Shown one piece after another: positions 1 to 64,000 of a stretch of DNA of 64,000 nt. Both the position numbers and the translations under genes were made by a program. Below the pieces are notes generated by a model. The model did no database searches and had not been told where the DNA came from. It saw only the letters and a program-made list of their open reading frames with translations. Source of the DNA: Heteronotia binoei (lineage: Eukaryota); assembly GCF_032191835.1 (NCBI RefSeq), contig NC_083239.1:40114001-40178000 (forward strand), given 5' to 3'. Within the stretch, counting starts at the first letter, position 1. Each line of letters begins with the position of its first letter.

Positions 1-83
1 AGAAGCTTGCTGCAACCCCCTGCCCCACCCGGGACACAGCTTTAGTTGGGAGGGCCACGAGCATCTTTAAAGGTTAACACACA

Positions 84-369
84 GACCCCGTGGCGCAGAG
101 TGGTAAAGCTGCAATACTGCAGTCCAAGCTCTCTGCTCACGACCTGAGTTTGATCCCGGCGGAAGCTGGGTTCAGGTAGCCAACTTAAGGTTGACTCAGC
201 CTTCCGAGGTTGATAAAATGAGTACCCAGCTTGCTGGGGGGAAAGTAGAGATGACTGGGGAAGGCAAGGGCAAACCACCCCGTAAAAAGTGTGCTGTGAA
301 AACGTCGTGATGCATCGTCACCCCAGCGTCGGAAACGACTGGTGCCTACACAGGGGACTACCTTTACCT
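84..369 (+). mobile_element. Sauria SINE (full length)
   Basis: tRNA-like head gtggcgcagagtggtaaagctgc...gagtttgatccc, Bov-B-like tail, ends in ctacctttacct (ACCTTT-type tail). Homologous copies occur elsewhere in the window. Confidence 0.85.
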
Positions 370-607
370 GTCTTTAGGGCTGACTGAGAAGGAACCCTCC
401 GGAAAAGTTACCAACATTCCAGTCTTCTCTATAACCTTCCACTGTGTTTTACTGCATTTCTACTGTGTTTCTAAGCATTTGGCAGCCCCCCCCCCCCCAA
501 TAAAATTTTTAGGCACGGCAGCAGGAGGCTGCCCCACTCTGCCACTGTAAATGGAAGAAACCTCTTTGCAGACATCTCTCCTTCCTCCGGGGCTGGTAGT
601 CGTTGCA

Positions 608-630
608 GGGAACTACATTTCCCAGATAGC
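608..630 (+). promoter_or_regulatory. ZNF143/SBS-type promoter motif upstream of KRAB-ZNF cassette 1
   Basis: gggaACTACAtTTCCCAgatagc matches the ACTACAnnTCCCA motif, about 75 bp upstream of the ATG at 703. Confidence 0.6.
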
Positions 631-702
631 CTTGCAAACCCCAGTAAGGTCAACCCCGCCTTTGGGTTTTGCATCGAGGCAGAGAGGGAAATTTGGGGGA
701 AG

Positions 703-783
703 ATGGAGTTCCGTGGGGCTTCTCTCCTCTCGCCTCTCCCCGGGCTGGAGGGAGAGTTTGGCTTTTGCAAGGGTGCAGGAAAG
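703..783 (+). CDS. KRAB-ZNF cassette 1, first coding exon (MEFRGASLLSPLPGLEGEFGFCKGAGK)
   Basis: ATG 703, 81 nt, donor aag|gtgagt at 784, phase 0. Same length and frame as the paralogue at 4912-4992. Confidence 0.65.
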
Positions 784-1529
784 GTGAGTGGAGGAGGTCC
801 TGCAATCGGTTTGGGGCCGGAATAGGGGACGGGAGAGAAGAGATGCATGAATGGGAGAGGTGGCCGGAGGGAGCATCCAGACAGCCTTCCCGGTCTGTTC
901 CAGCAGGGTTCTTTGTTTGTCTGGCCTTGCTGGGTCTCCTGAGCTGGCTGCCCGCAAGCGGTATTGTTCTTTTTTGCACGGTGCACAGACCCCTTGCCAT
1001 TTGGCCCTGCTTTGATCTTGGAGTTAGATTTTGACTAAATCTTGTTGCTTTTCTCTGCTTTGTCTTGTGATCCCCAGGGAGCCTCATCCGTGCAGGAGGG
1101 AATCGGCGCCGCTCCCCCGGCTTGTGCCACCTCCCCCTGCCTGGCTTCTCGGGAGTAAACCGTCTTTTCGGTTGCAAAATGCTAGAGGGGCTGTTGTCGT
1201 CGTTAATCTTGCCAGGATGTGTCCATTCCAGTGTTCCCTCTAAACTGAGTGTGAGCTAGCTGGCAGGGTTTTTTAAGCCTCTGGTTCACACTTTTTTTTG
1301 TCTTATTCCCGGGAAAATGGCCCCAGAGTAAATTGATTTAGGCAGGAGCTCACAACTTCAATGCAGGAGCTCACAAAGTAGAATTTTTGTTCACAAGACC
1401 CCACAGCTTAGAAAGAGTATCCATTCCCTTCCTTTTTGGTAAGACAGCTGCCACAATCATCCTGAACCCAGTACTGAGGCTTCTATCATTTATTTTGTTT
1501 TTGTAGATAAATAAACCGCCATATAAGCA

Positions 1530-1800
1530 TAAACAGCTTCAAGAGAGGATTGGATAAGCACATGGAGCAGAGGTTCATCAGTGGCTATTAGCCACAGCAT
1601 ATTGATGGAACTCTGTCTGGGGCAGTGATGCTCTGTATTCTGGGTGGTTGGAGTCGGCAACAATGGGAGGACTTCTAGTGTCCTGGCCCCACTGATGGAC
1701 CTCCTGATGGCACCTGGTTTTTTTGGCCACTGTGTGACTCAGAGTGTTGGACTGGATGGGCCATTGGCCTGCTCCAACATGGCTTCTCTTACGTTCTTAT
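1530..1800 (+). mobile_element. CR1 LINE 3' end
   Basis: cagcttcaagagaggattggataagcacatggagcag...ggcttctcttacgttctta; matches the 3' end of the RT-bearing CR1 copy at 53.4-54.0 kb. Confidence 0.75.
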
Positions 1801-3044
1801 AAGCTGCGCCCCCCCCCCCCAATTTAGTAATCGTTATGGTTGTGTTGAGGTGTTTCTATTCCGTGAAATCCAAAATAGAACAAAATCTATGATGAGCTAA
1901 TTTAGGCCAGTTTATGTTTACAGATCTTTAGACTAACACAGAAAGCCTCTGTGTTAAAACATATTTAAAGTGGGAACCTTCTCTGGAAAAAAACCAATGT
2001 TGATGTATTTCTGGGTTGAGACATGCAAGCATTTATAGCAGATGGACTTTCGGCAATCAATTTAGAGTTCTTTTGTTTTTTTCATTTAATTGGACCAAGA
2101 GAAGCCCAGTTTTGGGCAGTTTCCTGAATTGGTATTTCTTGGAGACTTTTGCTACATTATAAAAGTTAGAGCAGGGGTGTTAAACATGCTGTCTTCTTGC
2201 TTCCTTCTGCATAACAGCTTGCTTTGCAAGGCTTGCTCAATTGCACGGGAGATACAGAACAAAACCTCTGTTTTCTCCATTTGCTAAGACTCTTCCCCTA
2301 AGGAGGAAGGAGGGGGAGGCACAGCTGGTTTTCCTAGGCTCTCTCAGTTGCACAGCAGAGCTACTGAGTCAAGCCTCTCTTCCTTCTATTGGCTGAGGCT
2401 CCTCCTTCCAGTCCCCTAGGGAAGGAAGGAAAGAGCCACAGCTTCCTTTGCCCAGTTCCCTGGATTTCATGGGAGAAATAAAAAAGCACCTTTAAAACCA
2501 ACGAGTGCTAATGTTTTAAGCATGTTTAAAGTGTGTATGTGTGCAGGGTCCAGGCAAATAGGTGTGAAAAACCTCAGCTTGAGACCCTGGAGAGCCACTG
2601 CCAGTCTGAGAAGACAATACTGACTTTGATGGACCAAAGGTCTGATTCAGTATAAGGCAGCTTCATATGTTCTTCATATGTACATATGTGTATATATTTA
2701 ATATATATATATATATATTTAATTGGGTTTGTCTGTATCCTTTATAAAGTTTATATCTCTGCTACTTAATATTAAATAGGTACACATATGGCCCAGCCAG
2801 ACAGGGCCCGGCCCAACAAGGTCTCATTTATGTCCGATCCGGCCCTCATAACAAATGAGTTCGACACCTCTGAGTTAGAGGCTAAAAAAAAAAGGAAAAC
2901 TAATGCAACTTTTCTTGCCATCTTTTTGTGTGTGTGTATTACATGTTTTTGATGGATTGAGTGGGCGATGGGATCCTGTCTTTCCTTCTTGAAAGTTCAG
3001 AGACAGGAACAGATGCTCCAGTGGGGCATATTTTCCTCTTTCAG

Positions 3045-3174
3045 AGACCCTTGGTGTCCTTTGCGGACGTAGCTGTGTTCTTCATGGAGGAGGAATGGAC
3101 TCTGCTAGATCCAGGCCAAAGAAAACTCTTTTGGGAAGTGATGGAGGCAAATTATGAGACCGCGGCATCTCTGA
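3045..3174 (+). CDS. KRAB-A exon, cassette 1 (RPLVSFADVAVFFMEEEWTLLDPGQRKLFWEVMEANYETAASL)
   Basis: Acceptor ttttcctctttcag|, donor |gtaagg, 130 nt, phase 0 to phase 1, canonical KRAB-A motif. Confidence 0.85.
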
Positions 3175-3693
3175 GTAAGGCTCTTTTCCCTTTTATCAGG
3201 GGTCATCTCATAGAAAGAGAGGTGCTGGAGCTCCTTAGCACAGCTCATTTGCATATGCCACACACCCCTGACATCACCGGAAGGTGTGCTAAATTATATC
3301 AGCTCAGCTTCTTACCTTAAAAGGCTTCTTGAATTATAATTGTCAGAATAAAACCTTACTCCCATCACACTTTTCAAAATTGCTTTCTCCTGTGTGGCCA
3401 ACGTGGCACGATGAAGATTCCCAGCTGTCTGTTTTATATGTTTTGGCTATTTTCACATTTTTTTTTGCAGGGGGGGGGGGGGGATATTAGGAAGTTTGTC
3501 CAATCGTAGAGTTCAGCAGAATTCTCACAGGAGGTTTGAACAATGGAGTCCAGAAGCAAGTATTTTTTTTTTTTGGAGGGGTGGCGGTCTAAGAAAGAAA
3601 GAGCATGATAGAATTTAGAGCAGGGAGCTGCGTATGGCTCTTTCACACATATTGTGTGTGGCCCTTTAAGCCTCCACCGCCCTCTCAGCTGGC

Positions 3694-4187
3694 TTGGAGA
3701 GTGGCCAAGGACCTGACTACCTTAGGGACCGTCTCTCCCTATATGAACCCCAGAGAGCACTGAAGTCAGCTGGGAAAAACCTGCTGAACATTCCGGGGCC
3801 GAAAGAGGTGAAGCTGCAAAGCACCCACAACCGAGCTTTCTCTACTATGGCTCCACGCCTATGGAACCAACTTCCAGAGGAAATGCGGGCCCTGCGGGAC
3901 CTTGAACAGTTCCGCAGGGCCTGCAAGACTACCCTCTTCCGATTGGCCTTCACTGATTAAGAGGGAAACTGTTAAAGAACTCGCCATCGTAAACGTAAGC
4001 GTAATCATAGCATGAGTATATTTTATTAATTTTAGAATTTTAATCAGAATTTTAATTAAACTGTCAATGTAGTTTTATTTAATATTGTATGACCAATGTA
4101 TGAGATTATGTTGTTAGCCGCCCTGAGCCTGCTCCGGCGGGGAGGGCGGGATACAAATAAAAATTGTTGTTGTTGTTGCTGTTGTTG
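3694..4187 (+). mobile_element. L2-clade LINE, 5'-truncated 3' end
   Basis: ORF2 C-terminus RAFSTMAPRLWNQLPEEMRALRDLEQFRRACKTTLFRLAF, 3' UTR gccgccctgagcc...gggcgggatacaaat and (gtt)n tail. Confidence 0.8.
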
Positions 4188-4911
4188 GAGAAGGCATTTC
4201 TCTCTTTAAATCATTCACCTAGCCAGTCAGCAGCTTGAAGAATGTATTTAAATTTAAAGTTGCTTTCTTTCTACCTCTTCATCTTCCTTCCTTCCTTCTT
4301 TCCTTCCTTCCCTCAAATATCTGACATTCATCTCTTGCAGCTCTCAAACATTTGACATTTAATCTATGTGGCTCCTATGTTAAGCAAGTTTGGCCACCCC
4401 TGATTTCGAGGTTCCGGAGCTCTGCTCCTGTGAACTCCTGCCCAAAACGAGGCCTGCCTTTTACTATGAACGCAGCCGAAAAGGGAGGAATGGCATCTTC
4501 CTTTGACCTCTTGAAGTTTCGAACACACTTCCACGTTGTTTCCTTCTTGTTCTCATATAAGGCTTCCCCTCAGTGACCAGATGTTCATGGGGTAGGAAGT
4601 ATAAAGCCCTTGTGCTGCTGCAGTAAAGTAGGTTTTGGACTGACCCCGAAGAGATCCCAGAAGCAGTGGGTTTGATCAAAGAAGGAAGATTAATTCATAC
4701 ATACAGGAAGCTGTCCCACAAAACCACAAATGAGCAAAGAGATCATCTTTCCACATTCTGAAATCATTAAAAAAGTTCTGTTTGGCTGTTGCTTGTTGCA
4801 GGAGACTGGATTTCTCAGAAGGACTTGCAAGCGCTAGAGAGATCAACCCTACCTTTTCCTGGTGCCCAGGGCACAGTTTTTCCTCGAGACGGTGACAAAA
4901 ATGTATGGAAT

Positions 4912-4992
4912 ATGGAGTTCCATGGGGCCTCTGTTCTTTCTTGTTTGCCCTGGCTGGAGGGAGAATTTGGCCTTGGCTTGTCTGCAGGAAAG
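4912..4992 (+). CDS. KRAB-ZNF cassette 2, first coding exon (MEFHGASVLSCLPWLEGEFGLGLSAGK)
   Basis: ATG 4912, 81 nt, donor aag|gtgagt at 4993, phase 0; paralogue of 703-783. Confidence 0.7.
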
Positions 4993-6647
4993 GTGAGTTT
5001 AGGATTTCGTCTGCAGCTCTTGGGAGAGAATAGGGGAGGGGGGGGAATCGCTTCTCAATGGAAACCCCCTTCAGCTCCATCTGTTTCGGCTTGGCACTCC
5101 AGATTTTGGGAACAATATGTTTTAGCCAAACTAGCTTTTAATCTTCATTCCTTGCCTTCACCAGCAACGGTTACCACATTTAAAAGAACCTAGTCTCCTA
5201 TTTCAAACGATTTGGCAAACAACAGAGGAATTCCAAAAGAACTTTATACCTGTTATATTTAATTTAAGCTCCCCCCCCCTTTTGCTTTGTTGGGATTGCT
5301 GCACCACTGTTTTAGTTTTTGAGTAATTAATTTTTTTTTAATCATTTGGAAAAAAAAAAAGAAGTGACCTGACAGAACTGACACACACACGGGCGTGAGT
5401 GTTAATCTTTGCCTTAAGGCATTTCTCTTATAAAAGTCCAAAATCTGATCAGATGGTGGAATCGCTTACTTGCCATTCAGGGACAGAAGGTACGAACTGC
5501 CTGTTTTCCACAATGCGCAAATATCTGGGAAGGTCTCTGAGGCAGCAAGTTTGTGCTGTGGACATTTTGAGCCCTGCATCTTTCACCCACCAGGCCCCGA
5601 GGATCGCACAGCCTGGGGTGAATCAGCCTTTGGTTTGTTAGGGGGAGATCAGAATGAAAGACACCTTGACTTGAATTCGAGAAGGTTATGTTTACACATC
5701 GGGATGCAACTTTTAGAGCAACACAAACTTCTCTGGAGACCAAAACGTTTAAAGCAGAACTTTTCTCTTGAACACTTTTTTGGGTCGATTTCTGGGATCA
5801 AACGTGCAAGGTAGTATAATGTCAGCTATACAGTCTATTATTATATTTTCCTCGCATGTAAGTGGATTTGTCCAAGAGAAGCCCAGCTTTTTGCAGTTGC
5901 CTGAATTTATATTTCTTGGAGATGTTCAGTATATAATACCTGACAGAGTCTGAAAAAGAAATGAAATGCTATTGTGCTTGCTTGGTATAGTGGTTAAGAG
6001 CGTGGAATCTAATCTGGAAGAACACGGTTTGATTCCCTACTCCTTCACAAGCAGCTGCTGGGTGACCTTGGGCAAGCCACAGAGGTGTTTTCTTAAGAAC
6101 AGTTCTATTAGAGCTCTCTCAGCCTCACCTACCTCTCAAGGTGTCTGTTGTAGGAAAAGGAAGGGAAGGAGATTGTAAGCCACTCTGAGTGAAGGATAGG
6201 ATATACATATTCTCTCTTTTTTACAAGTTGGCCATGCTAGGAGGAGACTTTTTTTAAAAAGTAAAAGCTGGGAATAACAGTCCCCATAAGAGCAGCATAG
6301 GGAAAGGCTAGGGAATTGTTTTTTGGCACCAGTGGGAGAAGGAAACACATGTACCATATAAATCACTGGCCACCATTTGCATCATTATGCATCTATCTTT
6401 GCCTTGACACCAAGATTAGAAAGTATAGCTCCTACAAGAGCTATGAAGCTAAGAGGGAACCTGTATGTCCCTTTTTAATTCTGTCCCTCTTACCAATGGC
6501 TCCCTCAGCTCTTGCACTCTCTTTCCCCACTCTGGGTCCCACTCTTCTTGCTTCGGTTTGATGTATTGCATTCTTTAATCAGTTGATTGGTTGAGAGGAT
6601 TCTTCTTTCTTTATTGAATGGTCAGGGACCATATTTTTCTCTTTCAG

Positions 6648-6777
6648 AGATCTCCAATGTCCTTTGAGGGGCTGGCTATGTTCTTCACAGAAGAGGAATG
6701 GGCTCTTCTCAATCCAGGGCAAAGAAAACTCTACTGGGATGTTACAGAGGAAAATTATGAGACTGTGGCCTCTCTGG
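6648..6777 (+). CDS. KRAB-A exon, cassette 2 (RSPMSFEGLAMFFTEEEWALLNPGQRKLYWDVTEENYETVASL)
   Basis: Acceptor tttttctctttcag|, donor |gtaagg, 130 nt, phase 0 to phase 1; splices in frame to 9111. Confidence 0.85.
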
Positions 6778-7699
6778 GTAAGGATCTTTTCCCTTCTGTT
6801 ATGATCATGAAAGCGAAAGGAGGGAACTTCCACAGCTGGGGATTGTACAACACCTAAAAAAGAAAGTATAGAAAAGAGAAACCTTCTTCCCTTCCCCTGA
6901 AATGTAAATGTCAAAATAGCAGAGATATAAACTTTATAAAGGAGACAGAGAAACACAATTAAATATTTTGTATCTCTCCCATATGATCAACAGAACTGGG
7001 CAAAGGAAGCTCTGCCTCTTTCCCTCTCCCTGCAGGGGATGAGGAGGTGGTGGAGCTTCACCCAATAGAAGAGGCTTGGCTCCGCAGCTCTGCTGTGCGA
7101 TTGAGAGAGCCTGGCAAAGCGAGCTCTCTTTCCTCCCCAAGTGAGGAGCCTCAGCCAATAGAGAAAATGAGACTTTGCTCCATAGCTCCTGTGTGATTGA
7201 GCAAGCCTGGCAAAAGAAGCTGTGATGCAGAAGGAAGCAAGACAGAGGGAGAAGGAAGCAGATGACAGCCAGTTGCTCAGGGGCCTGTTAGGAACCCTCC
7301 AGGGGCCTAATTGAGCCCCCGGGTCTCATGTTTGACACTCCTTTTTTTAGGGTGTTGAAACCCCCAATGTACTTTATCCCACCAGATTCTTCTGCAAGCT
7401 TGGATCATTTTCCAGGCTTGTAGAAAGATCTATCTTGTCTGTCCACATCTCCAGTCTCTGGATTTAAGGGTTCCATATTTTATCCTTTTCATTTAATCAA
7501 AACATTTCACTAAAAATCAAGGCTTTGAAAGCATTTCTTTTCCTGTTCTATTTTATGTGGTCCCTAAACAAACGAAAAACAAAGGGGGGGAGCTTAACCC
7601 AAAAACTGGAATTAAGAACCTGAAAGGTTAATATACAGTAAGAGCCAAAAATTAAAAGCAGGATCTAAAGTAAAATAATAAGAATACATGTATTTATTA

Positions 7700-7992
7700 A
7701 AAAGGTAAAAGTAGTCCCCTGTGCAAGTACCAGTTGTTTCCAATTCTGGGGTGACGTCGCATCATGACGTTTTCTCAGCAGACTTTACGGGGTGGTTTGC
7801 CCTTGCCTTCCCCAGTCATCTACACTTTCCCCCCAGTAAGCTGGGTAGTCATTTTACCGACCTCGAAAGGACGGAAGGCTGAGTCAACCCTGAGCCGGCT
7901 GCCTGAACCCAGCTTCCGCCGGGATCAAACTCAGGTTGTGAGCAGAGCTTCGGGCTGCAGTACTGCAGCTTTACCACTCTGTGCCACAGGGC
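7700..7992 (-). mobile_element. Sauria SINE
   Basis: Reverse-complement homologue of the 84-369 copy. Confidence 0.8.
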
Positions 7993-9110
7993 TCTTCCAT
8001 GTATTTATTACAGAAAGTTAAAAATCATTTAGGGCCCATCATCAGCCTCCTGACGTAGTAAAATCATACGACCACAATGGGAAACCACTTTGACCTGAAA
8101 TGTATTTCGACCTGAAATGGACTTCTTCAGAGGTCAAACAAATATACACACATACAGGCTCATATTACACAATAGAACAAATCAATAAATCAGTGCTGGA
8201 CCAAAAAGAAAGTAGTTTAATACTGTGACAAAGGCTAAGAGATGTAAACAAACACCAGAAAACTTGTCCTGACCCCACTGATGGACCTCCTGATGCCACC
8301 TGGGTTTTGGCCACTGTGTGACACAGAGTGTTGGACTGGATGAGCCATTGGCCTGATCCAACATGGCTTCTCTCTTTTCTTCTTACGTAAAACTTATTCA
8401 CTTGACTGTGATCTCAAGAGCAAGTTTCTGTAAGAGAAGCAAGAAATTACCTCTTCCTTCCTTCAGTGAAGCATTCCTTCTTTTCCAAGTTATCCTGGTC
8501 TGTGTTTAAATATTGCTGAGGTTTTCCCAATCTCTTGACTCTGGTTCTAGAAAATACCATTGACTACCGACTGTACTTTATAACTCAGGGGTGTCAAACT
8601 CATTTGTTATGAGGGCCGAATCTGACATAAATTAGACGTTTTCACGCCGGGCCATATTGGGCTCGGCCGAGCCATGTCAGACTGGGCCATGTGTGTACCT
8701 ATTTAAGATTAAGTAGCAGAGATATAAACTTAATAAAGGATGAAAACAAACATGACTAAAGATTTTTTTAAAAACTTAAAACGTGCTTAAAACATTAACA
8801 CTCATTGGTCTTAAAGCTGCTTTCTTTGTAGCTCTCCCATGGGATCCCAAGGGAGGAGCCTCAGCCAATGGAGAAAATAGAGGTTCTGCTCTTTAGCTCC
8901 TGTGCGATTGAGCAAGGCTGGCAAAGCAAATTGTGATACAGAAGGAAGTAAGAGAGAGGGAGAAGGAAGCAGACAACAGCCAGTTGCTCGGGGCCTGATA
9001 GGAGCCCTCCGGGGCCCTGATTCAGCCCCCGAGCTGCATATTTGACACCCCTGTTCTAACTAGTATTTGTACTTTTTCATTCTTATATGATTTTGGTCCC
9101 TCTTTTGCAG

Positions 9111-11023
9111 TTGCATCTGTGAGGGAGGAGGGGAGTGAGAAGGAATCGGGAAGGAGCATTGTGGAAAAAGGCAACAGTCTGCCGGTGGCAGCAAAACCTG
9201 GGGATCAAGTGGTACCAAAGAGAAAGTGCAAAAGGATAAGGGGCCCAGAACAGAAGCAAAGGAAGGAATTGATTGCCTGTGAGAGCAGATCTAAGCCTGA
9301 GGACCCAGCCCAAGATGAAACAGGGAAGAGAAAGAGAAGGCCTAGCGGTGACACGAACCAGAAAGGGTTCAACAGCAAATTCAATGCTAAAACGTATCAC
9401 AGTGTTCCAGCAGTCTCGGAAAGGTATAAATGCACAGAATGTGGCAAGTGTTTCCGTGGGAGAGGTAATCTAACTATACATCAAAAGATACATACTGGGG
9501 AGAAGCCGTTTAAATGCTCGGAGTGTGGACAGTGCTTCTATCGGAAAGAAAGCCTAACTGCACATCAAAAGATTCATACTGGGGAGAAGCCATATAAATG
9601 CTTGGAGTGTGGGAAATGCTTCTGTCTTCAGGGTTACCTAACTACACATCAAAAGATTCATACTGGGGAGAAGCCATACAAATGCTTGGCATGTGGAAAG
9701 TGTTTCCCTCAAAGTAGCCAGCTAACTTCACATCAAAGGGTTCATACTGGGGAGAAGCCATACACATGCTTGGTTTGTGGAAAATGCTTCTCCTATAGTG
9801 GCAGCCTAGCTACACATCGGAAGATTCATACTGGAGAGAAGCCACATAAATGCTTGGAGTGTGGGAAATCCTTCTGTCAGAAAGATGAACTAATCAAACA
9901 TCAAAGTGTCCACACAGGGGAGAAGCCATATAAATGCTTGGAGTGTGGAAAGTGCTTCTCTTGGAGACAGAGGCTAACTATACATCAAAAGATTCATACT
10001 GGGGAGAAGCCATATAAGTGCTTGGAGTGTGGAAAATGCTTCTCTCAGAATAGTAGCCTCACTAATCATCAAACGGTTCACACAGGGGAGAAGCCATATA
10101 TATGTTTGGAGTGTGGTAAGTGCTTCTCTGTAAGTAGCAGCCTAAGGATGCATGAAAGGTTTCACACAGGGGAGAAGCCGTTTAAATGCTTGGAGTGTGG
10201 AGAGTGCTTCCATCGGAAGGACCGCCTAACAACACATCAAAGGATGCACACTGGGGAGAAGCCATTTAAGTGCTTGGATTGTGGAAAGTGCTTTTCTGTG
10301 AGTAGCACCCTAAAAACACATCAAAAGTTTCATACTGGGGAAAAGCCATATAAATGCTTGGAGTGTGGTAAGTGCTTCTCTTTAAGTAGAAGCCTAAGGA
10401 ATCATCAAAGAGTTCACACAGGGGAGAAGCCATATGAATGTTTGGAGTGTGGAAAATGCTTTTCTTTTGATTCCAGCCTAAGGGTTCATCAAAGGGTTCA
10501 CACAGGAGAGAAGCCGTATAAATGCTCGGTGTGTGGAAAGACCTTTCCTGCACATTCTCAGCTATCTAACCATCAAAGGATTCATACTGGGGAGAAGCCA
10601 TATAAATGCTTGGAGTGTGGAAAATGCTTTTCTGATAATGGTCGCCTAACCAATCATCAGAAGATTCATACTGGGGAGAAGCCTTATAAATGCTTGGAGT
10701 GTGGAAAGTGCTTCTCCCAGAGTAGCCACCTATTTGAACATCAAAAGATTCATACTGGGGAGAAGCCACATAAATGCTTGGAGTGTGGAAAATGCTTCGC
10801 TCAGAAAGGTGGCCTAACCATACATCATAGATTTCACACAGGGGAGAAGCCGTATAAATGCTTGGAGTGTGGAAAATGCTTCTCTCAGCTTGGCCACCTA
10901 ACGACACATCAAAAGATTCATACTGGGGAGAAGCCATATAAATGCTTGGAGTGTGGAAAGTGCTTCTCTGAAAATGCCTACTTAAGGACGCATCAAAAGG
11001 TCCATACTGGGAAGTCAGGCTGA
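9111..11023 (+). CDS. C2H2 zinc-finger exon with 19 tandem intact fingers; terminal coding exon of a KRAB-ZNF (707 aa when joined to either 5' cassette)
   Basis: Acceptor tcttttgcag| at 9110, phase 1. 19 x CxxCGKCF...HxxxH with TGEKP linkers, stop TGA at 11021-11023. join(4912..4992,6648..6777,9111..11023) = 2124 nt, fully open. Confidence 0.95.
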
Positions 11024-11578
11024 GACAAGATGCAAGAATATGCAGTTATGGCAAAACTGACAAAGTACATTAATCAAAGACCAAAAGATGAATTTGAATA
11101 TACCGTAACTGGCAAGGCTTGTATGATTATTATAACCAATCTCTACAGATGTATAACCACAGTTATACATTTGAATAGTTTGATACTATATGATACTAAG
11201 AGCCCCATGGTGCAGAGTGGTAAAGCTGCAGTACTGCAGTTGGAGCCCTCTGCCTGTAGCATTTGCAAAGGAAGGCTAGTTTAAACGTTTACCATGGAAT
11301 GAACATTTTTGTCTCCTGCTAAACCCAGCACAGAGTTGCAAGTGAGTTTTGCCGCTGTTGGATTTCACGGACAACTAGCACTTTGCACCATGCAAAGTAA
11401 ATTTTGCAAATGTGATTGCTTGTTCCTCCTGGGGTTTACAGAGTACCAGCTCTCTCACCCTCTTTCCTGACTTCTCCCATGCATAAAGGTTGCAAATAAG
11501 GGTTGTCTGCTTCTCTAGATTACAGAAACTCCACCTCCTTTCTTGCTGCTGATCTGCTCATTACACTTTCTGGATCCA

Positions 11579-11617
11579 GAAAGTGAAAGTGAAACTTTCC
11601 CAGCTTTGGAAATTTCC
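11579..11617 (+). promoter_or_regulatory. Triple IRF-E/ISRE plus NF-kB-like site
   Basis: GAAAGTGAAAGTGAAACT (11579-11596) followed by palindromic GGAAATTTCC (11608-11617). Confidence 0.55.
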
Positions 11618-12346
11618 TACTTGCCAGAAAAAAAAATCTAACATCTTGGTGTCAGGCAGGTGGTTCTGCGCATGGCTGTATCTGAAACCACATTTTGTAG
11701 ATGGCTTCTAAGAGGACAGTTTTTAATATGCAGTGGTTGGATTTTAGACTTCATCCTGGCTTCGTTTCATGGTTATCACCAGTTGCTGGGGGCAAATGCA
11801 AAGGTTATTGTAAAGTGTGCTACAAAACCTTTGAACTAAGTAATATGGCAATTAGAGCTATGGAGTCCCGTGCACAAAGACCATTACGTCAGAAGAACCT
11901 GAAAATTAAATCAAGTCAACAATCCATCACAATGTGTTTAGATTCAAAGCCAAGTACAAGTTCAGATGGTAAAACCAGAGAGGGCGAAGAGACAGCCTCA
12001 GAGTGATGAAAATGGCAAAGAATTACCCACCACACAAACTAGTATGGCTGCCTATGTAATCAAGGACTGTGTCAGGAGACGGGACACCAGAGTGCTTGTG
12101 TGCTTTGCAACTGGCAATGAAGAAAACGTCATTTGACACTTGTAACAACATCAGTGAGTTAATGTTCTCAGATAGCTCAACAGTCTCATCTTGGAAAAAC
12201 AAAGGCAATGTGTATGTTGCTGCTTTTGGCTTGGCGCCGTATTTCACTGATCTTTGACTGAAACAGCTGAAACAATGTAAACATGTTTAGGGTTTGTAGA
12301 ATCTTTCGGGATCAAGTGCCGTGTTCTACTGGAGAAAGTTTTCCTT

Positions 12347-12387
12347 CCAGACGTTTCGTTCTCAGCTGCGGAGAACATCCTCGGTGG
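12347..12387 (-). ncRNA. Hammerhead ribozyme motif, core-mutated copy (CCGAGGA)
   Basis: Minus strand reads cca CCGAGGA u GUUCUC cgcagcu GAGAAC GAAA CGUC ugg; U4 is replaced by C. Confidence 0.55.
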
Positions 12388-13072
12388 CGTTGCAGCTGGA
12401 GCAGGCGCTCTGACCTTCTTGGCTGCTGTGCATTGAGTGGGGCCAGGGCTGCTGGAGAGCTGCTATTTGTAGGCTGGAGGGGGTGTGATGAAAGGGCAAT
12501 TGGTTTGTGGATGTGCCCATTGTTTGGTGGGGCTTCCTGGAAGGGTAGTGATAAGGAAACTGGCTGTTGAATGTGACCATTGTTCTGTGTTAATTGCTGG
12601 GAAGGTTGGAAGGGGTTTGAAGATAAGGAAGATGGTTGTTGACTGTGCTGATTGTTCTGTGGAATTTGCTGGTTGTTCTGAGACTTTCTGCAATTTATAG
12701 TCTGTAGCAGACTATAAATAGCAGACTATAAATTTCTGCAATTTATAGTCTGTAGCAGACTATAAATTGCAGAAAGTCTCAGAACAACCAGCAAATTCCA
12801 CAGAACAATCAGCACAGTCAACAACCATCTTCCTTATCTTCAAACCCCTTCCAACCTTCCCAGCAATTAACACAGAACAATGGTCACATTCAACAGCCAG
12901 TTTCCTTATCACTACCCTTCCAGGAAGCCCCACCAAACAATGGGCACATCCACAAACCAATTGCCCTTTCATCACACCCCCTCCAGCCTACAAATAGCAG
13001 CTCTCCAGCAGCCCTGGCCCCACTCAATGCACAGCAGCCAAGAAGGTCTGAGCGCCTGCTCCGGCTGCAACG

Positions 13073-13113
13073 CCACTGAGGATGTTCTCTGCAGCTGAGA
13101 ACGAAACGTCTGG
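13073..13113 (+). ncRNA. Minimal type I hammerhead ribozyme motif (PLE-type), intact core
   Basis: cca CUGAGGA u GUUCUC ugcagcu GAGAAC GAAA CGUC ugg: core CUGANGA/GAAA, 6-bp helix II, palindromic ACGU helix III, GUC site, 3-bp helix I. Confidence 0.7.
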
Positions 13114-13368
13114 AAGGAAAACTTTCTCCAGTAGAACACGGCACTTGATCCCGAAAGATTCTACAAACCCTAATGATGTTACCAGCCGTGAAAACCTGAA
13201 ATCTTTGATAATGTAAACATTTGTTATCCGTTTCGATGAAGCTTTGAATAAGGTGGTTCAAAAGGGACAGATGGATTTAGTGGTTCGTTTTTGGGATGAT
13301 TATTGTCATTTCCAAATGGTATCTAACCAGTGTTTTTCTTCAAACTGCTACTGCTGAAGACCTTCAGC

Positions 13369-13886
13369 TTGGGTTGCCAAGTCCAATTCAAGAAATATCT
13401 GGGGACGTTGGGGGTGGAGCCTGGAGACTTTGGGGGTGGAGCCAGGAGACATTAGGGGTGGGGCCAAGATCAAGGCTGTGACAAGCATAATTGAACTCCA
13501 AAGGGAGTTCTGGCCATCACATTTAAAGGGACGGCACACCTTTTCAATGCCTTCTTTCCATAGGAAATAATGAAGGATAGAGGCATCTTCTTTGAGGGCT
13601 CATAGAATTGGACCCCCTGGTCCAATCTTTTTGAAACTTGGGGGGTATTTTGGGGAGAGGCACTAGATGCTATACTGAGAATTTGATGCCTCTACCCCAA
13701 AAAACAGCCCCAGATACCTCGGATCAATTCTCCATGATTTTCTATGGGAATAAATCTCCATAGGGAATAACAGAGTTCCCAGCAGACATTTCCCTTCCCT
13801 CCCCCCGCATTCTGACTACCCTGAAGCGGGGGGAGGGCCTGCAAACCAGGGGATCCCCTGCCCCCACCTGGGGATTGGCAACCCTA
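13369..13886 (+). mobile_element. Non-autonomous hAT element (TAGGGTTGCCA-type TIR) nested in the transposase
   Basis: TIRs ttgggttgcca / tggcaacccta; 8-bp TSD ccttcagc / ctttcagc. The transposase resumes across the junction. Confidence 0.8.
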
Positions 13887-14970
13887 CTTTCAGCATTTTC
13901 AAGAAGGCACGTCTTCTTTATCAGTTGCAAAATTATTGCAAGTATCTACGGATGGGCCAAATGTAAATCACTTTTTCCTGAGAAAATTAAAAGAGATTAA
14001 AACCAACCTTGACTGTAAAGAAGGAAAAGGATTGACTTTGGAACTTGTAGCCTTCGTGTTGTACACGGGTCTTTTAAAACAGGATTACAAGCAGTGAAAT
14101 GGGACCTGAATTCAGTCTTGTGCAAAGGCTTATCTGTTCAAAGATTCCCCAGCTAGGAGAGCATCATACACTGCTATGACTGGAAGCACACTATTTTCTC
14201 TGAAGTTTTGCTCCGCTAGGTGGCTGGAGAATGTTAAGTGCCTTGACAGAGCTATGAGCGTTTTTGACAACATCAAGAAGTATGTGGAAGCAACCCCCCC
14301 CCCCCCCCCCGTAAACCTGCAATTTGTATAAAAGCTGCAATGCAAGATCCACTTGTGAAGTGCAAAATGGCTTCATGAAAATGATTGCTGGAGATAGTGA
14401 AACAAAGGTTTCAAAACGAAGAACCACTGGCACCTTTTTTGTCTGAAGAACTTTGTAAGCTAATGAGTCGTTGCATGAAATCGGAAACGCTGCAAAACGT
14501 GTCTTCTGGTTCCTAGTTGCTAACAATTGACATGAAATTGTCTGAGAACTTGCTTGACAAAGCAAGATTGACATTGGCTTTGCAGCAAGAAGCTGTTGAA
14601 AGAAACTAAACTGAGTGAACGTCAAGTGGCCGAGTTTTGCCTAGGGCGTTGAAACATGGTAGTTGTTGAAAAGTTGATGGAGAGAAATCCTTTGAAGTTC
14701 AAGATGGTGCGTGGCCTCTCAGCATTAGATCCAACTATCATTTTATACAAGCCAAATCTTGGAATCAACAGAATACGGGCTGTTCTTGAAGCTCTACATG
14801 CAGCAGATCAGATCAATGAGACAGTAGCGGAAAAATCAAAGCAACAACACACTACTTTAACCACAGCTGCCCACAATGCGTTCAAGGCTCAATTTCAAGC
14901 AGATGTTGCAAAACAAAACAATGAAGTTAGCCTGGATATGTTTTACTGTGGTATTTTGATGTCCTACGAA

Positions 14971-15563
14971 CAGGCCCATAGCCAGAAAATTTCAGATGGA
15001 GGGGGCATGATATAAAATTTTGGGTGGAGGGTGATATAAAATTTGGGTGAAGTTTTGGTGGCCCCCACTCTCTGCTGCCGCCACTCTGGCAGCCCTTGAT
15101 CTCCCTGGGGCTCTGGCAGCCCCGCCCCCCCTCCGTGGCGCTTCCCCCTCCCTCCAAGCCACCTGGTGAAAGCCCACCCCTCCTTTCCCTTCCATTTGCA
15201 CCCTCCCCCAGCAAGTTGCCCGCCCGCCGCCTGTGCCGGCTTGCCACAACTGCTACCACCACCTGCCCCTCCTTTCCCTTCCTGTCACCCTCTCCCCCTC
15301 CCCGCGATCACAGCGCACCGTGCCTGAGCCCTGCCATCGTGCCGGGGGGGGGCGTGAAGGGAAAGGAGGGGCGGGTAGCGGCAGTAGCGGCGGGACAGGC
15401 CGGAGGAGGTGGCCCAGGCGGTGCTCTGGGGGGGGGGGGGTGCAAGTTCAACGGAGCACGGCACTGGGCCGGCGCTAAATGGAGGGACCCTACAGGATTA
15501 AGGGGGGGTTTAATAAAGGTGCCGTGCCCTCCTGCCCCCCCCCCCCCCGTGGCCATGGGCCTG
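14971..15563. mobile_element. GC-rich non-autonomous hAT element nested in the transposase
   Basis: TIRs caggcccatagcc / ggccatgggcctg; 8-bp TSD cctacgaa / cctacaaa. Confidence 0.75.
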
Positions 15564-16743
15564 CCTACAAAAGTTACTCAGACCCATGGACTGTTGTCAA
15601 AATATGCCTTATCCTGTCTCATGGAAATGCTTCTGTTGAAACTGGATTTTCATTTTAATAAGTTAATGTTAATTGAGAACTTGTATGAAGAAACTGTAGC
15701 CTCTCAACGTCAGGTTTGCGATGCTGTCTTGAACTGTGGAGGACTTGAATCTGTTGTAATTGATAGGAATCTGTTGCAGTCAGGCATGCTACTCCAGAGC
15801 ACTTGGAGGCTAAACACCATAAGCCACCAGAAGAGATTCAGAAGAAAAGAAGCGACTTGAGGGACAAATGAAACGTTTTGAAAATGCTAAAAAAAAAACC
15901 CAACAGACTGAGAGAAGAAGCCAAAATGGAAGAGGAAACAATTGATGAGAAACTAAGAGTCACAAAATAAAAAGAGAAAACTGTAGAAGTGATAGTTTTA
16001 TATCTTAAATCTTCATTCTTTAAAAACAGATTACTTGTATTCTAATTTCTAACTTGATTATTACTGCAATTTCAAAACTGTAAGTTTCGCAATGTGGCTC
16101 CAGGAAAACAATTTGAGATAGAACGTTTATGAAATTTTTTAGGGTACCTTTAAAACAATAACAAAACACGTTATATCGTTCGTTAGCATTCAGAATTTAC
16201 TTGAATTTTTGGTGCAATTGTAAAACAGATGTTGCTGCAGTTAAGTGTTGAAGCTGATATTAAATCTGTTTTCTTTGACAAATATTTTTGCAGTTGAGAC
16301 TTGTGTCATTTTAGAGTGGAACCTTTCATTAAGCCTTGCATTAATGCAATGCGACCTATTCATTTTTTAACTTGTGGTTATATCTGAATGGTGATCAGGG
16401 AACTCGACAAATGTTGGTCAGGGAAATGAAAAATAAAATTTTAGTGGCAACCCTGCTTTCTCATTCTCCCAAAAACATAAATAAAAATACAGCAGTACAC
16501 TTCCCCTGAATACAGCATTTCCCTATACCCCAGAAGATGGCTGCCCTTGCACTAAATATGCACACGAACAATGCAGCCAAATTAAACACAGTCAGCAGAC
16601 ACACACCCTTGTGGTCTCACTGGGGCAATTGTCTCACTGGAATGCTAAACGTAATCATTGGGGGGTATTTCAAACCAGCTTCTTCAGACTTAACAGTGGG
16701 GGGGGGGGAAGCAGAGCAGCCTAGGGGGTGGAGTTTTCCCGCA

Positions 16744-17030
16744 GAGAACCAGTTTGATGTAATGGTTAAGTGTGCAGACTCTTATCTGGGAGAGCAGGGT
16801 TTGATCCCCCACTCCTCCACTTGCACCTGCTGGAATGGCCTTGGGTCAGCCATAGCTCTCGCAGAGGTTGTCCTTGAAAGGCCAGCTGCTGTGAGAGTCC
16901 TCTCAGGCCCACCCACCTCACAGGGTGTCTGATGTGAGAGAGGGAGATAAAGGAGATTGTGAGCTGCTCTTGAGATTCAGAGTGCAGGGAAGAATACAAA
17001 TCCAATGTCATCGTCTTCTTCTACTGCTAC
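16744..17030 (+). mobile_element. tRNA-derived SINE with L2-like tail (Squam3-like; family name tentative)
   Basis: A box gtttgatgtaatggttaag, B box gggtttgatcccc, 3' end resembling the L2 3' UTR, (ctt)n tail; about 15 copies in the window. Confidence 0.7.
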
Positions 17031-17689
17031 TACTTCGGGACGCTGCTGCTTCTCTTCCATTTACACACTCACCAGGAAAGACCCAAGTGGCTCTGCTTAC
17101 TCACCCCACTCATTCAGTTTTCCTCTTGGTCTGCCATTCAAAGTGGCTGCAATTCCACAAAATAAAACTGAACACACACACATGCACATTCACAAACCAT
17201 CTGCTGTATTTCAATCAAACTCAAACTAACGGGGGGGGGGGGGGAAGCAGCCTAAGGGGGTGCAGTTTGCCTCCAAACAACGGGGGTCTGCTGCTTCTCC
17301 TCCTTTTACACACTCGCCAGGAGCCCTCAACTGGCTTTCTGTGCCAGTTTCCCTCTTCCCTCTGCCAATCAATGGAAGGCTTTCTTTCTCTCCTCTGTGA
17401 AGCAGTGTCTCAGTCCTCAACCAGTGGAACACGACAGACCTTGATCGATGGTTTGACGAGTGAAAGGTTGATGCAGTATGGTCCCAGCCAATCAGTGTGC
17501 TCCATTTTGCCACCACAAAAAGGCTTTTATTATATAAAGGATGCAGGACCAGAAATGTCAGGAATATTCTTATAAAATTGGACATCTGATCAGCGCATTA
17601 TGGAATCACAAACCCTAGGAGGGCATTTTCATTATGGGTCTTGTTTTATATGCTAATTGGCTTGGGAAATGGATGCGATCCATTTAGCA

Positions 17690-18060
17690 TTCTTTAGGAA
17701 GAAACTGACAGCCTGGACTTGGTGTGCAACAAGAAAAATGGTTTTTTTGATAAAATGTGCTTGTTCAAAATTATATGTGGGTTCTTCAGTGAGGGAAGTA
17801 AGGGCATGGATGGATATTTGAATATAAGTCCCAAATCTGGACACTTAATTTGGAGGCTTCTTTTACGCAGCATTTTGTGTCAGCTAAACATTCAACACTT
17901 TTACTTTTGGGGGGGCTGGAGAAATTTGATCCACGCCTATATTGTGCAGATTGATATTCCTAAGTACTTGCTTTGCTGTTAATATTATTTTATACATGCT
18001 CTTAAAACATTGGCTCCCATGGGTCTTAATCAGACTATGGAGTTATCATCTTTCCTTTAG
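17690..18060 (+). mobile_element. Penelope-like GIY-YIG endonuclease remnant
   Basis: Broken frames give CATRKMVFLIKCACSKLYVGSSVREVRA...QHFVSAKHS...HALKTLAPMGLNQTMELSSFL*, typical of the PLE GIY-YIG C-terminus. Confidence 0.6.
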
Positions 18061-19732
18061 ATACAGTTGTTACCGTCACTTTATTTGAGTAAAGGCAGCT
18101 GCACCCGTTCAGGTAACTGGAACGTTTGGCATCCCTAAAATGTTCTCGTAGTATGAGACTTAAGACAGGGGTAGCCAAACTTGCTTAATATAAGAGCCAC
18201 ATAGAATAAGTGCTAGCTATTGGAGAGCCACAAGACATGAATGTCAGATGTTTGAGACAGGAAGGAAGGAAAAGGATGGGGAGGTGGAAGGAAAGCAACT
18301 GCAAGCTGCCAACTGGCTTGGTTTGGAGGAGTGATTTAAAAAGACAACTGTCTTCTCCAAGCCAACCAATGGGGTGGCGGGGGCTTTGGGAGCGACACAA
18401 TATGTGTGAAAGAGCCACATGTGGCTCCCAAGCCACAGTTTGGCCATCCCTGGACTAAAAAGCTTTACCAGCCTTGTGGATTTCAGAACAGTGGTTGACT
18501 TCAGCGGTGTTTCCAAGAATAGTACTACAGAATTTGGGTTGAGTTTGTATGTGTGGGGCAGTGTTCCCTCTAAACTGAGTTAGTGCGAGCTAGCTCCCAG
18601 TTTTTTAGCTTCCAGCTCACACATTTTTGTCTTAGCTCAGGAAGGACGGCCCCAGAGGAAACTAATTTATGCAGTAGCTCACAACTTTAATGCCAGCAGC
18701 TCACAAAGTAGAATTTTTGCTCACAGCTTAGAGACAGCTCTCACCCTGCAGCTTAGAGGGAACGGTGGCTGTGGGGTACTTTATAAATATTAGTATGAAC
18801 TATGTATGGAAGACTGAATGTAATTTTTGTTATGTAGCTGTGAAGCTATTAAACTGAAGAAGGACTTAGGACTGTAACCGGTTCTCTGGTGACCGCGTTT
18901 TGATACGCATCCGAGGGTGTCACGACTTCCTTTTAATATATCTAACGTTGTCACTAGGAATTTAATTCTAAACCTTTTATTTAATTAACCTTTCCCACAA
19001 TATTGTGCCCAAGCTCTAAAAGGCTTCTTTATTGGACTATGTGGCTCTGAGGATGAAATTGTTACGTTATTAAAATCATAGAACAAAATTAATACAAAAC
19101 AAAACTTTACGTGTAGAATAAGTGTATTGGTTTCAAGATGTTTATAGCTTAATTCTTCAGTGAATAAGAATAGCTTCTGACTGAGGTGTCACGCTTTCAC
19201 ATGTTTCTCACTCAAATCCTTCTTTCTCTTCCTAACTCAACTTTCTGACAACTTCTGTCTCTCACCCTCCTCTAATACTCTGACAATATTAGGTCTTGGC
19301 TCTCTATCTAGCCCCTAATATGTCCAATAAAGCAGGGGTCCTCAGCCTCCAGGCCACAGACCAGTCCCGGTCCATGGTCTATTAGCAACCAGGCCATGAG
19401 TTATATAATTATTTCATTATATATTACAATGTAATAATAGAAATAAAGTGCACAATTGTATCATCCCAAAGCCATCGCCCCCCCACGTCCGTGGAAAAAT
19501 TGTCTTCCACAAAACTGGTCCCTGATGCTAAAAAGGTTGGGACCACTGATCCAAAGTATTCTACTTTTCTTCCCTAGAATCTTAATGCCTTTCACAGCAC
19601 TAGTATAGGATTCTAATCAGAAGGCTGCTTCTCAGACTCTGCAGACTGCTGACTGGCCACGATTGACAGTTAACTGCTGTCACTCTGCTGAAAGTTCACT
19701 GCTGGTTGACTTCTCTCTGTCTTTACAAACAT

Positions 19733-20312
19733 TTCATTTCATTTAATTTTATTCAATTTATATCCCCCCCTTCCCACCAAAGCGGCTCAGGGCGGCTCAC
19801 AACACAAAAGTTCTAACATAGGATTAAATTTTAAAATACATAAAATTACAACATTTAAAACAATAAAACAGTAAAACAAAGCCATTTACCAAAGTACTAT
19901 ACTACAGCCTTCTATTTGAAATTTTCAAGTACCGATCAGTTGTATGCCAACCGGAAGAGGACTGTCTTACAGGCCCTGCGGAACTGCCCAAGGTCCCGCA
20001 GGGCCCTCACCTCTTCCGGTAGCTGGTTCCACCGGCAAGGGGCTGTGATTGAAAAGGCCCTGTCTCTGGCCGACTTAAGACGGGCCTCCTTTGGCCCGGG
20101 GATTGCAAGCAGATTTTGAGAACTCGATCTCAGCACTCTCTGGGGAATGTGGGGAGAGAAGGTCCCTAAGGTAGGCAGGTCCTAGGCCGTATAGGGCTTT
20201 AAAGGTAATAACCAGCACCTTGTACCAAACTCGGTATATTATTGGCAGCCAGTGCAGTCCCCGGAGCCCCGGCTGGATGTGCTCCCATCTAGGAAGCCTT
20301 AATAGCAGCCGG
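19733..20312 (-). mobile_element. L2-clade LINE 3' fragment
   Basis: RGLHWLPIIYRVWYKVLVITFKALYGLGPAYLRD and RAFSITAPCRWNQLPEEVRALRDLGQFRRACKTVLFRLAY, with the same 3' UTR as the 3.7-kb copy. Confidence 0.8.
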
Positions 20313-20739
20313 GCACCATATTTGTCGCCCTCAAGGTTGCCATTTGCAACCAGAAGGCCCAGCTTATCAATTAAACGATTGAGCATCAGGCCATGTCTGT
20401 TTACAACAGAGTCTTTCGAGTGCCTCCTACCATTATAAAATTCGCCATTAGACCCCATACCTAGTCTCCTAGTCCTAAACAGTGTTCCGTCTAAACTGAA
20501 TTAGTGTGAGCTAGCTCACAGATTTTTAGTCTCCAGCTCACACATTTTTGTCTTAGCTCAGGATGGATGACCCCAGAGCACACTAATTTTTGCAGTAGCC
20601 CACAACATTAATGCCAGCAGCTCACAAAGTAGAAATTTTGCTCACAAGGCTCTGCAGCTTAGAGGGAACATTGGTCCTAAGTAAATCGGGCAGTCATGCG
20701 ATAAGAGGAAAAGTCCCCCTGTGAATTAAAACTGGTTAA

Positions 20740-21275
20740 TTAATAAGAAACAGAGTGAGCATAAATGGTCCAGTGCTTTTTAACTTGTTCATTAATGATT
20801 TGGAGTTGGGAGTAAGCAGTGAAATGGCTAAGTTTGTGGATGATGCTCAGTTGTTCAGGACAGTGAGACCGAGAGGATCGTGAGGCTCTCCAGAGGGATC
20901 GGTCAAGGCGAGGTGAGTGGCCGTCAATGTAGCAAACAAGGTTAAACAAGGGCAAGTGGAAAGTAATGCTCATTGGAGCCAAAAATCTTAACTATCGATA
21001 TATGTTGACAGACCTGAACTGGCCGTAACTGACCAGGAAAGAGCTCTTGGTGACCGATGACTCACTGAAAATGGCGACTAAAGGCATATGCCGTGCTGGA
21101 GATTATTAGGAACGGGACTGAAAACAAATCAGCCAGTATCATAATGCCACTGTATAAATCCATGGTGTGGCCTCATTTGGAGTATTGTATACAGTTCTGG
21201 TCACCATACCTCAGAAAAGATTTTACAGAATTGGAAAAAGAGGAACTAAAATGCTAAAGGGATGGAGCACCTTCC
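20740..21275 (+). mobile_element. CR1 LINE RT fragment
   Basis: Degenerate ...SEMAKFVDDAQLFRTVR... and LYKSMVWPHLEYCIQFWSPYLRK-type sequence. Confidence 0.65.
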
Positions 21276-21518
21276 TTATCAATGGTTTTTTTTTAGAAAA
21301 AGCCCAGCAGGAACTCATTTGCATATTAGGCCACACCCCCTTCATCTGAGTACTGATCTGCTGCCCTGGACTCATGCTTGACCTTCCTGCCCACAAGTCA
21401 GATGGAGCTGATCTCATTCAGCCACTTGTGATGTATTCTTCCTTGCCAGATCAGAGTTAAGAGGTAAGAAGCAGAACAAATAGAAACCACAGAGAGCATA
21501 AATCAGAGTCCTTTCTCA

Positions 21519-21797
21519 CAGCCAGTTTGCTGTATTGCTTAAGTGTGTGGACTCTTATCTGGGAGAACCGGGTTTGATTCCCCACTCCTCCACTTGCACC
21601 TGCTGGAATGGCCTTGGGTCAGCCACAGCTCTGGCAGAGGTTGTCCTTGAAAGGGCAGCTGCTGTGAGAGCCCTCTCAGCCTCACCCACCTCACAGGGTG
21701 TCTGTTGTGGAGGGAGAAGATCTAGGAGATTGTAAACTGCTCTGAGTCTCTGATTCAGAGAGAAGGGCGGGGTATAAATCTGCAATTCTTCTTCTTC
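21519..21797 (+). mobile_element. tRNA-derived SINE (Squam3-like)
   Basis: Full-length homologue of the 16744 copy. Confidence 0.7.
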
Positions 21798-24700
21798 AGA
21801 TTTGTTTTGAGGAGACGCAACAGATGCTATGCAGAAAATCTGGTGCATCTGCCTAAAAAAACCAGCCCTCCAGAGCCCCAGATACCAGTAAATAAATTCT
21901 CCTTTGTATCTTATGGGAGCTGGTTTCCATAGGGAATAATGGAGTGCCCAGCAGACATTCCCCCCCCCCTCTTTCTGATGACCCTGAAGTAGGGAGCGGG
22001 GATGAAGTGGACCCTGAAATGAGGGATCCCCTGCTCCCAGCTGGGGATTGGTAACCCTAGCCAGGGAAACCTGAAAGTGAGAGCACCTGGGCAGGGCAGG
22101 GCGTGGAGAAGAATGCACCCTGCTTGGCTGCTCTTGCTTTCAAGGCGAGAGCAGCCGGGCGGAGTGCATTCTCCTCTGAGCCCAGCTTCCCTTGTGAGGG
22201 AAGTCAGGCTCGGAGAGTGCTGCCGATGCGCCGTCTAGCAGCTCTCAGCCAAGAGTGGCAGGCAGGGGGCGCCCCATAGGTGAGGTGACACCCCAGGCCA
22301 CTGCCTTCCTTGCCTGCTCCCATGCACCGGCGATGGGTCCTGCCACCCCAGACAAAGACGCCTGCCCCTCGTGGTGGTGTTCACATTGCTGCTGCGCACC
22401 ACCTCTTTCGCCTGCCCAGGACCCAGGCTGGTGAAGGAGGTGGCGGGGCACCTCTCCACCACTTGGAGGCTGCCTTCCTTTGCAAAGGAAGGCAGCCTCT
22501 GAGCGGTGCGCATGTTGCCATCACCTCTTTTGCCTGCCCAAGACCCAGGCAGGCCCAGTGGTAGGGCTTCAGGCACCCCAGGGTGGCACCTGCCCCGCTC
22601 CTCCCCACCCACGCCTGCCCTGCTGCCGCACTCTCATCCATGGGGAGAGCAAGCTATGTGGCATGGAAGGAGGGCTGGGCGGGCTCTGGTTGAGCCAGGC
22701 CTGCGCAGTGCACTCTTGGAGGCGTGCAGCACCTCTGAAAGCAAGCTGCTGAGGCGTTCTCCTCTGAGCTGCCTTGTCTGGCTGCTGGGGTGTGTGTGTG
22801 CGCGCGCGCGCGTTCTTGTCCAGCTTGAAGGAGAGCACACACCATTGCGCCTCACACCTAACGACTTCCTGAATCAGTGCCCTTGCAAGGACGGGGCTTT
22901 GGGGAGGAGTTTGAAAACTCGGAGGAAAACTAGACGTACAGCTTTAGATCCGAATCTGCAGGAAACCCCAGTTCAAAAGGGGTCTTGTAAAGTGAAGAGC
23001 AACTCTGTGGTGAAAATGCTCTTGATACCAAGTCAAGAAAGTCGATGTAAACTACTCCGAAAAATCCAAAGCAGGACAGAAGCGACGGCTGTATGCAATG
23101 TAAACTAACACTTTTCAAAGTGCACCAAAAGAGAATCTTCTGCCCATTGTAAAATCAGCCAGCGTGAGACTGCTGCCAAAGGTGATTCAGACTACACAAT
23201 GTCTGGATGGAACTCAGCAGTTGGAATGATATCTCCTGATCGCGGTGTTGGAAACAGGTCTGGGGTCACCACCAGGACCTCCCCTTAGTCCCAAATCAAT
23301 TGACCAAACTGAGTTGTTCGAAGAGAGGCAAAGAGCTTTTATTGCAACAAAAGCGGAAGACTGCTTTAGCAAGCCAGCAAGTTCCTCAGTTTCACACAAC
23401 TAGTCATAGCTTTTTCTACATGCTGCATTTTACTGGTAACTTACTGTGATTGGTTAGATGTTGTCAAAGGGCATATTCCATCACACGCACATCTACTCTT
23501 GTCTTGGCAGGGTCATCGAATATGGACTTCCTGTCTGTTGTTTTTCTGTTATTCACTCAGTGATCTTTTGCTTTGCCGTTTGACCCTTCAGTGCTCCTAG
23601 TGTGACCTTTCAGCTACCTGCTTTGAGAGCCAGTTTGGTGTAGTGGTTAAGTGTGCGGACTTGATTCCGCATTCCTCCACTTGCAGCTGCTGGAATGGCC
23701 TTGGGTCAGGCATAGCTCTTGTAGGAATTGTCCTTAAAGGGCAGCTGATGTAAGAACTCCCTCAGCCCCATCTACCTCACAGGGTGTCTGCTGTGTGTGT
23801 GTGTGGGGGGGGGGGGAAGGTAAAGGAGATTATGACTCTGAGATTTAGAGTATAGAGTGGGATATAACTCCAATATCCTCTTCCTCCTCCTCCTTCTTCC
23901 TCCTAGATGTTCCTGTCATGTAGGCCTGTGGCTTCTCCTCACAGACTATTATAGCAACACCCGTCGCCCTATTCAGAGCCAGTGTCTATCAAAACAGGAA
24001 ACTTTAGCTCACTTGTTTTACCGTTTACTCTTCATCTTGGTTTCTGTGGTTAGCTAAACAGTCCCGCTAACGAGCCTTTGCACCTAGTAAGTGTTAACAT
24101 GATAATTTGGTTGAATAAACTCTTGCTTTCTATATTAGATCTATTATGCAGCAAAACCATAATTTGGTTTCCTATTAGACTTTACACTCCACCTCCCAGC
24201 TACTTCCCTCAGTGGCAGGGAATAAAAAAAATGCTGATCTCCACAGATCTTTGTAAAAAAACCTTCCTTAACATGAAACCTTAATGTGTACATTAGCTCA
24301 AGAGGGGGGACCCCAAACTAGCGGGTGCTCCCAGGTCTTTTAAGACTCTGAAGTGGAAATCCTCCCTCAGAGTAGCATATTGGTCAGACGGGGACCGATT
24401 TCCCACTCACCATACCATATACCTCACGTTTCTCTTCCAAGTGGGGCTTCCTTCCGAACTCACATTATCTGCCCCTGGGCTGCAAATAACATCAGGCAAA
24501 CAGAAACTGGTTTTTAGAGGATTCTCAGTTCAGCTACTAGATGGCAGCAAAGTTCTTTCTTATTTGAATTTTATAGCTTTCACCAGATGCGACTGTTGGA
24601 TCCATCAGAAGCTTTGTAGTGCAGGGAAAGAAGGAGAAGGCAGGGCATTTTACTCCAACATGGGGAAGCTCTGGGGTTGCTAAGATAAGGCTGGCTTCCT

Positions 24701-24943
24701 ACCCTCTTTAAGGGGGGCATCTGTGTAGGAAGGATAACTGTACGGTTAGTGCTTTGTCTGTAAACTGGAGGGGTTAAGTGTGCGGCATGACTCTGGCTCA
24801 CACATAAATTATAACTGTCCAAAGCAGGGCTGGCCAAACTGTGGCTTGGGAGCCACATTTGGCTCTTTCATACATGTTGCGTGGCTCTTGAAGCCCCCAC
24901 TTGCCCGGCTTGGAGAAGGCACCTTAATAGCTATATTATATAT

Positions 24944-25218
24944 AGAAGAAGATATTGGATTTATATCCCGCCCTCCACTCCGAAGAGTCTCAGAGCGGCT
25001 CACAATCTCCTTTACCTTCCTCCCCCACAACAGACACCCTGTGAGGTGGGTGGGGCTGGAGAGGGCTCTCACAGCAGCTGCCCTTTCAAGGACAACCTCT
25101 GCCACAGCTATGGCTGACCCAAGGCCATGCTAGCAGGTGCAAGTGGAGGAGTGGAGAATCAAACCCGGTTCTCCCAGATAAGAGTCCGCACACTTAACCA
25201 CTACACCAAACTGGCTCT
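24944..25218 (-). mobile_element. tRNA-derived SINE (Squam3-like), young subfamily
   Basis: Near-identical to the copies at 54727, 56963 and 58311. Confidence 0.75.
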
Positions 25219-27545
25219 GGAGTTGCTTTCTCCAAAGGGGTAAAAGGCTTGGTGGAGCCTTTTCTCTCTCTGCCTCTCAGAAACTATCATCTTATCTCTG
25301 TTGTTTGGTAAGAGGCTGAAGTCCCCTTAATATTGAAAGCAAAACTCAGTTTGTTTATCAGGTCAAATCTCTTGGCATACCTCCCCACCCCAGCAACAGT
25401 GGCGTGATTTCCCATAACCAGCGTGAGTTTTTGTCAGCCACTGCATCTATTGTCTGGGGCTGCCCATTAGACACACCATTTCCTTCCTTATCCCAAACAC
25501 AAACATTTGTTGCTGCGAATAAACATCTCAAAAGATGAAGCAGGCTTTCAAGAAAAGAATCAATAGTAAGAAAACGGTGCAAAAGATTACAATTCTACTC
25601 ACAAGACACCCTCATCCCTGGCTGCCTGCTAGGATTGCCAGGTTGCCAACTCAGGGTGGGAAATTCCTGGAGCACTGGTAAGGTTGCTGGGTCCAACTCA
25701 AGGAATATTTGGGGGCTTCAGGGGGTGGAGCCAGGAGACTTTGGGGGTGGATCCGGGAGCAAGGGTGTGACAAGCACAACTGAGCTCCAGAGGGAGTTCT
25801 GGCCATCACATTTAAAGGGACTGCATGCCTTTTACATGCCTTCCCTCCATTTGGAAATAATGAAGAATAGGGGCACCTTTTGGGGGGCTCACAGACTTGG
25901 ACCCCCTGATTCAGTCTGTTTGAAACTTTGGGGATGTCTTGAGGAGAGGCACTGGATGCTATGCTAAAAAATTGGTGCCTCTACCTCAAAAGACAGACTC
26001 CCCAGAGCCCCAGAATCTCACAGATCAATTTTAAATCATAGCCTATGGGAATCCGTATCCACAGGTAATAATGGAGTGCCCAGCAGACAATTCCCTCTCC
26101 CCTCCCTGCTTTCTGACGACCTTGATGGAAGTAAGGTTTTATGATGACCATTATAATTCAGGAAGCATTTTAAGGTAGATGCTGAGCTGATGTAATCGAG
26201 TCCACCTTCCGGTGATGTCAGGGGTGTGTGGCATATGCAAACGAGTTGTGCTAATGAGCTCCGGCACCTCTTTTTCTACAAGACACTCCTGCTTTTGAGA
26301 TGCTTTTAATGTGGCCACGCTAGATATTAGGCAAGTGACTTGTGAACACATCCTTTTATTTTTAGTTTGAGCCCATAATATGACAATACATCGGTCATTT
26401 TACTGCAACTCCAGCTGATGGCATCAGAACAAATTGGTGTTGTGGAGAGACTGAACCAGATGGATTAGAGCACAGCATAGATAAGAAAGGAATGAAATAT
26501 CTGTTCATGCCAACCATAAAAAGCAAACAGAACAGGCCAATAAAGTGGGAAAGCCCCAGAAGATAGGTGCAGTGGCTGACAGAAACTCATTCTATTTATG
26601 GGAAATCACCACTGTTTCTGGGAGGGGCCAAGTCAGGAACTTTCAGTGCAGCCCTCTGATATATGAGCTCATTTATTGCTTTCATTCTTAGAGAGACTTC
26701 AGCTTTTTATCAAACAACAGAAAAAAGATCATTGCTTCATCTCTCCTCAAGGCAACCCTGGACTGTAAACAGTAGGTAAACTTTTCCCGGTTATCAGCCT
26801 TCTTATTTCCATAGTGTCTGCCTGCCTTGTGAAGGAATTATTATCAGATCAAGGTGCGGCTACAATTCTTCTAGTGCAGACATTTATTTTAAAAGTTTTG
26901 TAGAATGCAGCCATCAGGGTTGCCGTTTATCAGCCAACACTGGCATGGGAGATGTTTAATCTTTGGCAAGGAAAGGAAAGGTCCCCTGTGCAAGCACCAG
27001 TCGTTTCCGACTCTGGGGTGACGTTGCTTTCACGACGTTTTCACGGCAGACTTTTTACGGGGTGGTTTGCCATTGCCTTCCCCAGTCTTTTGCAAAGGCC
27101 ACTCTAAACAGGTACATGCAAGCTTTCTCCAAAGGGGTAAAAGAGGCTTGGTGGAGCCAGTGGCAGACTGGCCAGGGTGTCAGCTTGCCCAATGGCAAGT
27201 GGCCCCCTGATGAAGTGGGCCCCCTTAAACATTAGACAATATGTTAAAAATGTTAATGACCTTTTAGTAGCTTGAAAATATAATAGAAGTTTCAGTATTA
27301 TTACTGTAATGCAACTAAAATTTACATTGTATTTAGGAGGGCCAGCCTCCAGGAGGGGCCTGGGCTCTCCTGCTTTTCCAGCTGATCTCCAGCTGGCAGA
27401 GATCAGCTTCCCTGGAGAAAATGTAGTCTGTATTTACATTTAGGATCTACTGCATACTAACGGTAATATGTACAATGTATGTTCACTGTAATTACTAAAA
27501 ATATATATTCCGCAAAAGTTTTCATTGTACCTTTTCCCCACTTCT

Positions 27546-27687
27546 GGGCTGTGATCATACATATTAAATAATGCACTTTCAATCCACTTTCAGTGCACTT
27601 TTCAACTAGACTTTACTGTGTGAACTGGCAAAATCCAGTTGGAAAGTGCATTGAAAGTGCCTTATTTAGTGTATGTGATCACAGCCC
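27546..27687. repeat. Palindromic MITE-like element
   Basis: TIRs gggctgtgatca / tgatcacagccc, with the imperfect inverted arms continuing inward. Confidence 0.6.
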
Positions 27688-30239
27688 TGTATTTTTTTAT
27701 ATTTATTTCTTACAAAAATTAAATGATAGCCTAATATTTGTGAGTGGGTCCCTTATATCTCCTGGCAACCAATATTTTTAGAACCAGTCTGCCAGTGGGT
27801 AGAGCAAAAGACAATATTTGGTGTGAAAATGGTGTAGTGAGAAAATCTAAAGGTAAACACCTCCCCACCCCACAATTACTCTTTTCTTTTAAAATCATAG
27901 CATTGTGTGAAATCAAAAACTGTCTGCAAAAAGAAATGAGTCTCAGCCTTTGTGACATTCAGAACAATTTTTCTCCTTGGCAACCGTTTTAGACTTCATT
28001 TGGGAGCGTCAAATTCACAGCCCAGTTGAGAAGGTGCTGTAGTTACTGCCTAGAACTAAGATGATAGAGCCATCAGGCACAGGGTTGCCAACTCTGGGTT
28101 GGAAAATTCCTGGCGATTTGGGGATGGAGCCTGGGGAGGGGAAGGTTTGGGGGGCAGAGGGACCTTAGTGGGATATAATCCCTTAGGTTTCACCCTCCCA
28201 AACTGCCATTTTTTTTCTCCAGGGGAACTGATCTATGTAGTCTGAAGATCAGTTGTAATTCTGGGAGATCTCCAGCCCCCACCTGTAGGCTGACTCACCT
28301 GGGCAGGGGTATTCTTCAATTGAGTTGAGTGAAGGACTTTGTGATGTCTTTTAGTCTCAGACTTCAGAGTTGGGACTATAGAGCCAGACAGATAGACAGG
28401 TCAGGAGGAACCCTGTGTACCCTTTCTTCCCTTTTAAGGTGTAGATTGTTGCTCTGAGGGAATTTTTTCCCCCTTCGTTCCAGCTCATATCTTCTCTTTC
28501 TTCTCCATCTTGCTACCATAAAAGCAGGACACACGTTTCTACCTATGCATTCATCCTAGTTTAGTTAGCTAGTTTAGAATGGTATTTCTAGCCTGGGCTT
28601 TTCCTCACGGGCTTTTTCTGTGCGTTTTCTGCAGAGATTTTTGTGCCTTTAGTTTTCACTTTAGGATTTTTGTTTCCCCCCCACGTATTTTGAGACCACT
28701 CTTACCTAGAGTTGCCAGGTCTGGGTTGGAAAATACCTGGATACTTTGGGAGTGGAGCGGCGAGAGGGTGGGGTTTGGGGGAGGGGAGGGGCCTCAGCAA
28801 GGTCCAATGCCATAGAGTCCACCTTTCCAAGCAGCCATTTTCTCCAGGGGTTACAAACATTAGGGTTTTAGTGTGCAACAGGCAACAACATAAAGAACCA
28901 CTGAAATATCATGAGTGCAAATAAGCCTCCGTGTCAATTTTAAGCACACAAAAACTATTTACTGTGACACCAAAATTTTAACAAGTATATCCTATCACAT
29001 TGAAAACACAATTACTGTTCCTTTCACCGAAGTAGAGCTTCAAGGACACAGTCTCTCTTGCTTCCATGGTGACTTGTTTCTTGTGTTCAGTTTGGTCCCG
29101 CGGGTACCAAAAATGAAAAGGTCACTTCTTTAAAGCCAAATGAAGATAAGAGACTGCAGTAATGACAACAAATGGACACACCTTCTGGTAGAGCCTTTGG
29201 GACTTGAGAATGGAAACTCAAACTTACAATCAGAAAATGAAACGTTATAAAGCTGTCAACAAATGTGAGAACTGAGTTGGAGCCCAGTGGCACCTTTAAC
29301 ACTAACGAAGTGGTGTCTATAGCCCCCTTCACAGTGCCTTCTTACTTTTTGATATTTTTTCAGACACTAGAGTTTCTGGGGTTACACAGACACAAACAAA
29401 TATTTCTCTGACATCAGAAATGGTTTTTTTTTTTTGCTAGGGGGTAGGATGGGGTATAAATTGAGATGAGGAGGAAGAAGGAGGAGCAGGATATTAGTAT
29501 TGAGTTATATCCCGCCCTGTACTCTGAATCACAGTGGCTCACAATCTTTTACCTCCCCCCACCCCCAACAGACACCCTGTGAGGTAGGTTGGGCTAAGAG
29601 AGCTCTTACAGCAGCTGCCCTTCCAAGGACAACTCCTACGAAAGTAATGATTGACCCAAGGCCATTCCAGCAGCTGCGTGGAGAAGTGGGGAATCAATCC
29701 GGTTCTCCCAGCTAAGAGCCTGCGCACTTAACTACTGCACCAAACTGGATGTCACCAACTACATGTTGGGTTCAATATATGTTACAGTTACAGCTGCTGT
29801 TGATACCTAAATCATTCAGTTTTCACTTATACGCAGAAATCAAACTTTCATTTCATTTCATGTATTCCACATATCCTGCCCTACCCACAACATGGGCTCA
29901 GGATGGCTCACATCATAAAACCATCAGCAGCAAAACACTGGTTAATATGCGTATTGACATCTAGCCTCTGGTGGGAGAAGCTCAATTAGCATTTCTAAGA
30001 AGCTGAGGTTGTAAAGTCATTCACTGACTTTGCAGCTCAGAGGGGAAAAAACACATAGCCTTTATCACCCCATTCATGCCTTTGAAGCCCCAAGTCCTGT
30101 GTTGGTTAGTTTACGCCTATGGGTCCAACCCATATCGGATGATTTTTAGTATCAAGTAACACATCTAGAGTTCCAGTCATAGGATGTGACATGTAGTTCA
30201 GCCCTAATGCAAAGATTAAATTGTAAAGTTACATATTAT

Positions 30240-30420
30240 CAGGGGGGTTTTTTGAAGCAAAAACTCCTTTGTATATTAGGCCACACACCCTGATGTAGGC
30301 AATCTTCCAAGAGCTTACAGGGCTCTTCGTTCAGGGCCTACTGCAAGCTCCAGGATTGGCTATATCAGAAGTGAGTGGTCTAAAATGCAAAGGAGTTCCT
30401 GCTACAAAAAAAAGCCCTGC
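30240..30420. mobile_element. Palindromic MITE with tttgcat and ccaat motifs (other copies near 58660-58845 and 62130-62330)
   Basis: aactcctttg(t/c)atattaggccacac...atgcaaaggagttcctgctacaaaaaaagccc inverted structure, multicopy in the window. Confidence 0.6.
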
Positions 30421-30610
30421 GTATTATTTAAGAAAAAAATCTGGATTTCCAAGTATGACCCTTGGATGGACAGCAGAATTTAAGTTTTTGTGTCTAGTTG
30501 GTTGTTTTTTTTATTTTGTAAAACTGTCCCATAATTTCCAATGCAAAGTGATTATTTTAGGGTTTTCTTTTGCCATCCTAATTGTTTATTTCTCCCCTTT
30601 TATAGGAAAA

Positions 30611-31909
30611 ATGTCACTCTCCAAACAGCTGGAGTCTCTTGTAGATGAATTAAGCAACTTCGCCTGGAACTCAACCCCACAAAAATATTACAATGTAATA
30701 AACCAGATAATTGAGCTGTTCAAAGATGGAGGAAAGGATGAAATAGTTTCTGAAGCAGAAGAATACCTAAAAATTTGGGAAAGCACGGACCTTAACATTG
30801 CTGTCACCGGAGAGGCAGGAGCTGGGAAATCTCTCTTCATCAATACTATGCTGGGATTGAGTCCTGGTGATGTGGGTGCTGCTCCCATAGGAGTAACGGA
30901 GACAACACAGAAGCCAGATGCTTATTTTCCTCCTAACTTCCCCAATGTGACCTTCTGGGACCTTCCAGGAATTGGAACCCCAGGATTTCCTCCAGAAACA
31001 TACCTTAAACAAGTAAATTTCCACCGTTATGACTTCTTTATCATTATATGCTCAAAGCGGTTCCATTCCACTGATGTTCAGCTAGCTCAAGAGATCGAGG
31101 CCATGGGCAAGAAGTTTTATTTCGTCCGTTCCAAAGTGGATGAAGATTTGAGAAATTCAAAGAGGGCCAATCCTAGGAAATACAGTAAAGAAAAGGTCTT
31201 AAAAGAAATCAAGGATGACTGCAAAAAGAATCTGGAGAAGCACTTGGAGAAGCAGTCCAACCATCAGATCTTCCTGATTGACTGTTGGGATCTTGAGAAG
31301 TTTGACTTCCCTTCCCTGCTAGAGACTTTGGAGGAAGATCTGCCCACCTTGAAGAGTCTGACCTTTGTGCTCAGCCTTCCCAACTGCTCCCCTGAGGTCA
31401 TACAGAAGAAGAAAAAGGCATTGAAGAAACAGTTATGGAAACAAGCTCTAGTTTCTGCTTTCATCAACGCTGTGCCCATCCCAGCCCTTACAATATGTTG
31501 TGATACTGCTTACATAGTGAAGACCATGCTTGGCTTCTACAAGCAGTTTGGGTTGGATGACAGCTCCCTAACTCGATTGGCCTGCTGGATGAAGAAGTCA
31601 GTTGAAGAGCTGAAGGCTGTGATTCAGTCACCACCTGCAAAAGACGTTGGCACAAATCTCTTGGTGAAGGCATTTGGCTCTGTAGTGGGAGGAATACTGA
31701 GCTTTGCTTTTCGCACAAAACGTCTTGTTGCAAGTGGGGTTGCAAGTGGGGTGCTTTCCTTCGTAGCCACATACTACATACTCTCCAAGTTCTTAGATGA
31801 AGCGGCTGAAGATGCTGAAAGAGTTCTCACGATAGCCCAAGAGCACGCCGAGGCAGGAGCTCCGTCTGCCGAAACTCACCTTAAAAGCCAGAAAATCAAA
31901 GTACAATAA
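30611..31909 (+). CDS. Immunity-related GTPase (IRG/p47, IIGP1/IRGC-like, GKS type), 432 aa, single coding exon
   Basis: Acceptor tccccttttatag| at 30605, ATG 30611. G1 GEAGAGKS, G3 DLPGIGT, YDFFII, G4 RSKVD, full C-terminal helical region (LSLPN...KKKKALKKQLW...FGLDDSSL...ATYYILSKFLDEAAEDAERVL). Confidence 0.9.
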   Translation: MSLSKQLESLVDELSNFAWNSTPQKYYNVINQIIELFKDGGKDEIVSEAEEYLKIWESTDLNIAVTGEAGAGKSLFINTMLGLSPGDVGAAPIGVTETTQKPDAYFPPNFPNVTFWDLPGIGTPGFPPETYLKQVNFHRYDFFIIICSKRFHSTDVQLAQEIEAMGKKFYFVRSKVDEDLRNSKRANPRKYSKEKVLKEIKDDCKKNLEKHLEKQSNHQIFLIDCWDLEKFDFPSLLETLEEDLPTLKSLTFVLSLPNCSPEVIQKKKKALKKQLWKQALVSAFINAVPIPALTICCDTAYIVKTMLGFYKQFGLDDSSLTRLACWMKKSVEELKAVIQSPPAKDVGTNLLVKAFGSVVGGILSFAFRTKRLVASGVASGVLSFVATYYILSKFLDEAAEDAERVLTIAQEHAEAGAPSAETHLKSQKIKVQ

Positions 31910-32220
31910 ATTTTTAACAAATCCTGAATATAAAATAAATTTCCAGTTCACCCCAAGGAGGAAAAGTTGGATGTTGTGACTCAAATAAATGGGTTTTGCA
32001 GATATTTTCCTAAATTAGGTTGTGGGGGCAGAGCGTGTGATAAGATTTTCTCTGTAGGTTAGACCCCCCAATGTTTCTAGTTTTAGCTTGCTTCTGTTAT
32101 AAACATAAGTATAGTTATATGGAGGCTGGTCCTATGGTCCAGAGTCCAGGCCAGGGCTTTTTTTGAGCAGCAATACATAGGAATGCAGTTCCAGATGGCT
32201 TGGTGTCAGGGGGTGTGGCC

Positions 32221-32951
32221 TAGGGTTGCCAAGTCCAATTCAAGAAATATCTAGGGACTTTGGGGGTGGAGCCAGGAGTCTTTGGAGGTGGAGCCAGGAG
32301 ACATTGGGGGAGGAGCCAGGAACAAGGGTGTGATAAGCATAATGGAACTTCAAGAGAGTTATAGCCATCACATTTAAAGGGACAGCACACCTTTTTAAAT
32401 GTCTTCCTTCCATAGGAAATAATAGATAGGGGCACCTTCTTTTGGGGCTCATAGAATTGGACCCTCTGGTCTAATCGTTTTGAAACTTGGGGGGTACTTT
32501 GGGGAGAGGCGCTAGATGCTATACTGAAAATTTGGTGCCTCTACCTCAAAAAACCGCTCCCCCAGAGCCCCCGAAACCTCCAGATCAATTCTCCATTATA
32601 CCCTATGAGAAACGATCTCCACATAGGGAATAATGAAGTGCTCAGCAGACGTTCTCCCCCCCAGCCGCCCCCCCTCCCTGTTTCTGGCAACTCTGAAGTG
32701 AGTCAGGAGTTGCAGCCAGTACATGTCAAAAGCAAAAGCCTACTCACAAGTTGCAGCCAACTTCTTCCAAGTAATACAGACACCCCATCCCAAGAGGAAG
32801 CCTTTCCAATCGGATACTGGAGCCTCCAGAGGGGGTAAGTCACATGGTGGCTTTGGGGGCAGGGCTTCCTCCGCTGGCCAGCTGACTGGGGGCGAGAAGC
32901 AGCCTGGGAAAGTGGAAGAACCCCCGCTGGGACCTGGGGTTGGCAAGCCTA
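32221..32951 (+). mobile_element. Non-autonomous hAT element (TAGGGTTGCC family, extended variant) inserted in a palindromic MITE
   Basis: TIRs tagggttgcc / ggcaagccta; TSD gtgtggcc / gtgcggcc. Confidence 0.75.
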
Positions 32952-33093
32952 GTGCGGCCTAATGTGCAAATAAGATCCTGCTGGGCTTTTTCTACCAAAA
33001 AAAAGGTCCTGGTCCAGGCTAAGATGGCTTCCATAAAATCTGAATTACAACAGAATAACTAGTTTGGCTATTAGTAGTGTGGCACCAAAATCA

Positions 33094-33367
33094 TGGGCTT
33101 TTTCACATTCTCATTTTACTTGCTGGTGACTTCCTGTTTCTTGGGGAGGGGGGAGGTCTGCTCCACATGTGTTTTGCTCCTTCTAGTGATCAATTTGATA
33201 TCACACCAATTTATTTCCAGCAGATTTAAACTGCAGGGAGATATAAACCTGTGGGATATTGAATCGACCGCTAGAAGAAGCAAAACACACATGGAACAGA
33301 TTCCCCCCCCCCCCCACAAAGAAATAAGAAATTACCACTGAGTAAAATGAGAATGCAAAAAAGCCCA
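33094..33367. repeat. Long imperfect palindrome (foldback/MITE-like)
   Basis: ~125-bp arms: tgggctttttcacattctcattttact... pairs with ...agtaaaatgagaatgcaaaaaagccca, with a short spacer. Confidence 0.65.
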
Positions 33368-35506
33368 ATATCTAGTTGCAAGGAATATAAAGATTGGATC
33401 CAGGCGAAATTGCCCACTTACGGAAAGGCAGATGTAATATTCAACTTCCCCCCCTACTTGCTGCAGATCTCAGATTTGGTCCCCATGCAGTTCTCAAGAG
33501 GCCACTGCCCCCCGCCCTCTCCACCCCGAGAACAGCATTTCAGGGAGATCAGTGGGCTACAGTGGAAGAGCCAGAAAAGTTCTGTTTTGCTGCCTTCAGT
33601 TCATGAAAAATTTAGACCGGATCCACTGTCAAATATAAGAGCCTAAAAGACAGGTATGAGGGATAGTCACGGCCAACGTTTGTGGGAGCATTTAGGAAGT
33701 ACCCACACTTAGAACGATGTTCAGTTTTTCAGTCTAAGTTTCATGTAATATGACATCGTTAATGTCAACCTCACATTCTTATGTCAAAGACTGCATTATC
33801 ACAAACCTGCTCTGTCTTTACAAAGAATGAGCTAGAGCCTTGTGAGGAAAAGACAGGATTTTTGGGTTCCACTTAAAAGCCAACAGTCTTGAAAAAGGCA
33901 ACGAAACATTGCCAGGTAATGTGGGCACCAGCTAACATGGACTGGCTTTGTGTGGATGAACTTATTCTTTATACTAACAGCTCATTGAAACAATAGTGGA
34001 CTGAACGTGCAAGACTGTGAAGTGGGATAATTTGTTTGTTAAAGCGCCTGTGTGCAATCTGGATGAAAGAATTCATTACAGACTGTTTTCTCATGATTTT
34101 GGTTTACGAGTCAAAAGCAGACTCTTAATCTTTAAAAAGTGCCTGTGTGCATTCTGATTTATTTTTCTGCAGACTGTTCAAATTCTTTTTAGTGCAGCCT
34201 GTTTGGGAAAAGAGGTTATGTCAAAGTGCCTGCGTGCACTCTGGTGTTTCATATTGCAGTCTGTTTAAAGGTAGAAGCTCTGGAATATTAAAGTCCCTGT
34301 GTGCACATTTATATTTCTCATTTTAGATTATTTAGACGTAGAGTCTACTCAGAGGTAGAGGTTACAAGGTTTTTCCTATCACATTTTTTTCCCCTGTAAT
34401 AAATGTTTTGATAGTATAGTTTCACCCTGACGTTTCTTCTATTATAGTTTATCTTGTAACCTAACATGTATCTTGTAATTTAGCATGTAGAATGTAAGGG
34501 TCCAATCTTGCATTTATGTATCAGAAATTATGCTTGGGCTTAGAATCAGAAGACTAACAAACAGCACAACATACACAAAGAAAAAGAAACAAAAAAAGTC
34601 TAAAAATGACTATGGCGCTGCATCCTTGAAGACTCTGACCTGAGGGCTAATGCAAGTTTTCTATGTGCAGTTAGATGCAGCAAATGGACAATCCACATGG
34701 ATTATCTGGAGACCAGTCACCTCTGAAAGACTGAGCTTTACCAAGAGCCAGCCAGCAGATGCTTTTCCTGTAACCTTGCTGATAAGCCTTAGTTTTGCAT
34801 ATAGCCCTGTCACAATCCTAGGCCTAGAGAGGCCTCTAGGGAAGCCTGTACCAGAGTAGCTACAGGACCTATATCTCCCAGGATCCTTTCTGTCCCCCGG
34901 ACTGGGTGAAAGCAGTTTTGGAGGGAAAAGTGGCCCAGAGCAGTGTTCCCTCTAAACTGAGTGGGAGCTACCTCACAGTTTTTTTAGCCTCCAGCTCACA
35001 CATTTTTGTCTTAGCTCAGTAAAAACGGCCTCAGAGCAAACTAATTTAAGCAGTAGCTCACAACGTTAATGCCGCTAGCTCACAAAGTTGAATTTTTGCT
35101 CACAAGACTCCACAGCTTAGAGGGATGGGACCTGGGAAGAAAGCATAAAAAGGCTAAGCTACAGACAGGGTTTGTAGCCTCTGGAGAGGCTGCAGACAGA
35201 GAGGTTCTCTCTGGGAAATGCTGAGCTAGAGGCAGGCTGCAGCCAGAGAGGGATCCCTCATCCAAGGAGGGTGAGTTGGCTTGAAGTTAGAAGAAGGGAG
35301 TGCCTAGTTGGTTGCATCAGGGCTTTTATTTCTTTGTACCAATCTTTACTGTTTTTCCATATTCTCTGTTGCAATAAACAGTTTTTCAAACCACTTATTA
35401 TTTTTGAGCACTTACAATAAACCTGTTGTTATGGTTAAACTGCCTGGGTCCTCAACGTCTCTTCGGTCACAGATAAAAGGTTTTGCTAATAAGGATGATG
35501 GGTGGT

Positions 35507-35992
35507 CAGGGCCAGCCCTAGGGTGCCCTGCGCCCCAGGCAGTTGTTCCATGGTGCTCCATCTGTGGCGCCGCCCTGTGGCAGCGAGCCCTGCCGCCCCT
35601 TCCCTCTGCTCACCTGCTTATGCCACGCCCCCTCTCGCCCATCCCTCCTTGTGTTATTTGCGGCACTGTTTTTGGCACCATGCTCCAGTCCCCACCTCCC
35701 TGGCGCACTCACAGGAGTGTACCGGTCTCCTCATCCAGGCTGCTTTAACCCGGGCATTTCCGTAACACGTTGTCTTAAGAGAGAGCATGACGTGAAGCGC
35801 TCTCTCTTAAGAGAACGCTTTACAGAAATGCCCAGGTAAAAGCAGCCCAGGTAAGGGGAGCACACTGGAGGTGGTGGTGGCAAATTAGGCGTTTGGCTGG
35901 GGTACCGGGAAGGGGGGAAGTCCGATTTGGTGCCCCCTCCTCCTGCAGCCCTAGGCAAATGTCTAATTTGCCTAGTGGGTGAGCTGGCCCTG
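35507..35992. mobile_element. Non-autonomous hAT element containing an internal ~115-bp palindrome (35735-35851)
   Basis: TIRs cagggccagc / gctggccctg; perfect 8-bp TSD tgggtggt at 35499-35506 and 35993-36000. Confidence 0.75.
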
Positions 35993-38966
35993 TGGGTGGT
36001 TGAATGCTCTGGGCCCTCCTGTACAGATCCTTACCAGAGTGGTGGCAGCCATTGGAAGGCCCTTCCTGGTCTCCTGCTGTGTGACAGGCCCCAATAAAGA
36101 ACACTGATTGATTGATGGAGAACTGATCTCCAGGGTCTGTTTATTCCACTGCAATAAACCGGCAGCTACTACTATTAATTGTTTATTTTCTTCATTGTAC
36201 CTCCCCTTTCTCTCCATTGGGGATCCAAAGTGACCTGCATCCTCCTCCTCTCCTCCATTTTATCCTCACAACAGCCCTCACAACAGTGTGCGGACTCTTA
36301 TCTGGGAGAACTGGGTTTGATTTCCCCACTCCTCCACTTGCAGCTGCTGGAATGGCCTTGGGTCAGCCATAGCTATCACAGGAGTTGTCCTTGAAAGGGC
36401 AGTTTCTGTCAGAGCCTTCTCAGCCCCACCCACCTCACAGGGTGCCTGTTGTGGGGGGAGAAGATACAGAAGATTGTAAGCCGCTTTGATCGTAAGACTC
36501 TGATTCAGAGAGAAGGGCGGGGTATAAATCTGCAGTCTTCTTCTTCTTCTGAGGTGGGCGAGGCTGAGAGTCTATGAACACATGAAGCTGCCTTACACTG
36601 AATCAGAAAGGGCTTGAGCACAGGATAATGCCAGAATCCATCCTTCAAAAGAGCCATTTCCTCCAGAGAAACTGATGTCTGTAGACTGGAGGTCAGTTGT
36701 AATTCCAGAAGACCTCCACGCTGGCAACTTCACCCACCAGTGCCACCTTGATCATTCTGTCTTCTAAATGCCAAGCATTTTGATCACAGGCCTGCTTCTT
36801 CTTCTTCCTCTTCTAATTTTTCAAGAACGTTTATTTAAACCATAAACAAATAAAGCAGTTTCAAATACGTCAACATGTAACAATTATGTGGAAAAAACAA
36901 TCTTATAGATAATAACCTAAGCCACAATTACTCAAAACAAATATATATAATTAAAAAGAAAAAACAAGAAACAATCCTGCACATTATTCAAAGAAGTAAT
37001 AACAAAATGCATTACATTACTGAAGCTCAGTAGAAAACAAAGTCCAAATATTTTTGAGGCAGTTTACACTTCTGTTACGCAATTGGTACACTCAAAATGT
37101 TCCTAACCATAAATTGAAAATTACTTCTCTTTTTCTAATGGCAGCTAAATTATTATTGGCTCTATCTTGGAAATCAAATTCTATTCCTTCAGTTCAACAA
37201 TGGTACTCTAAACCAGGGGTCCTCAAATTTTTTAAATAGGGGGCCAGTTCACTGTCCCTCAGACTGTTGGAGGGCCAGACTGTTGTGGTGGCTGCCGTTA
37301 CTGTACAAGGCCGTGAGCCGTCAGTTCTCCGTCTTCTGCATCTCTCTCCCTTCCCCACACCACACACCCCGGACTGGGAACTCACCTCACCTTGGTATCG
37401 CCTCACACTCTGTCTCCACCGCCTCAGCCCAGTGCTGGAAGTGTGCGTTGCTAACGCGAGTTTAGGTCGAATGTCACCTCCGGTCTGATTTTGCCATAAC
37501 CCGGCGGGCCGCATAAACGTCCTCAGCGGGCCGCATCTGGCCCGCGGGCCGTAGTTTGAGGACCCCTGCTCTAAACTATGGGACATTGCAGCAATGGATA
37601 AAATTGCTTCTTATCTAGTTCAGGTCGAATCATTAAGTGGTAATAATTATTTCTTCGAAAAATGGTTTCGTTTTTTTGAATTTGTACAATCTATTCAAGA
37701 GACCGGCTTCTTAGCCACACCACCTTATATGGCTACCTGGCAGTGCCAGCATCAGCACTGGGTGAGGTGAAGTGTGTGCTGAGGGTTAGCCCTGCTGTGA
37801 AATAACCAGTTTTTTTCCTCAAAATTTGCACACTTCAGTAAAGGGGAGAATGCAAACGTTGGATTTACAATGTTGGATTACCTTAGGAAGCACACTCTCG
37901 ACAAAGTGCCAAACCCCACCCTCTCCTGGATCCACACCCTAAGTCTCCAGGTATTTTCCCACACAGACTGGAAACCCTAACAGAGGCTGAACAGTGCATT
38001 AGCATGTAACATGATTGCTTTATGATATGCGGAGACAAAAAGGGAATAATAACTTAAGTTTATATGGTCAATAGTTGTTTAATTAGGGGGAGCAACAGTG
38101 AAGCAATAAATATGTCACATTAGGAGATAAATGTGTAAAAGTATCCTTTCTAATTGTGGGAAGTTAACTGAGGCTCTGTTGCTATGTTTCATTTGTCTCC
38201 TCTCAAGCATGGAAGTAACAAACAGCATTTTTTTCTTTGTTAAGGTGGGGTGCAGTATCATGTCAGAGAAATACATTTCAATTTTCATTGCATTACATTA
38301 CAGTCACTATACCGATATACTGTTCTTTCAAGGTGTTATGTCAGAGCAATCTATTCCAATATATTGCATTGCATTACAATCATTATTCCAATGCACTATT
38401 AAAAACACACACACACACACACACATAAAAATACAGAGGGTGTATAGCTCTTCTTGGTGAGAATAAGTTTAGCTTATGTAATGAAAAAAGAAACCAATAT
38501 CCTTGTTAAGCCCTGGAGGGTGTTTGTTCCAAGTGTTGTAATAACTTGTAATCCAGCAATTTCCTTTTCCATTCTGCTCCTGAAGTTGCTCTGCAATTAA
38601 ACAGCTACTTTGAGGCCACCTAGTGAATTTCCCTGTTCAGTCCTGAGGAAGTATTTGTTCCAAGTTTCATAATAATTTGTAATTCAGCAATTTCTCTCTC
38701 CATTCTGTTCTTGACGTTCCTTTGCAGTAAAACAGCTACTCTGAGGTCACCCACTGAATGCTTTGGAAGGTTAAAGTGTTCCGTCACAGGTTTCTCAGTC
38801 TTGTGATTCCTGATGTCAGATTTGTGTCCATTTATCCTTTGGTGCAGAGTTTGACCTGTTTGCCCTATGTAGAGAATTTAAGGGCATTGTTGACATTTAA
38901 TGGCATATATGATGTTAGAAGATGAGCAAGTAAATGAGCCTGAGGTGGTGAAGTTGATATTGTTAC

Positions 38967-40301
38967 TGACAGTGTCCTATTCCTTTAAGGAAAATTGGAA
39001 CTGTCGGGGGTTGAGTCATCCTTGACTACAGGTGGTACATTGTCATCAGGTGTAAGCCACTTAACCAATTTGTAATGTGATTGGCTAAGACCACTAGAAA
39101 TGCAGTAGCCAGCTACCAGTTCAGTGTGGGATAGGAAAGAAGGAGACCAGCGTGGCATACTGCTTGGATGGATATTGAATTGATGACTTTGGACCGTGTA
39201 TTGACTATTCTATTGGACTCTGTATTTGTACCTCTGCCTGTCTCTACTTGTGTGTAAGTATATGACTATTGGACTGCCTATTGACTCTGTTACCTAGGGT
39301 TACCAAGCCTCCCGCTCTTCCGGGGGCCCCCCGGATTAGACCCATCCTCCCCCGCTCTTTAAATATCTGGAAACGGGAGGCGGGGAGGGGGGGAACCGGC
39401 GCGTCTCTTCTCCTGCTTGTCTCCCTGGCAGGCTTTCTAATATCCCTTCCTCTGGGTCACAAAGACCCACCCACTGCCGGCCTGCTATTCGCTCCAGTCT
39501 GGCCTCCCTTCGTGAGATGCATGCTGGGACTCGTAGTCCTTTCGTCCTCTTTGGCTGCCGGGTGGCATCTCCTCCTCGGGGAGTCTGGCGGGGGTGGGGG
39601 GAGGGTCATGTGCGTTTCTACCTCGGGAGGCTTCAGTCGCTGATTGAAAGGCTTCCTCTTGGGATGGTGTGTCTGTGTTACTTTGAAGAAGTTGGCAGCA
39701 ACTCGTGAATAGAAAAGCCCATCCCCTTCAGAATCGCCAGAAATGGGGGGGGGGGGAGTCTGCTGAGCACTTCATTATTCCCTATGTGGAGATTCTCATA
39801 GGGTATAATGGGAAATTGATCTGGAGGTTTCGGGGGCTCTGGGGGAGCTGCTTTTTGAGGTAGAGGCACCAAATTTTTAGTATAGTATCTAGTGACTCTC
39901 CCCAAAGTATCCGCCAAGTTTCAAAACGATTGGACCAGGGGGTCCAATTCTATGAGCCCCAAAAGAAGGTGCCCCTATCCTTCATTATTTCCTATGGAAG
40001 GAAGACATTTAAAAAGGTGTGCGGTCCCTTTAAATGTGAAGGCCAGAACTCCCTTTGGAGTTCAATTATGCTTGTCACACCCTTGTTCCTGGCTCCGCCC
40101 CGATGTCTCCTGGCTCCACCCCCAAAGTCTCCTGGCTCCACCCCCAAAGTCCCCAGATATTTCTTGAATTGGACTTGGCAACCCTACTGTTACCTGCCTG
40201 AACCCAACACAGTTTGTTTAACCTGCTGTTTCGAGTGTCTTCCTTGGAACTCCTTCCTGTGACTGGTCTGCCCGGGGGACACTGCTTCTGCACCTCTGAC
40301 A
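38967..40301. mobile_element. Solo LTR (~435 bp after removing the nested MITE)
   Basis: Starts TG, ends CA, flanked by 5-bp TSD gttac (38962-38966, 40302-40306). Removing it restores PLE coding continuity. Confidence 0.65.
39295..40186 (-). mobile_element. Non-autonomous hAT element (TAGGGTTGCC family) with CpG-rich extra segment
   Basis: TIRs tagggttacca / tggcaacccta; perfect 8-bp TSD ctgttacc (39287-39294, 40187-40194). Confidence 0.8.
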
Positions 40302-40809
40302 GTTACGCCCAGTGACTGTGTTGTCTGGGAATATGTGGCAGCAAAGTTGGCATCTGGGTTTACTGCAAGCTCTGGTGCCAGTGTCCATGTTCAAATTAGA
40401 TGTTGCATTATTGTGGGTGAGGAGTGGTTTGATTTTTTTTTGGGAGGGGGGGGGCTGTTGTGCGCAAGAAAAGATTTGTTCCCCAGTGCTTGTGAAAGAA
40501 GAGCCCTGTTGTGCAGAGTGGTAAAGCTGCAGTACTGCAGTCCAAGCTGTCTGCTCACGACCTGAGCTCGATCCTTCCGAGGTCAGAAAAATGAATACCC
40601 AGCTTGCTGGAGGAAAAGTGTAGATGACTGGGGAAGGCAATGGCAAACCACCCCGTAAAAACGTCACCCCAGAAACGAGTGGTGCTTGCACAGGAGACTA
40701 CCTTTACCTTTTTACTCAATCCAAAGGCTCCTACCGGCTGGACTGATTCAGAGGCGGGTAGCCGGGTTGGGACGCCCCAGGCTGCAGTCTGCAGCTCTCC
40801 CGAGCTTTC

Positions 40810-40993
40810 TTCCTGGAAGGGCGGACCAATCAAGGGGGCGGAGCTCGAACTCTGACAAATACAAAAGTTACTTTCAGTTCTGCTGCCCTTTTGACTTTGG
40901 CTCTTCCTTATCGGGAAAAGGCAAAGCAGCTTTTGAAAGGGAGGAAGGAAAACACCGCGCCCCCCCCCCTCGAAACAGGCCTCCATCTCCTCG
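40810..40993 (+). promoter_or_regulatory. Candidate promoter and non-coding first exon of the G-domain-only IRG unit(s)
   Basis: GAS TTCCTGGAA 40810-40818, GC box 40819-40824, CCAAT 40826-40830, GC box 40835-40843, strong donor ctcg|gtgagt at 40994. Confidence 0.55.
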
Positions 40994-41579
40994 GTGAGTT
41001 TACAGACTCTGTTGATTCTTCAACCCCGTACAGGCAAACCATGATCCGGGTTGGTAAACTGGTCTCTCATTACTATTCTCCTCTCTGCCTCTCCGGTGTT
41101 TCTGCAGCTGCTGTTTAGGAATCAGAACGGACAGTTTCAAACACTTAAGTTTTCTTTTCAAATGTGGGCATAAGGCAGGTTTCTCCAAGGGTCACAAGGA
41201 CAATCCCTTTGAAATAATACATCGAAGAATAGTTGGGAGCACCAGTTTGGTGTGGTGGTTTAAGTGCGCGGACTCTAATCTGGGAGAACAGGGTTTGATT
41301 CCCCACTCCTTCACTTGCAGCTGCTGGAATGGCCTTGGGTCAGCCATATCTCTTGCAGAGTTGTCGTTGAAAGGGCAGCTTCTGTCAGAGCTCTCTCAGC
41401 CCCACCCACCTCACAGGGTGCCCGTCGTGTGGGAGGAAGGTAAAGGAGATTGTAAGCCACTCTGAGATTTGGAGTGGAGGGCTACATATTATTCCAATAT
41501 CATCTGCCTTTGAAGAGAGGGTTGCAGAGTAATGTGTCAGGTTCTGCCGTCTGATTATGTATTTCAAGAGCATTTCTTA

Positions 41580-41885
41580 TAGGAAAGGAAAGGTCCCCTG
41601 TGCAAGCACCAGTCGTTTCCGACTCTGGGGTGATGTTGCTTTCACAACGTTTTCATGGCAGACTTTTTACAGGGTGGTTTGCCATTGCCTTCCTCAGTCT
41701 TTTACACTTTCCCCCCAGCAAGCTGGGTAGTCCTTTTACTGACCTCAGAAGGATGGAAGGATGAGTCAACCTTGGGCTGGCTACCTGAATCCAGCTTCCG
41801 CTGGAATCAAACTCAGGTCGTGAGCAGAGAGTTCAGACCACAGTACTGCAGTACTGCTGCTTTACCGCTCTGCGCCACGGGGCCA
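41580..41885 (-). mobile_element. Sauria SINE
   Basis: Full-length reverse-complement copy. Confidence 0.8.
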
Positions 41886-42384
41886 TTTAACAAGTGGCTT
41901 ATAAAACTATGAAGGCAAAAGCCTAGCAATACCTTAAAGACTAACAATATTTATTCCAATATGAGCTTCCATGAGCCTGATGAAGTTTGGAAATAGATGA
42001 CAAAGGTGTGTGTGTGTGTGTGTGGGGGGGGGTCTTCATGATAGAAGTTTATAAAATTATGCCTGGGGTAGAGAAGCCTGGTCTCTCTAGGAGGCCTCCT
42101 CAGAATTGCTGCTTCCAGACCAGAGGGAAGGAGGAAGAGACTAGGCCCAAAACCTTCTTTCAGTTTGACAGCCTCTTCCTGCCAACTCACAGATAACCAT
42201 AGCCTAAAATGGCGTTTCTCCACAGGGGGTAAGAAGGAAAGAGCACAACAAGATTTAGGGGTTCTGGAGCTCCGCTCCTGTGAGCTCCTGCCCAAACTGA
42301 GGCCTGGTCTGAGGAAAATGACATCTGAATATTAAGTAGCAGCCAGAGAACAGTCACAATCTTTGTTTGTTTTTTTCAGATTAG

Positions 42385-43083
42385 CAGAATGATCTGGAAC
42401 AGTTATGGGTGGTCAGAGCGCAACTGAACAGACTGAATGCTTTTGGAAAAACCACACTTGACATTGCTGTCACAGGAGTATGGGGTGCTGGTAAATCATC
42501 CCTCATCAGTGCCTTGGGGAGTCTGTCAGATTTTGATGAGGGGGCAGCTGAAACTGAGGTGACACAAACTACAATGGAGCCAATGTGTTACCCACACCCC
42601 ACTTTTCCAGATGTAAGAATATGGGACCTACCAGGAATTGGAACCCCTGGGTTTGAAGAAAAGGAATACCTAGAAAGGATAAAGGACAGCCAATATGATT
42701 TTTTCATCCTTGTGGCTTGTCATTGCTTCACCACCTATGACATCCAGTTGTCCCATACAATCCGGGAAATGGGGAAACGGTTCTACTATGTGTGGTCCAA
42801 AATGGACGTTAGCATTAGGAATGAAAAACGGAAACCAGACTTCAGTGAGGAAGTGACCCTTCAAAAAGCCAGGAAATATTGCCTCTATCACTTGAAGAGG
42901 GCTGGTATTTCTTCTCCGGTGATTTTCCTCATATCCATTTGGTATCAGGATAAGTATGATTTCCCTCTCCTGAAGAGAGCCTTAGAGAATGAAATCAATG
43001 AACTCAGAAAATGTATCTTAAGAACAGCAGTTTTGCAAGATTCTGAAAAGAGAAGCCATGACAGGTATGTTGGGTTTAGTTAG
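42385..43083 (+). CDS. IRG G-domain-only unit A (exon or short gene; 5' end uncertain)
   Basis: Open frame 42385-43083 with G1 GVWGAGKS, DLPGIGT, YDFFIL, G4 WSKMD, IFLIS and DFPLL, then stops; no C-terminal helical domain. Acceptors at 42379, 42384 or 42387; donor acag|gtatgt at 43065 (phase 2). No in-frame ATG before G1. Confidence 0.6.
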   Translation, partial: QNDLEQLWVVRAQLNRLNAFGKTTLDIAVTGVWGAGKSSLISALGSLSDFDEGAAETEVTQTTMEPMCYPHPTFPDVRIWDLPGIGTPGFEEKEYLERIKDSQYDFFILVACHCFTTYDIQLSHTIREMGKRFYYVWSKMDVSIRNEKRKPDFSEEVTLQKARKYCLYHLKRAGISSPVIFLISIWYQDKYDFPLLKRALENEINELRKCILRTAVLQDSEKRSHDRYVGFS

Positions 43084-44479
43084 GGATTTAATACAGTGAT
43101 GTCGAACTCATGAGGGCCGGATCTGAGCTAAATTGTACTTTTTGAGGCTGGGCTATGCAGCCATGCATTACATAAAATGTAATGCCAGGTAGCAGAGATA
43201 TAAACTTTATAAAGGACTCAGACAAACTCTATCTATCTAACCGAAGAAGAAGAAATTGGATTTATATCCTGCCCTCTACTCTGAATCTCAGCGTGGTCAC
43301 AATCTCCACAACAGACACCCTGTGAGGTAGGTGGGGCTAAGAGAGCTTTTACAGCAGCTGCCCTTTCAAGGACAGCTCTTCAAGAGCTATGGCTGACTTA
43401 AGGGCATCCCAGCAGCTGCAAGTGGAGGAGTGGAGAATCAAGCAGAAACTAAAAATATAAAATGTTCTGAGCCTTGGAAAACATGAAATGGCTGGCCATT
43501 GCAAGCTTCCCCCACCACCACCCCGATCTACTCAGATTGGCAATGGCTCTCCAGTGTAATATTTCCCTTTGGCTGTGGATTTGAATGGACTTGAGAACTG
43601 GTGCCTAGTGAGTACTCTAATGTGAGTACTCACTAGGCACCAGTTCTCAAGTCCATTCAGGAGAGACAAGCTGGCTCAAAGCATCCACCCTATTTGCAAG
43701 GACACAACTCCAGCAAGTAACAGCTTCAGCTGGCCATAGGAATGCTGGAAACTGAAACTGAGCTCCACTGAAACACATTGCAGCACAGACAAAGTTGCAA
43801 GGAAAATGTGGAATGGATTTTCTGTTAAGGTCTCTGGGCCCACATAGACTATCTATCTGGGCACAGAGACCTTAGTGGAAAATCCGTTCCAGATTTTCTG
43901 CATTTTTAGTGTTCATGAACACTGTGGAGAGGAACTTATTTTCCTGATTTTGGAGGGGGGGGGGTGTAAACAGTATGGCAGTTTGTTTTTCTTTAATTGC
44001 TTTTTTCAACACAATGGTATATCAATAAATCACTTATTAATTTGTCGTTCTAATAAGCCGTCATCTAGTAAGATTGTCTTCTGGCAAACTGTTTTGGTAG
44101 CAAGTTTCTTTCAAATAAGTAGGGTATAAATACTTTTATGAATAAAAATGAGGATGTATTTAATAGAATCATAGTGTTGGAAGGGACCTCCAGGGTCATC
44201 TAGTCCAACCCCCCTGCACAATGCAGGAAACTCACAAACACCTTCCCAGTTTTTATTGGGGTCCTTCTGATTATAAATTTAGTTTTAAAAACCTGAAAAA
44301 AATAAAAATGGGGAAGATGTAATACATCTGATAAGGCTGTGTTTTTCTATCCAGGGAGTTTTAAGCGAATTGACACCTCCCCCCTCCCCCAGCAGTTGAA
44401 TCCAGATTGTCAAAGTAAAATGCAGTGGGAGCACTCATTATATGGAGGAGTTATCACAATATTTGTATTTATTTTTCAG

Positions 44480-45209
44480 GTCAAGAAGACACATAGATGG
44501 GAAAAGTTTGATGCCAGTGGCTAGCAGGAAACCTGAAGAGAGGTCTACCGGGAAAGAAAGAAACCTCTCAGATCTGACTGCATCAAGAAAAAACACACTT
44601 GACATTGCCATCACAGGACTGACAGGTGCTGGCAAATCGTCCCTTGTCAACGCCCTGCGGGGTCTATCAGATTTTGATGAGGAAGCAGCCAAAACTGATG
44701 TGATAGAAGGAACAAAAGAGCCAATGGGTTACTCACATCCCGCCTTTCCAGATGTAACAATATGGGACCTGCCAGGAATTGGGACACCTAGTTTTAAAGC
44801 TGAGGAATACCTAGAAAGGGTAAATTACAGCCAATATGATTTCTTCATCATTGTCTCTTCGAATCGCTTCACTGTCTATGACATCCAGCTGTCCCATGCA
44901 ATTCGGAAAATGACAAAGCGGTTCTACTACGTGAGGTCCAAAATGGACCTCAGCATTGAGAATGAAAAACTGAAACCAGATTTCAATGAGGAAACAACCC
45001 TTCAGAAAGTCAGGAAATAATGTTTTGATAGTTTGGTGGAGGCTGGTATCTCTTCTCCACGTATCTTCCTTGTCTCTAGTTGGTATTGGGAGAAGTATGA
45101 TTTTCTATTCCTGCAAAGAGCCTTAGAGGATGAACTTGAGGCTCTGAGGAGACGTATTTTAGGACCCAGATTGAGAAAAGGAGATGACCAGTACGTTGGG
45201 TTGAATTGA
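44480..45209 (+). pseudogene. IRG G-domain-only unit B with in-frame TAA at 45018-45020
   Basis: Acceptor atttttcag| (phase 2), ATG 44511, G1 GLTGAGKS, DLPGIGT, RSKMD. The frame continues after TAA (CFDSLVEAGISSPRIFLVSSWYWEKYDFLFLQRALEDE...DQYVGLN*), colinear with unit A. Confidence 0.7.
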
Positions 45210-47351
45210 TTCTTGATTTGATGCCTTTGAACAAAATTGTATTTAAAAATGGAGATCTGGGCCTATTATGCACGCACAACTTACTGCAAATTTTCTGAGC
45301 AGGAAGCCTTTAATGTTAACTCTGGCACCGATTTCCCACTCACCTTACACGGCTGTCACGTTCCTTCCTTCTGATTTCACACTATCTGCCCCAGGGCTGC
45401 AACTAGTGTTCCCTCTAAGCTGCAGAGTTTTGTGAGCTACTGGCATCAAAGTTGTGAGCTACTGCATAAATTATTGTGCTCTGGGGTCATCCTTCCTGAG
45501 CTAAGACAAAAATGTGTGAGCTGGCGGCTAAAAATCTGAGCTAGCTCACGCTAACTCAGCTTAGAGGGAACACTGGCTGCAACTAGCGTTGATGTTTTTG
45601 CACAGAAAAATTTGTTTGCCGCGCAAAAACGCTGACGTTACTTGCAGCCCCGGGAAGGATAGTGTGAAATCGGAATGAAGTCCCACTGAGAAGAGGAACG
45701 TAAGAGTGGCGTAAGGTGACTGGGAAACCGGTCTGGATTTTGTGCCTGATTTATGTACCTTTCCTTTTCCTCTGGTGCATTTATTCTGCAATTACAATTT
45801 TTAAAATGCACTTTTCTAAATTGGGCTAGAATGTCATTGGACATGAAATAACATCAAATGATATTAGCACCTGACTGTTTTAATGTTTATGTGTAATTTT
45901 AATTATGATGTAATTATGGGTTAATTTATGTGTATTGTGATTTTATGGGCTGTGAGCTGCCCCGAGCCTGCTTCGGCGGGCAGGGCGGGATATAAATCTA
46001 ATAAACCTAAACTTGTGATGTGTGGGGGATGGTGTCCAAAGTTTTTTTTTAAATTTATGCAGTTTCTGTATCACAGCTGAGCAGTAGCATCCAGCAAGGG
46101 CTTTCCACTTAAAATCTTGTGGTGCAGGTTTTGCACCTGCATTTTAATGGTGGTTGGTTGAATGAAAGGGAACAGAAAGGAACACAGGCAAAGGGGGAAA
46201 ACCCAATGTTGAAATTGACAATACCTTTTTTGAAACTGACAAGAAGCTGCAAAGCCCCATTTCTCATATTGGGGCGCACTTGGGGTTTCTCTGCTGTGTT
46301 ATCAGACCCTGTGCAAAATGGGAAAGAGTCACATGATCTCAATATGGGGAAACATGTTGAGTGTACAGTATGCATAGTAGAACTCACTGACATTGGCATT
46401 GCAAGCCATTGATAGTTGGCAATGTCTGTGGGCTGGCTCCGCCTCTTCTGGCTACCATTCTGGGGTTGGCTCCACCTCTTTTGACAGCCATTTTGTGTTT
46501 GCATGCGCCACTCTGTGTCACTTACCCAAAGGTGCCCACAGGCTTAAAAAGGTTGGGGACTCCAATGCAGGCATGAGGAACAAGAAATAAGACCCAATGA
46601 TAGGATGCAGAGAGTGCCAGCAAGAATTGCTGGGGTGGCTAAAACTAAACCAAAGTAAAAAAATCAGAAACAAAAGTCAGAGATCTGACTGACAATTCCC
46701 TAAATGAGTACACTGGGAATGTTTCTGTGTGTGCGCATGCTAGTTTTGGTCTTAACGTGTCTGAGGATGTAGTTTTATACTGCTCTGCAGCCCCTGACTT
46801 GGGCTGAAAGGTGGGACAGAAGTCTTGTTAGTGAAAATAAATTAATGAATCTTTGCCATGACAAAACACCCAGTTGCTATTGAAATGGTGATCCAAATGA
46901 TGAACATTTAAAGAAGTATTTTATTTGCATCATCTCTTGAAAACGAAACAGCTGCACTACAGTCAGAAGGCTGGGGGGTGGAGTTTGTTACAAATATCGC
47001 TAACACTGAGAAATACTCTCCCCCCCCCCAAAAAAGATTTTTTCCTGGTTTTCAAAGTAGTTTTTCTCATGTTATTAAACAAAAATGCATAAGGGATGTT
47101 TTACCATCCATTCCTCTCACTATTCTTTATAAATCAGTAACTATAAGGATCATATGGTGCGTGGGGGGTGCTATTTTCATATTGGGAGCATGGAGGGGCC
47201 CTTTCTCACGACTTGTGGTAGCTTTTGACAGCCAGAAAAGGAGAGCTCTTTTATACTGCTCACTTCACCTTGGAGTTAGAATCCCAAATTCTAGATTTTG
47301 TCTTCCCTCACCAGGACTTGTAAAATTGGGCCCCCAATAAACAGGACTCAA

Positions 47352-47643
47352 GGAGTGCCATGGCGCAGAGTGGTAAAGCTGCAGTACTGCAGTCAGTACT
47401 GCTCACGACCTGAGTTCGATCCCGGCAGAAGCTGGTTTCAGGTAGCTGGCTCAGGTTGACTCAGCCTTCCATCCTTCCGAGGTCGATAAAATGAGTACTC
47501 AGCTTGCTGGGGAAAATCATAGATGGCTGGGGAAGGCAATGGCAAACCACCCCGTAAAAAGTCTGCCGTGAAAACGTTGTGAAAGCAACGTCACCCCAGA
47601 GTCAGAAAGGACTGGTGCTTGCACAGGGGACTACCTTTACCTT
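47352..47643 (+). mobile_element. Sauria SINE with target-site duplication
   Basis: 14-bp TSD taaacaggactcaa (47338-47351, 47644-47657). The paralogous site near 62030 is empty. Confidence 0.85.
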
Positions 47644-48023
47644 TAAACAGGACTCAAAGTTAGCATTAAAAAATTGGCTGATGGCTGTAAGGCACAAGGG
47701 GTCCCCCTGAGCGTGGAAATGGGCTTTCACTCCATCGTGATTAGCAAATCCAGAACATGATTATGCAAAATAAGAAATTATACAAATGTATTCTGCTTGC
47801 AGAATTTGCATGGCTCACGGAAATCAGTTCTTGGCACTGAATTTGAGTAACATCGTTTTCAAGGCATACAACCCTGACCGTTTTGCGTCATGTGGTCTAG
47901 AAACTTGGGTTTTGCTTTAAACAGATGAGGAATTCTATCCATGCCAAGCGAGTCCTCTATTTCCAGAAACCTGACCGAGGTATCACAGAATACCCTGTCA
48001 TTGCATCTGCAGATTGGTGTCTT

Positions 48024-49025
48024 CTAGACCGACATCTTCTCTTTGCCTTTCAGAACTCTAGAGAGGATGTTTGGGATATAGTTGGTGATGGCTGTTAGGC
48101 ATCTACATAGTAGATGGTAGATGGTAAAAAATAAGTCCATCACTGCCTGAAAGACTGCCACTGGCTTGTCAATGGCCAGAGCTCTAACCAGGCCAAAGAA
48201 TTGGTAGCACTGAGAGCGGAACCCCCCAAGGAAGAACACGGCAGCCTCGAACAAAAGCACTGGCAGACACAGCAAACCCCAAACCCACGAGTACAAGACT
48301 GTGAGCCAATTCTTCCCCTTGTTCTCCAAGACAGATTTCGAGAGGGAACGCAGTCTGAAAATGAACGCTTCCTTCTTCAGCCACAAGAGGTCGCTCTGCA
48401 GCTTCTCCCGCAGGAGGGGGAAGTCAAAGCTCTGGGCGTCCCAGTTGGACACCAGGAAGACTTGGGGATCATTCACATTTTCTCTCAGCAAGCAGGCCGT
48501 GCAGTCCTCCTTGATGTGTTGGAGGACCTTCTCATCGTCATAGCCTGATGGTTGCCGTCTTCGGGATGCCTGCACATCAAGGTCCGTTTTGGCCCGTACA
48601 AAGTAGAACCTCTTGCCCATCGCCTGGATGTCGTGGACCAGTTCAGCGTGGATGGTCCGGAAGCGCTGGTAGCCGACGATAATGAAGAAGTCATAGGCTT
48701 TCAGGTCCTCTTGATTGGTGTGGGAGCCGAAAGATTCTTCTCTCCCGGGCAGGTCCCAGAGGACGACTTGCGGCAGCGTAGGATGTGGGTAATCCCTGGC
48801 CTTCATCGTTGTCATTTGGATGCCAGTCTCTGCAGCACCTGGGTCACCGGAGCATTTGCCCAGCATGCTGTTGATGAAGGAGGATTTTCCTGAGCCTGGT
48901 TCACCCACCACGGCGACATTGAGCAGCGTGTTGCTAAAATACTGCAGCGGTTTTGCATTTGTCATAGAAATGGCCTCTGACAGCTTCCTCTGATGAACAG
49001 CGACCTGAAATTCATCCATAGCCAT
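48024..49025 (-). CDS. Divergent immunity-related GTPase, 333 aa, single coding exon
   Basis: Acceptor cttcttttcgctgcag| at 49039, ATG 49025 (MAMDEFQ). G1 GEPGSGKS, DLPG, YDFFII, RAKTD, VFLVS, DFPLL; paralogue of 62602-63762. Confidence 0.85.
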   Translation of the reverse strand: MAMDEFQVAVHQRKLSEAISMTNAKPLQYFSNTLLNVAVVGEPGSGKSSFINSMLGKCSGDPGAAETGIQMTTMKARDYPHPTLPQVVLWDLPGREESFGSHTNQEDLKAYDFFIIVGYQRFRTIHAELVHDIQAMGKRFYFVRAKTDLDVQASRRRQPSGYDDEKVLQHIKEDCTACLLRENVNDPQVFLVSNWDAQSFDFPLLREKLQSDLLWLKKEAFIFRLRSLSKSVLENKGKNWLTVLYSWVWGLLCLPVLLFEAAVFFLGGFRSQCYQFFGLVRALAIDKPVAVFQAVMDLFFTIYHLLCRCLTAITNYIPNILSRVLKGKEKMSV

Positions 49026-50829
49026 CGATCTGGGTGTTCTGCAGCGAAAAGAAGGAGGAAGATTTTTAGCGTCACCGATTCCTAACACTGTTTTTAAAAT
49101 AAGAAACTTTTCTGCTATTCATTTTCCTTTTTAAAATGTGTGTGTGTGTGTATATATATAAATTATTTATAGCCCAACTTTCTCTCTGGAACTCAAGGAG
49201 GTTTACATAGGGTGAGTCGATGAGATCAATGGGACGGGGTGTCCAGTAAACAATGCAACAGAATTGCACTGGAACTCTTAAAACAGAATTAAAGCAAAGC
49301 ATAAGTATAAACACGACACATTAAATGATGCAAAAATACGTACCAGCAAGCTACACACACAGTATAGACCAGGGGTTGATTAACCTAAGAGCCACAGAAT
49401 AAAAATCAGATGTTTGAGAGCCACAAGACATGAATGTCAGAGGAAGGAAGGAAGGAAAATAGATGAGGGGAGGGGGTGAAATAGAGAGGTGGAAAGAAAG
49501 CAACTTTAACTTTAAAAGCATTCTTCAAGCCATTGTACACTGGCTGGCTTGGAGAAGTGATTTAAAGCAACAAATTTGGGGGTTGGGCTAGATGACCCTG
49601 GTGGTCCCTTCCAACTCTATGATTCCATGAAATGCCTTCTCCATGGCAGCAAGTTTGGGGTTGGTGGGCGGGTTGGTTGGAGTCTTACTTCAACGGGAGA
49701 GACCACAAGGGGGCAGAATGATCAAGCCCCTTCTTTCCCCATGCTGCAGGCTCAACAGTCAGCTGCTATTTGCTTTTCGTTTCAGGTGGCGGCAGTACCG
49801 CTGTACCGGAGATGAGTAAGACTTGAGTCCGGCAGCACCTTAGAAGCTAACAAGATTTCTGGAGCATGAGCTTCTGAGAGTCAACGTTTCTCGCGCCAGA
49901 TATTTGTTTCTAACAAATGCTGGGGAGTCCTGGTTGTCTCTCCCCCCCCAGTGCCAGGTCTGGCTAGATATCCCTGGGGAATCAGCTGGCTAGGAAGGCA
50001 GAGGAGATGCTTTGACTGGTGAAATGTCTGGCTGAACTTTCTCCCTTGCCGGCTTTGGTGCCTGAAAATTGCACGCTGGAAGACCTGCCTAATTCTGCCT
50101 CTCGGGGTTGCCAAGTGGCCCGGAGAAATATAAAAACAGCTGCCCGTTTAGTAGACACTTAACAGCATCTCATTCAGGTAGATCCAGGTTGGTCTGAAGC
50201 AGTAGAACAAAGTAGGAGTCCAGTGGCACCTTTAAGCCCGACAAAGTTTAATTCAGAAGGGAAGCTTTCGTCTGCATGCACACTTTTATCAGATAATGAA
50301 ATGAGGTACAGTGAGCAGAGCTACTTATAGCTGGTGGGCAGCGGTTAAGAATGTAAAGTGATAAAAAAAAGAGTTAGGATCTAATGGCAAAATAGTGTAA
50401 TAAACGAACTGAAAGAGCATTTGGTCTGGATAGCATTTCTGGGAAACCCATAAAGGATAATAACAGTTGCTGATTAATTACTCTTGCAACAAGTCTAGGT
50501 AAAACAAAAGGACATGCATTTCCCAGTGTTCTTGTCCACCTAATTCATTCATGTCATGATGTGAAGTGTTTTGTTTTATTTTTTAAAACATTTCCCACTT
50601 TTATTCAGAGGGTACGGCATTTTTCGCCCTGCCTGTTGGCAACCAGACTCTTCAGATCTTTCCTCTGTGGCACACCCCTAGCTCAAGAGCCCCCGACCCC
50701 AAAAATGCAGCTGAAAGGGCAATCCAATGCTCCTTTGCTTCCCCCCCCCCCATTCCCCAACTCTCCCTTGCCTTCTCTGCCTGAGAGCTTTGCACAGAGA
50801 CATTTTGCATCTGACCAAGGGTAACAGAG

Positions 50830-51135
50830 AGCCCCGTGGTGCAGAGTGGTAAAGCTGCAGTACTGCAGTCAGAACCCTCTGCTCATGACCTGAGTTCGAT
50901 CCCTGGTGGAAGCTGGGTTTTCAGGTAGCTGGCTCCAGGTTGACTCAGCCTTCCATCCTTCCGAGGTTGGTGAAATGAGTGCCCAGCTTGCTGAGAAGGG
51001 GGGGGGAAGCGTAGATGACTGGGGAAAGCAATGGCAAACCACCCTGTAAAAAGTCTGCGAAGAAAATGTGAAAGCAACGTCACCCCAAAGTCGAAAATGA
51101 CTGGTGCTTGCACAGGGGACTACCTTTACCTTTTT
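50830..51135 (+). mobile_element. Sauria SINE
   Basis: Full-length copy ending in ctacctttaccttt. Confidence 0.8.
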
Positions 51136-52623
51136 AACCTCTCATGGAAGACTGTTGATTTCTGAGGCTCCAACTGCTATACAACAATTGTAAAAACTGG
51201 AGAGTATCTAAATATAAATTTGAAGGAAATACTGGGCATTCCGTTACTGAATTCAAGGCTTTGCCTCGTGTACTGCAGCCTGAAGACGGTGAATGAAATG
51301 GAGAGTCACCTAGACAATCCATGGTTGCTGCTGCTGTAACATCAACCCTCCATTGTAATTTTGCCAATGTTAGTAAAACCTGGCATCGAGTGCAGGGATG
51401 TCACATGCAGTTCGGGGGGCCAAATCAGGCCCCCCAGAGCAACTGGCTGTCATCTGCTTCCTTTTCCCTCTATCTTGCTTCCTTCTGCATAACAGCTTGC
51501 CTTGCAAGACTTGCTCAATTGCACAGCAGACCAAAACCTCTATTTTCTCCATTGGCTGAGGCTCCCCCGTCCCAGTCCTCTGCGGAAGGAAAGAAAGAGC
51601 CAGAGCTTCCTTTGCCCAGTTCCCTGGATCCCATGGGAGAGATACAAAGAAAGCATCCTTAAGACCAAAGAGTGCTAACATTTTAAGCATGTTTTAGGTT
51701 TTTTAATATATATATATATATATATATGGGTGTGTGTATATGTACACACACACATATATACATACATACACACACACATATATATATACTGTGGCTAATA
51801 GCCACAGATGGACCTGTTTGTTTGTTTCAAAATATAGAGAAGAAGGCCAAGACTTGTATCAACAGTTGTTACTTTTATACAGTTTCCTCCCCTTTCTTAC
51901 AATATCACTTTTCTATACAGCCATCTCTTTCTGTATAACCCTTCTAAAATGCAGCCGAATCCTATGATCCGATGCTCTTTTGCTCCCCCCCCCCAACAGT
52001 CCCCCAAACCTCCCTGGCCTGCAGGACCGGATCTAGGGGGGGGGGCAGAGGGGGAGGCAGAAGGGGCTGCTTGCCCCGGCCCAGACCGAGAGGGGGCGCC
52101 AAACTGGGTGTGGAGTCCATTGTATTCTATGGGACCATAAGACAGAATGGCTCATAAGAGGGAGTCATTTTTTAATTTTGCCCCCCCCCCCTCAAAAAAC
52201 ATGTCGAGCCGGTCCTGCTGGCCTGCCTTCCAGCCAATCTAACTCCAGAATCTCATTCCCTTCCCGGCCCTGGGAGCAAGAATCCCGGCTAATGCTCACC
52301 GTGGGTCTCTCTCAACAGCCCCGCATTGCACTGAGGCCCTTCAAGCCCCCCGCCCCCGGCCCACCGACCCACCCAAACGCACCAGCCAGCCGTCAAACCC
52401 CCTGCAAACTCCGTGACGCCCAGCCGCCGCAGTAGCAACACAAGCGATCGCGGACACCAGGCACCCAGATGTGCCCGCGGGCGCATCTGCACCACAGCTG
52501 GGGAAAGCGCAGCGTTTCCCGGGGGTCGAGGAGCGCCGCTGCAGCTGCCGACTCCTGTCTCGGTCTCGGTGGAGCCGGGGAAAGACACAGCGAGGAGGAT
52601 GTGGTGGGGCAGGATCGCCTTAC

Positions 52624-53099
52624 CTTCTGCTCCCCCGGCGTCCAGCGCGACTCCTTCCGGGCTTCCTCGAGTCTCTCAGCGGCTTTTTGTCCCTGCAGGG
52701 CTGTTCCCCCGACCTTCAGACTCGGCGCTCCCCTCCTGTCGCCCCGGTGCAGAAAGCGAAAGCCAAAAGCCGATTTGCGCGTCTGCAGCCCAGAGCCCGC
52801 TGGCCACCAGGGGGCGCCAAAGGGCAGCGCGCTTGGATAGATCCGGGCTCGCTTTTCCAACTTTCTCCCGGGTTTATCAGCTCGTTTTCGGCTCTTGGCC
52901 TCTGGCCGAGCACAATCGACTGGACTCTCTCCCGACAATAAAATCCATCGTTGCAGCGGGGCGTGTTAGCAATTTCCCAGCTCGGAGTCGGCGAGCCTGA
53001 CACGCACAGCTCCCCCGCCCCCCCTTTCACCGCGTCTGCTGGTGAATGTCCGGAAAAGGAAAACGAAATCCGTTTGGCTTCAGGTTCCCTTTCTTGGAA
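52624..53099 (-). promoter_or_regulatory. CpG-island promoter/first exon of the 48024-49025 IRG with ISRE and GAS motifs
   Basis: Minus-strand donor gcagaag|gtaag at 52624. GAAAGCGAAAG 52752-52762, GAAA-AG-GAAA-AC-GAAA 53053-53068, GAS TTCTTGGAA 53091-53099. CpG-dense from 52200 to 53330. Confidence 0.6.
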
Positions 53100-53439
53100 A
53101 TCAGCTCTTTGAGCGGCCGAGCCAGGGAGGAAGGAGGGGAAACAGGGCAGCGCTCCCGGGGGGAAGGGACGGCTCAGCTGCCAAGTTGCAAAAATTCTCC
53201 CAGTTTGGCACGCAGCCATAGAGCACCCGCAGCTGGACTGCTGTCTCCAAATTCTTTGCTTGCTTTAGAGTTACCAACGGAATCAAGAAAAGCTTTGGGG
53301 GGGAATCTTGGGCGCCCCAGCCGCAACTGACCCAGGCTGGCCTGGTCTCATCAGATCTTGGAAGCTAAACAGGATTGGCCCTGGCTAAAGTTGGGATTAG
53401 GGTTGCCAGTCCCCAGGTAGGGAATTATTAGGAAGGGAA

Positions 53440-54045
53440 TTGAAAACTAATCAGCCAGTATCATAATGCCCCTGTATAAATCGATGATGCGGTCTCATTT
53501 GGAATATTGTGTGCAATTCTGGTCACCTCAAAAAGGATATTATAGCATTGGAAAAAGTCCAGAAAAGGGCAACTAGAATGATTCAAGGTTTGGAACACTT
53601 TCCCTATGAAGAAAGGTTAAAATGCTTGGGGCTCTTTAGCTTGGAGAAACATCGACTGCAGGGTGACATGATAGAGGTTTACAAGATAATGCATGGGATG
53701 GAGAAAGAAGTACTTTTCTCCCTTTCTCACAATATAAGAACTTGTGGGCATTCAATGAAATTGCTGAGCAGTCAGGTTAAAATGGATAAAAGGAAGTACG
53801 TACTTCTTCACCCAAAGGATGATTAACATGTGGAATTCACTGCCGCAGGAGGTGGTGGCAGCTACAAGCATAGCCAGCTTCAAGAGGGGATTGGATAAAA
53901 ACATGGAGCAGAGGTCCATCAGTGGCTATTAGCCACACAGTGTGTGTGTGTGTGTGTGTGTGTATTGGCCACTGTGTGACACAGAGTGTTGGATTGGATG
54001 GGCCATTGGCCTGATCCAACATGGCTTCTCTTATGTTCTTACGTT
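53440..54045 (+). mobile_element. CR1 LINE 3' fragment
   Basis: KDIIALEKVQKRATRMIQGLEHFPYEERLKCLGLFSLEKHRLQGDMIEVYKIMHG plus CR1 3' UTR. Confidence 0.85.
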
Positions 54046-54726
54046 AGGGACAGGGGATCCCCTGCTTCAGGGTCATCAGGAAGCAGCGTGGGGGAAGGGA
54101 AATGTCTGCTGGGCACTCCATTATTCCCTATGGAGACCGATTCCCATAGGGTATAATGGAGAATTGATCCATGGGTATCTGGGACTCTGGGGAGGCTATT
54201 TTTGAGGTTGGGGTACCAAATTTGCAGCATGGCATCCAATGCCTCTCCCCAAAATACCCTCCAAGTTTCAAAAGGATTGGTCTAGGGGGTCCAATTCTAT
54301 GAGCCCCCAAAGAAGGTGCCTATCCTTCATTATTTCCAATGGTGAGAAGGTGTGTGGTCCCTTTAAATGTGATGGCCAGAACTCCCTTTGGAGTTCAGTA
54401 TGCTTGTCCCAGCCTTTCTCCTGGTTCCACCCCCAAAGTCCCCAGATATTTCTTGAACTAGACTTGGCAACCCTCGTTTGGATGGGAGATCTCCAAGGCA
54501 TACGAGGGTCATGGCATGGCGGCAGGCAACAGCAAACCATCCCCGACGTTTCGTCTTGAAAACCCCATGGGGTTGGCATCGGTCGGCTGTGACTTAATAG
54601 CGCTTTCCACGCAGACACAGACGCACCAGGAAAAAATCTTGCAAACCTCGTGTTGGAAATGGTGGCAGAAAAATATGCATGGCTGACGTCTAATACTTGA
54701 GGGCAATGCTATCGGAATGGGGCCAA

Positions 54727-55219
54727 AGAAGAAGATATTGGATTTATATCCCGCCCTCCACTCCGAAGAGTCTCAGAGCGGCTCGCAATCTCCTTTACCT
54801 TCCTCCCCCACAACAGACACCCTGTGAGGTGGGTGGGGCTGGAGAGGGCTCTCACAGCAGCCGCCCTTTCAAGGACAACCTCTGCCAGAGCTAGGGCTGA
54901 CCCCACGGCCATGCTAGCAGGTGCAAGTGGAGGAGTGGGGAATCAAACCCGGTTCTCCCAGATAAGAGTCTGCCCTTTCGAGGACAACCTCTGTCAGAGC
55001 TATGGCTGACCCAAGGCCATGCTAGCAGGTGCAAGTGGAGGAGTGGGGAATCAAACCCGGTTCTCCCAGATAAGAGTCTGCCCTTTCGAGGACAACCTCT
55101 GTCAGAGCTATGGCTGACCCAAGGCCATGCTAGCAGGTGCAAGTGGAGGAGTGGGGAATCAAACCCGGTTCTCCCAGATAAGAGTCTGCACACTTAACCA
55201 CTACACCAAACTGGCTCTC
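54727..55219 (-). mobile_element. tRNA-derived SINE with internal 108-bp triplication
   Basis: Units start at 54863, 54972 and 55080. Confidence 0.8.
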
Positions 55220-56504
55220 CAAAGGGGTGCACGCCACTGTTCGGGAGGGTGGGGGGAGGGAAGGGTTCCTCAGGTGGAATAATCTGCTGTAAGTAGCACT
55301 TGGAGAGAAAGAGGAGGCATCAATGAACCGGAGGACATTAGGGCCCTGCGAGAGTTCCCACAGTTCCACAGGGCCTGTAAAACGGCACTCTTCCACCTTG
55401 CTGTCCCATAATGGCAACTTCTACAGCAACGGATTAGGCCCCTAAACCAGAAATTTAACACCACTCTGGACTTCCTACCACGCTATGGCGATCTGGGGTC
55501 CCTTTGGAGCACCTAATACTGATCATTCTGTTACACGGCGCTACCATCGAAAAGAACCGTTTCATAATGCACTAGCACCTACTGAATATGTTGTTTTATA
55601 ACTGATGTTTTATAATTGTTTTATGTTCCTGTGTTTTATCGATGTTTTATCTTGTTCGGTCATTTTTTTGACCCCAACCAGTGAGCCGCCCTGAGCCTGC
55701 CTCTGGTGGGGAGGGTGGGATATAGAATAAATAAATAAACTAAATAGCAGCTTAATGGCTACCGATTGCCCAAGTCTCTTGGGGACTGTGGATTGCTGGG
55801 AGGGCAGGTCCTGAAGATTTGGCTGGAGATTCTTTGTCTGTGTTGTGGTCCCTTTGTGAGGGACTAGCCACCGCCTTTCCCGCCCTCTTCTTTATTGCTG
55901 CCACCCCTTTAGGTGAAATCTAGCCCCTCTTTCTCTCTTGGATCACACAAGGTGAACTCTGTGAGGCGTCCCACTGTAGAAGAACACAGATTTATACCCC
56001 ACCCTTCTCTCTGAATCAGTGTCTCAGAGCGGCTTACAATTTCCTTTATTTCCTTCCCCCTCAACAGACACCCAGAGGTCCATCAGTTAGCCACAGCGTA
56101 TTGTTGGATCTCTGTCTGGGGCAGTGATGCTCTGTATTCTTAGTGCTTGCAGGGGGCATAGTGGGAGGGCTTCTAGTGTCCTGGCCCCACTGATGGACCT
56201 CCTGATGGCACTTAGTTTCTTTGGCCACTGTGTGACACAGAGTGTTGGACTGGATGGGCCATCGGCCTGATCCAACACGGCTTCTCTTATGTTCTTACCC
56301 TGTGAGGTAGGTGGGGCTGAGAGAGCTCTCGCAGAAGCTGCCTTTTCAAGGACAACTCTGCCAGAACTATGGCTGACCCAAGGCCATTCCAGCAGCTGCA
56401 AGTGGAGGAGTGGGGGAATCAAATCCGGTTCTCCCAAATAAGAGTCCGCGCACTTCACCACTGCACCAAACTGACTCTCTAGCAGGACAAGGAGTCAAGG
56501 CAGG

Positions 56505-56770
56505 TCTCGCTTTCGGCTCTTGGCCTGTGGCCCACCGAAATTGACGGGACTCTCTCCTCCTCATAAAAATCAATCCTCGCAGTGGGGCACCTCAGCAATT
56601 GCCCAGTTTGGAGTCGGAGAGCCTGAGAGGCACATCCCTCCCCACCACCCCCTTTCTCAGCGCTCATGCCAGCGAGTGTCCGGAAAAGGAAAGCAAAATC
56701 CCTTTGGCTGCAGGTTCTCTTTCTTGGAAATCAGCTCTTTGAGCGGCTGGAGCAGGGAGGCAGAAGGGGA
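56505..56770 (-). promoter_or_regulatory. Partial duplicate of the IRG upstream ISRE/GAS region
   Basis: Colinear with ~52845-53150; retains GAAA-AG-GAAA (56683-56692) and TTCTTGGAA (56721-56729). Confidence 0.55.
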
Positions 56771-56962
56771 GACGGGGCAGTGGGGGGGACGAGAACAACT
56801 GACAGCAGGCAACTGTTCAGCTCAGCCGCTTCTTGCAAAAAAAAAAGTATCCCCGTTTTGCAAGCAGTCAGAGAGAGCCCAGGGGTCTGCTGGCTCCAAA
56901 TGCTCTTGCTCGAGGGTTACCAACCTCCAGGGGGTGGCTGGAGATCTCCCACTATTACGATT

Positions 56963-57243
56963 GAAGAAGATGATGATATTGGATTTATATCCCGCCCTCC
57001 ACTCCGAAGAGTCTCAGAGCAGCTCACAATCTCCTTTACCTTCCTCCCCGACAACAGACACCCTGTGAGGTGGGTGGGGCTGGAGAGGGCTCTCACAGCA
57101 GCTGCCCTTTCAAGGACAACCCCTGCCAGAGCTATGGCTGACCCAAGGCCATTCCAGCAGGTGCCAGTGGAGGAGTGGGGAATCAAACCCGGTTCTCCCA
57201 GATAAGAGTCTGCACACTTAACCACTACACCAAACTGGCTCTC
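56963..57243 (-). mobile_element. tRNA-derived SINE (Squam3-like), young subfamily
   Basis: Full-length copy. Confidence 0.75.
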
Positions 57244-58310
57244 TAGGCAACTGGTCTCCAGGCAACAGGGATCTGTTCGCCTGGGGAAGACAGTGGCCTC
57301 AATTGAAACGCCTCCCCTCCCCAAACCCCAACCTCCCCAGGGACCCCCCCCCCCCCAAGTCTCCCGTCGGTATTTCCCAACCTGCACCTGGCAGCCCAAC
57401 TTTGGGGATGTCAATTTGGTGTAGTGGTGAAGTGTGCGGACTCTTATCTGGGAGAACCGGGTTTGATTCCCCGCTCTTCCACTCGCAAGCCGTCAATTGA
57501 AAATTGTAATTTGGGCGTTGGAGAGAGGCCGGTCTGAGGACCTTGTCAGTTGGCCTGTGAAGAAGCTGCAGGTGCAGCGAACACGATTTAAGCTGGGGAT
57601 TGCGTGAAGGCAAGAATTTCTCCTTTGGAAGCTGACATCAGTGGAAGGACTCCGTTTGGAATTTACTCTCGAGTAGTATTACTCCTTATAGACTTTTTTT
57701 GCAAAGAACTCGTCGGGGTCGTCCTTAGGAACAGTGTTTCTGTTTGGGACTTTATGCTCTCTATGTGGTTCTAGAATGAAAGTTGGATGTTTTTGTACAA
57801 TATAATATAGAGATTTTTGCAAACGTTGTCCAACTGTGTTCTTGACACCATTGTTGTCCGATTTCTGCTTATATTGTGCTGCCATTGTTTTCTCTGCATT
57901 TTCTCCAGAGGAGCTGATCTCTGCCAGCTGGAGATCCGTTGTAAAAGCAGGAGATCTCCAGGCCTCACCTGGAGGCTGGCAACCCTAACCCAATATAAAG
58001 GGAGGGGGGAATCCTGCCTCTCAGAGCCAAATTTGCACTCGCTGCCTGCTTGGAGTTTAAAATCTGCCTCCCTTAGAAGTGTCTTTACTCTACGTCCTCT
58101 CCTTTCACCCCATCTCTGTCTTTGAAAGAAGTGCAGACAGCCCATAATAAGCTTCCACTGCTCTCCCTTCCAAAGGAAATTTCCCTGGATGAGGTTGCTG
58201 TGATCTCTCCCCCCCCCCGCCCCCAAGGAAGGGGGAGCATGAAACAAAACACCCCCCCCCCCTTTGCTAACAGCAAAACCAACCAAATCAAAAACTTTGG
58301 GTGTACTGTT

Positions 58311-58590
58311 GAAGAGCCGGTTTGGTGTAGTGGTTAAGTGTGCGGACTCTTATCTGGGAGAACCGGGTTTGATTCCCCACTCCTCCACTTGCACCTGCTA
58401 GCATGGCCTTGGGTCAGCCATAGCTCTGGCAGAGGTTGTCCTTGAAAGGGCAGCTGCTGTGAGAGCCCTCTCCAGCCCCACCCACCTCACAGGGTGTCTG
58501 TTGTGGGGGAGGGAGATAAAGGAGATTGTGAGCTGCTCTGAGACTCTTCGGAGTGGAGGGCGGGATATAAATCCAATATCTTCTTCTTCT
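58311..58590 (+). mobile_element. tRNA-derived SINE (Squam3-like), young subfamily
   Basis: Full-length copy with intact A/B boxes and (ctt)n tail. Confidence 0.75.
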
Positions 58591-59949
58591 ACTGTTGGAC
58601 GTCATAGGTTGGCCCACTCTCACCCTGTCTTGGAAGTTAAACAGAATTGGCCCTGGCCGGGGCTTTTTTCTTTTGTAGCAGGAACTCCTTTGCATATTAG
58701 ACCACGCACCCCTGATGTAGCCAATCCTCCTGGAGCTTCCAGTAGGCCCTGTAAGAAGACCCCTGTAAACTCCTGGAGGATTGGCTACACAAGAGGGGTG
58801 TGGCCTAATCTGCAACGGAGTTCCTGCTACAAAAAGCGCTGGCCCTAACATTTGGATGGGAGATCTCCAAGGGATACCAGGGTCACGAAGTGGAGGCAGG
58901 CAACAGCAAAGCATCTCTGATGTCTCTTCTTGAAAACCCGATGGGGGTCACCATCAGTCAGCTGTGACCAGGGGTCGTTTTGTAGAAAAATAGGTGGTGG
59001 AGCTCATTAGCATAACTCATTAACATATGCCGCACCCCCCCCCCCCGCCAAAAGCAACCTGACACAAGAAAGGAGAGCCCTGGGCAAACAAGACCTGCTT
59101 GAGCCGGCTAGAGATCCAGTCAGCCCAAGCAGGCCTTGCTCACCTGGGGCTCTCCTTGGCCTCCCCCCCACCCCAGTCAAAAGGCCAGCAAGCCACCTGC
59201 TACTCAGAATCACATAAGAAGTGGAGAAAGGGTGGTGTGGGCTTCTCCAGGGGTTAATGAGGGCTGCTGGGGGTATGGCAAAGCCCCTGCTGGCTGGTTG
59301 GTTGGCTGCTCTCCTAATCTAGGGATTGTTATGCAGCTGCACCTACTATTCAATGGACAAGGTAGGTGGAGAGGTAGAGGGGGAACCCTCAGAAAGGTTC
59401 AGGAGCTGTGCTCCTGCTGAATCTGAGGCCTGGCTGTGACTTATCGGCACTTTCCACACAGACACACCAGAAAAAAGTTTTGCAAACATCATGTTGGATA
59501 TGGTGGCAGAAACATATGGATTGCTGGTATCTAATATTTGTAGGCAATGCTATTGGAATGGGGCCAAAGGAGTGCACACCACTGTTCGAGGTGGGGTGAG
59601 GAATCCTCAGATGGAATCTTCAGCTGTTAAGTAGTGCTTGGTCCCCATTGGAAAGACAGGGCATCAATGAACCAACTAGATAGCAGCTTAATGGCTACCG
59701 ATTGCCAGTCTCCTGAGGACTGTGGTTTGCTGGGAGGGTAGGTGCCGAGGCTTTGGCTGGAGATCCTTTGCCCGTGTTGTGGTCTGCCACCTCTGTGAGG
59801 ACTAGCCACAGCCTTTCCCTCCCTCCTCTTTATTGCTGCTTCCCCTTTAGGTGAAATCTAGCCCCTTTCTCTCTTGGGTCACACAAGGTCCGTAACGGTG
59901 TATCACTGTAGCATACCAGACTAATTACACCACTCTGAGACTCCTTAAG

Positions 59950-60240
59950 GTAAAGAAAAGGAAAGGTCCCCTGTGCAAGCACCAGTCATTTCTGACTTTG
60001 GGGTGACGTCACGACAGACTTTTTATGGGGTGGTTTGCCATTGCCTTCCCCAGTCTTTTACACTTCCCCCCCAGCAAGCCGGGTACTCATTTTACTGACC
60101 TCAGAAGGATGGAACGCTGAGTCAATCTTGGCCAGCTATTTGAACCAGCCTTCGCTGGGATAGAACTCAGGTCGTGAGCAGAGAGTTCAGATCACAGTAC
60201 TGCAGTACCGCTGCTTTACCACTCTGCGCCACGGGGCCGC
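59950..60240 (-). mobile_element. Sauria SINE
   Basis: Reverse-complement copy. Confidence 0.75.
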
Positions 60241-62601
60241 GAAGGTAGAGAAAACAGGGGTATAAAAACCCAATCTACTTTTTCTCTCACATCCTCCTAA
60301 TAACAGAGATGCCAGTGTCCCTGTCCATTGCTATAACTGTCACAGCATCTCTTGCCCCCCCCCCCCCGTTGCCCTTGCACGGTATATAGTAGGGGTGGCC
60401 ACGCAGAATAAACATCAGATGTTTGAGAGCCGCAAGACATGAGTGTCAGATGTTTGAGAGAGGAAGGCAGGCAGGCAAACAGATGGGATGTAGAAAGGGG
60501 TCCTGAAAAGAAGAATACTTGATATGTTGATTATTCACTGGGTCTATGTAGGGCAGGGGGTCCCCAGAATGTAGCCCCTAGATGTCTCTAGCACCTACCA
60601 TGCATTTTCAGGAAGGTGGCAGGTCTTTGGGGCATGTTGTGATTTGCTGTGGAAAGAAAACTGTTTTTAGCAGTGGAAGCCGCAGCACAGGGGTTTTCTC
60701 TCAGGAACAGCTGTTGTTCTCATTCCTATGGGAGTATGGTGGGGGGGGGGGGGTAGGATTCTTTTCCTCCTGAGCAGCCGTGCCTGAGAGGAAACAAGGC
60801 TAACAAGCTTGTAGCTGGCTCCGCCTCTTCCGGCAGCCATTCTGTGCTTGGCTCTGCCTCTTCCAGCAGCCATTTTGCGTTTGCGCAAACCACCCTTTTG
60901 TCAATATCGCAAAGGTGCCCACAGGCTGAAAAATGTTGGGAACCCCAATGTAGGCAGTGGAAACAAGAAGTAAGACCCCCATGATGGGATGCAGAGAGTG
61001 CCAGCAAGAATTGCTGTGGTGAGTAAAATTAAGAAAAAAGTGCAAAAATCAGAGAAACAAAAGTCAGAGATGAAACAAGTACTTTCCTAAATTAGTACAC
61101 CAGGAATATTTCTCTCTGTGTGTACATGCTGGTTTGGGTTTTAACGTGTTTGGGGATGTATTTTTATACCTGTCTGAGCCCATTATGGGGAGGGTGGGAT
61201 ATAAATCTAATAAATAGAAATGTTGTTAATGGAAATAAATTAATGAATCTTTGCTGCGACAAAACACCCAGTCGTTACGGAAAAAGTGATCAAAACGGTG
61301 AACATTTTAAGAAGTACTTTATTCGCATCACCTCTTGAAAACTAATCAGCCATGGTACAATCAGAAGAGGGGAAAAAAGAAATCTGCTACAAATATTCCT
61401 CACACTGAAAAATAAAAAACCCTCATTCCTGGTTTTCAAAATATATTTTCTCACATTATTAAACAAAAACGCATAAGGAATATTTTACCATCTATGTATG
61501 TCTCACTATTCTTTCTAAATCAGTAATTCTTTATAAGGATCATATGGTGTGCGGGGACTGCTATTTACATATTGGGGGCATTCAGGAGGGGCATGGAAGA
61601 AGAACTGCTTTTATACGCCTCTCTTCACTTCCTGAAAGAGTTCTAGGGTAGTTTACAATCTCCTTCACTTCCTCTTTCTACAACAGACACCCCATAAGGT
61701 AGGTGAGGCTGAAAGAGCTCTTTTAAGAACTGCTCTTGAGAGAACAGTTCTGAGAGAATTGACTGACTCAAGGTCACCCAGCTGGCTGCATGTGGAGGAG
61801 GAGTGGGGAATCAAAACCTGGTTCTCCAGATTAGAATCCGCTGCTATGGACCACTCCACCACAGTTGGTTCTCACAGCTAGAGTGGCCCTTCTCACAACT
61901 TGTGGCGGCTTTCGAAAGCCAGCGAAGGAGAGCTCTTTTATACTCTCCACCCCACCCTGAAAATAAAATCCCAAATTCCAGATTTTTGTCTCTCCTCACC
62001 AAGACTTAAAAAAAAAGGCACCCAGTAGATAGGACTCAAAGTTAATACTAAAAAGTTGACAGATGGCTTTAAGGCACAAAAGATCCCCCAAACATGGAAA
62101 TTGGCTTTCACTGACTTGCATCCAGGGCTTATTATTGTAGCAGGAACTCCTTTGCATATTAGGCCATGCCCCCCTGATGTAGCCAATCCTCCAACAGCTT
62201 ACAGGACTCTTAGTACAGGGCCTAGTGTAAGCGCCCTGAGCCCACTATGGGGAGAGTGGGATATAAATCTAATAAAATAATAAAAATAAAATATGCAAAG
62301 GAGTTCCTGCTTCAAAAAAAGCCCTGCTTGCATCATGATAAGCAAACCCAGAACACAATTACGCAAAATAAGAGAAACCGTACAAATGTATTCCGCACGC
62401 ACAATTTTCATTGGTCACAAAAATAATTTCTTCTTGGTCCCTGGGTACCAAATCATTTTCAAGGCATGCGACCCTGACTGTTTTACATCATGCGGTCTAG
62501 AAACCTGGGATCTGTTTCAAACAGATGCAGACTTCTATGCCTGTCGACCGAGTCCCCTGCTTCCAGAACTGTGATCGCATCTGCCTCTAGATCGGCATCT
62601 T

Positions 62602-63762
62602 CTAGATCGGCATCTTCTCTTTGCCTTCCAGAGCTCTAGAGAGGACGTTTTGGGTATCTTTGGCGACGGCTGCTAGGCATCTATGCAACATGTAGTAGCT
62701 GGTAAAAAATGAAGGAACTCCTGCTAACAAGGAGCCGGCGTAGGGGTAGCGTTGCCACCAACAAATTTCCATCATTATCAGAACGGCTCCTAGAAGGTCG
62801 GGAAGTCTCCAAAGAATCAGGGGCATTAGCTTTCTGGACGTCATCACTGCCTGAAGAGCCGCCACTGGTTTGCCAACATCCCTCGCTAGAGCTGTGAGCG
62901 ACGGGACATCTAAGCCAAAGAATTGGTAGCACTGATTGCGGAACCTCACAAAGAAGAACATGGCGGCTGCGAACGAGATCCCAGGCAGGGGCAGCAAACC
63001 CAAAACCCCCGAGTAGAGGGCCGGGAGCAAAATCTTCCCCTTCATCGTGGCCTGCTTGTTCTCTAAGACGGGTGCAGAGAGGGAAGGTAGGCTGAAAATG
63101 AATGCTTGCCTCTTCAGCCACAAGAGGTCGTTATTTAGTTTCTCCCACAGGATGGGGAAGTCAAAGCTCTGGGGGTCCCAGTTGGACACCAGGAAGACTT
63201 GGGGGTCGATCACGTTTTCGTTCAGCAAGCAGGTCACGCAGTCTTCCTTGATGCGTTGGAGGACCGTCCGGTCGTCGTAGCCCGACGGCTGCCGTCTCCG
63301 GGACGCCTCCACGTCGAGGTCCGTTTTGGCTCGTACGAAATAGAACCTCTTCCCCATCGCCTGGATGTCGTGGACCAGTTCAGCGTGGATGGTCCGGAAG
63401 CGCTGGTAGCCGACGATAATGAAGAAGTCATAGCACTTCAGGTCCTCTGGATTGGTGCGGGAGCCGAAAGATTCTTCTCTTCCGGGCAGGTCCCAGAGGA
63501 TGACCTGTGGAAGTGTCGGATGCGGGTAATCCTTGGCCTTCGTCGTCGTTGCTTGGATGCCGGTCTCTGCAGCACCCGGATCGCCTGGCTGTTTGCCCAG
63601 CATGCTGTTGACAAAGGAGGATTTCCCCGAGCCTGGCTCACCCACCACGGCGACATTGATTGGGGTGTTGCTAAAATACTGCAGCGGTTTCGCCTGCACC
63701 ACGGAGATGGCATCTGACAGCTTCCCCTGATGAATAGCGACCTGGAATTCTTCCATAGCCAT
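62602..63762 (-). CDS. Divergent immunity-related GTPase, 386 aa, single coding exon
   Basis: Acceptor ccttttctctgcag| about 15 nt before the ATG (MAMEEFQ). G1 GEPGSGKS, DLPG, RAKTD, VFLVS, full IRG-like C-terminus (FFGLDVPSL...TSYYMLHRCLAAVAKDTQNVL). Confidence 0.9.
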   Translation of the reverse strand: MAMEEFQVAIHQGKLSDAISVVQAKPLQYFSNTPINVAVVGEPGSGKSSFVNSMLGKQPGDPGAAETGIQATTTKAKDYPHPTLPQVILWDLPGREESFGSRTNPEDLKCYDFFIIVGYQRFRTIHAELVHDIQAMGKRFYFVRAKTDLDVEASRRRQPSGYDDRTVLQRIKEDCVTCLLNENVIDPQVFLVSNWDPQSFDFPILWEKLNNDLLWLKRQAFIFSLPSLSAPVLENKQATMKGKILLPALYSGVLGLLPLPGISFAAAMFFFVRFRNQCYQFFGLDVPSLTALARDVGKPVAALQAVMTSRKLMPLILWRLPDLLGAVLIMMEICWWQRYPYAGSLLAGVPSFFTSYYMLHRCLAAVAKDTQNVLSRALEGKEKMPI

Positions 63763-64000
63763 AGATTAGGATGCTCTGCAGAGAAAAGGAGGGAAGTTTT
63801 AGCTTCGCTGATTCCTAAGGTTGTTTTAAAGAGAAGAAATTTTTCTGCTATACATTTTTTTAAAAAAAAATAATTATTTACGGTATTTAAAGTCCACCTT
63901 TCTTTCCGGGACTCAAAGAGGATTATACAGGTGAGTCAATAAGATCAACAGGATGGGATGTCCAATAAACAGTCCGACAGGTTTAAGGTGGAAATCTAAA

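Follow-up and report, generated by a model that had tools for sequence, protein, structure and literature searches.

A gecko IRG cluster with one canonical gene, relics of tandem-IRG first exons and a member of a conserved squamate subfamily that lacks the switch I glutamate

In mice, GMS proteins keep the IRG effectors in check, and to our knowledge the control of IRG effector systems is understood only in that animal. A gecko locus where IRG units of unequal length and with different switch I residues lie side by side raises the question of whether squamates possess a control layer of their own. A sequence-only reading of the locus had proposed one canonical effector and four divergent units, the latter being thought of as regulators or decoys that had arisen by degradation of switch I and the dimer interface rather than of G1. 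No paper treating squamate IRGs was found in our literature search. The window (the whole 64-kb stretch of Heteronotia binoei DNA that was analysed) contains the following features.

u1: 30611..31909, forward strand, an intact single-exon canonical IRG of 432 aa
u2: 42379..43064, forward strand, a damaged copy of a tandem-IRG first coding exon
Intron removed in RNA: 43065..44479, forward strand, junction 43061>44477 (equivalently 43064>44480), GT..AG
Strict ISRE-like motif: 43748..43759, forward strand, in the u2-u3 spacer some 730 nt before the u3 acceptor
u3: 44480..45191, forward strand, a damaged copy of a tandem-IRG first coding exon
u4: 48024..49025, reverse strand, a u5 paralogue of 333 aa from the ATG at 49025
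u5: 62602..63762, reverse strand, an intact 386-aa member of a squamate IRG clade without Glu106

All five units match the Pfam family PF05049 (IIGP) with E-values from 1e-100 to 6e-54 and scores of 184–338 bits against a gathering cut-off of 24 bits, and a profile alignment places G1 (GxxxxGKS) and G3 (DLPG) in each of them, which confirms five IRG units at the places first proposed, all with GKS in G1. The G4 motif is SKVD in u1, SKMD in u2 and u3, and AKTD in u4 and u5. The position of Glu106 was located by a HMMER alignment of u1 with Irga6 (chain 1tq6) and then carried over by the profile alignment; it is occupied by Glu in u1 and u3, Gln in u2, Met in u4 and Ala in u5, so that the Glu106 equivalent is indeed absent from u4 and u5, as had been claimed, and from u2 as well. 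The position of Irga6 Gly103 is Glu in u2 and Asp in u3. N-terminal helices, a G domain and a C-terminal helical domain are found in u1 and u5, and u2 and u3 consist of the G domain alone. Of the three architectures originally distinguished, the full-length form of u1 stands; the G-domain-only form does not survive as a type of gene, and u4 cannot be equated with u5, as it is 53 aa shorter.

No IRG pieces beyond these five were found in the 64-kb window, and the cluster extends past it, with a 1462-aa multi-IIGP gene model beginning about 9.3 kb beyond the window end. We consider it fairly probable that the window is part of a larger gecko IRG cluster in which three old lineages are in differing repair, u1 being ordinary, u2 and u3 relics of exon A, u5 a working gene and u4 a decaying duplicate of u5. 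What remains of the mixed cluster as first proposed is a canonical IRG beside units with an altered catalytic interface whose G1 is still GKS; evolved G-only regulators or decoys, and u4 as a settled functional type, are not upheld.

The u1 protein covers positions 3–373 of the 375 in PF05049 and aligns with residues 18–410 of Irgb10, which bears out its description as canonical and full length. Its motifs are GEAGAGKS, DLPGIGTPGF and SKVD, the Glu at the Irga6-106 position is codon 97 (30899–30901), the N- and C-terminal helical domains are complete, and a splice acceptor lies 5 nt 5' of the ATG. It is 64–70% identical to its gecko orthologues and falls in a clade of its own (support 100/99, IQ-TREE). 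Compared with the mouse GKS effectors (Irga6, Irgb6, Irgb10), the units in the window belong to the same Pfam family, have the same fold and GKS P-loop, and share the gene layout, in which the coding sequence is one long exon and an acceptor immediately precedes the ATG. The u1 protein resembles these effectors further in that it keeps Glu106, Thr108, Arg159, Asp164 and Asn191, and differs from them in the lack of an N-terminal Gly2 for myristoylation. With every hallmark of the catalytic interface present it is an ordinary GKS IRG, and, judged by its sequence, its mode of action is probably that of a mouse effector.

The origin of u2 and u3 becomes apparent from a group of gecko genes annotated as “interferon-inducible GTPase 5-like” (P0165 in Gekko japonicus, P0151 in Sphaerodactylus, P0139 in Paroedura). 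These are two-exon tandems: exon A contributes an MGG start and a first G domain, and splicing joins it to an exon B that codes for a full IRG; in P0165 the two coding exons specify residues 1–228 and 228–633 and are separated by an intron of about 980 bp. Both u2 and u3 fall inside the clade of gecko tandem first G domains (support 0.991), to which they are 66% and 80% identical, respectively (the latter value for residues 1–225 of P0165), with the 5'UTR acceptor, MGG start and donor as common elements. Homology to the G. japonicus gene at the DNA level comprises the upstream region, exon A and about 30 nt of the intron in u3, where it then ends, and only a part of exon A in u2.

Unlike the gecko tandems, the two units have lesions in start, frame or stop and are devoid of exon B. 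In u2, the 5'UTR acceptor is conserved at about 42379 and an ATG is present at 42405 (MGGQS...), but a deletion of 2 nt between 42427 and 42428, with the neighbouring paralogue as reference, throws the G domain out of frame, and the frame of the ATG reaches a stop after 18 codons. The ORF of the G domain (42409–43083) contains GVWGAGKS and the Gln at position 106 (42565–42567), and the donor CAG/GTATGT at 43064/43065 is intact. In u3, the ancestral 5'UTR acceptor is conserved at 44479/44480, 12 nt of the 5'UTR are deleted, the start ATG is changed to ATA at 44493 and Gly2 to Asp, and the donor region is altered to CAG/TACGTT. GLTGAGKS and the Glu at position 106 (44706–44708) are retained, while an in-frame TAA at 45018–45020 replaces a Tyr of the relatives; homology continues through this TAA to about 45190. 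A search by tblastn with whole tandem proteins as queries and E-values up to 50 detected neither exon B nor a helical-domain remnant near u2 or u3 on either strand. The two units are thus orphaned, damaged copies of exon A of two-exon tandem IRGs and not stand-alone G-domain-only genes, and the proposal that they had evolved as G-only regulators or decoys finds no support.

In intact genes such as P0165, exon A supplies the MGG start, which is of the myristoylation type, and a G domain without helical domains, and exon B a complete IRG unit; at this locus neither copy of exon A has a usable start any longer, u3 has a nonsense codon, and exon B is gone. What looked like G-domain-only IRGs are exons of a widespread and hitherto undescribed kind of tandem, in which a G-only unit is combined with a full one, and they are in decay here. 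The dN/dS ratio of the exons encoding the first G domain is 0.35–0.5 in all pairs, a value that cannot separate live from dead copies, as the pair of two intact exons is included in this range.

Transcripts of this pair exist. The junction listed above joins u2 and u3 in frame and is documented by one 780-nt RNA contig (run X1, depth 12) and one raw read (X5), so that the adjacent units are co-transcribed and the spacer is spliced out, in agreement with a 343-aa gene model (42574..45020) in GCA_032191835.1. That model would begin after the first P-loop and finish inside the second G domain. A protein product starting from the internal ATG at 42574 may exist, and the G-domain ORF of u2, open over 224 codons, and its in-frame splice to u3 point against a relic. 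An uninterrupted ORF that leads from a start codon through both units to a complete IRG is nevertheless lacking, given the frameshift after the u2 ATG, the TAA in u3 and the absence of exon B and of a helical domain. In the contig from run X1, the u3 TAA is absent but a C is added after 44947, causing a frameshift, which implies that u3 is broken differently in the two sources. A contig from run X2 begins at 42430 with 21 unaligned letters and thus adjoins the 2-nt deletion in u2, a frameshift that might therefore be polymorphic. RNA contigs diverge from the window by 2–5%, and another allele, another lineage or an unseen close paralogue could be their source.

The same arrangement, adjacent units that are co-transcribed with the spacer spliced out, is known from mouse tandem IRGs of the Irgb2-b1 type (Bekpen 2005; Lilue 2013, PMC3810784), and in mice Irgb2-b1 guards effectors against parasite kinases (PMC3810784). 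In mouse tandems, however, a single intact ORF encodes two IRG units, both of them complete, whereas those of geckos combine a G-domain-only first unit with a full unit, and the u2-u3 pair differs from the mouse type in being two first units, both damaged, without a full one. In our reading, the donor of u2 still works and is joined to the first acceptor that follows it, formerly the 5'UTR acceptor of u3, and the spliced u2-u3 RNA is made for this reason. We read it as the transcript of a gene relic and not as a regulator.

A different history applies to u5. Its acceptor is located 14 nt 5' of the ATG, G1 occupies residues 41–48, the DLPG of G3 residues 91–94, followed by REES, and the AKTD of G4 residues 145–148. 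The switch I sequence is TGIQATT, in which Ala71 takes the Glu106 position (63550–63552), and there is His at the position of Asp164 and Ala at that of Asn191. Residue 106 is Met in u4 and Ala in u5, and both units differ from the mouse GKS effectors further in Glu132, His164 and Ala191 and in the REES that takes the place of IGT after G3. The AF2 model of u5 (pLDDT 86) has a complete fold, and its top 38 Foldseek matches are mouse IRG structures. Against three gecko orthologues the dN/dS ratio is 0.21–0.26, and u5 is under purifying selection.

The squamate clade to which u5 belongs (support 100/100) joins turtle IRGs as its sister (100/99, IQ-TREE). A sister position of fish IRGs to the clade of u5 and turtles was suggested by FastTree and not upheld by IQ-TREE. 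The u5 state is common to 23–27 sequences from geckos, skinks, cordylids, lacertids, teiids, amphisbaenians, anguids, agamids and iguanians; position 106 is A, T, M, S or a gap in 27 of 27 squamate members, versus E or D in turtles and fish. Besides the Glu106 equivalent, the GIGT segment after G3 is lost from the clade. G1 is invariant, G3 and G4 are kept, Thr102, Gly103, Thr108 and Arg159 are retained, position 105 is Gln with hardly an exception, and switch II is rewritten (Ser132 to E, D or A) and disordered in the AF2 model. The loss of Glu106 is older than the geckos. In our reading, the ancestor of the subfamily lost the switch I Glu after the split from turtles and had the segment after G3 rewritten, with the nucleotide-binding motifs kept. 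The interface changes D164H and N191A are not squamate inventions; they are present also in relatives from turtles and fish in which Glu106 is intact, and half of the 288 vertebrate IRG units of our comparison set carry them. For u5, the altered catalytic interface beside a GKS in G1 is a conserved state under selection.

The acceptor of u4, 13 nt 5' of its ATG, is intact, and the reading frame (GEPGSGKS in G1, DLPGREES at G3, Met at position 106 at 48813–48815) has neither stop nor frameshift. Four in-frame deletions (15, 12, 6 and 126 nt) have removed the equivalents of u5 residues 236–240, 285–289, 293–295 and 308–350, and 53 aa of the C-terminal helical domain are missing. Lineage-specific changes amount to 42 nonsynonymous and 16 synonymous in u4 versus 10 and 16 in u5 (p = 9e-6), and the u4 branch is 3.4 times as long as that of u5 (IQ-TREE). 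The u4 changes are distributed as 27 nonsynonymous to 4 synonymous in the C-terminal part and 15 to 12 in the G domain. Amino-acid change in u4 is about four times that in u5. The gutted helical domain and the relaxed constraint argue against u4 as a settled functional type; it would be a younger u5 duplicate whose C-terminal helical domain is being lost, although it may still be functional, given the absence of stop codons and frameshifts and some constraint on its G domain.

A stricter interpretation holds that u4 is already a pseudogene and the u2-u3 RNA pure transcriptional noise, which would leave only u1 and u5 as biologically relevant. What u4 lacks when set against the u5 model, helices 313–334 and a portion of the final helix, fits with this, as do the N/S ratio of 2.6 in the u4 lineage, close to the neutral expectation, and the RNA coverage of the 3' 376 nt of u4, which is no higher than on intergenic contigs and is zero in the raw-read runs. 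On the other hand, the probability that four of four deletions are in frame if unselected is about 1%, the G domain shows fewer replacements than expected under neutrality, and splice acceptor, ATG and open frame persist, so that we regard this possibility as rather unlikely and prefer to see u4 as a gene in decay.

In Irga6, the switch I Glu activates the catalytic water. The Irga6 mutants E106A, E106Q, E106D and E106N still oligomerise and cannot activate hydrolysis (PMC3042988), which makes a non-hydrolysing, regulator-like role of u5 a fair hypothesis. By analogy with these mutants, u5 should bind GTP without cooperative hydrolysis of the Irga6 type and may pair with other IRGs. A role as regulator or decoy is plausible on these grounds if it is limited to the u5 clade. 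The model for it is the restraint of effectors by mouse Irgm1-3, which the clade resembles in its altered catalytic interface, having likewise no Glu106 and a His164. In contrast to Irgm1-3, the five units of the window have GKS in G1, Arg159 is kept, and the phylogeny does not connect them with IRGM. GMS proteins carry E106R, D164H and R159Q (PMC3042988), while u4 and u5 have Met and Ala at 106, His164 and the retained Arg159. We rejected His164 as a regulator mark because it occurs in 144 of the 288 units and is ancestral and widespread. A P-loop of the GMS type was found neither among these 288 units nor among the five of the window, the P-loop Lys being present in all five and in 286 of the 288, with Arg in the other two. 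That an order-wide squamate subfamily of GKS type represents a GTP-locked or non-hydrolysing partner which restrains or guides canonical IRGs, and hence a class of regulators that arose independently of GMS (IRGM) proteins and by a different route, is a tentative proposal, and in this full form an unlikely one. A conserved lizard subfamily without Glu106 that is under purifying selection would still be a concrete candidate for an alternative layer of IRG control.

The u5 clade might instead comprise ordinary effectors that hydrolyse GTP by means of another residue or a partner, the loss of Glu106 being tolerated variation without a change of role. Of the 288 units, 31% have a residue other than Glu at position 106, and in the second units of gecko tandem IRGs it is almost always Gln; G1, G3 and G4 persist in the clade together with Thr102, Gly103, Thr108 and Arg159, and the predicted fold of u5 is complete; loss of Glu106 need not abolish hydrolysis, and the almost invariant Gln105 could be the substitute. 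However, no substitution of Glu106 in Irga6, Gln, Asp and Ala included, permitted the activation of hydrolysis (PMC3042988), residue 106 varies so freely in the clade that it looks released from a catalytic role, and switch II is also rewritten, for which reasons we judge unchanged effector function quite unlikely. At the least, the u5 clade is a natural experiment on the catalytic model of Irga6.

The original proposal, by which all four divergent units are functional regulators or decoys and influence u1 by way of a degraded switch I and dimer interface, is very improbable: the open ORFs of u2, u4 and u5, the in-frame spliced RNA with its 343-aa model, the similar origin of mouse tandem IRGs, with Irgb2-b1 shielding effectors from parasite kinases (PMC3810784), and the conserved u5 clade speak for it, but the u2 ATG is out of frame with its own G domain, u3 has no ATG, a nonsense codon and, in another source, a different frameshift, exon B is absent, the modelled protein is incomplete at both of its G domains, and change in the helical domain of u4 is near-neutral.

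ISRE and GAS motifs had been noted near three of the units. This holds for a single strict ISRE, that between u2 and u3, which has no counterpart at the aligned position in Gekko japonicus, and the motifs lend the regulator idea weak support. Three strict ISRE matches were obtained in the window against 0.52 expected, the other two overlapping each other at 11579–11596, remote from any IRG unit. GAS matches were considered as a further signal and discarded, since 10 against 8.5 expected is no enrichment. Near u5 and its orthologues and upstream of the G. japonicus tandem gene no strict ISRE was detected save one, which lies 3.6 kb upstream of the Eublepharis orthologue of u5. The bins of high RNA depth in the window correspond to repeats rather than to genes.

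The five IRG units that a sequence-only reading had proposed for this window are present as ORFs with IRG similarity, and each is matched by the Pfam family PF05049 (IIGP), with E-values from 1e-100 to 6e-54. In tblastn searches with u1 and u5 as queries, IRG matches occurred at exactly these five places in the 64 kb; a sixth was not found in the 64-kb window even at E = 50, and the window contains no runs of N. Solved structures of the mouse IRGs Irgb10, Irgb6, Irga6 and GM4951 are matched by u1 and u5 (E 1e-50 to 1e-79). A polypyrimidine-AG acceptor lies 5–14 nt 5' of the ATG in each of u1, u4 and u5, which is the customary layout of IRG genes, and the proteins of these three units are already annotated (CM063341.1, assembly GCA_032191835.1). 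Judged by sequence, all units are members of the IRG family and none is a GMS protein.

IRG units, neighbouring ORF and strict ISRE matches
30611-31909, forward strand: IRG unit u1
42379-43064, forward strand: IRG unit u2
44480-45191, forward strand: IRG unit u3
48024-49025, reverse strand: IRG unit u4
62602-63762, reverse strand: IRG unit u5
9119-11023, forward strand: 634-aa ORF with ~18 C2H2 zinc fingers (Pfam)
11579-11596, forward strand: two overlapping perfect matches to the strict ISRE pattern, ~560 bp past the zinc-finger ORF, with u1 starting 19 kb further on
43748-43759, forward strand: strict ISRE match between u2 and u3

The cluster is bigger than the window, because IIGP domains, at least four of them, also occur in a gene model of 1462 residues that starts about 9.3 kb past its end (L003:1-436, minus strand of that locus, from about window coordinate 73327 onward). 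The first exon of this model starts with MGGKNSTE, shows ~78% identity to u2, the 5'UTR acceptor included. The model may represent G-only exons chained from donor to 5'UTR acceptor, or else be over-merged.

The catalytic interface of Irga6 comprises Glu77, Thr102, Gly103, Glu106, Thr108, Ser132, Arg159, Lys161, Lys162, Asp164, Asn191 and Lys196 (Pawlowski et al. 2011, PMC3042988). The Glu of the u1 switch-I segment (u1 residue 97) was anchored to Glu106 by a HMMER alignment of u1 with Irga6 chain 1tq6, and Irga6 positions were transferred to the other units via a profile alignment that comprised 288 IRG units.

Residues at two Irga6 interface positions
Position 106: Glu in u1, Gln in u2, Glu in u3, Met in u4, Ala in u5
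Position 103: Gly in u1, Glu in u2, Asp in u3, Gly in u4, Gly in u5

The loss of the Glu106 equivalent from u4 and u5, which had been read from the sequence, is correct (Met and Ala in the profile alignment); u2 likewise lacks this Glu, which had been overlooked. Positions 132, 164 and 191 are occupied by Glu, His and Ala in both u4 and u5, where REES also stands in place of IGT after the G3 motif DLPG. Lys82/Ser83 (GKS), Thr108 and the Asp and Gly of G3 are retained in all five units. The Irga6 mutants E106D, E106Q, E106A and E106N retain oligomerisation and none of them activates hydrolysis, and the substitutions E106R, D164H and R159Q are borne by GMS proteins (PMC3042988).

The absence of Glu106 is a property of the entire squamate clade to which u5 belongs, with Ala, Thr, Met, Ser or a gap at position 106 in 27 of 27 members. 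This clade is supported at 0.999 (FastTree, G domains) and 100/100 (IQ-TREE, full units), and its sister group are turtle IRGs (0.993 and 100/99, respectively); it is separate from the u1 clade, from the second units of tandem IRGs, and from a group including proteins named IRGC or “GTPase 5” in their source. In the three turtle members position 106 is Glu or Asp and G3 is followed by xGTS, where the squamate clade has a [KR][GE]xS-like segment. His164 and Ala191 are ruled out as squamate novelties, as they are also common to the turtles and a fish group and are present in half of all units. In a word search, the close relatives of u5 came from six gecko genera (71–80% identity), followed by skink, cordylid, amphisbaenian, anguid, agamid, lacertid, teiid and iguanian proteins (50–59%) and by turtle proteins (45–48%). 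No snake protein nearer than 39% was among the matches listed, and the clade may, from these comparisons, be missing from snakes.

Within the clade G1 is invariant and G3 and G4 are kept, and the dN/dS of u5 is 0.21–0.26 against its orthologues from Paroedura, Sphaerodactylus and Eublepharis. An AlphaFold model of u5 (44 sequences; pLDDT 86, pTM 0.76) shows the helical domain in full and disorder at 98–102 in switch II, and mouse IRGs fill the first 38 places among its PDB matches. A literature search found no paper on squamate IRGs, and the sole annotation of the Glu106-less clade is “interferon-inducible GTPase 5-like”. Extrapolating from mouse biochemistry, members of this clade could act as regulators, a role that we regard as unlikely.

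Two u5-type genes lie ~10 kb apart in Paroedura picta (L004:1-375 and 10001-11155) and group together, not with u4 or u5, a pattern that points to separate duplications, or to gene conversion, in the individual species.

Relative to u5, of which it is a copy, u4 is decaying or has been remodelled. The duplication takes in ~1.1 kb of upstream and ~1.6 kb of downstream DNA as well, with 84% identity between the two coding sequences. Some selection on the u4 ORF seems to persist, as its four deletions (15, 12, 6 and 126 nt) are all in frame and there is no stop codon. The remaining evidence indicates relaxation. The deletions remove the equivalents of u5 residues 236–240, 285–289, 293–295 and 308–350, which in terms of the u5 model means the loss of two helices and the beginning of the last long helix. 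Lineage-specific replacement and silent changes, as polarised with three outgroups, number 42 and 16 in u4 against 10 and 16 in u5, a contrast with a binomial p of 9e-6 in replacements and of 1 in silent changes. Within u4 they are distributed as 27/4 in the C-terminal part and 15/12 in the N-terminal part plus G domain. Distance-based branch estimates of omega are ~0.5 for u4 and ~0.2 for u5, u4 and u5 differ 3.4-fold in IQ-TREE branch length, u4 having the longer branch, and the RNA depth at the 3' end of u4 equals the intergenic background.

The “G-domain-only” architecture ascribed to u2 and u3 has to be abandoned, as these units are damaged copies of the first exon of a tandem IRG, with the second exon absent. 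Their nearest relatives are the N-terminal portions of ~633-aa gecko proteins, in which a G domain without helical domains is followed by a complete IRG unit. Unit u3 has 80% identity to residues 1–225 of the Gekko japonicus protein P0165, and u2 has 66–69% to the same part of P0165 and of P0151 from Sphaerodactylus; in the G-domain tree, both are nested in the clade of gecko first units (support 0.991). The Gekko japonicus gene has two coding exons (residues 1–228 and 228–633) about 980 bp apart. DNA homology of u3 to this locus begins 165 bp ahead of the ATG and ends 30 bp inside the intron, that of u2 is limited to L001 10095-10677, and tblastn on both strands found no second exon or helical-domain remnant downstream of u2 or u3.

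Two-unit proteins, with a first unit that is a G domain without helical domains, make up 77 of the 229 proteins retrieved (P0165, P0151, P0157, P0139, P0014, P0019, P0123 and others) and occur in geckos, other lizards, turtles, a frog and fishes. The gecko proteins start with MGG (MGGKSS in the ~633-aa proteins), a start of the myristoylation type; in nearly all cases the second unit carries Gln at the position of Irga6 residue 106, and Paroedura P0139 contains three G domains.

The lesions of the two copies differ. In u3 the 5'UTR acceptor is conserved, 12 nt of the UTR are gone, the start codon is changed from ATG to ATA and Gly2 to Asp, a TAA at 45018-45020 replaces a Tyr of its relatives, and the donor reads CAG|TACGTT vs CAG|GTATGT in u2. 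Unit u2 still has the homologous acceptor as well as an ATG (42405; MGGQS). Relative to the corresponding first exon in the adjacent 1462-aa gene, it is short of 2 nt between 42427 and 42428; therefore the ATG frame ends after 18 codons and the G domain lies in another frame, which has no ATG ahead of the P-loop. Pairwise dN/dS of first exons is 0.35–0.5 in every pair, including the intact one, and so has no power to discriminate.

Four RNA runs with the same species label were aligned to the 6 kb at 42400-48399. A 780-nt contig from run X1 (depth 12) covers 42521-43061 and then 44477-44715 with a GT..AG junction, which is repeated in one raw read of run X5. After a shift by 3 ambiguous bases, this junction joins the normal u2 donor to the old u3 5'UTR acceptor; it is in frame and matches the 343-aa gene model of the assembly (42574..45020). 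Mouse tandem IRGs are made by the same process (PMC3810784). The u2-u3 RNA behaves like tandem IRG transcripts, but does not carry an intact ORF. The predicted product would start at an internal ATG (42574) past the first P-loop and end within the second G domain. An X1 contig over 44884-45091 has T for A at 45020 and hence no stop there, and an additional C after 44947 shifts the frame, which stops within a few codons. Thus, u3 is disabled differently in the window and in X1, as would be expected of a relic.

The RNA contigs are 2–5% divergent from the window and may originate from another lineage or an unseen paralogue. The 2-nt deletion in u2 might be polymorphic, because a contig from run X2 starts beside it (at 42430) with 21 unaligned letters. 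Interspersed repeats at 43000-43600, 44000-44400, 45400-45600 and 47200-47800 have very high depth in all four runs, with many partial or chimeric reads, and account for the majority of reads on this region. Inverted repeat copies flank u2 (41295-41505 and 43248-43441).

ISRE and GAS motifs had been reported near three of the units. The strict ISRE pattern occurs 3 times against 0.52 expected in the window, with one match near the units, and the 10-nt core 16 times against 5 expected, including copies 1.4 kb upstream of u1 and 3.7–4 kb upstream of u4; the GAS count is at chance level. These distances run to the coding units and not to the unmapped 5' non-coding exons, so they cannot gauge motif proximity. 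No other ISRE in the window is as strong as that at 11579-11596. The stretch 52400-53200, 3.4–4 kb upstream of u4, is rich in GC (0.56); each of its strands carries long ORFs that overlap, the ISRE core is matched three times, and the stretch may be a CpG-island promoter or 5' exon.

Follow-up and report, generated by a model that had tools for sequence, protein, structure and literature searches.

The question raised by this locus is whether two neighbouring immunity-related GTPase (IRG) units, each reduced to its G domain, form a working multi-GTPase, a truncated protein of the human IRGM type, or the remnant of a gene that was once organized differently. IRG proteins are classically regarded as single-exon, cell-autonomous resistance GTPases. 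The stretch of DNA analysed here, referred to as the window, comprises 64,000 nt of Heteronotia binoei (NC_083239.1, positions 40,114,001-40,178,000, assembly GCF_032191835.1, forward strand); the features of A and B described below lie on its plus strand and are given in window positions. Pfam searches established both units, A and B, as genuine IIGP (PF05049) G-domain units with E values of 7.6e-62 for A and 5e-54 for B, in agreement with the initial annotation. The profile match spans only positions ~27-234 of 375, and both the N-terminal helices and the C-terminal helical domain are missing from it in A as well as in B. The G1 motif reads GVWGAGKS in A and GLTGAGKS in B, making both P-loops of the GKS type, and DLPG and SKMD are present in both units. 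The closest solved structures are Irgb6, Irgb10 and Irga6 (E around 1e-40). At the DNA level A and B are 79% identical over 42429-42993 versus 44569-45134, and their acceptor and donor flanks are conserved. We propose that A-B is probably a transcribed, correctly spliced and recently disabled chimeric remnant of a squamate tandem IRG gene family.

Exon A (42380..43064) lies behind an acceptor made of a pyrimidine tract and CAG (42377..42379), which is common to all family units and whose use at the A-B locus was not seen in the RNA contigs, and it ends at a phase-2 donor, AG/GTATGT, at 43064/43065. The acceptor AG of exon B is located at 44478-44479, so that the exon starts at 44480 in phase 2. 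The initial annotation had predicted an in-frame fusion across these two sites, and the junction was found both in RNA and in a RefSeq model. One 780-nt X1 RNA contig covers 42521-43061 of exon A and then runs into B, joining 43064 to 44480 with a shorter side of 239 nt; the 1415-nt GT..AG intron between them (43065..44479, phase 2) is spliced out, and the fusion reads ...SHD-R-SRRHIDG. The RefSeq protein XP_060113691.1 (P0121, 343 aa) has a junction identical to that of the RNA, begins at an internal MEPMCYPHP and ends at VRK before a TAA codon. Its reading frame is the longest of A-B, and it lacks the P-loop of A and the last third of B. The junction product was thus already present in RefSeq.

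Exon B (44480..45190) ends at a weak donor-like sequence, CA/GTACGT, at 45190/45191, in phase 2 and at the place where the initial annotation had recognized a donor matching that of A. RNA contigs crossed this site unspliced; those over 45154-45273, 45281-45436 and 45869-46022 contained no splice joint from 45190. The read-through sequence (45191..46022) encodes the tail QYVGLN, terminates at TGA 45207-45209 and continues into a presumed 3' UTR with an AATAAA at 46000, and one RNA contig stops shortly past that signal, at 46022. The RNA support consists of one low-depth Logan contig per feature, all from a single study, and neither absence nor transcript ends can be inferred from it. A contig search for the gene coordinates of P0121 and P0036 gave no match.

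Both exons carry frame-breaking lesions that the intact paralogues do not have. Alignment of A with its closest paralogue, L031a, and with the other short units placed the family start codon at 42405, where it would encode MGGQSA. This ATG is off-frame with the G domain because of a 2-nt gap relative to L031a in the MAFFT alignment (42426..42432), and it opens an 18-codon reading frame (42405..42461) ending in TGA at 42459-42461; the in-frame counterpart in the Gekko kuhli protein P0122 is MGGQSSAERRLDVFEKNT. The gap falls within a short AG-rich stretch. The reference sequence has no in-frame ATG ahead of G1 of A. We considered an upstream start that might rescue A and rejected it, as a TAG at 42382-42384, right behind the acceptor in the G-domain frame, blocks it; a cryptic acceptor would be needed, and none is evidenced. 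The only RNA contig over the gap site (X2, from 42430) has 21 unplaced letters upstream of exactly this point, which could be the junction to a cryptic acceptor or an indel allele.

The start codon of B is also lost, with ATA in place of the family ATG at 44493..44495 (RRHIDGKS in B versus RRAMGGKSS elsewhere). B does not simply stop after its G domain, as had been annotated, but is interrupted within it by an in-frame TAA at 45018..45020; the corresponding codon is TAT or TGT in A and in every paralogue. One divergent RNA contig has TAT at this site, but it carries an extra C after 44947, and this +1 insertion on the second haplotype leads to a stop within 4 codons. It could be argued that the lesions are artefactual or private to the sequenced animal, the normal gene of the species being intact either as A-B or as A-B plus the missing complete unit. 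The AG-rich surroundings of the 2-nt gap and the polymorphic stop codon of B are compatible with this proposal, and mouse IRG clusters are known to be polymorphic for null alleles and for copy number (PMC3810784). We nevertheless consider it improbable, given three independent lesions at a single locus, a RefSeq CDS built around the lesions with no low-quality flag, and a divergent haplotype with a frameshift of its own; the structure of the locus 3' of B, described below, argues against it as well.

The normal design of the family was established from five intact loci located 30-130 kb downstream of A-B, each of which has one or two G-only exons followed by a complete IRG exon. These five loci hold six other short units, and at every locus the complete unit lies downstream, about 1-2 kb past the last short unit. 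The phase-2 splice sites are identical across the cluster exons, the first G-only exon carries an ATG and an MGxxxS start, and no Met precedes G1 in the complete units L022f, L034f and L035f. The H. binoei protein XP_060114413.1 (633 aa) shows precisely the fusion of ...TTDK with STKPSK... that these splice sites predict. The proteins that intact paralogues assemble from such cassettes have two or three G domains, or four in a single gene model. The initial annotation's idea of modular, symmetric phase-2 G-domain exons is therefore valid for the squamate tandem IRG family. Outside H. binoei, locus L037 of Gekko japonicus has the same acceptor, ATG and donor as the H. binoei short units, with a complete unit including the C-terminal domain downstream. 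A matching two-G-domain layout was found in gene models of Gekkota, Rhineura, Anolis, Sceloporus, Pogona, Elgaria and Podarcis, covering five squamate lineages, with a P-loop spacing of about 245-257 and a tail of 345 residues; gene models with a short unit only are present in Gekko (P0266-P0268, P0270).

The H. binoei genome, the one Gekko locus and the gene models of the other squamates together point to a tandem design in which a G-only first module with a myristoylation-like start precedes a complete IRG unit. In the normal gene, a 5' leader exon precedes a first coding exon that carries the ATG, the MGxxxS motif and the G domain only and that ends at a phase-2 donor where the G domain would give way to the helical domain. 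A second G-only exon is optional, and the last exon, entered through a phase-2 acceptor, is a complete IRG unit, Met-less in several copies. The normal product is a protein of ~630 aa with two G domains. A and B qualify as cassettes of this kind, each having the phase-2 acceptor and the phase-2 donor GTATGTTGGG and each belonging to the clade of short units. A has no in-frame MGxxxS start, and A-B lacks the terminal complete unit that all five other cluster loci possess. The alternative offered in the initial annotation, an independent G-only truncation resembling IRGM, is not valid for A-B: the paralogues and the Gekko japonicus locus have a downstream exon with a normal C-terminal domain, an observation that the annotation itself had named as counting against that reading.

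The origin of A-B was established by comparing its two units with those of the intact loci. All short units form one clade (support 100/99), within which A pairs with L031a (98/91) and B groups with L032s and L034s (97/94). These sequence relationships identify A as the head of a three-unit-type gene and B as the head, that is, the first coding exon, of a two-unit-type gene. The homology of B to L032 and L034 includes upstream DNA and ends about 30-70 nt past the donor, at ~45222-45260; the introns of L032 and L034 align together throughout. The end of homology just past the donor indicates that the complete unit is missing structurally and not through a base error. Searches of the plus strand agreed with this, as tblastn with three complete IRG proteins of the window detected no C-terminal IRG domain in 45209-48024, and blastn against the L031-L034 loci likewise revealed no exon that could supply one to A-B in 45260-48024. 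The donor of A is spliced onto B, which was probably duplicated without its intron and its complete unit; as a result, B serves as the last exon and transcripts run on into flanking DNA. A perfect ISRE-like match, GAAACTGAAAC, lies ~730 nt 5' of exon B (43748..43758, from a pattern scan only) and is possibly a relic of the former promoter of B. This remains a guess because the 5' leader mini-exon that B would formerly have had (ISNEADGQ in P0265) was not found within the 9 kb examined at L034.

The initial annotation had also proposed that A and B are read through separately into two short G-domain proteins with aligned ends, RYVGFS in A and QYVGLN in B, each followed by a stop codon. The aligned ends exist as described, the donor-like site of B is passed unspliced by RNA, and the short-only Gekko gene models would fit such products. 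In the reference, however, the option fails because A has no usable in-frame start and B, which lacks an ATG, is interrupted by its internal TAA, and the RNA joins A to B. The YVGF tail is simply the translation of a conserved intron start, GTATGTTGGG, that follows every short exon and is also present in Gekko. We regard two separate proteins as very improbable.

Long-term pairwise dN/dS values of A and B are 0.37-0.51, the level of intact units, and the G1, G3 and G4 motifs of both are intact. With dN/dS not above that of the intact paralogues and with these motifs preserved, the decay of A-B must be recent or must represent a partly allele-specific null. The reference differs from the RNA contigs by 23 nonsynonymous and 7 synonymous changes, a near neutral ratio drawn from few differences and single contigs, and the recent differences within B (15 nonsynonymous, 2 synonymous) also look neutral. 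We infer that A-B has lost its protein function and that its lesions are recent, although the continued transcription and splicing of the locus count against decay.

Alternatively, A-B could still yield a working truncated protein, either the 343-aa product, in which A lacks its P-loop and B extends as far as G4, or, on other haplotypes, a myristoylated, helix-less double G domain. Either protein would use its G interface to regulate neighbouring IRG proteins or act as a decoy for them, in the manner of IRGM and the GMS regulators. This explanation draws on the spliced transcript and the 343-aa CDS modelled by RefSeq, on the long-term dN/dS, on the absence of the B stop codon from one RNA haplotype, and on the retention of G1-G4 of B on both haplotypes, human IRGM being likewise cut just before G5 (PMC1297648). 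The G-G pairing model presented below, which is plausible for the squamate tandem family, is also in its favor. We find the explanation doubtful, since the 343-aa reading frame begins past the P-loop of A, behind upstream ATGs at 42389, 42405 and 42437, B has been hit by two different disabling changes on two haplotypes, its recent substitutions look neutral, and every intact family member of H. binoei keeps a complete unit.

The initial annotation had considered an inhibitor or decoy plausible and had noted that, in the catalytic interface of Irga6, E77 and G103 are replaced in both A and B and E106 is Q in A. An alignment to 1tq4 (offset 45) confirmed the residues at these positions as V/E/Q in A and L/D/E in B. 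Such replacements do not set A and B apart, as they run through the whole squamate tandem family, and the idea of an inhibitor or decoy therefore cannot rest on them. The family shows a systematic alteration of the interface, with G103 changed to D in the first module and E106 changed to Q in the second. We also considered whether every tandem protein carries one Glu106 and no more. This is so for the intact H. binoei copies and most gecko models; it was dropped as a general rule because both units carry Q at position 106 in Iguania, Lacertidae and Rhineura.

We modelled the two halves of P0001 as a complex and obtained an ipSAE of 0.73, compared to 0.00 for the best control; in calibration, the ipSAE mark was reached by 51/78 solved complexes and 2/108 mismatched pairs. 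Three runs shared at least 97% of contacts, the partner pLDDT was at least 79, and the modelled interface was symmetric, involving the P-loop, switch I, switch II and the G4 region. The prediction suggests that the two G domains of a tandem product may pair head to head within the molecule, in the manner of the Irga6 G dimer. The score may also arise because the predictor had learned the solved Irga6 structure in training.

Adjacent IRG units joined into one product have been described in other vertebrates. In the mouse tandem IRGB genes two adjacent units share one promoter, removal of the spacer by splicing leaves a single ORF, and the downstream unit lacks both a leader and a start (PMC1297648, PMC3810784). 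The gecko paralogues behave like mouse Irgb2-b1, Irgb5-b4 and others in that adjacent units are joined by splicing. They differ in that both mouse units are complete p47 units, giving 94 kDa, whereas the upstream unit or units of the gecko are G-only, with an MGxxxS start and a phase-2 donor where the domain ends. A-B resembles the mouse tandems in having its units joined in RNA but has no uninterrupted ORF over two complete p47 units. The zebrafish irgg-irgq1 tandem transcript, in which splicing joins an IRG unit truncated at its C-terminus to the IRG-like unit next downstream (PMC1297648), is similar in layout; its second unit is a truncated quasi-GTPase, whereas the squamate second unit is a complete IRG of the GKS type. 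A-B can further be compared with the ~630-aa squamate models named 'interferon-inducible GTPase 5-like' (XP_060114413.1; P0002 of Gekko japonicus), which share cassettes, phases, MGG start and clade with it. Unlike these, A-B joins two heads without a terminal complete unit, its start is frameshifted, and one ATG has been lost and a stop codon gained. Human IRGM, once presumed to be a pseudogene, is an IRG fragment that is expressed and has lost both ends, so that little more than the G domain is left (PMC1297648); it belongs to the GMS proteins and consists of one unit under the control of an ERV9 LTR, whereas A and B are GKS-type tandem cassettes from a family whose normal product keeps a complete IRG unit. 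GMS regulators carry interface changes of the E106R, D164H and R159Q type (PMC3042988), and A and B do not belong among them, having GKS P-loops and Q (A) or E (B) at position 106.

A literature search found no paper describing squamate or reptile IRG tandems, and the proteins exist in automatic annotation. Mouse Irgb2-b1 decides resistance to virulent Toxoplasma. Symmetric phase-2 exons can be duplicated, captured or skipped with the frame preserved. A broader and rather unlikely extension of our results would be a combinatorial cassette system in which duplicated heads are recruited time and again as internal exons and splicing that reads through neighbouring genes yields two to four G domains, with L031b as an old capture, B as a young one and a 1290-aa RefSeq model as a four-unit product. 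Such a system would build in asymmetric G dimers, with one Glu106 and one Gln106 site in gecko copies, and A-B, rather than being a dead gene, would then be a double-G, helix-less regulator or decoy that still segregates on certain H. binoei haplotypes. As the disabled remnant that we favor, A-B is in itself a locus of limited interest, offering a snapshot of cassette shuffling followed by loss. The H. binoei species complex includes hybrid parthenogens, and A-B is possibly a null or functional polymorphism within it.

Units A and B, two IRG (immune GTPase) units with a G domain only, are bona fide IIGP/IRG G domains: both match Pfam PF05049 (E values of 7.6e-62 for A and 5e-54 for B) at profile positions ~27-234 of 375, and their nearest solved structures are Irgb6, Irgb10 and Irga6. 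On the + strand, exon A occupies 42380-43064 (donor AG|GTATGT), the A-B intron 43065-44479, and exon B begins at 44480, with a donor-like CA|GTACGT at 45190|45191; read-through would end at stops at 43081-43083 after A and 45207-45209 after B. The coding parts are 79% identical in DNA, and the homology reaches into the acceptor (TCACAAT.TTTGT...TTTTTCAG) and the donor region (GATGAC..GTAYGTTGGGTT). The intron carries two near-perfect palindromes, 43582-43659 (78 nt, 95% self-complementary) and 43802-43898 (97 nt, 82%), with an ISRE-like GAAACTGAAAC between them at 43748.

The initial annotation predicted that the A donor and the B acceptor, both phase 2, are joined at 43064|44480 to read ...SHD-R-SRRHIDG..., and we recovered this junction in RNA and in a RefSeq protein. 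Three RNA-seq runs from one study were placed on 41300-47200 of the window; the evidence at A-B consists of single low-depth Logan contigs, which can show presence, not absence. A contig from run X1 (780 nt, depth 12) covers 42521-43061 and then 44477-44715, and after a 3-nt shift its junction is exactly the predicted one (GT..AG, 1415 nt skipped). It differs by ~2.7% from the window whereas any paralogue is at most 83% identical, indicating the A-B locus on another haplotype or lineage. The same junction is crossed by XP_060113691.1 ('interferon-gamma-inducible GTPase 10-like [Heteronotia binoei]', 343 aa), found by protein search, which starts at the internal MEPMCYPHP of A, 3’ of the P-loop, and ends ...VRK before a TAA in B. 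The A-B splice was thus already annotated, and the sole ORF found by the annotators is doubly truncated. Contigs run unspliced over 45190|45191 (45154-45273; X2 contigs 45144-45345) and also beyond B (45281-45436), and one ends at 46022, 17 nt past an AATAAA at 46000-46005, suggesting that B behaves as a last exon. At 45062-45183, two X1 contigs cover the same stretch, one equal to the window and the other with 4 differences, pointing to a sample with two haplotypes ~3% apart or to a pool.

A and B had been taken as intact, which the sequence contradicts. B contains an in-frame TAA (45018-45020) at a codon that is TAT or TGT in A and in every paralogue, and the family ATG reads ATA in B (44493-44495). 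A is without a usable start: TAG (42382-42384) directly follows the acceptor in the G-domain frame, and the ATG used by every intact first unit, at 42405 in A (MGGQSA...), lies in another frame and meets a stop 18 codons on. Aligned to its closest paralogue, A shows a 2-nt gap at ~42428; a Gekko kuhli protein carries the uninterrupted equivalent (MGGQSSAERRLDVFEKNT...). The divergent haplotype has T at 45020 (TAT, no stop) and an extra C after 44947 that shifts the frame, with stops within four codons. X2 contig 8, the only RNA contig reaching the 5’ part of A, has 21 letters that do not match upstream of 42430, exactly at the 2-nt gap; these could mark an upstream junction or an indel allele that keeps the frame.

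The IRG cluster of H. binoei spans 0.7 Mb, and 30-130 kb downstream of A-B we found six other short (G-domain-only) units on the same strand at five loci (L031-L035). At every one of them a complete unit, 413-435 codons long, follows ~1-2 kb beyond the last short unit, and in this family context the proposed IRGM-like truncation is not supported. The idea of modular exons was borne out, since the paralogues join G-only and complete units through common phase-2 sites: all short and complete units have the same acceptor, read ..(F/L)R|ST..., and every short unit ends (A/G)G|GTATGTTGGG. The first units have an ATG 20-30 nt past the acceptor. Their N termini read MGGKSST, MGGKNST, MGIGSST or MEGKSST, and all but one of these four starts match the N-myristoylation pattern MGxxxS, which Irga6 uses. 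The complete units L022f, L034f and L035f have no Met before G1 and are thus translatable only as fusions. RefSeq XP_060114413.1 (633 aa) is exactly such a short-complete fusion (...RILRTTDK|STKPSKQ...), and in Gekko kuhli an 842-aa protein corresponds to the three-unit arrangement L031a-L031b-L022f. A Gekko japonicus locus shares the acceptor, ATG and donor, down to GTATGTTGGGTTTAAT. The tandem layout (MG start, first P-loop at residue 25-50, P-loops spaced by 245-257, and 345 residues following the second one) recurs in gene models of Rhineura, Anolis, Sceloporus, Pogona, Elgaria, Podarcis and seven species of gecko; some turtles and cichlids have similar tandems that also open with a short unit.

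Several further features of the cluster were recorded. The first 12-16 intron bases (GTATGTTGGGTT) are kept after the short exons of all paralogues and the Gekko japonicus locus, and in the window at 43065-43083 and 45191-45209, so that unspliced RNA would always give a YVGF-type protein tail with a stop soon after; they could be a splicing element or encode a conserved short isoform. The RefSeq model XP_060113694.1 (1290 aa), a predicted read-through isoform, spans L033 to L034 as four units (short-complete-short-complete), linking the two neighbouring tandem genes via a mini-exon translated ISNEADGQ. L034 and L035 (NC_083239.1 ~40247190 and ~40282713) are near-identical whole short-plus-complete genes 35 kb apart, their short units identical and their complete units differing by 2 residues, which points to segmental duplication in the very recent past or to a duplication in the assembly. 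Outside the window, a short-type fragment at 40100480-40100797 (-), 65% identical to A residues 15-120 and lying in an open frame of 163 codons, hints at further orphan heads in the cluster. Within the window, three single-unit IRG genes of a different clade, at 30611-31909 (+), 48024-49088 (-) and 62602-63762 (-), keep E77 (GEAGAGKS, GEPGSGKS). The IIGP match of the 48024 copy (354 aa) extends only to profile position 244, indicating a C-terminal domain diverged or truncated relative to the 386-aa copy at 62602. A 634-codon ORF at 9119-11023 (+), nearly all ~19 tandem C2H2 zinc fingers with HTGEKPY/F linkers, is a KZNF-type gene adjoining the cluster.

The short units all fall into a single clade (100/99) in a maximum-likelihood G-domain tree. 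The sister of A is L031a, which heads the three-unit gene (98/91), whereas B clusters with L032s and L034s, which head two-unit genes (97/94). B retains the long Ser/Glu-rich leader of that type of first unit and ~400 nt of their upstream DNA, and its homology to L032/L034 ends 30-70 nt beyond the donor; between L032 and L034 themselves, introns and complete units align throughout. B is thus a duplicate of a gene head alone, inserted behind A. The donor of A now splices to the acceptor at which B's own leader exon was formerly joined, and L031b resembles an earlier capture of this type, in a gene that is intact. Pairwise dN/dS is the same for A and B (0.37-0.51) as for intact units (0.26-0.54), and dS of B to its Gekko orthologue (0.34) is as far as to paralogues (0.29-0.30), suggesting that the units were long under constraint and that the lesions are recent. 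The RNA contigs depart from the reference by few substitutions, 8 nonsynonymous and 5 synonymous in A and 15 and 2 in B, at about a neutral ratio overall.

In Irga6, E77, G103 and E106 are residues of the G interface; hydrolysis depends strictly on E106, and the E106Q mutant still oligomerises but cannot activate hydrolysis (PMC4774019, PMC3042988). The three positions read V/E/Q in A and L/D/E in B, as noted in the initial annotation, but the replacements are a family signature and not specific to A-B: position 103 is D in nearly all squamate first units, second units keep G103 and mostly have Q at 106, and E77 is replaced in both units in geckos. We folded the halves of XP_060114413.1 as separate chains alongside three controls and obtained an ipSAE of 0.73, compared to 0.00 for the best control; 51 of 78 solved complexes attain this mark, as do 2 of 108 mismatched pairs. 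The runs shared 97% or more of their contacts, with a partner pLDDT of at least 79. The P-loop, switch I, switch II and the G4 region make up a symmetric modelled interface, which pairs head to head as in the solved Irga6 dimer; the high score may therefore reflect the predictor having learned that structure. The modelled pairing is compatible with a built-in asymmetric G dimer in intact family proteins, with Glu106 kept in geckos by the first module alone.

The family context decides the interpretation of A-B. In mouse, each Irgb tandem consists of two complete units; in zebrafish, irgg-irgq1 couples a truncated unit with a quasi-GTPase; and IRGM is a fragment of GMS type, likewise truncated (PMC1297648, PMC3810784). 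The squamate tandem was described in no paper found in our literature search, and its proteins are already present in automatic annotation. A-B is a degenerate, already annotated member of this squamate design, which differs from the described IRG tandems in that a short G-only unit is joined to a complete IRG, unlike the two complete units of mouse or the quasi-GTPase partner in fish.
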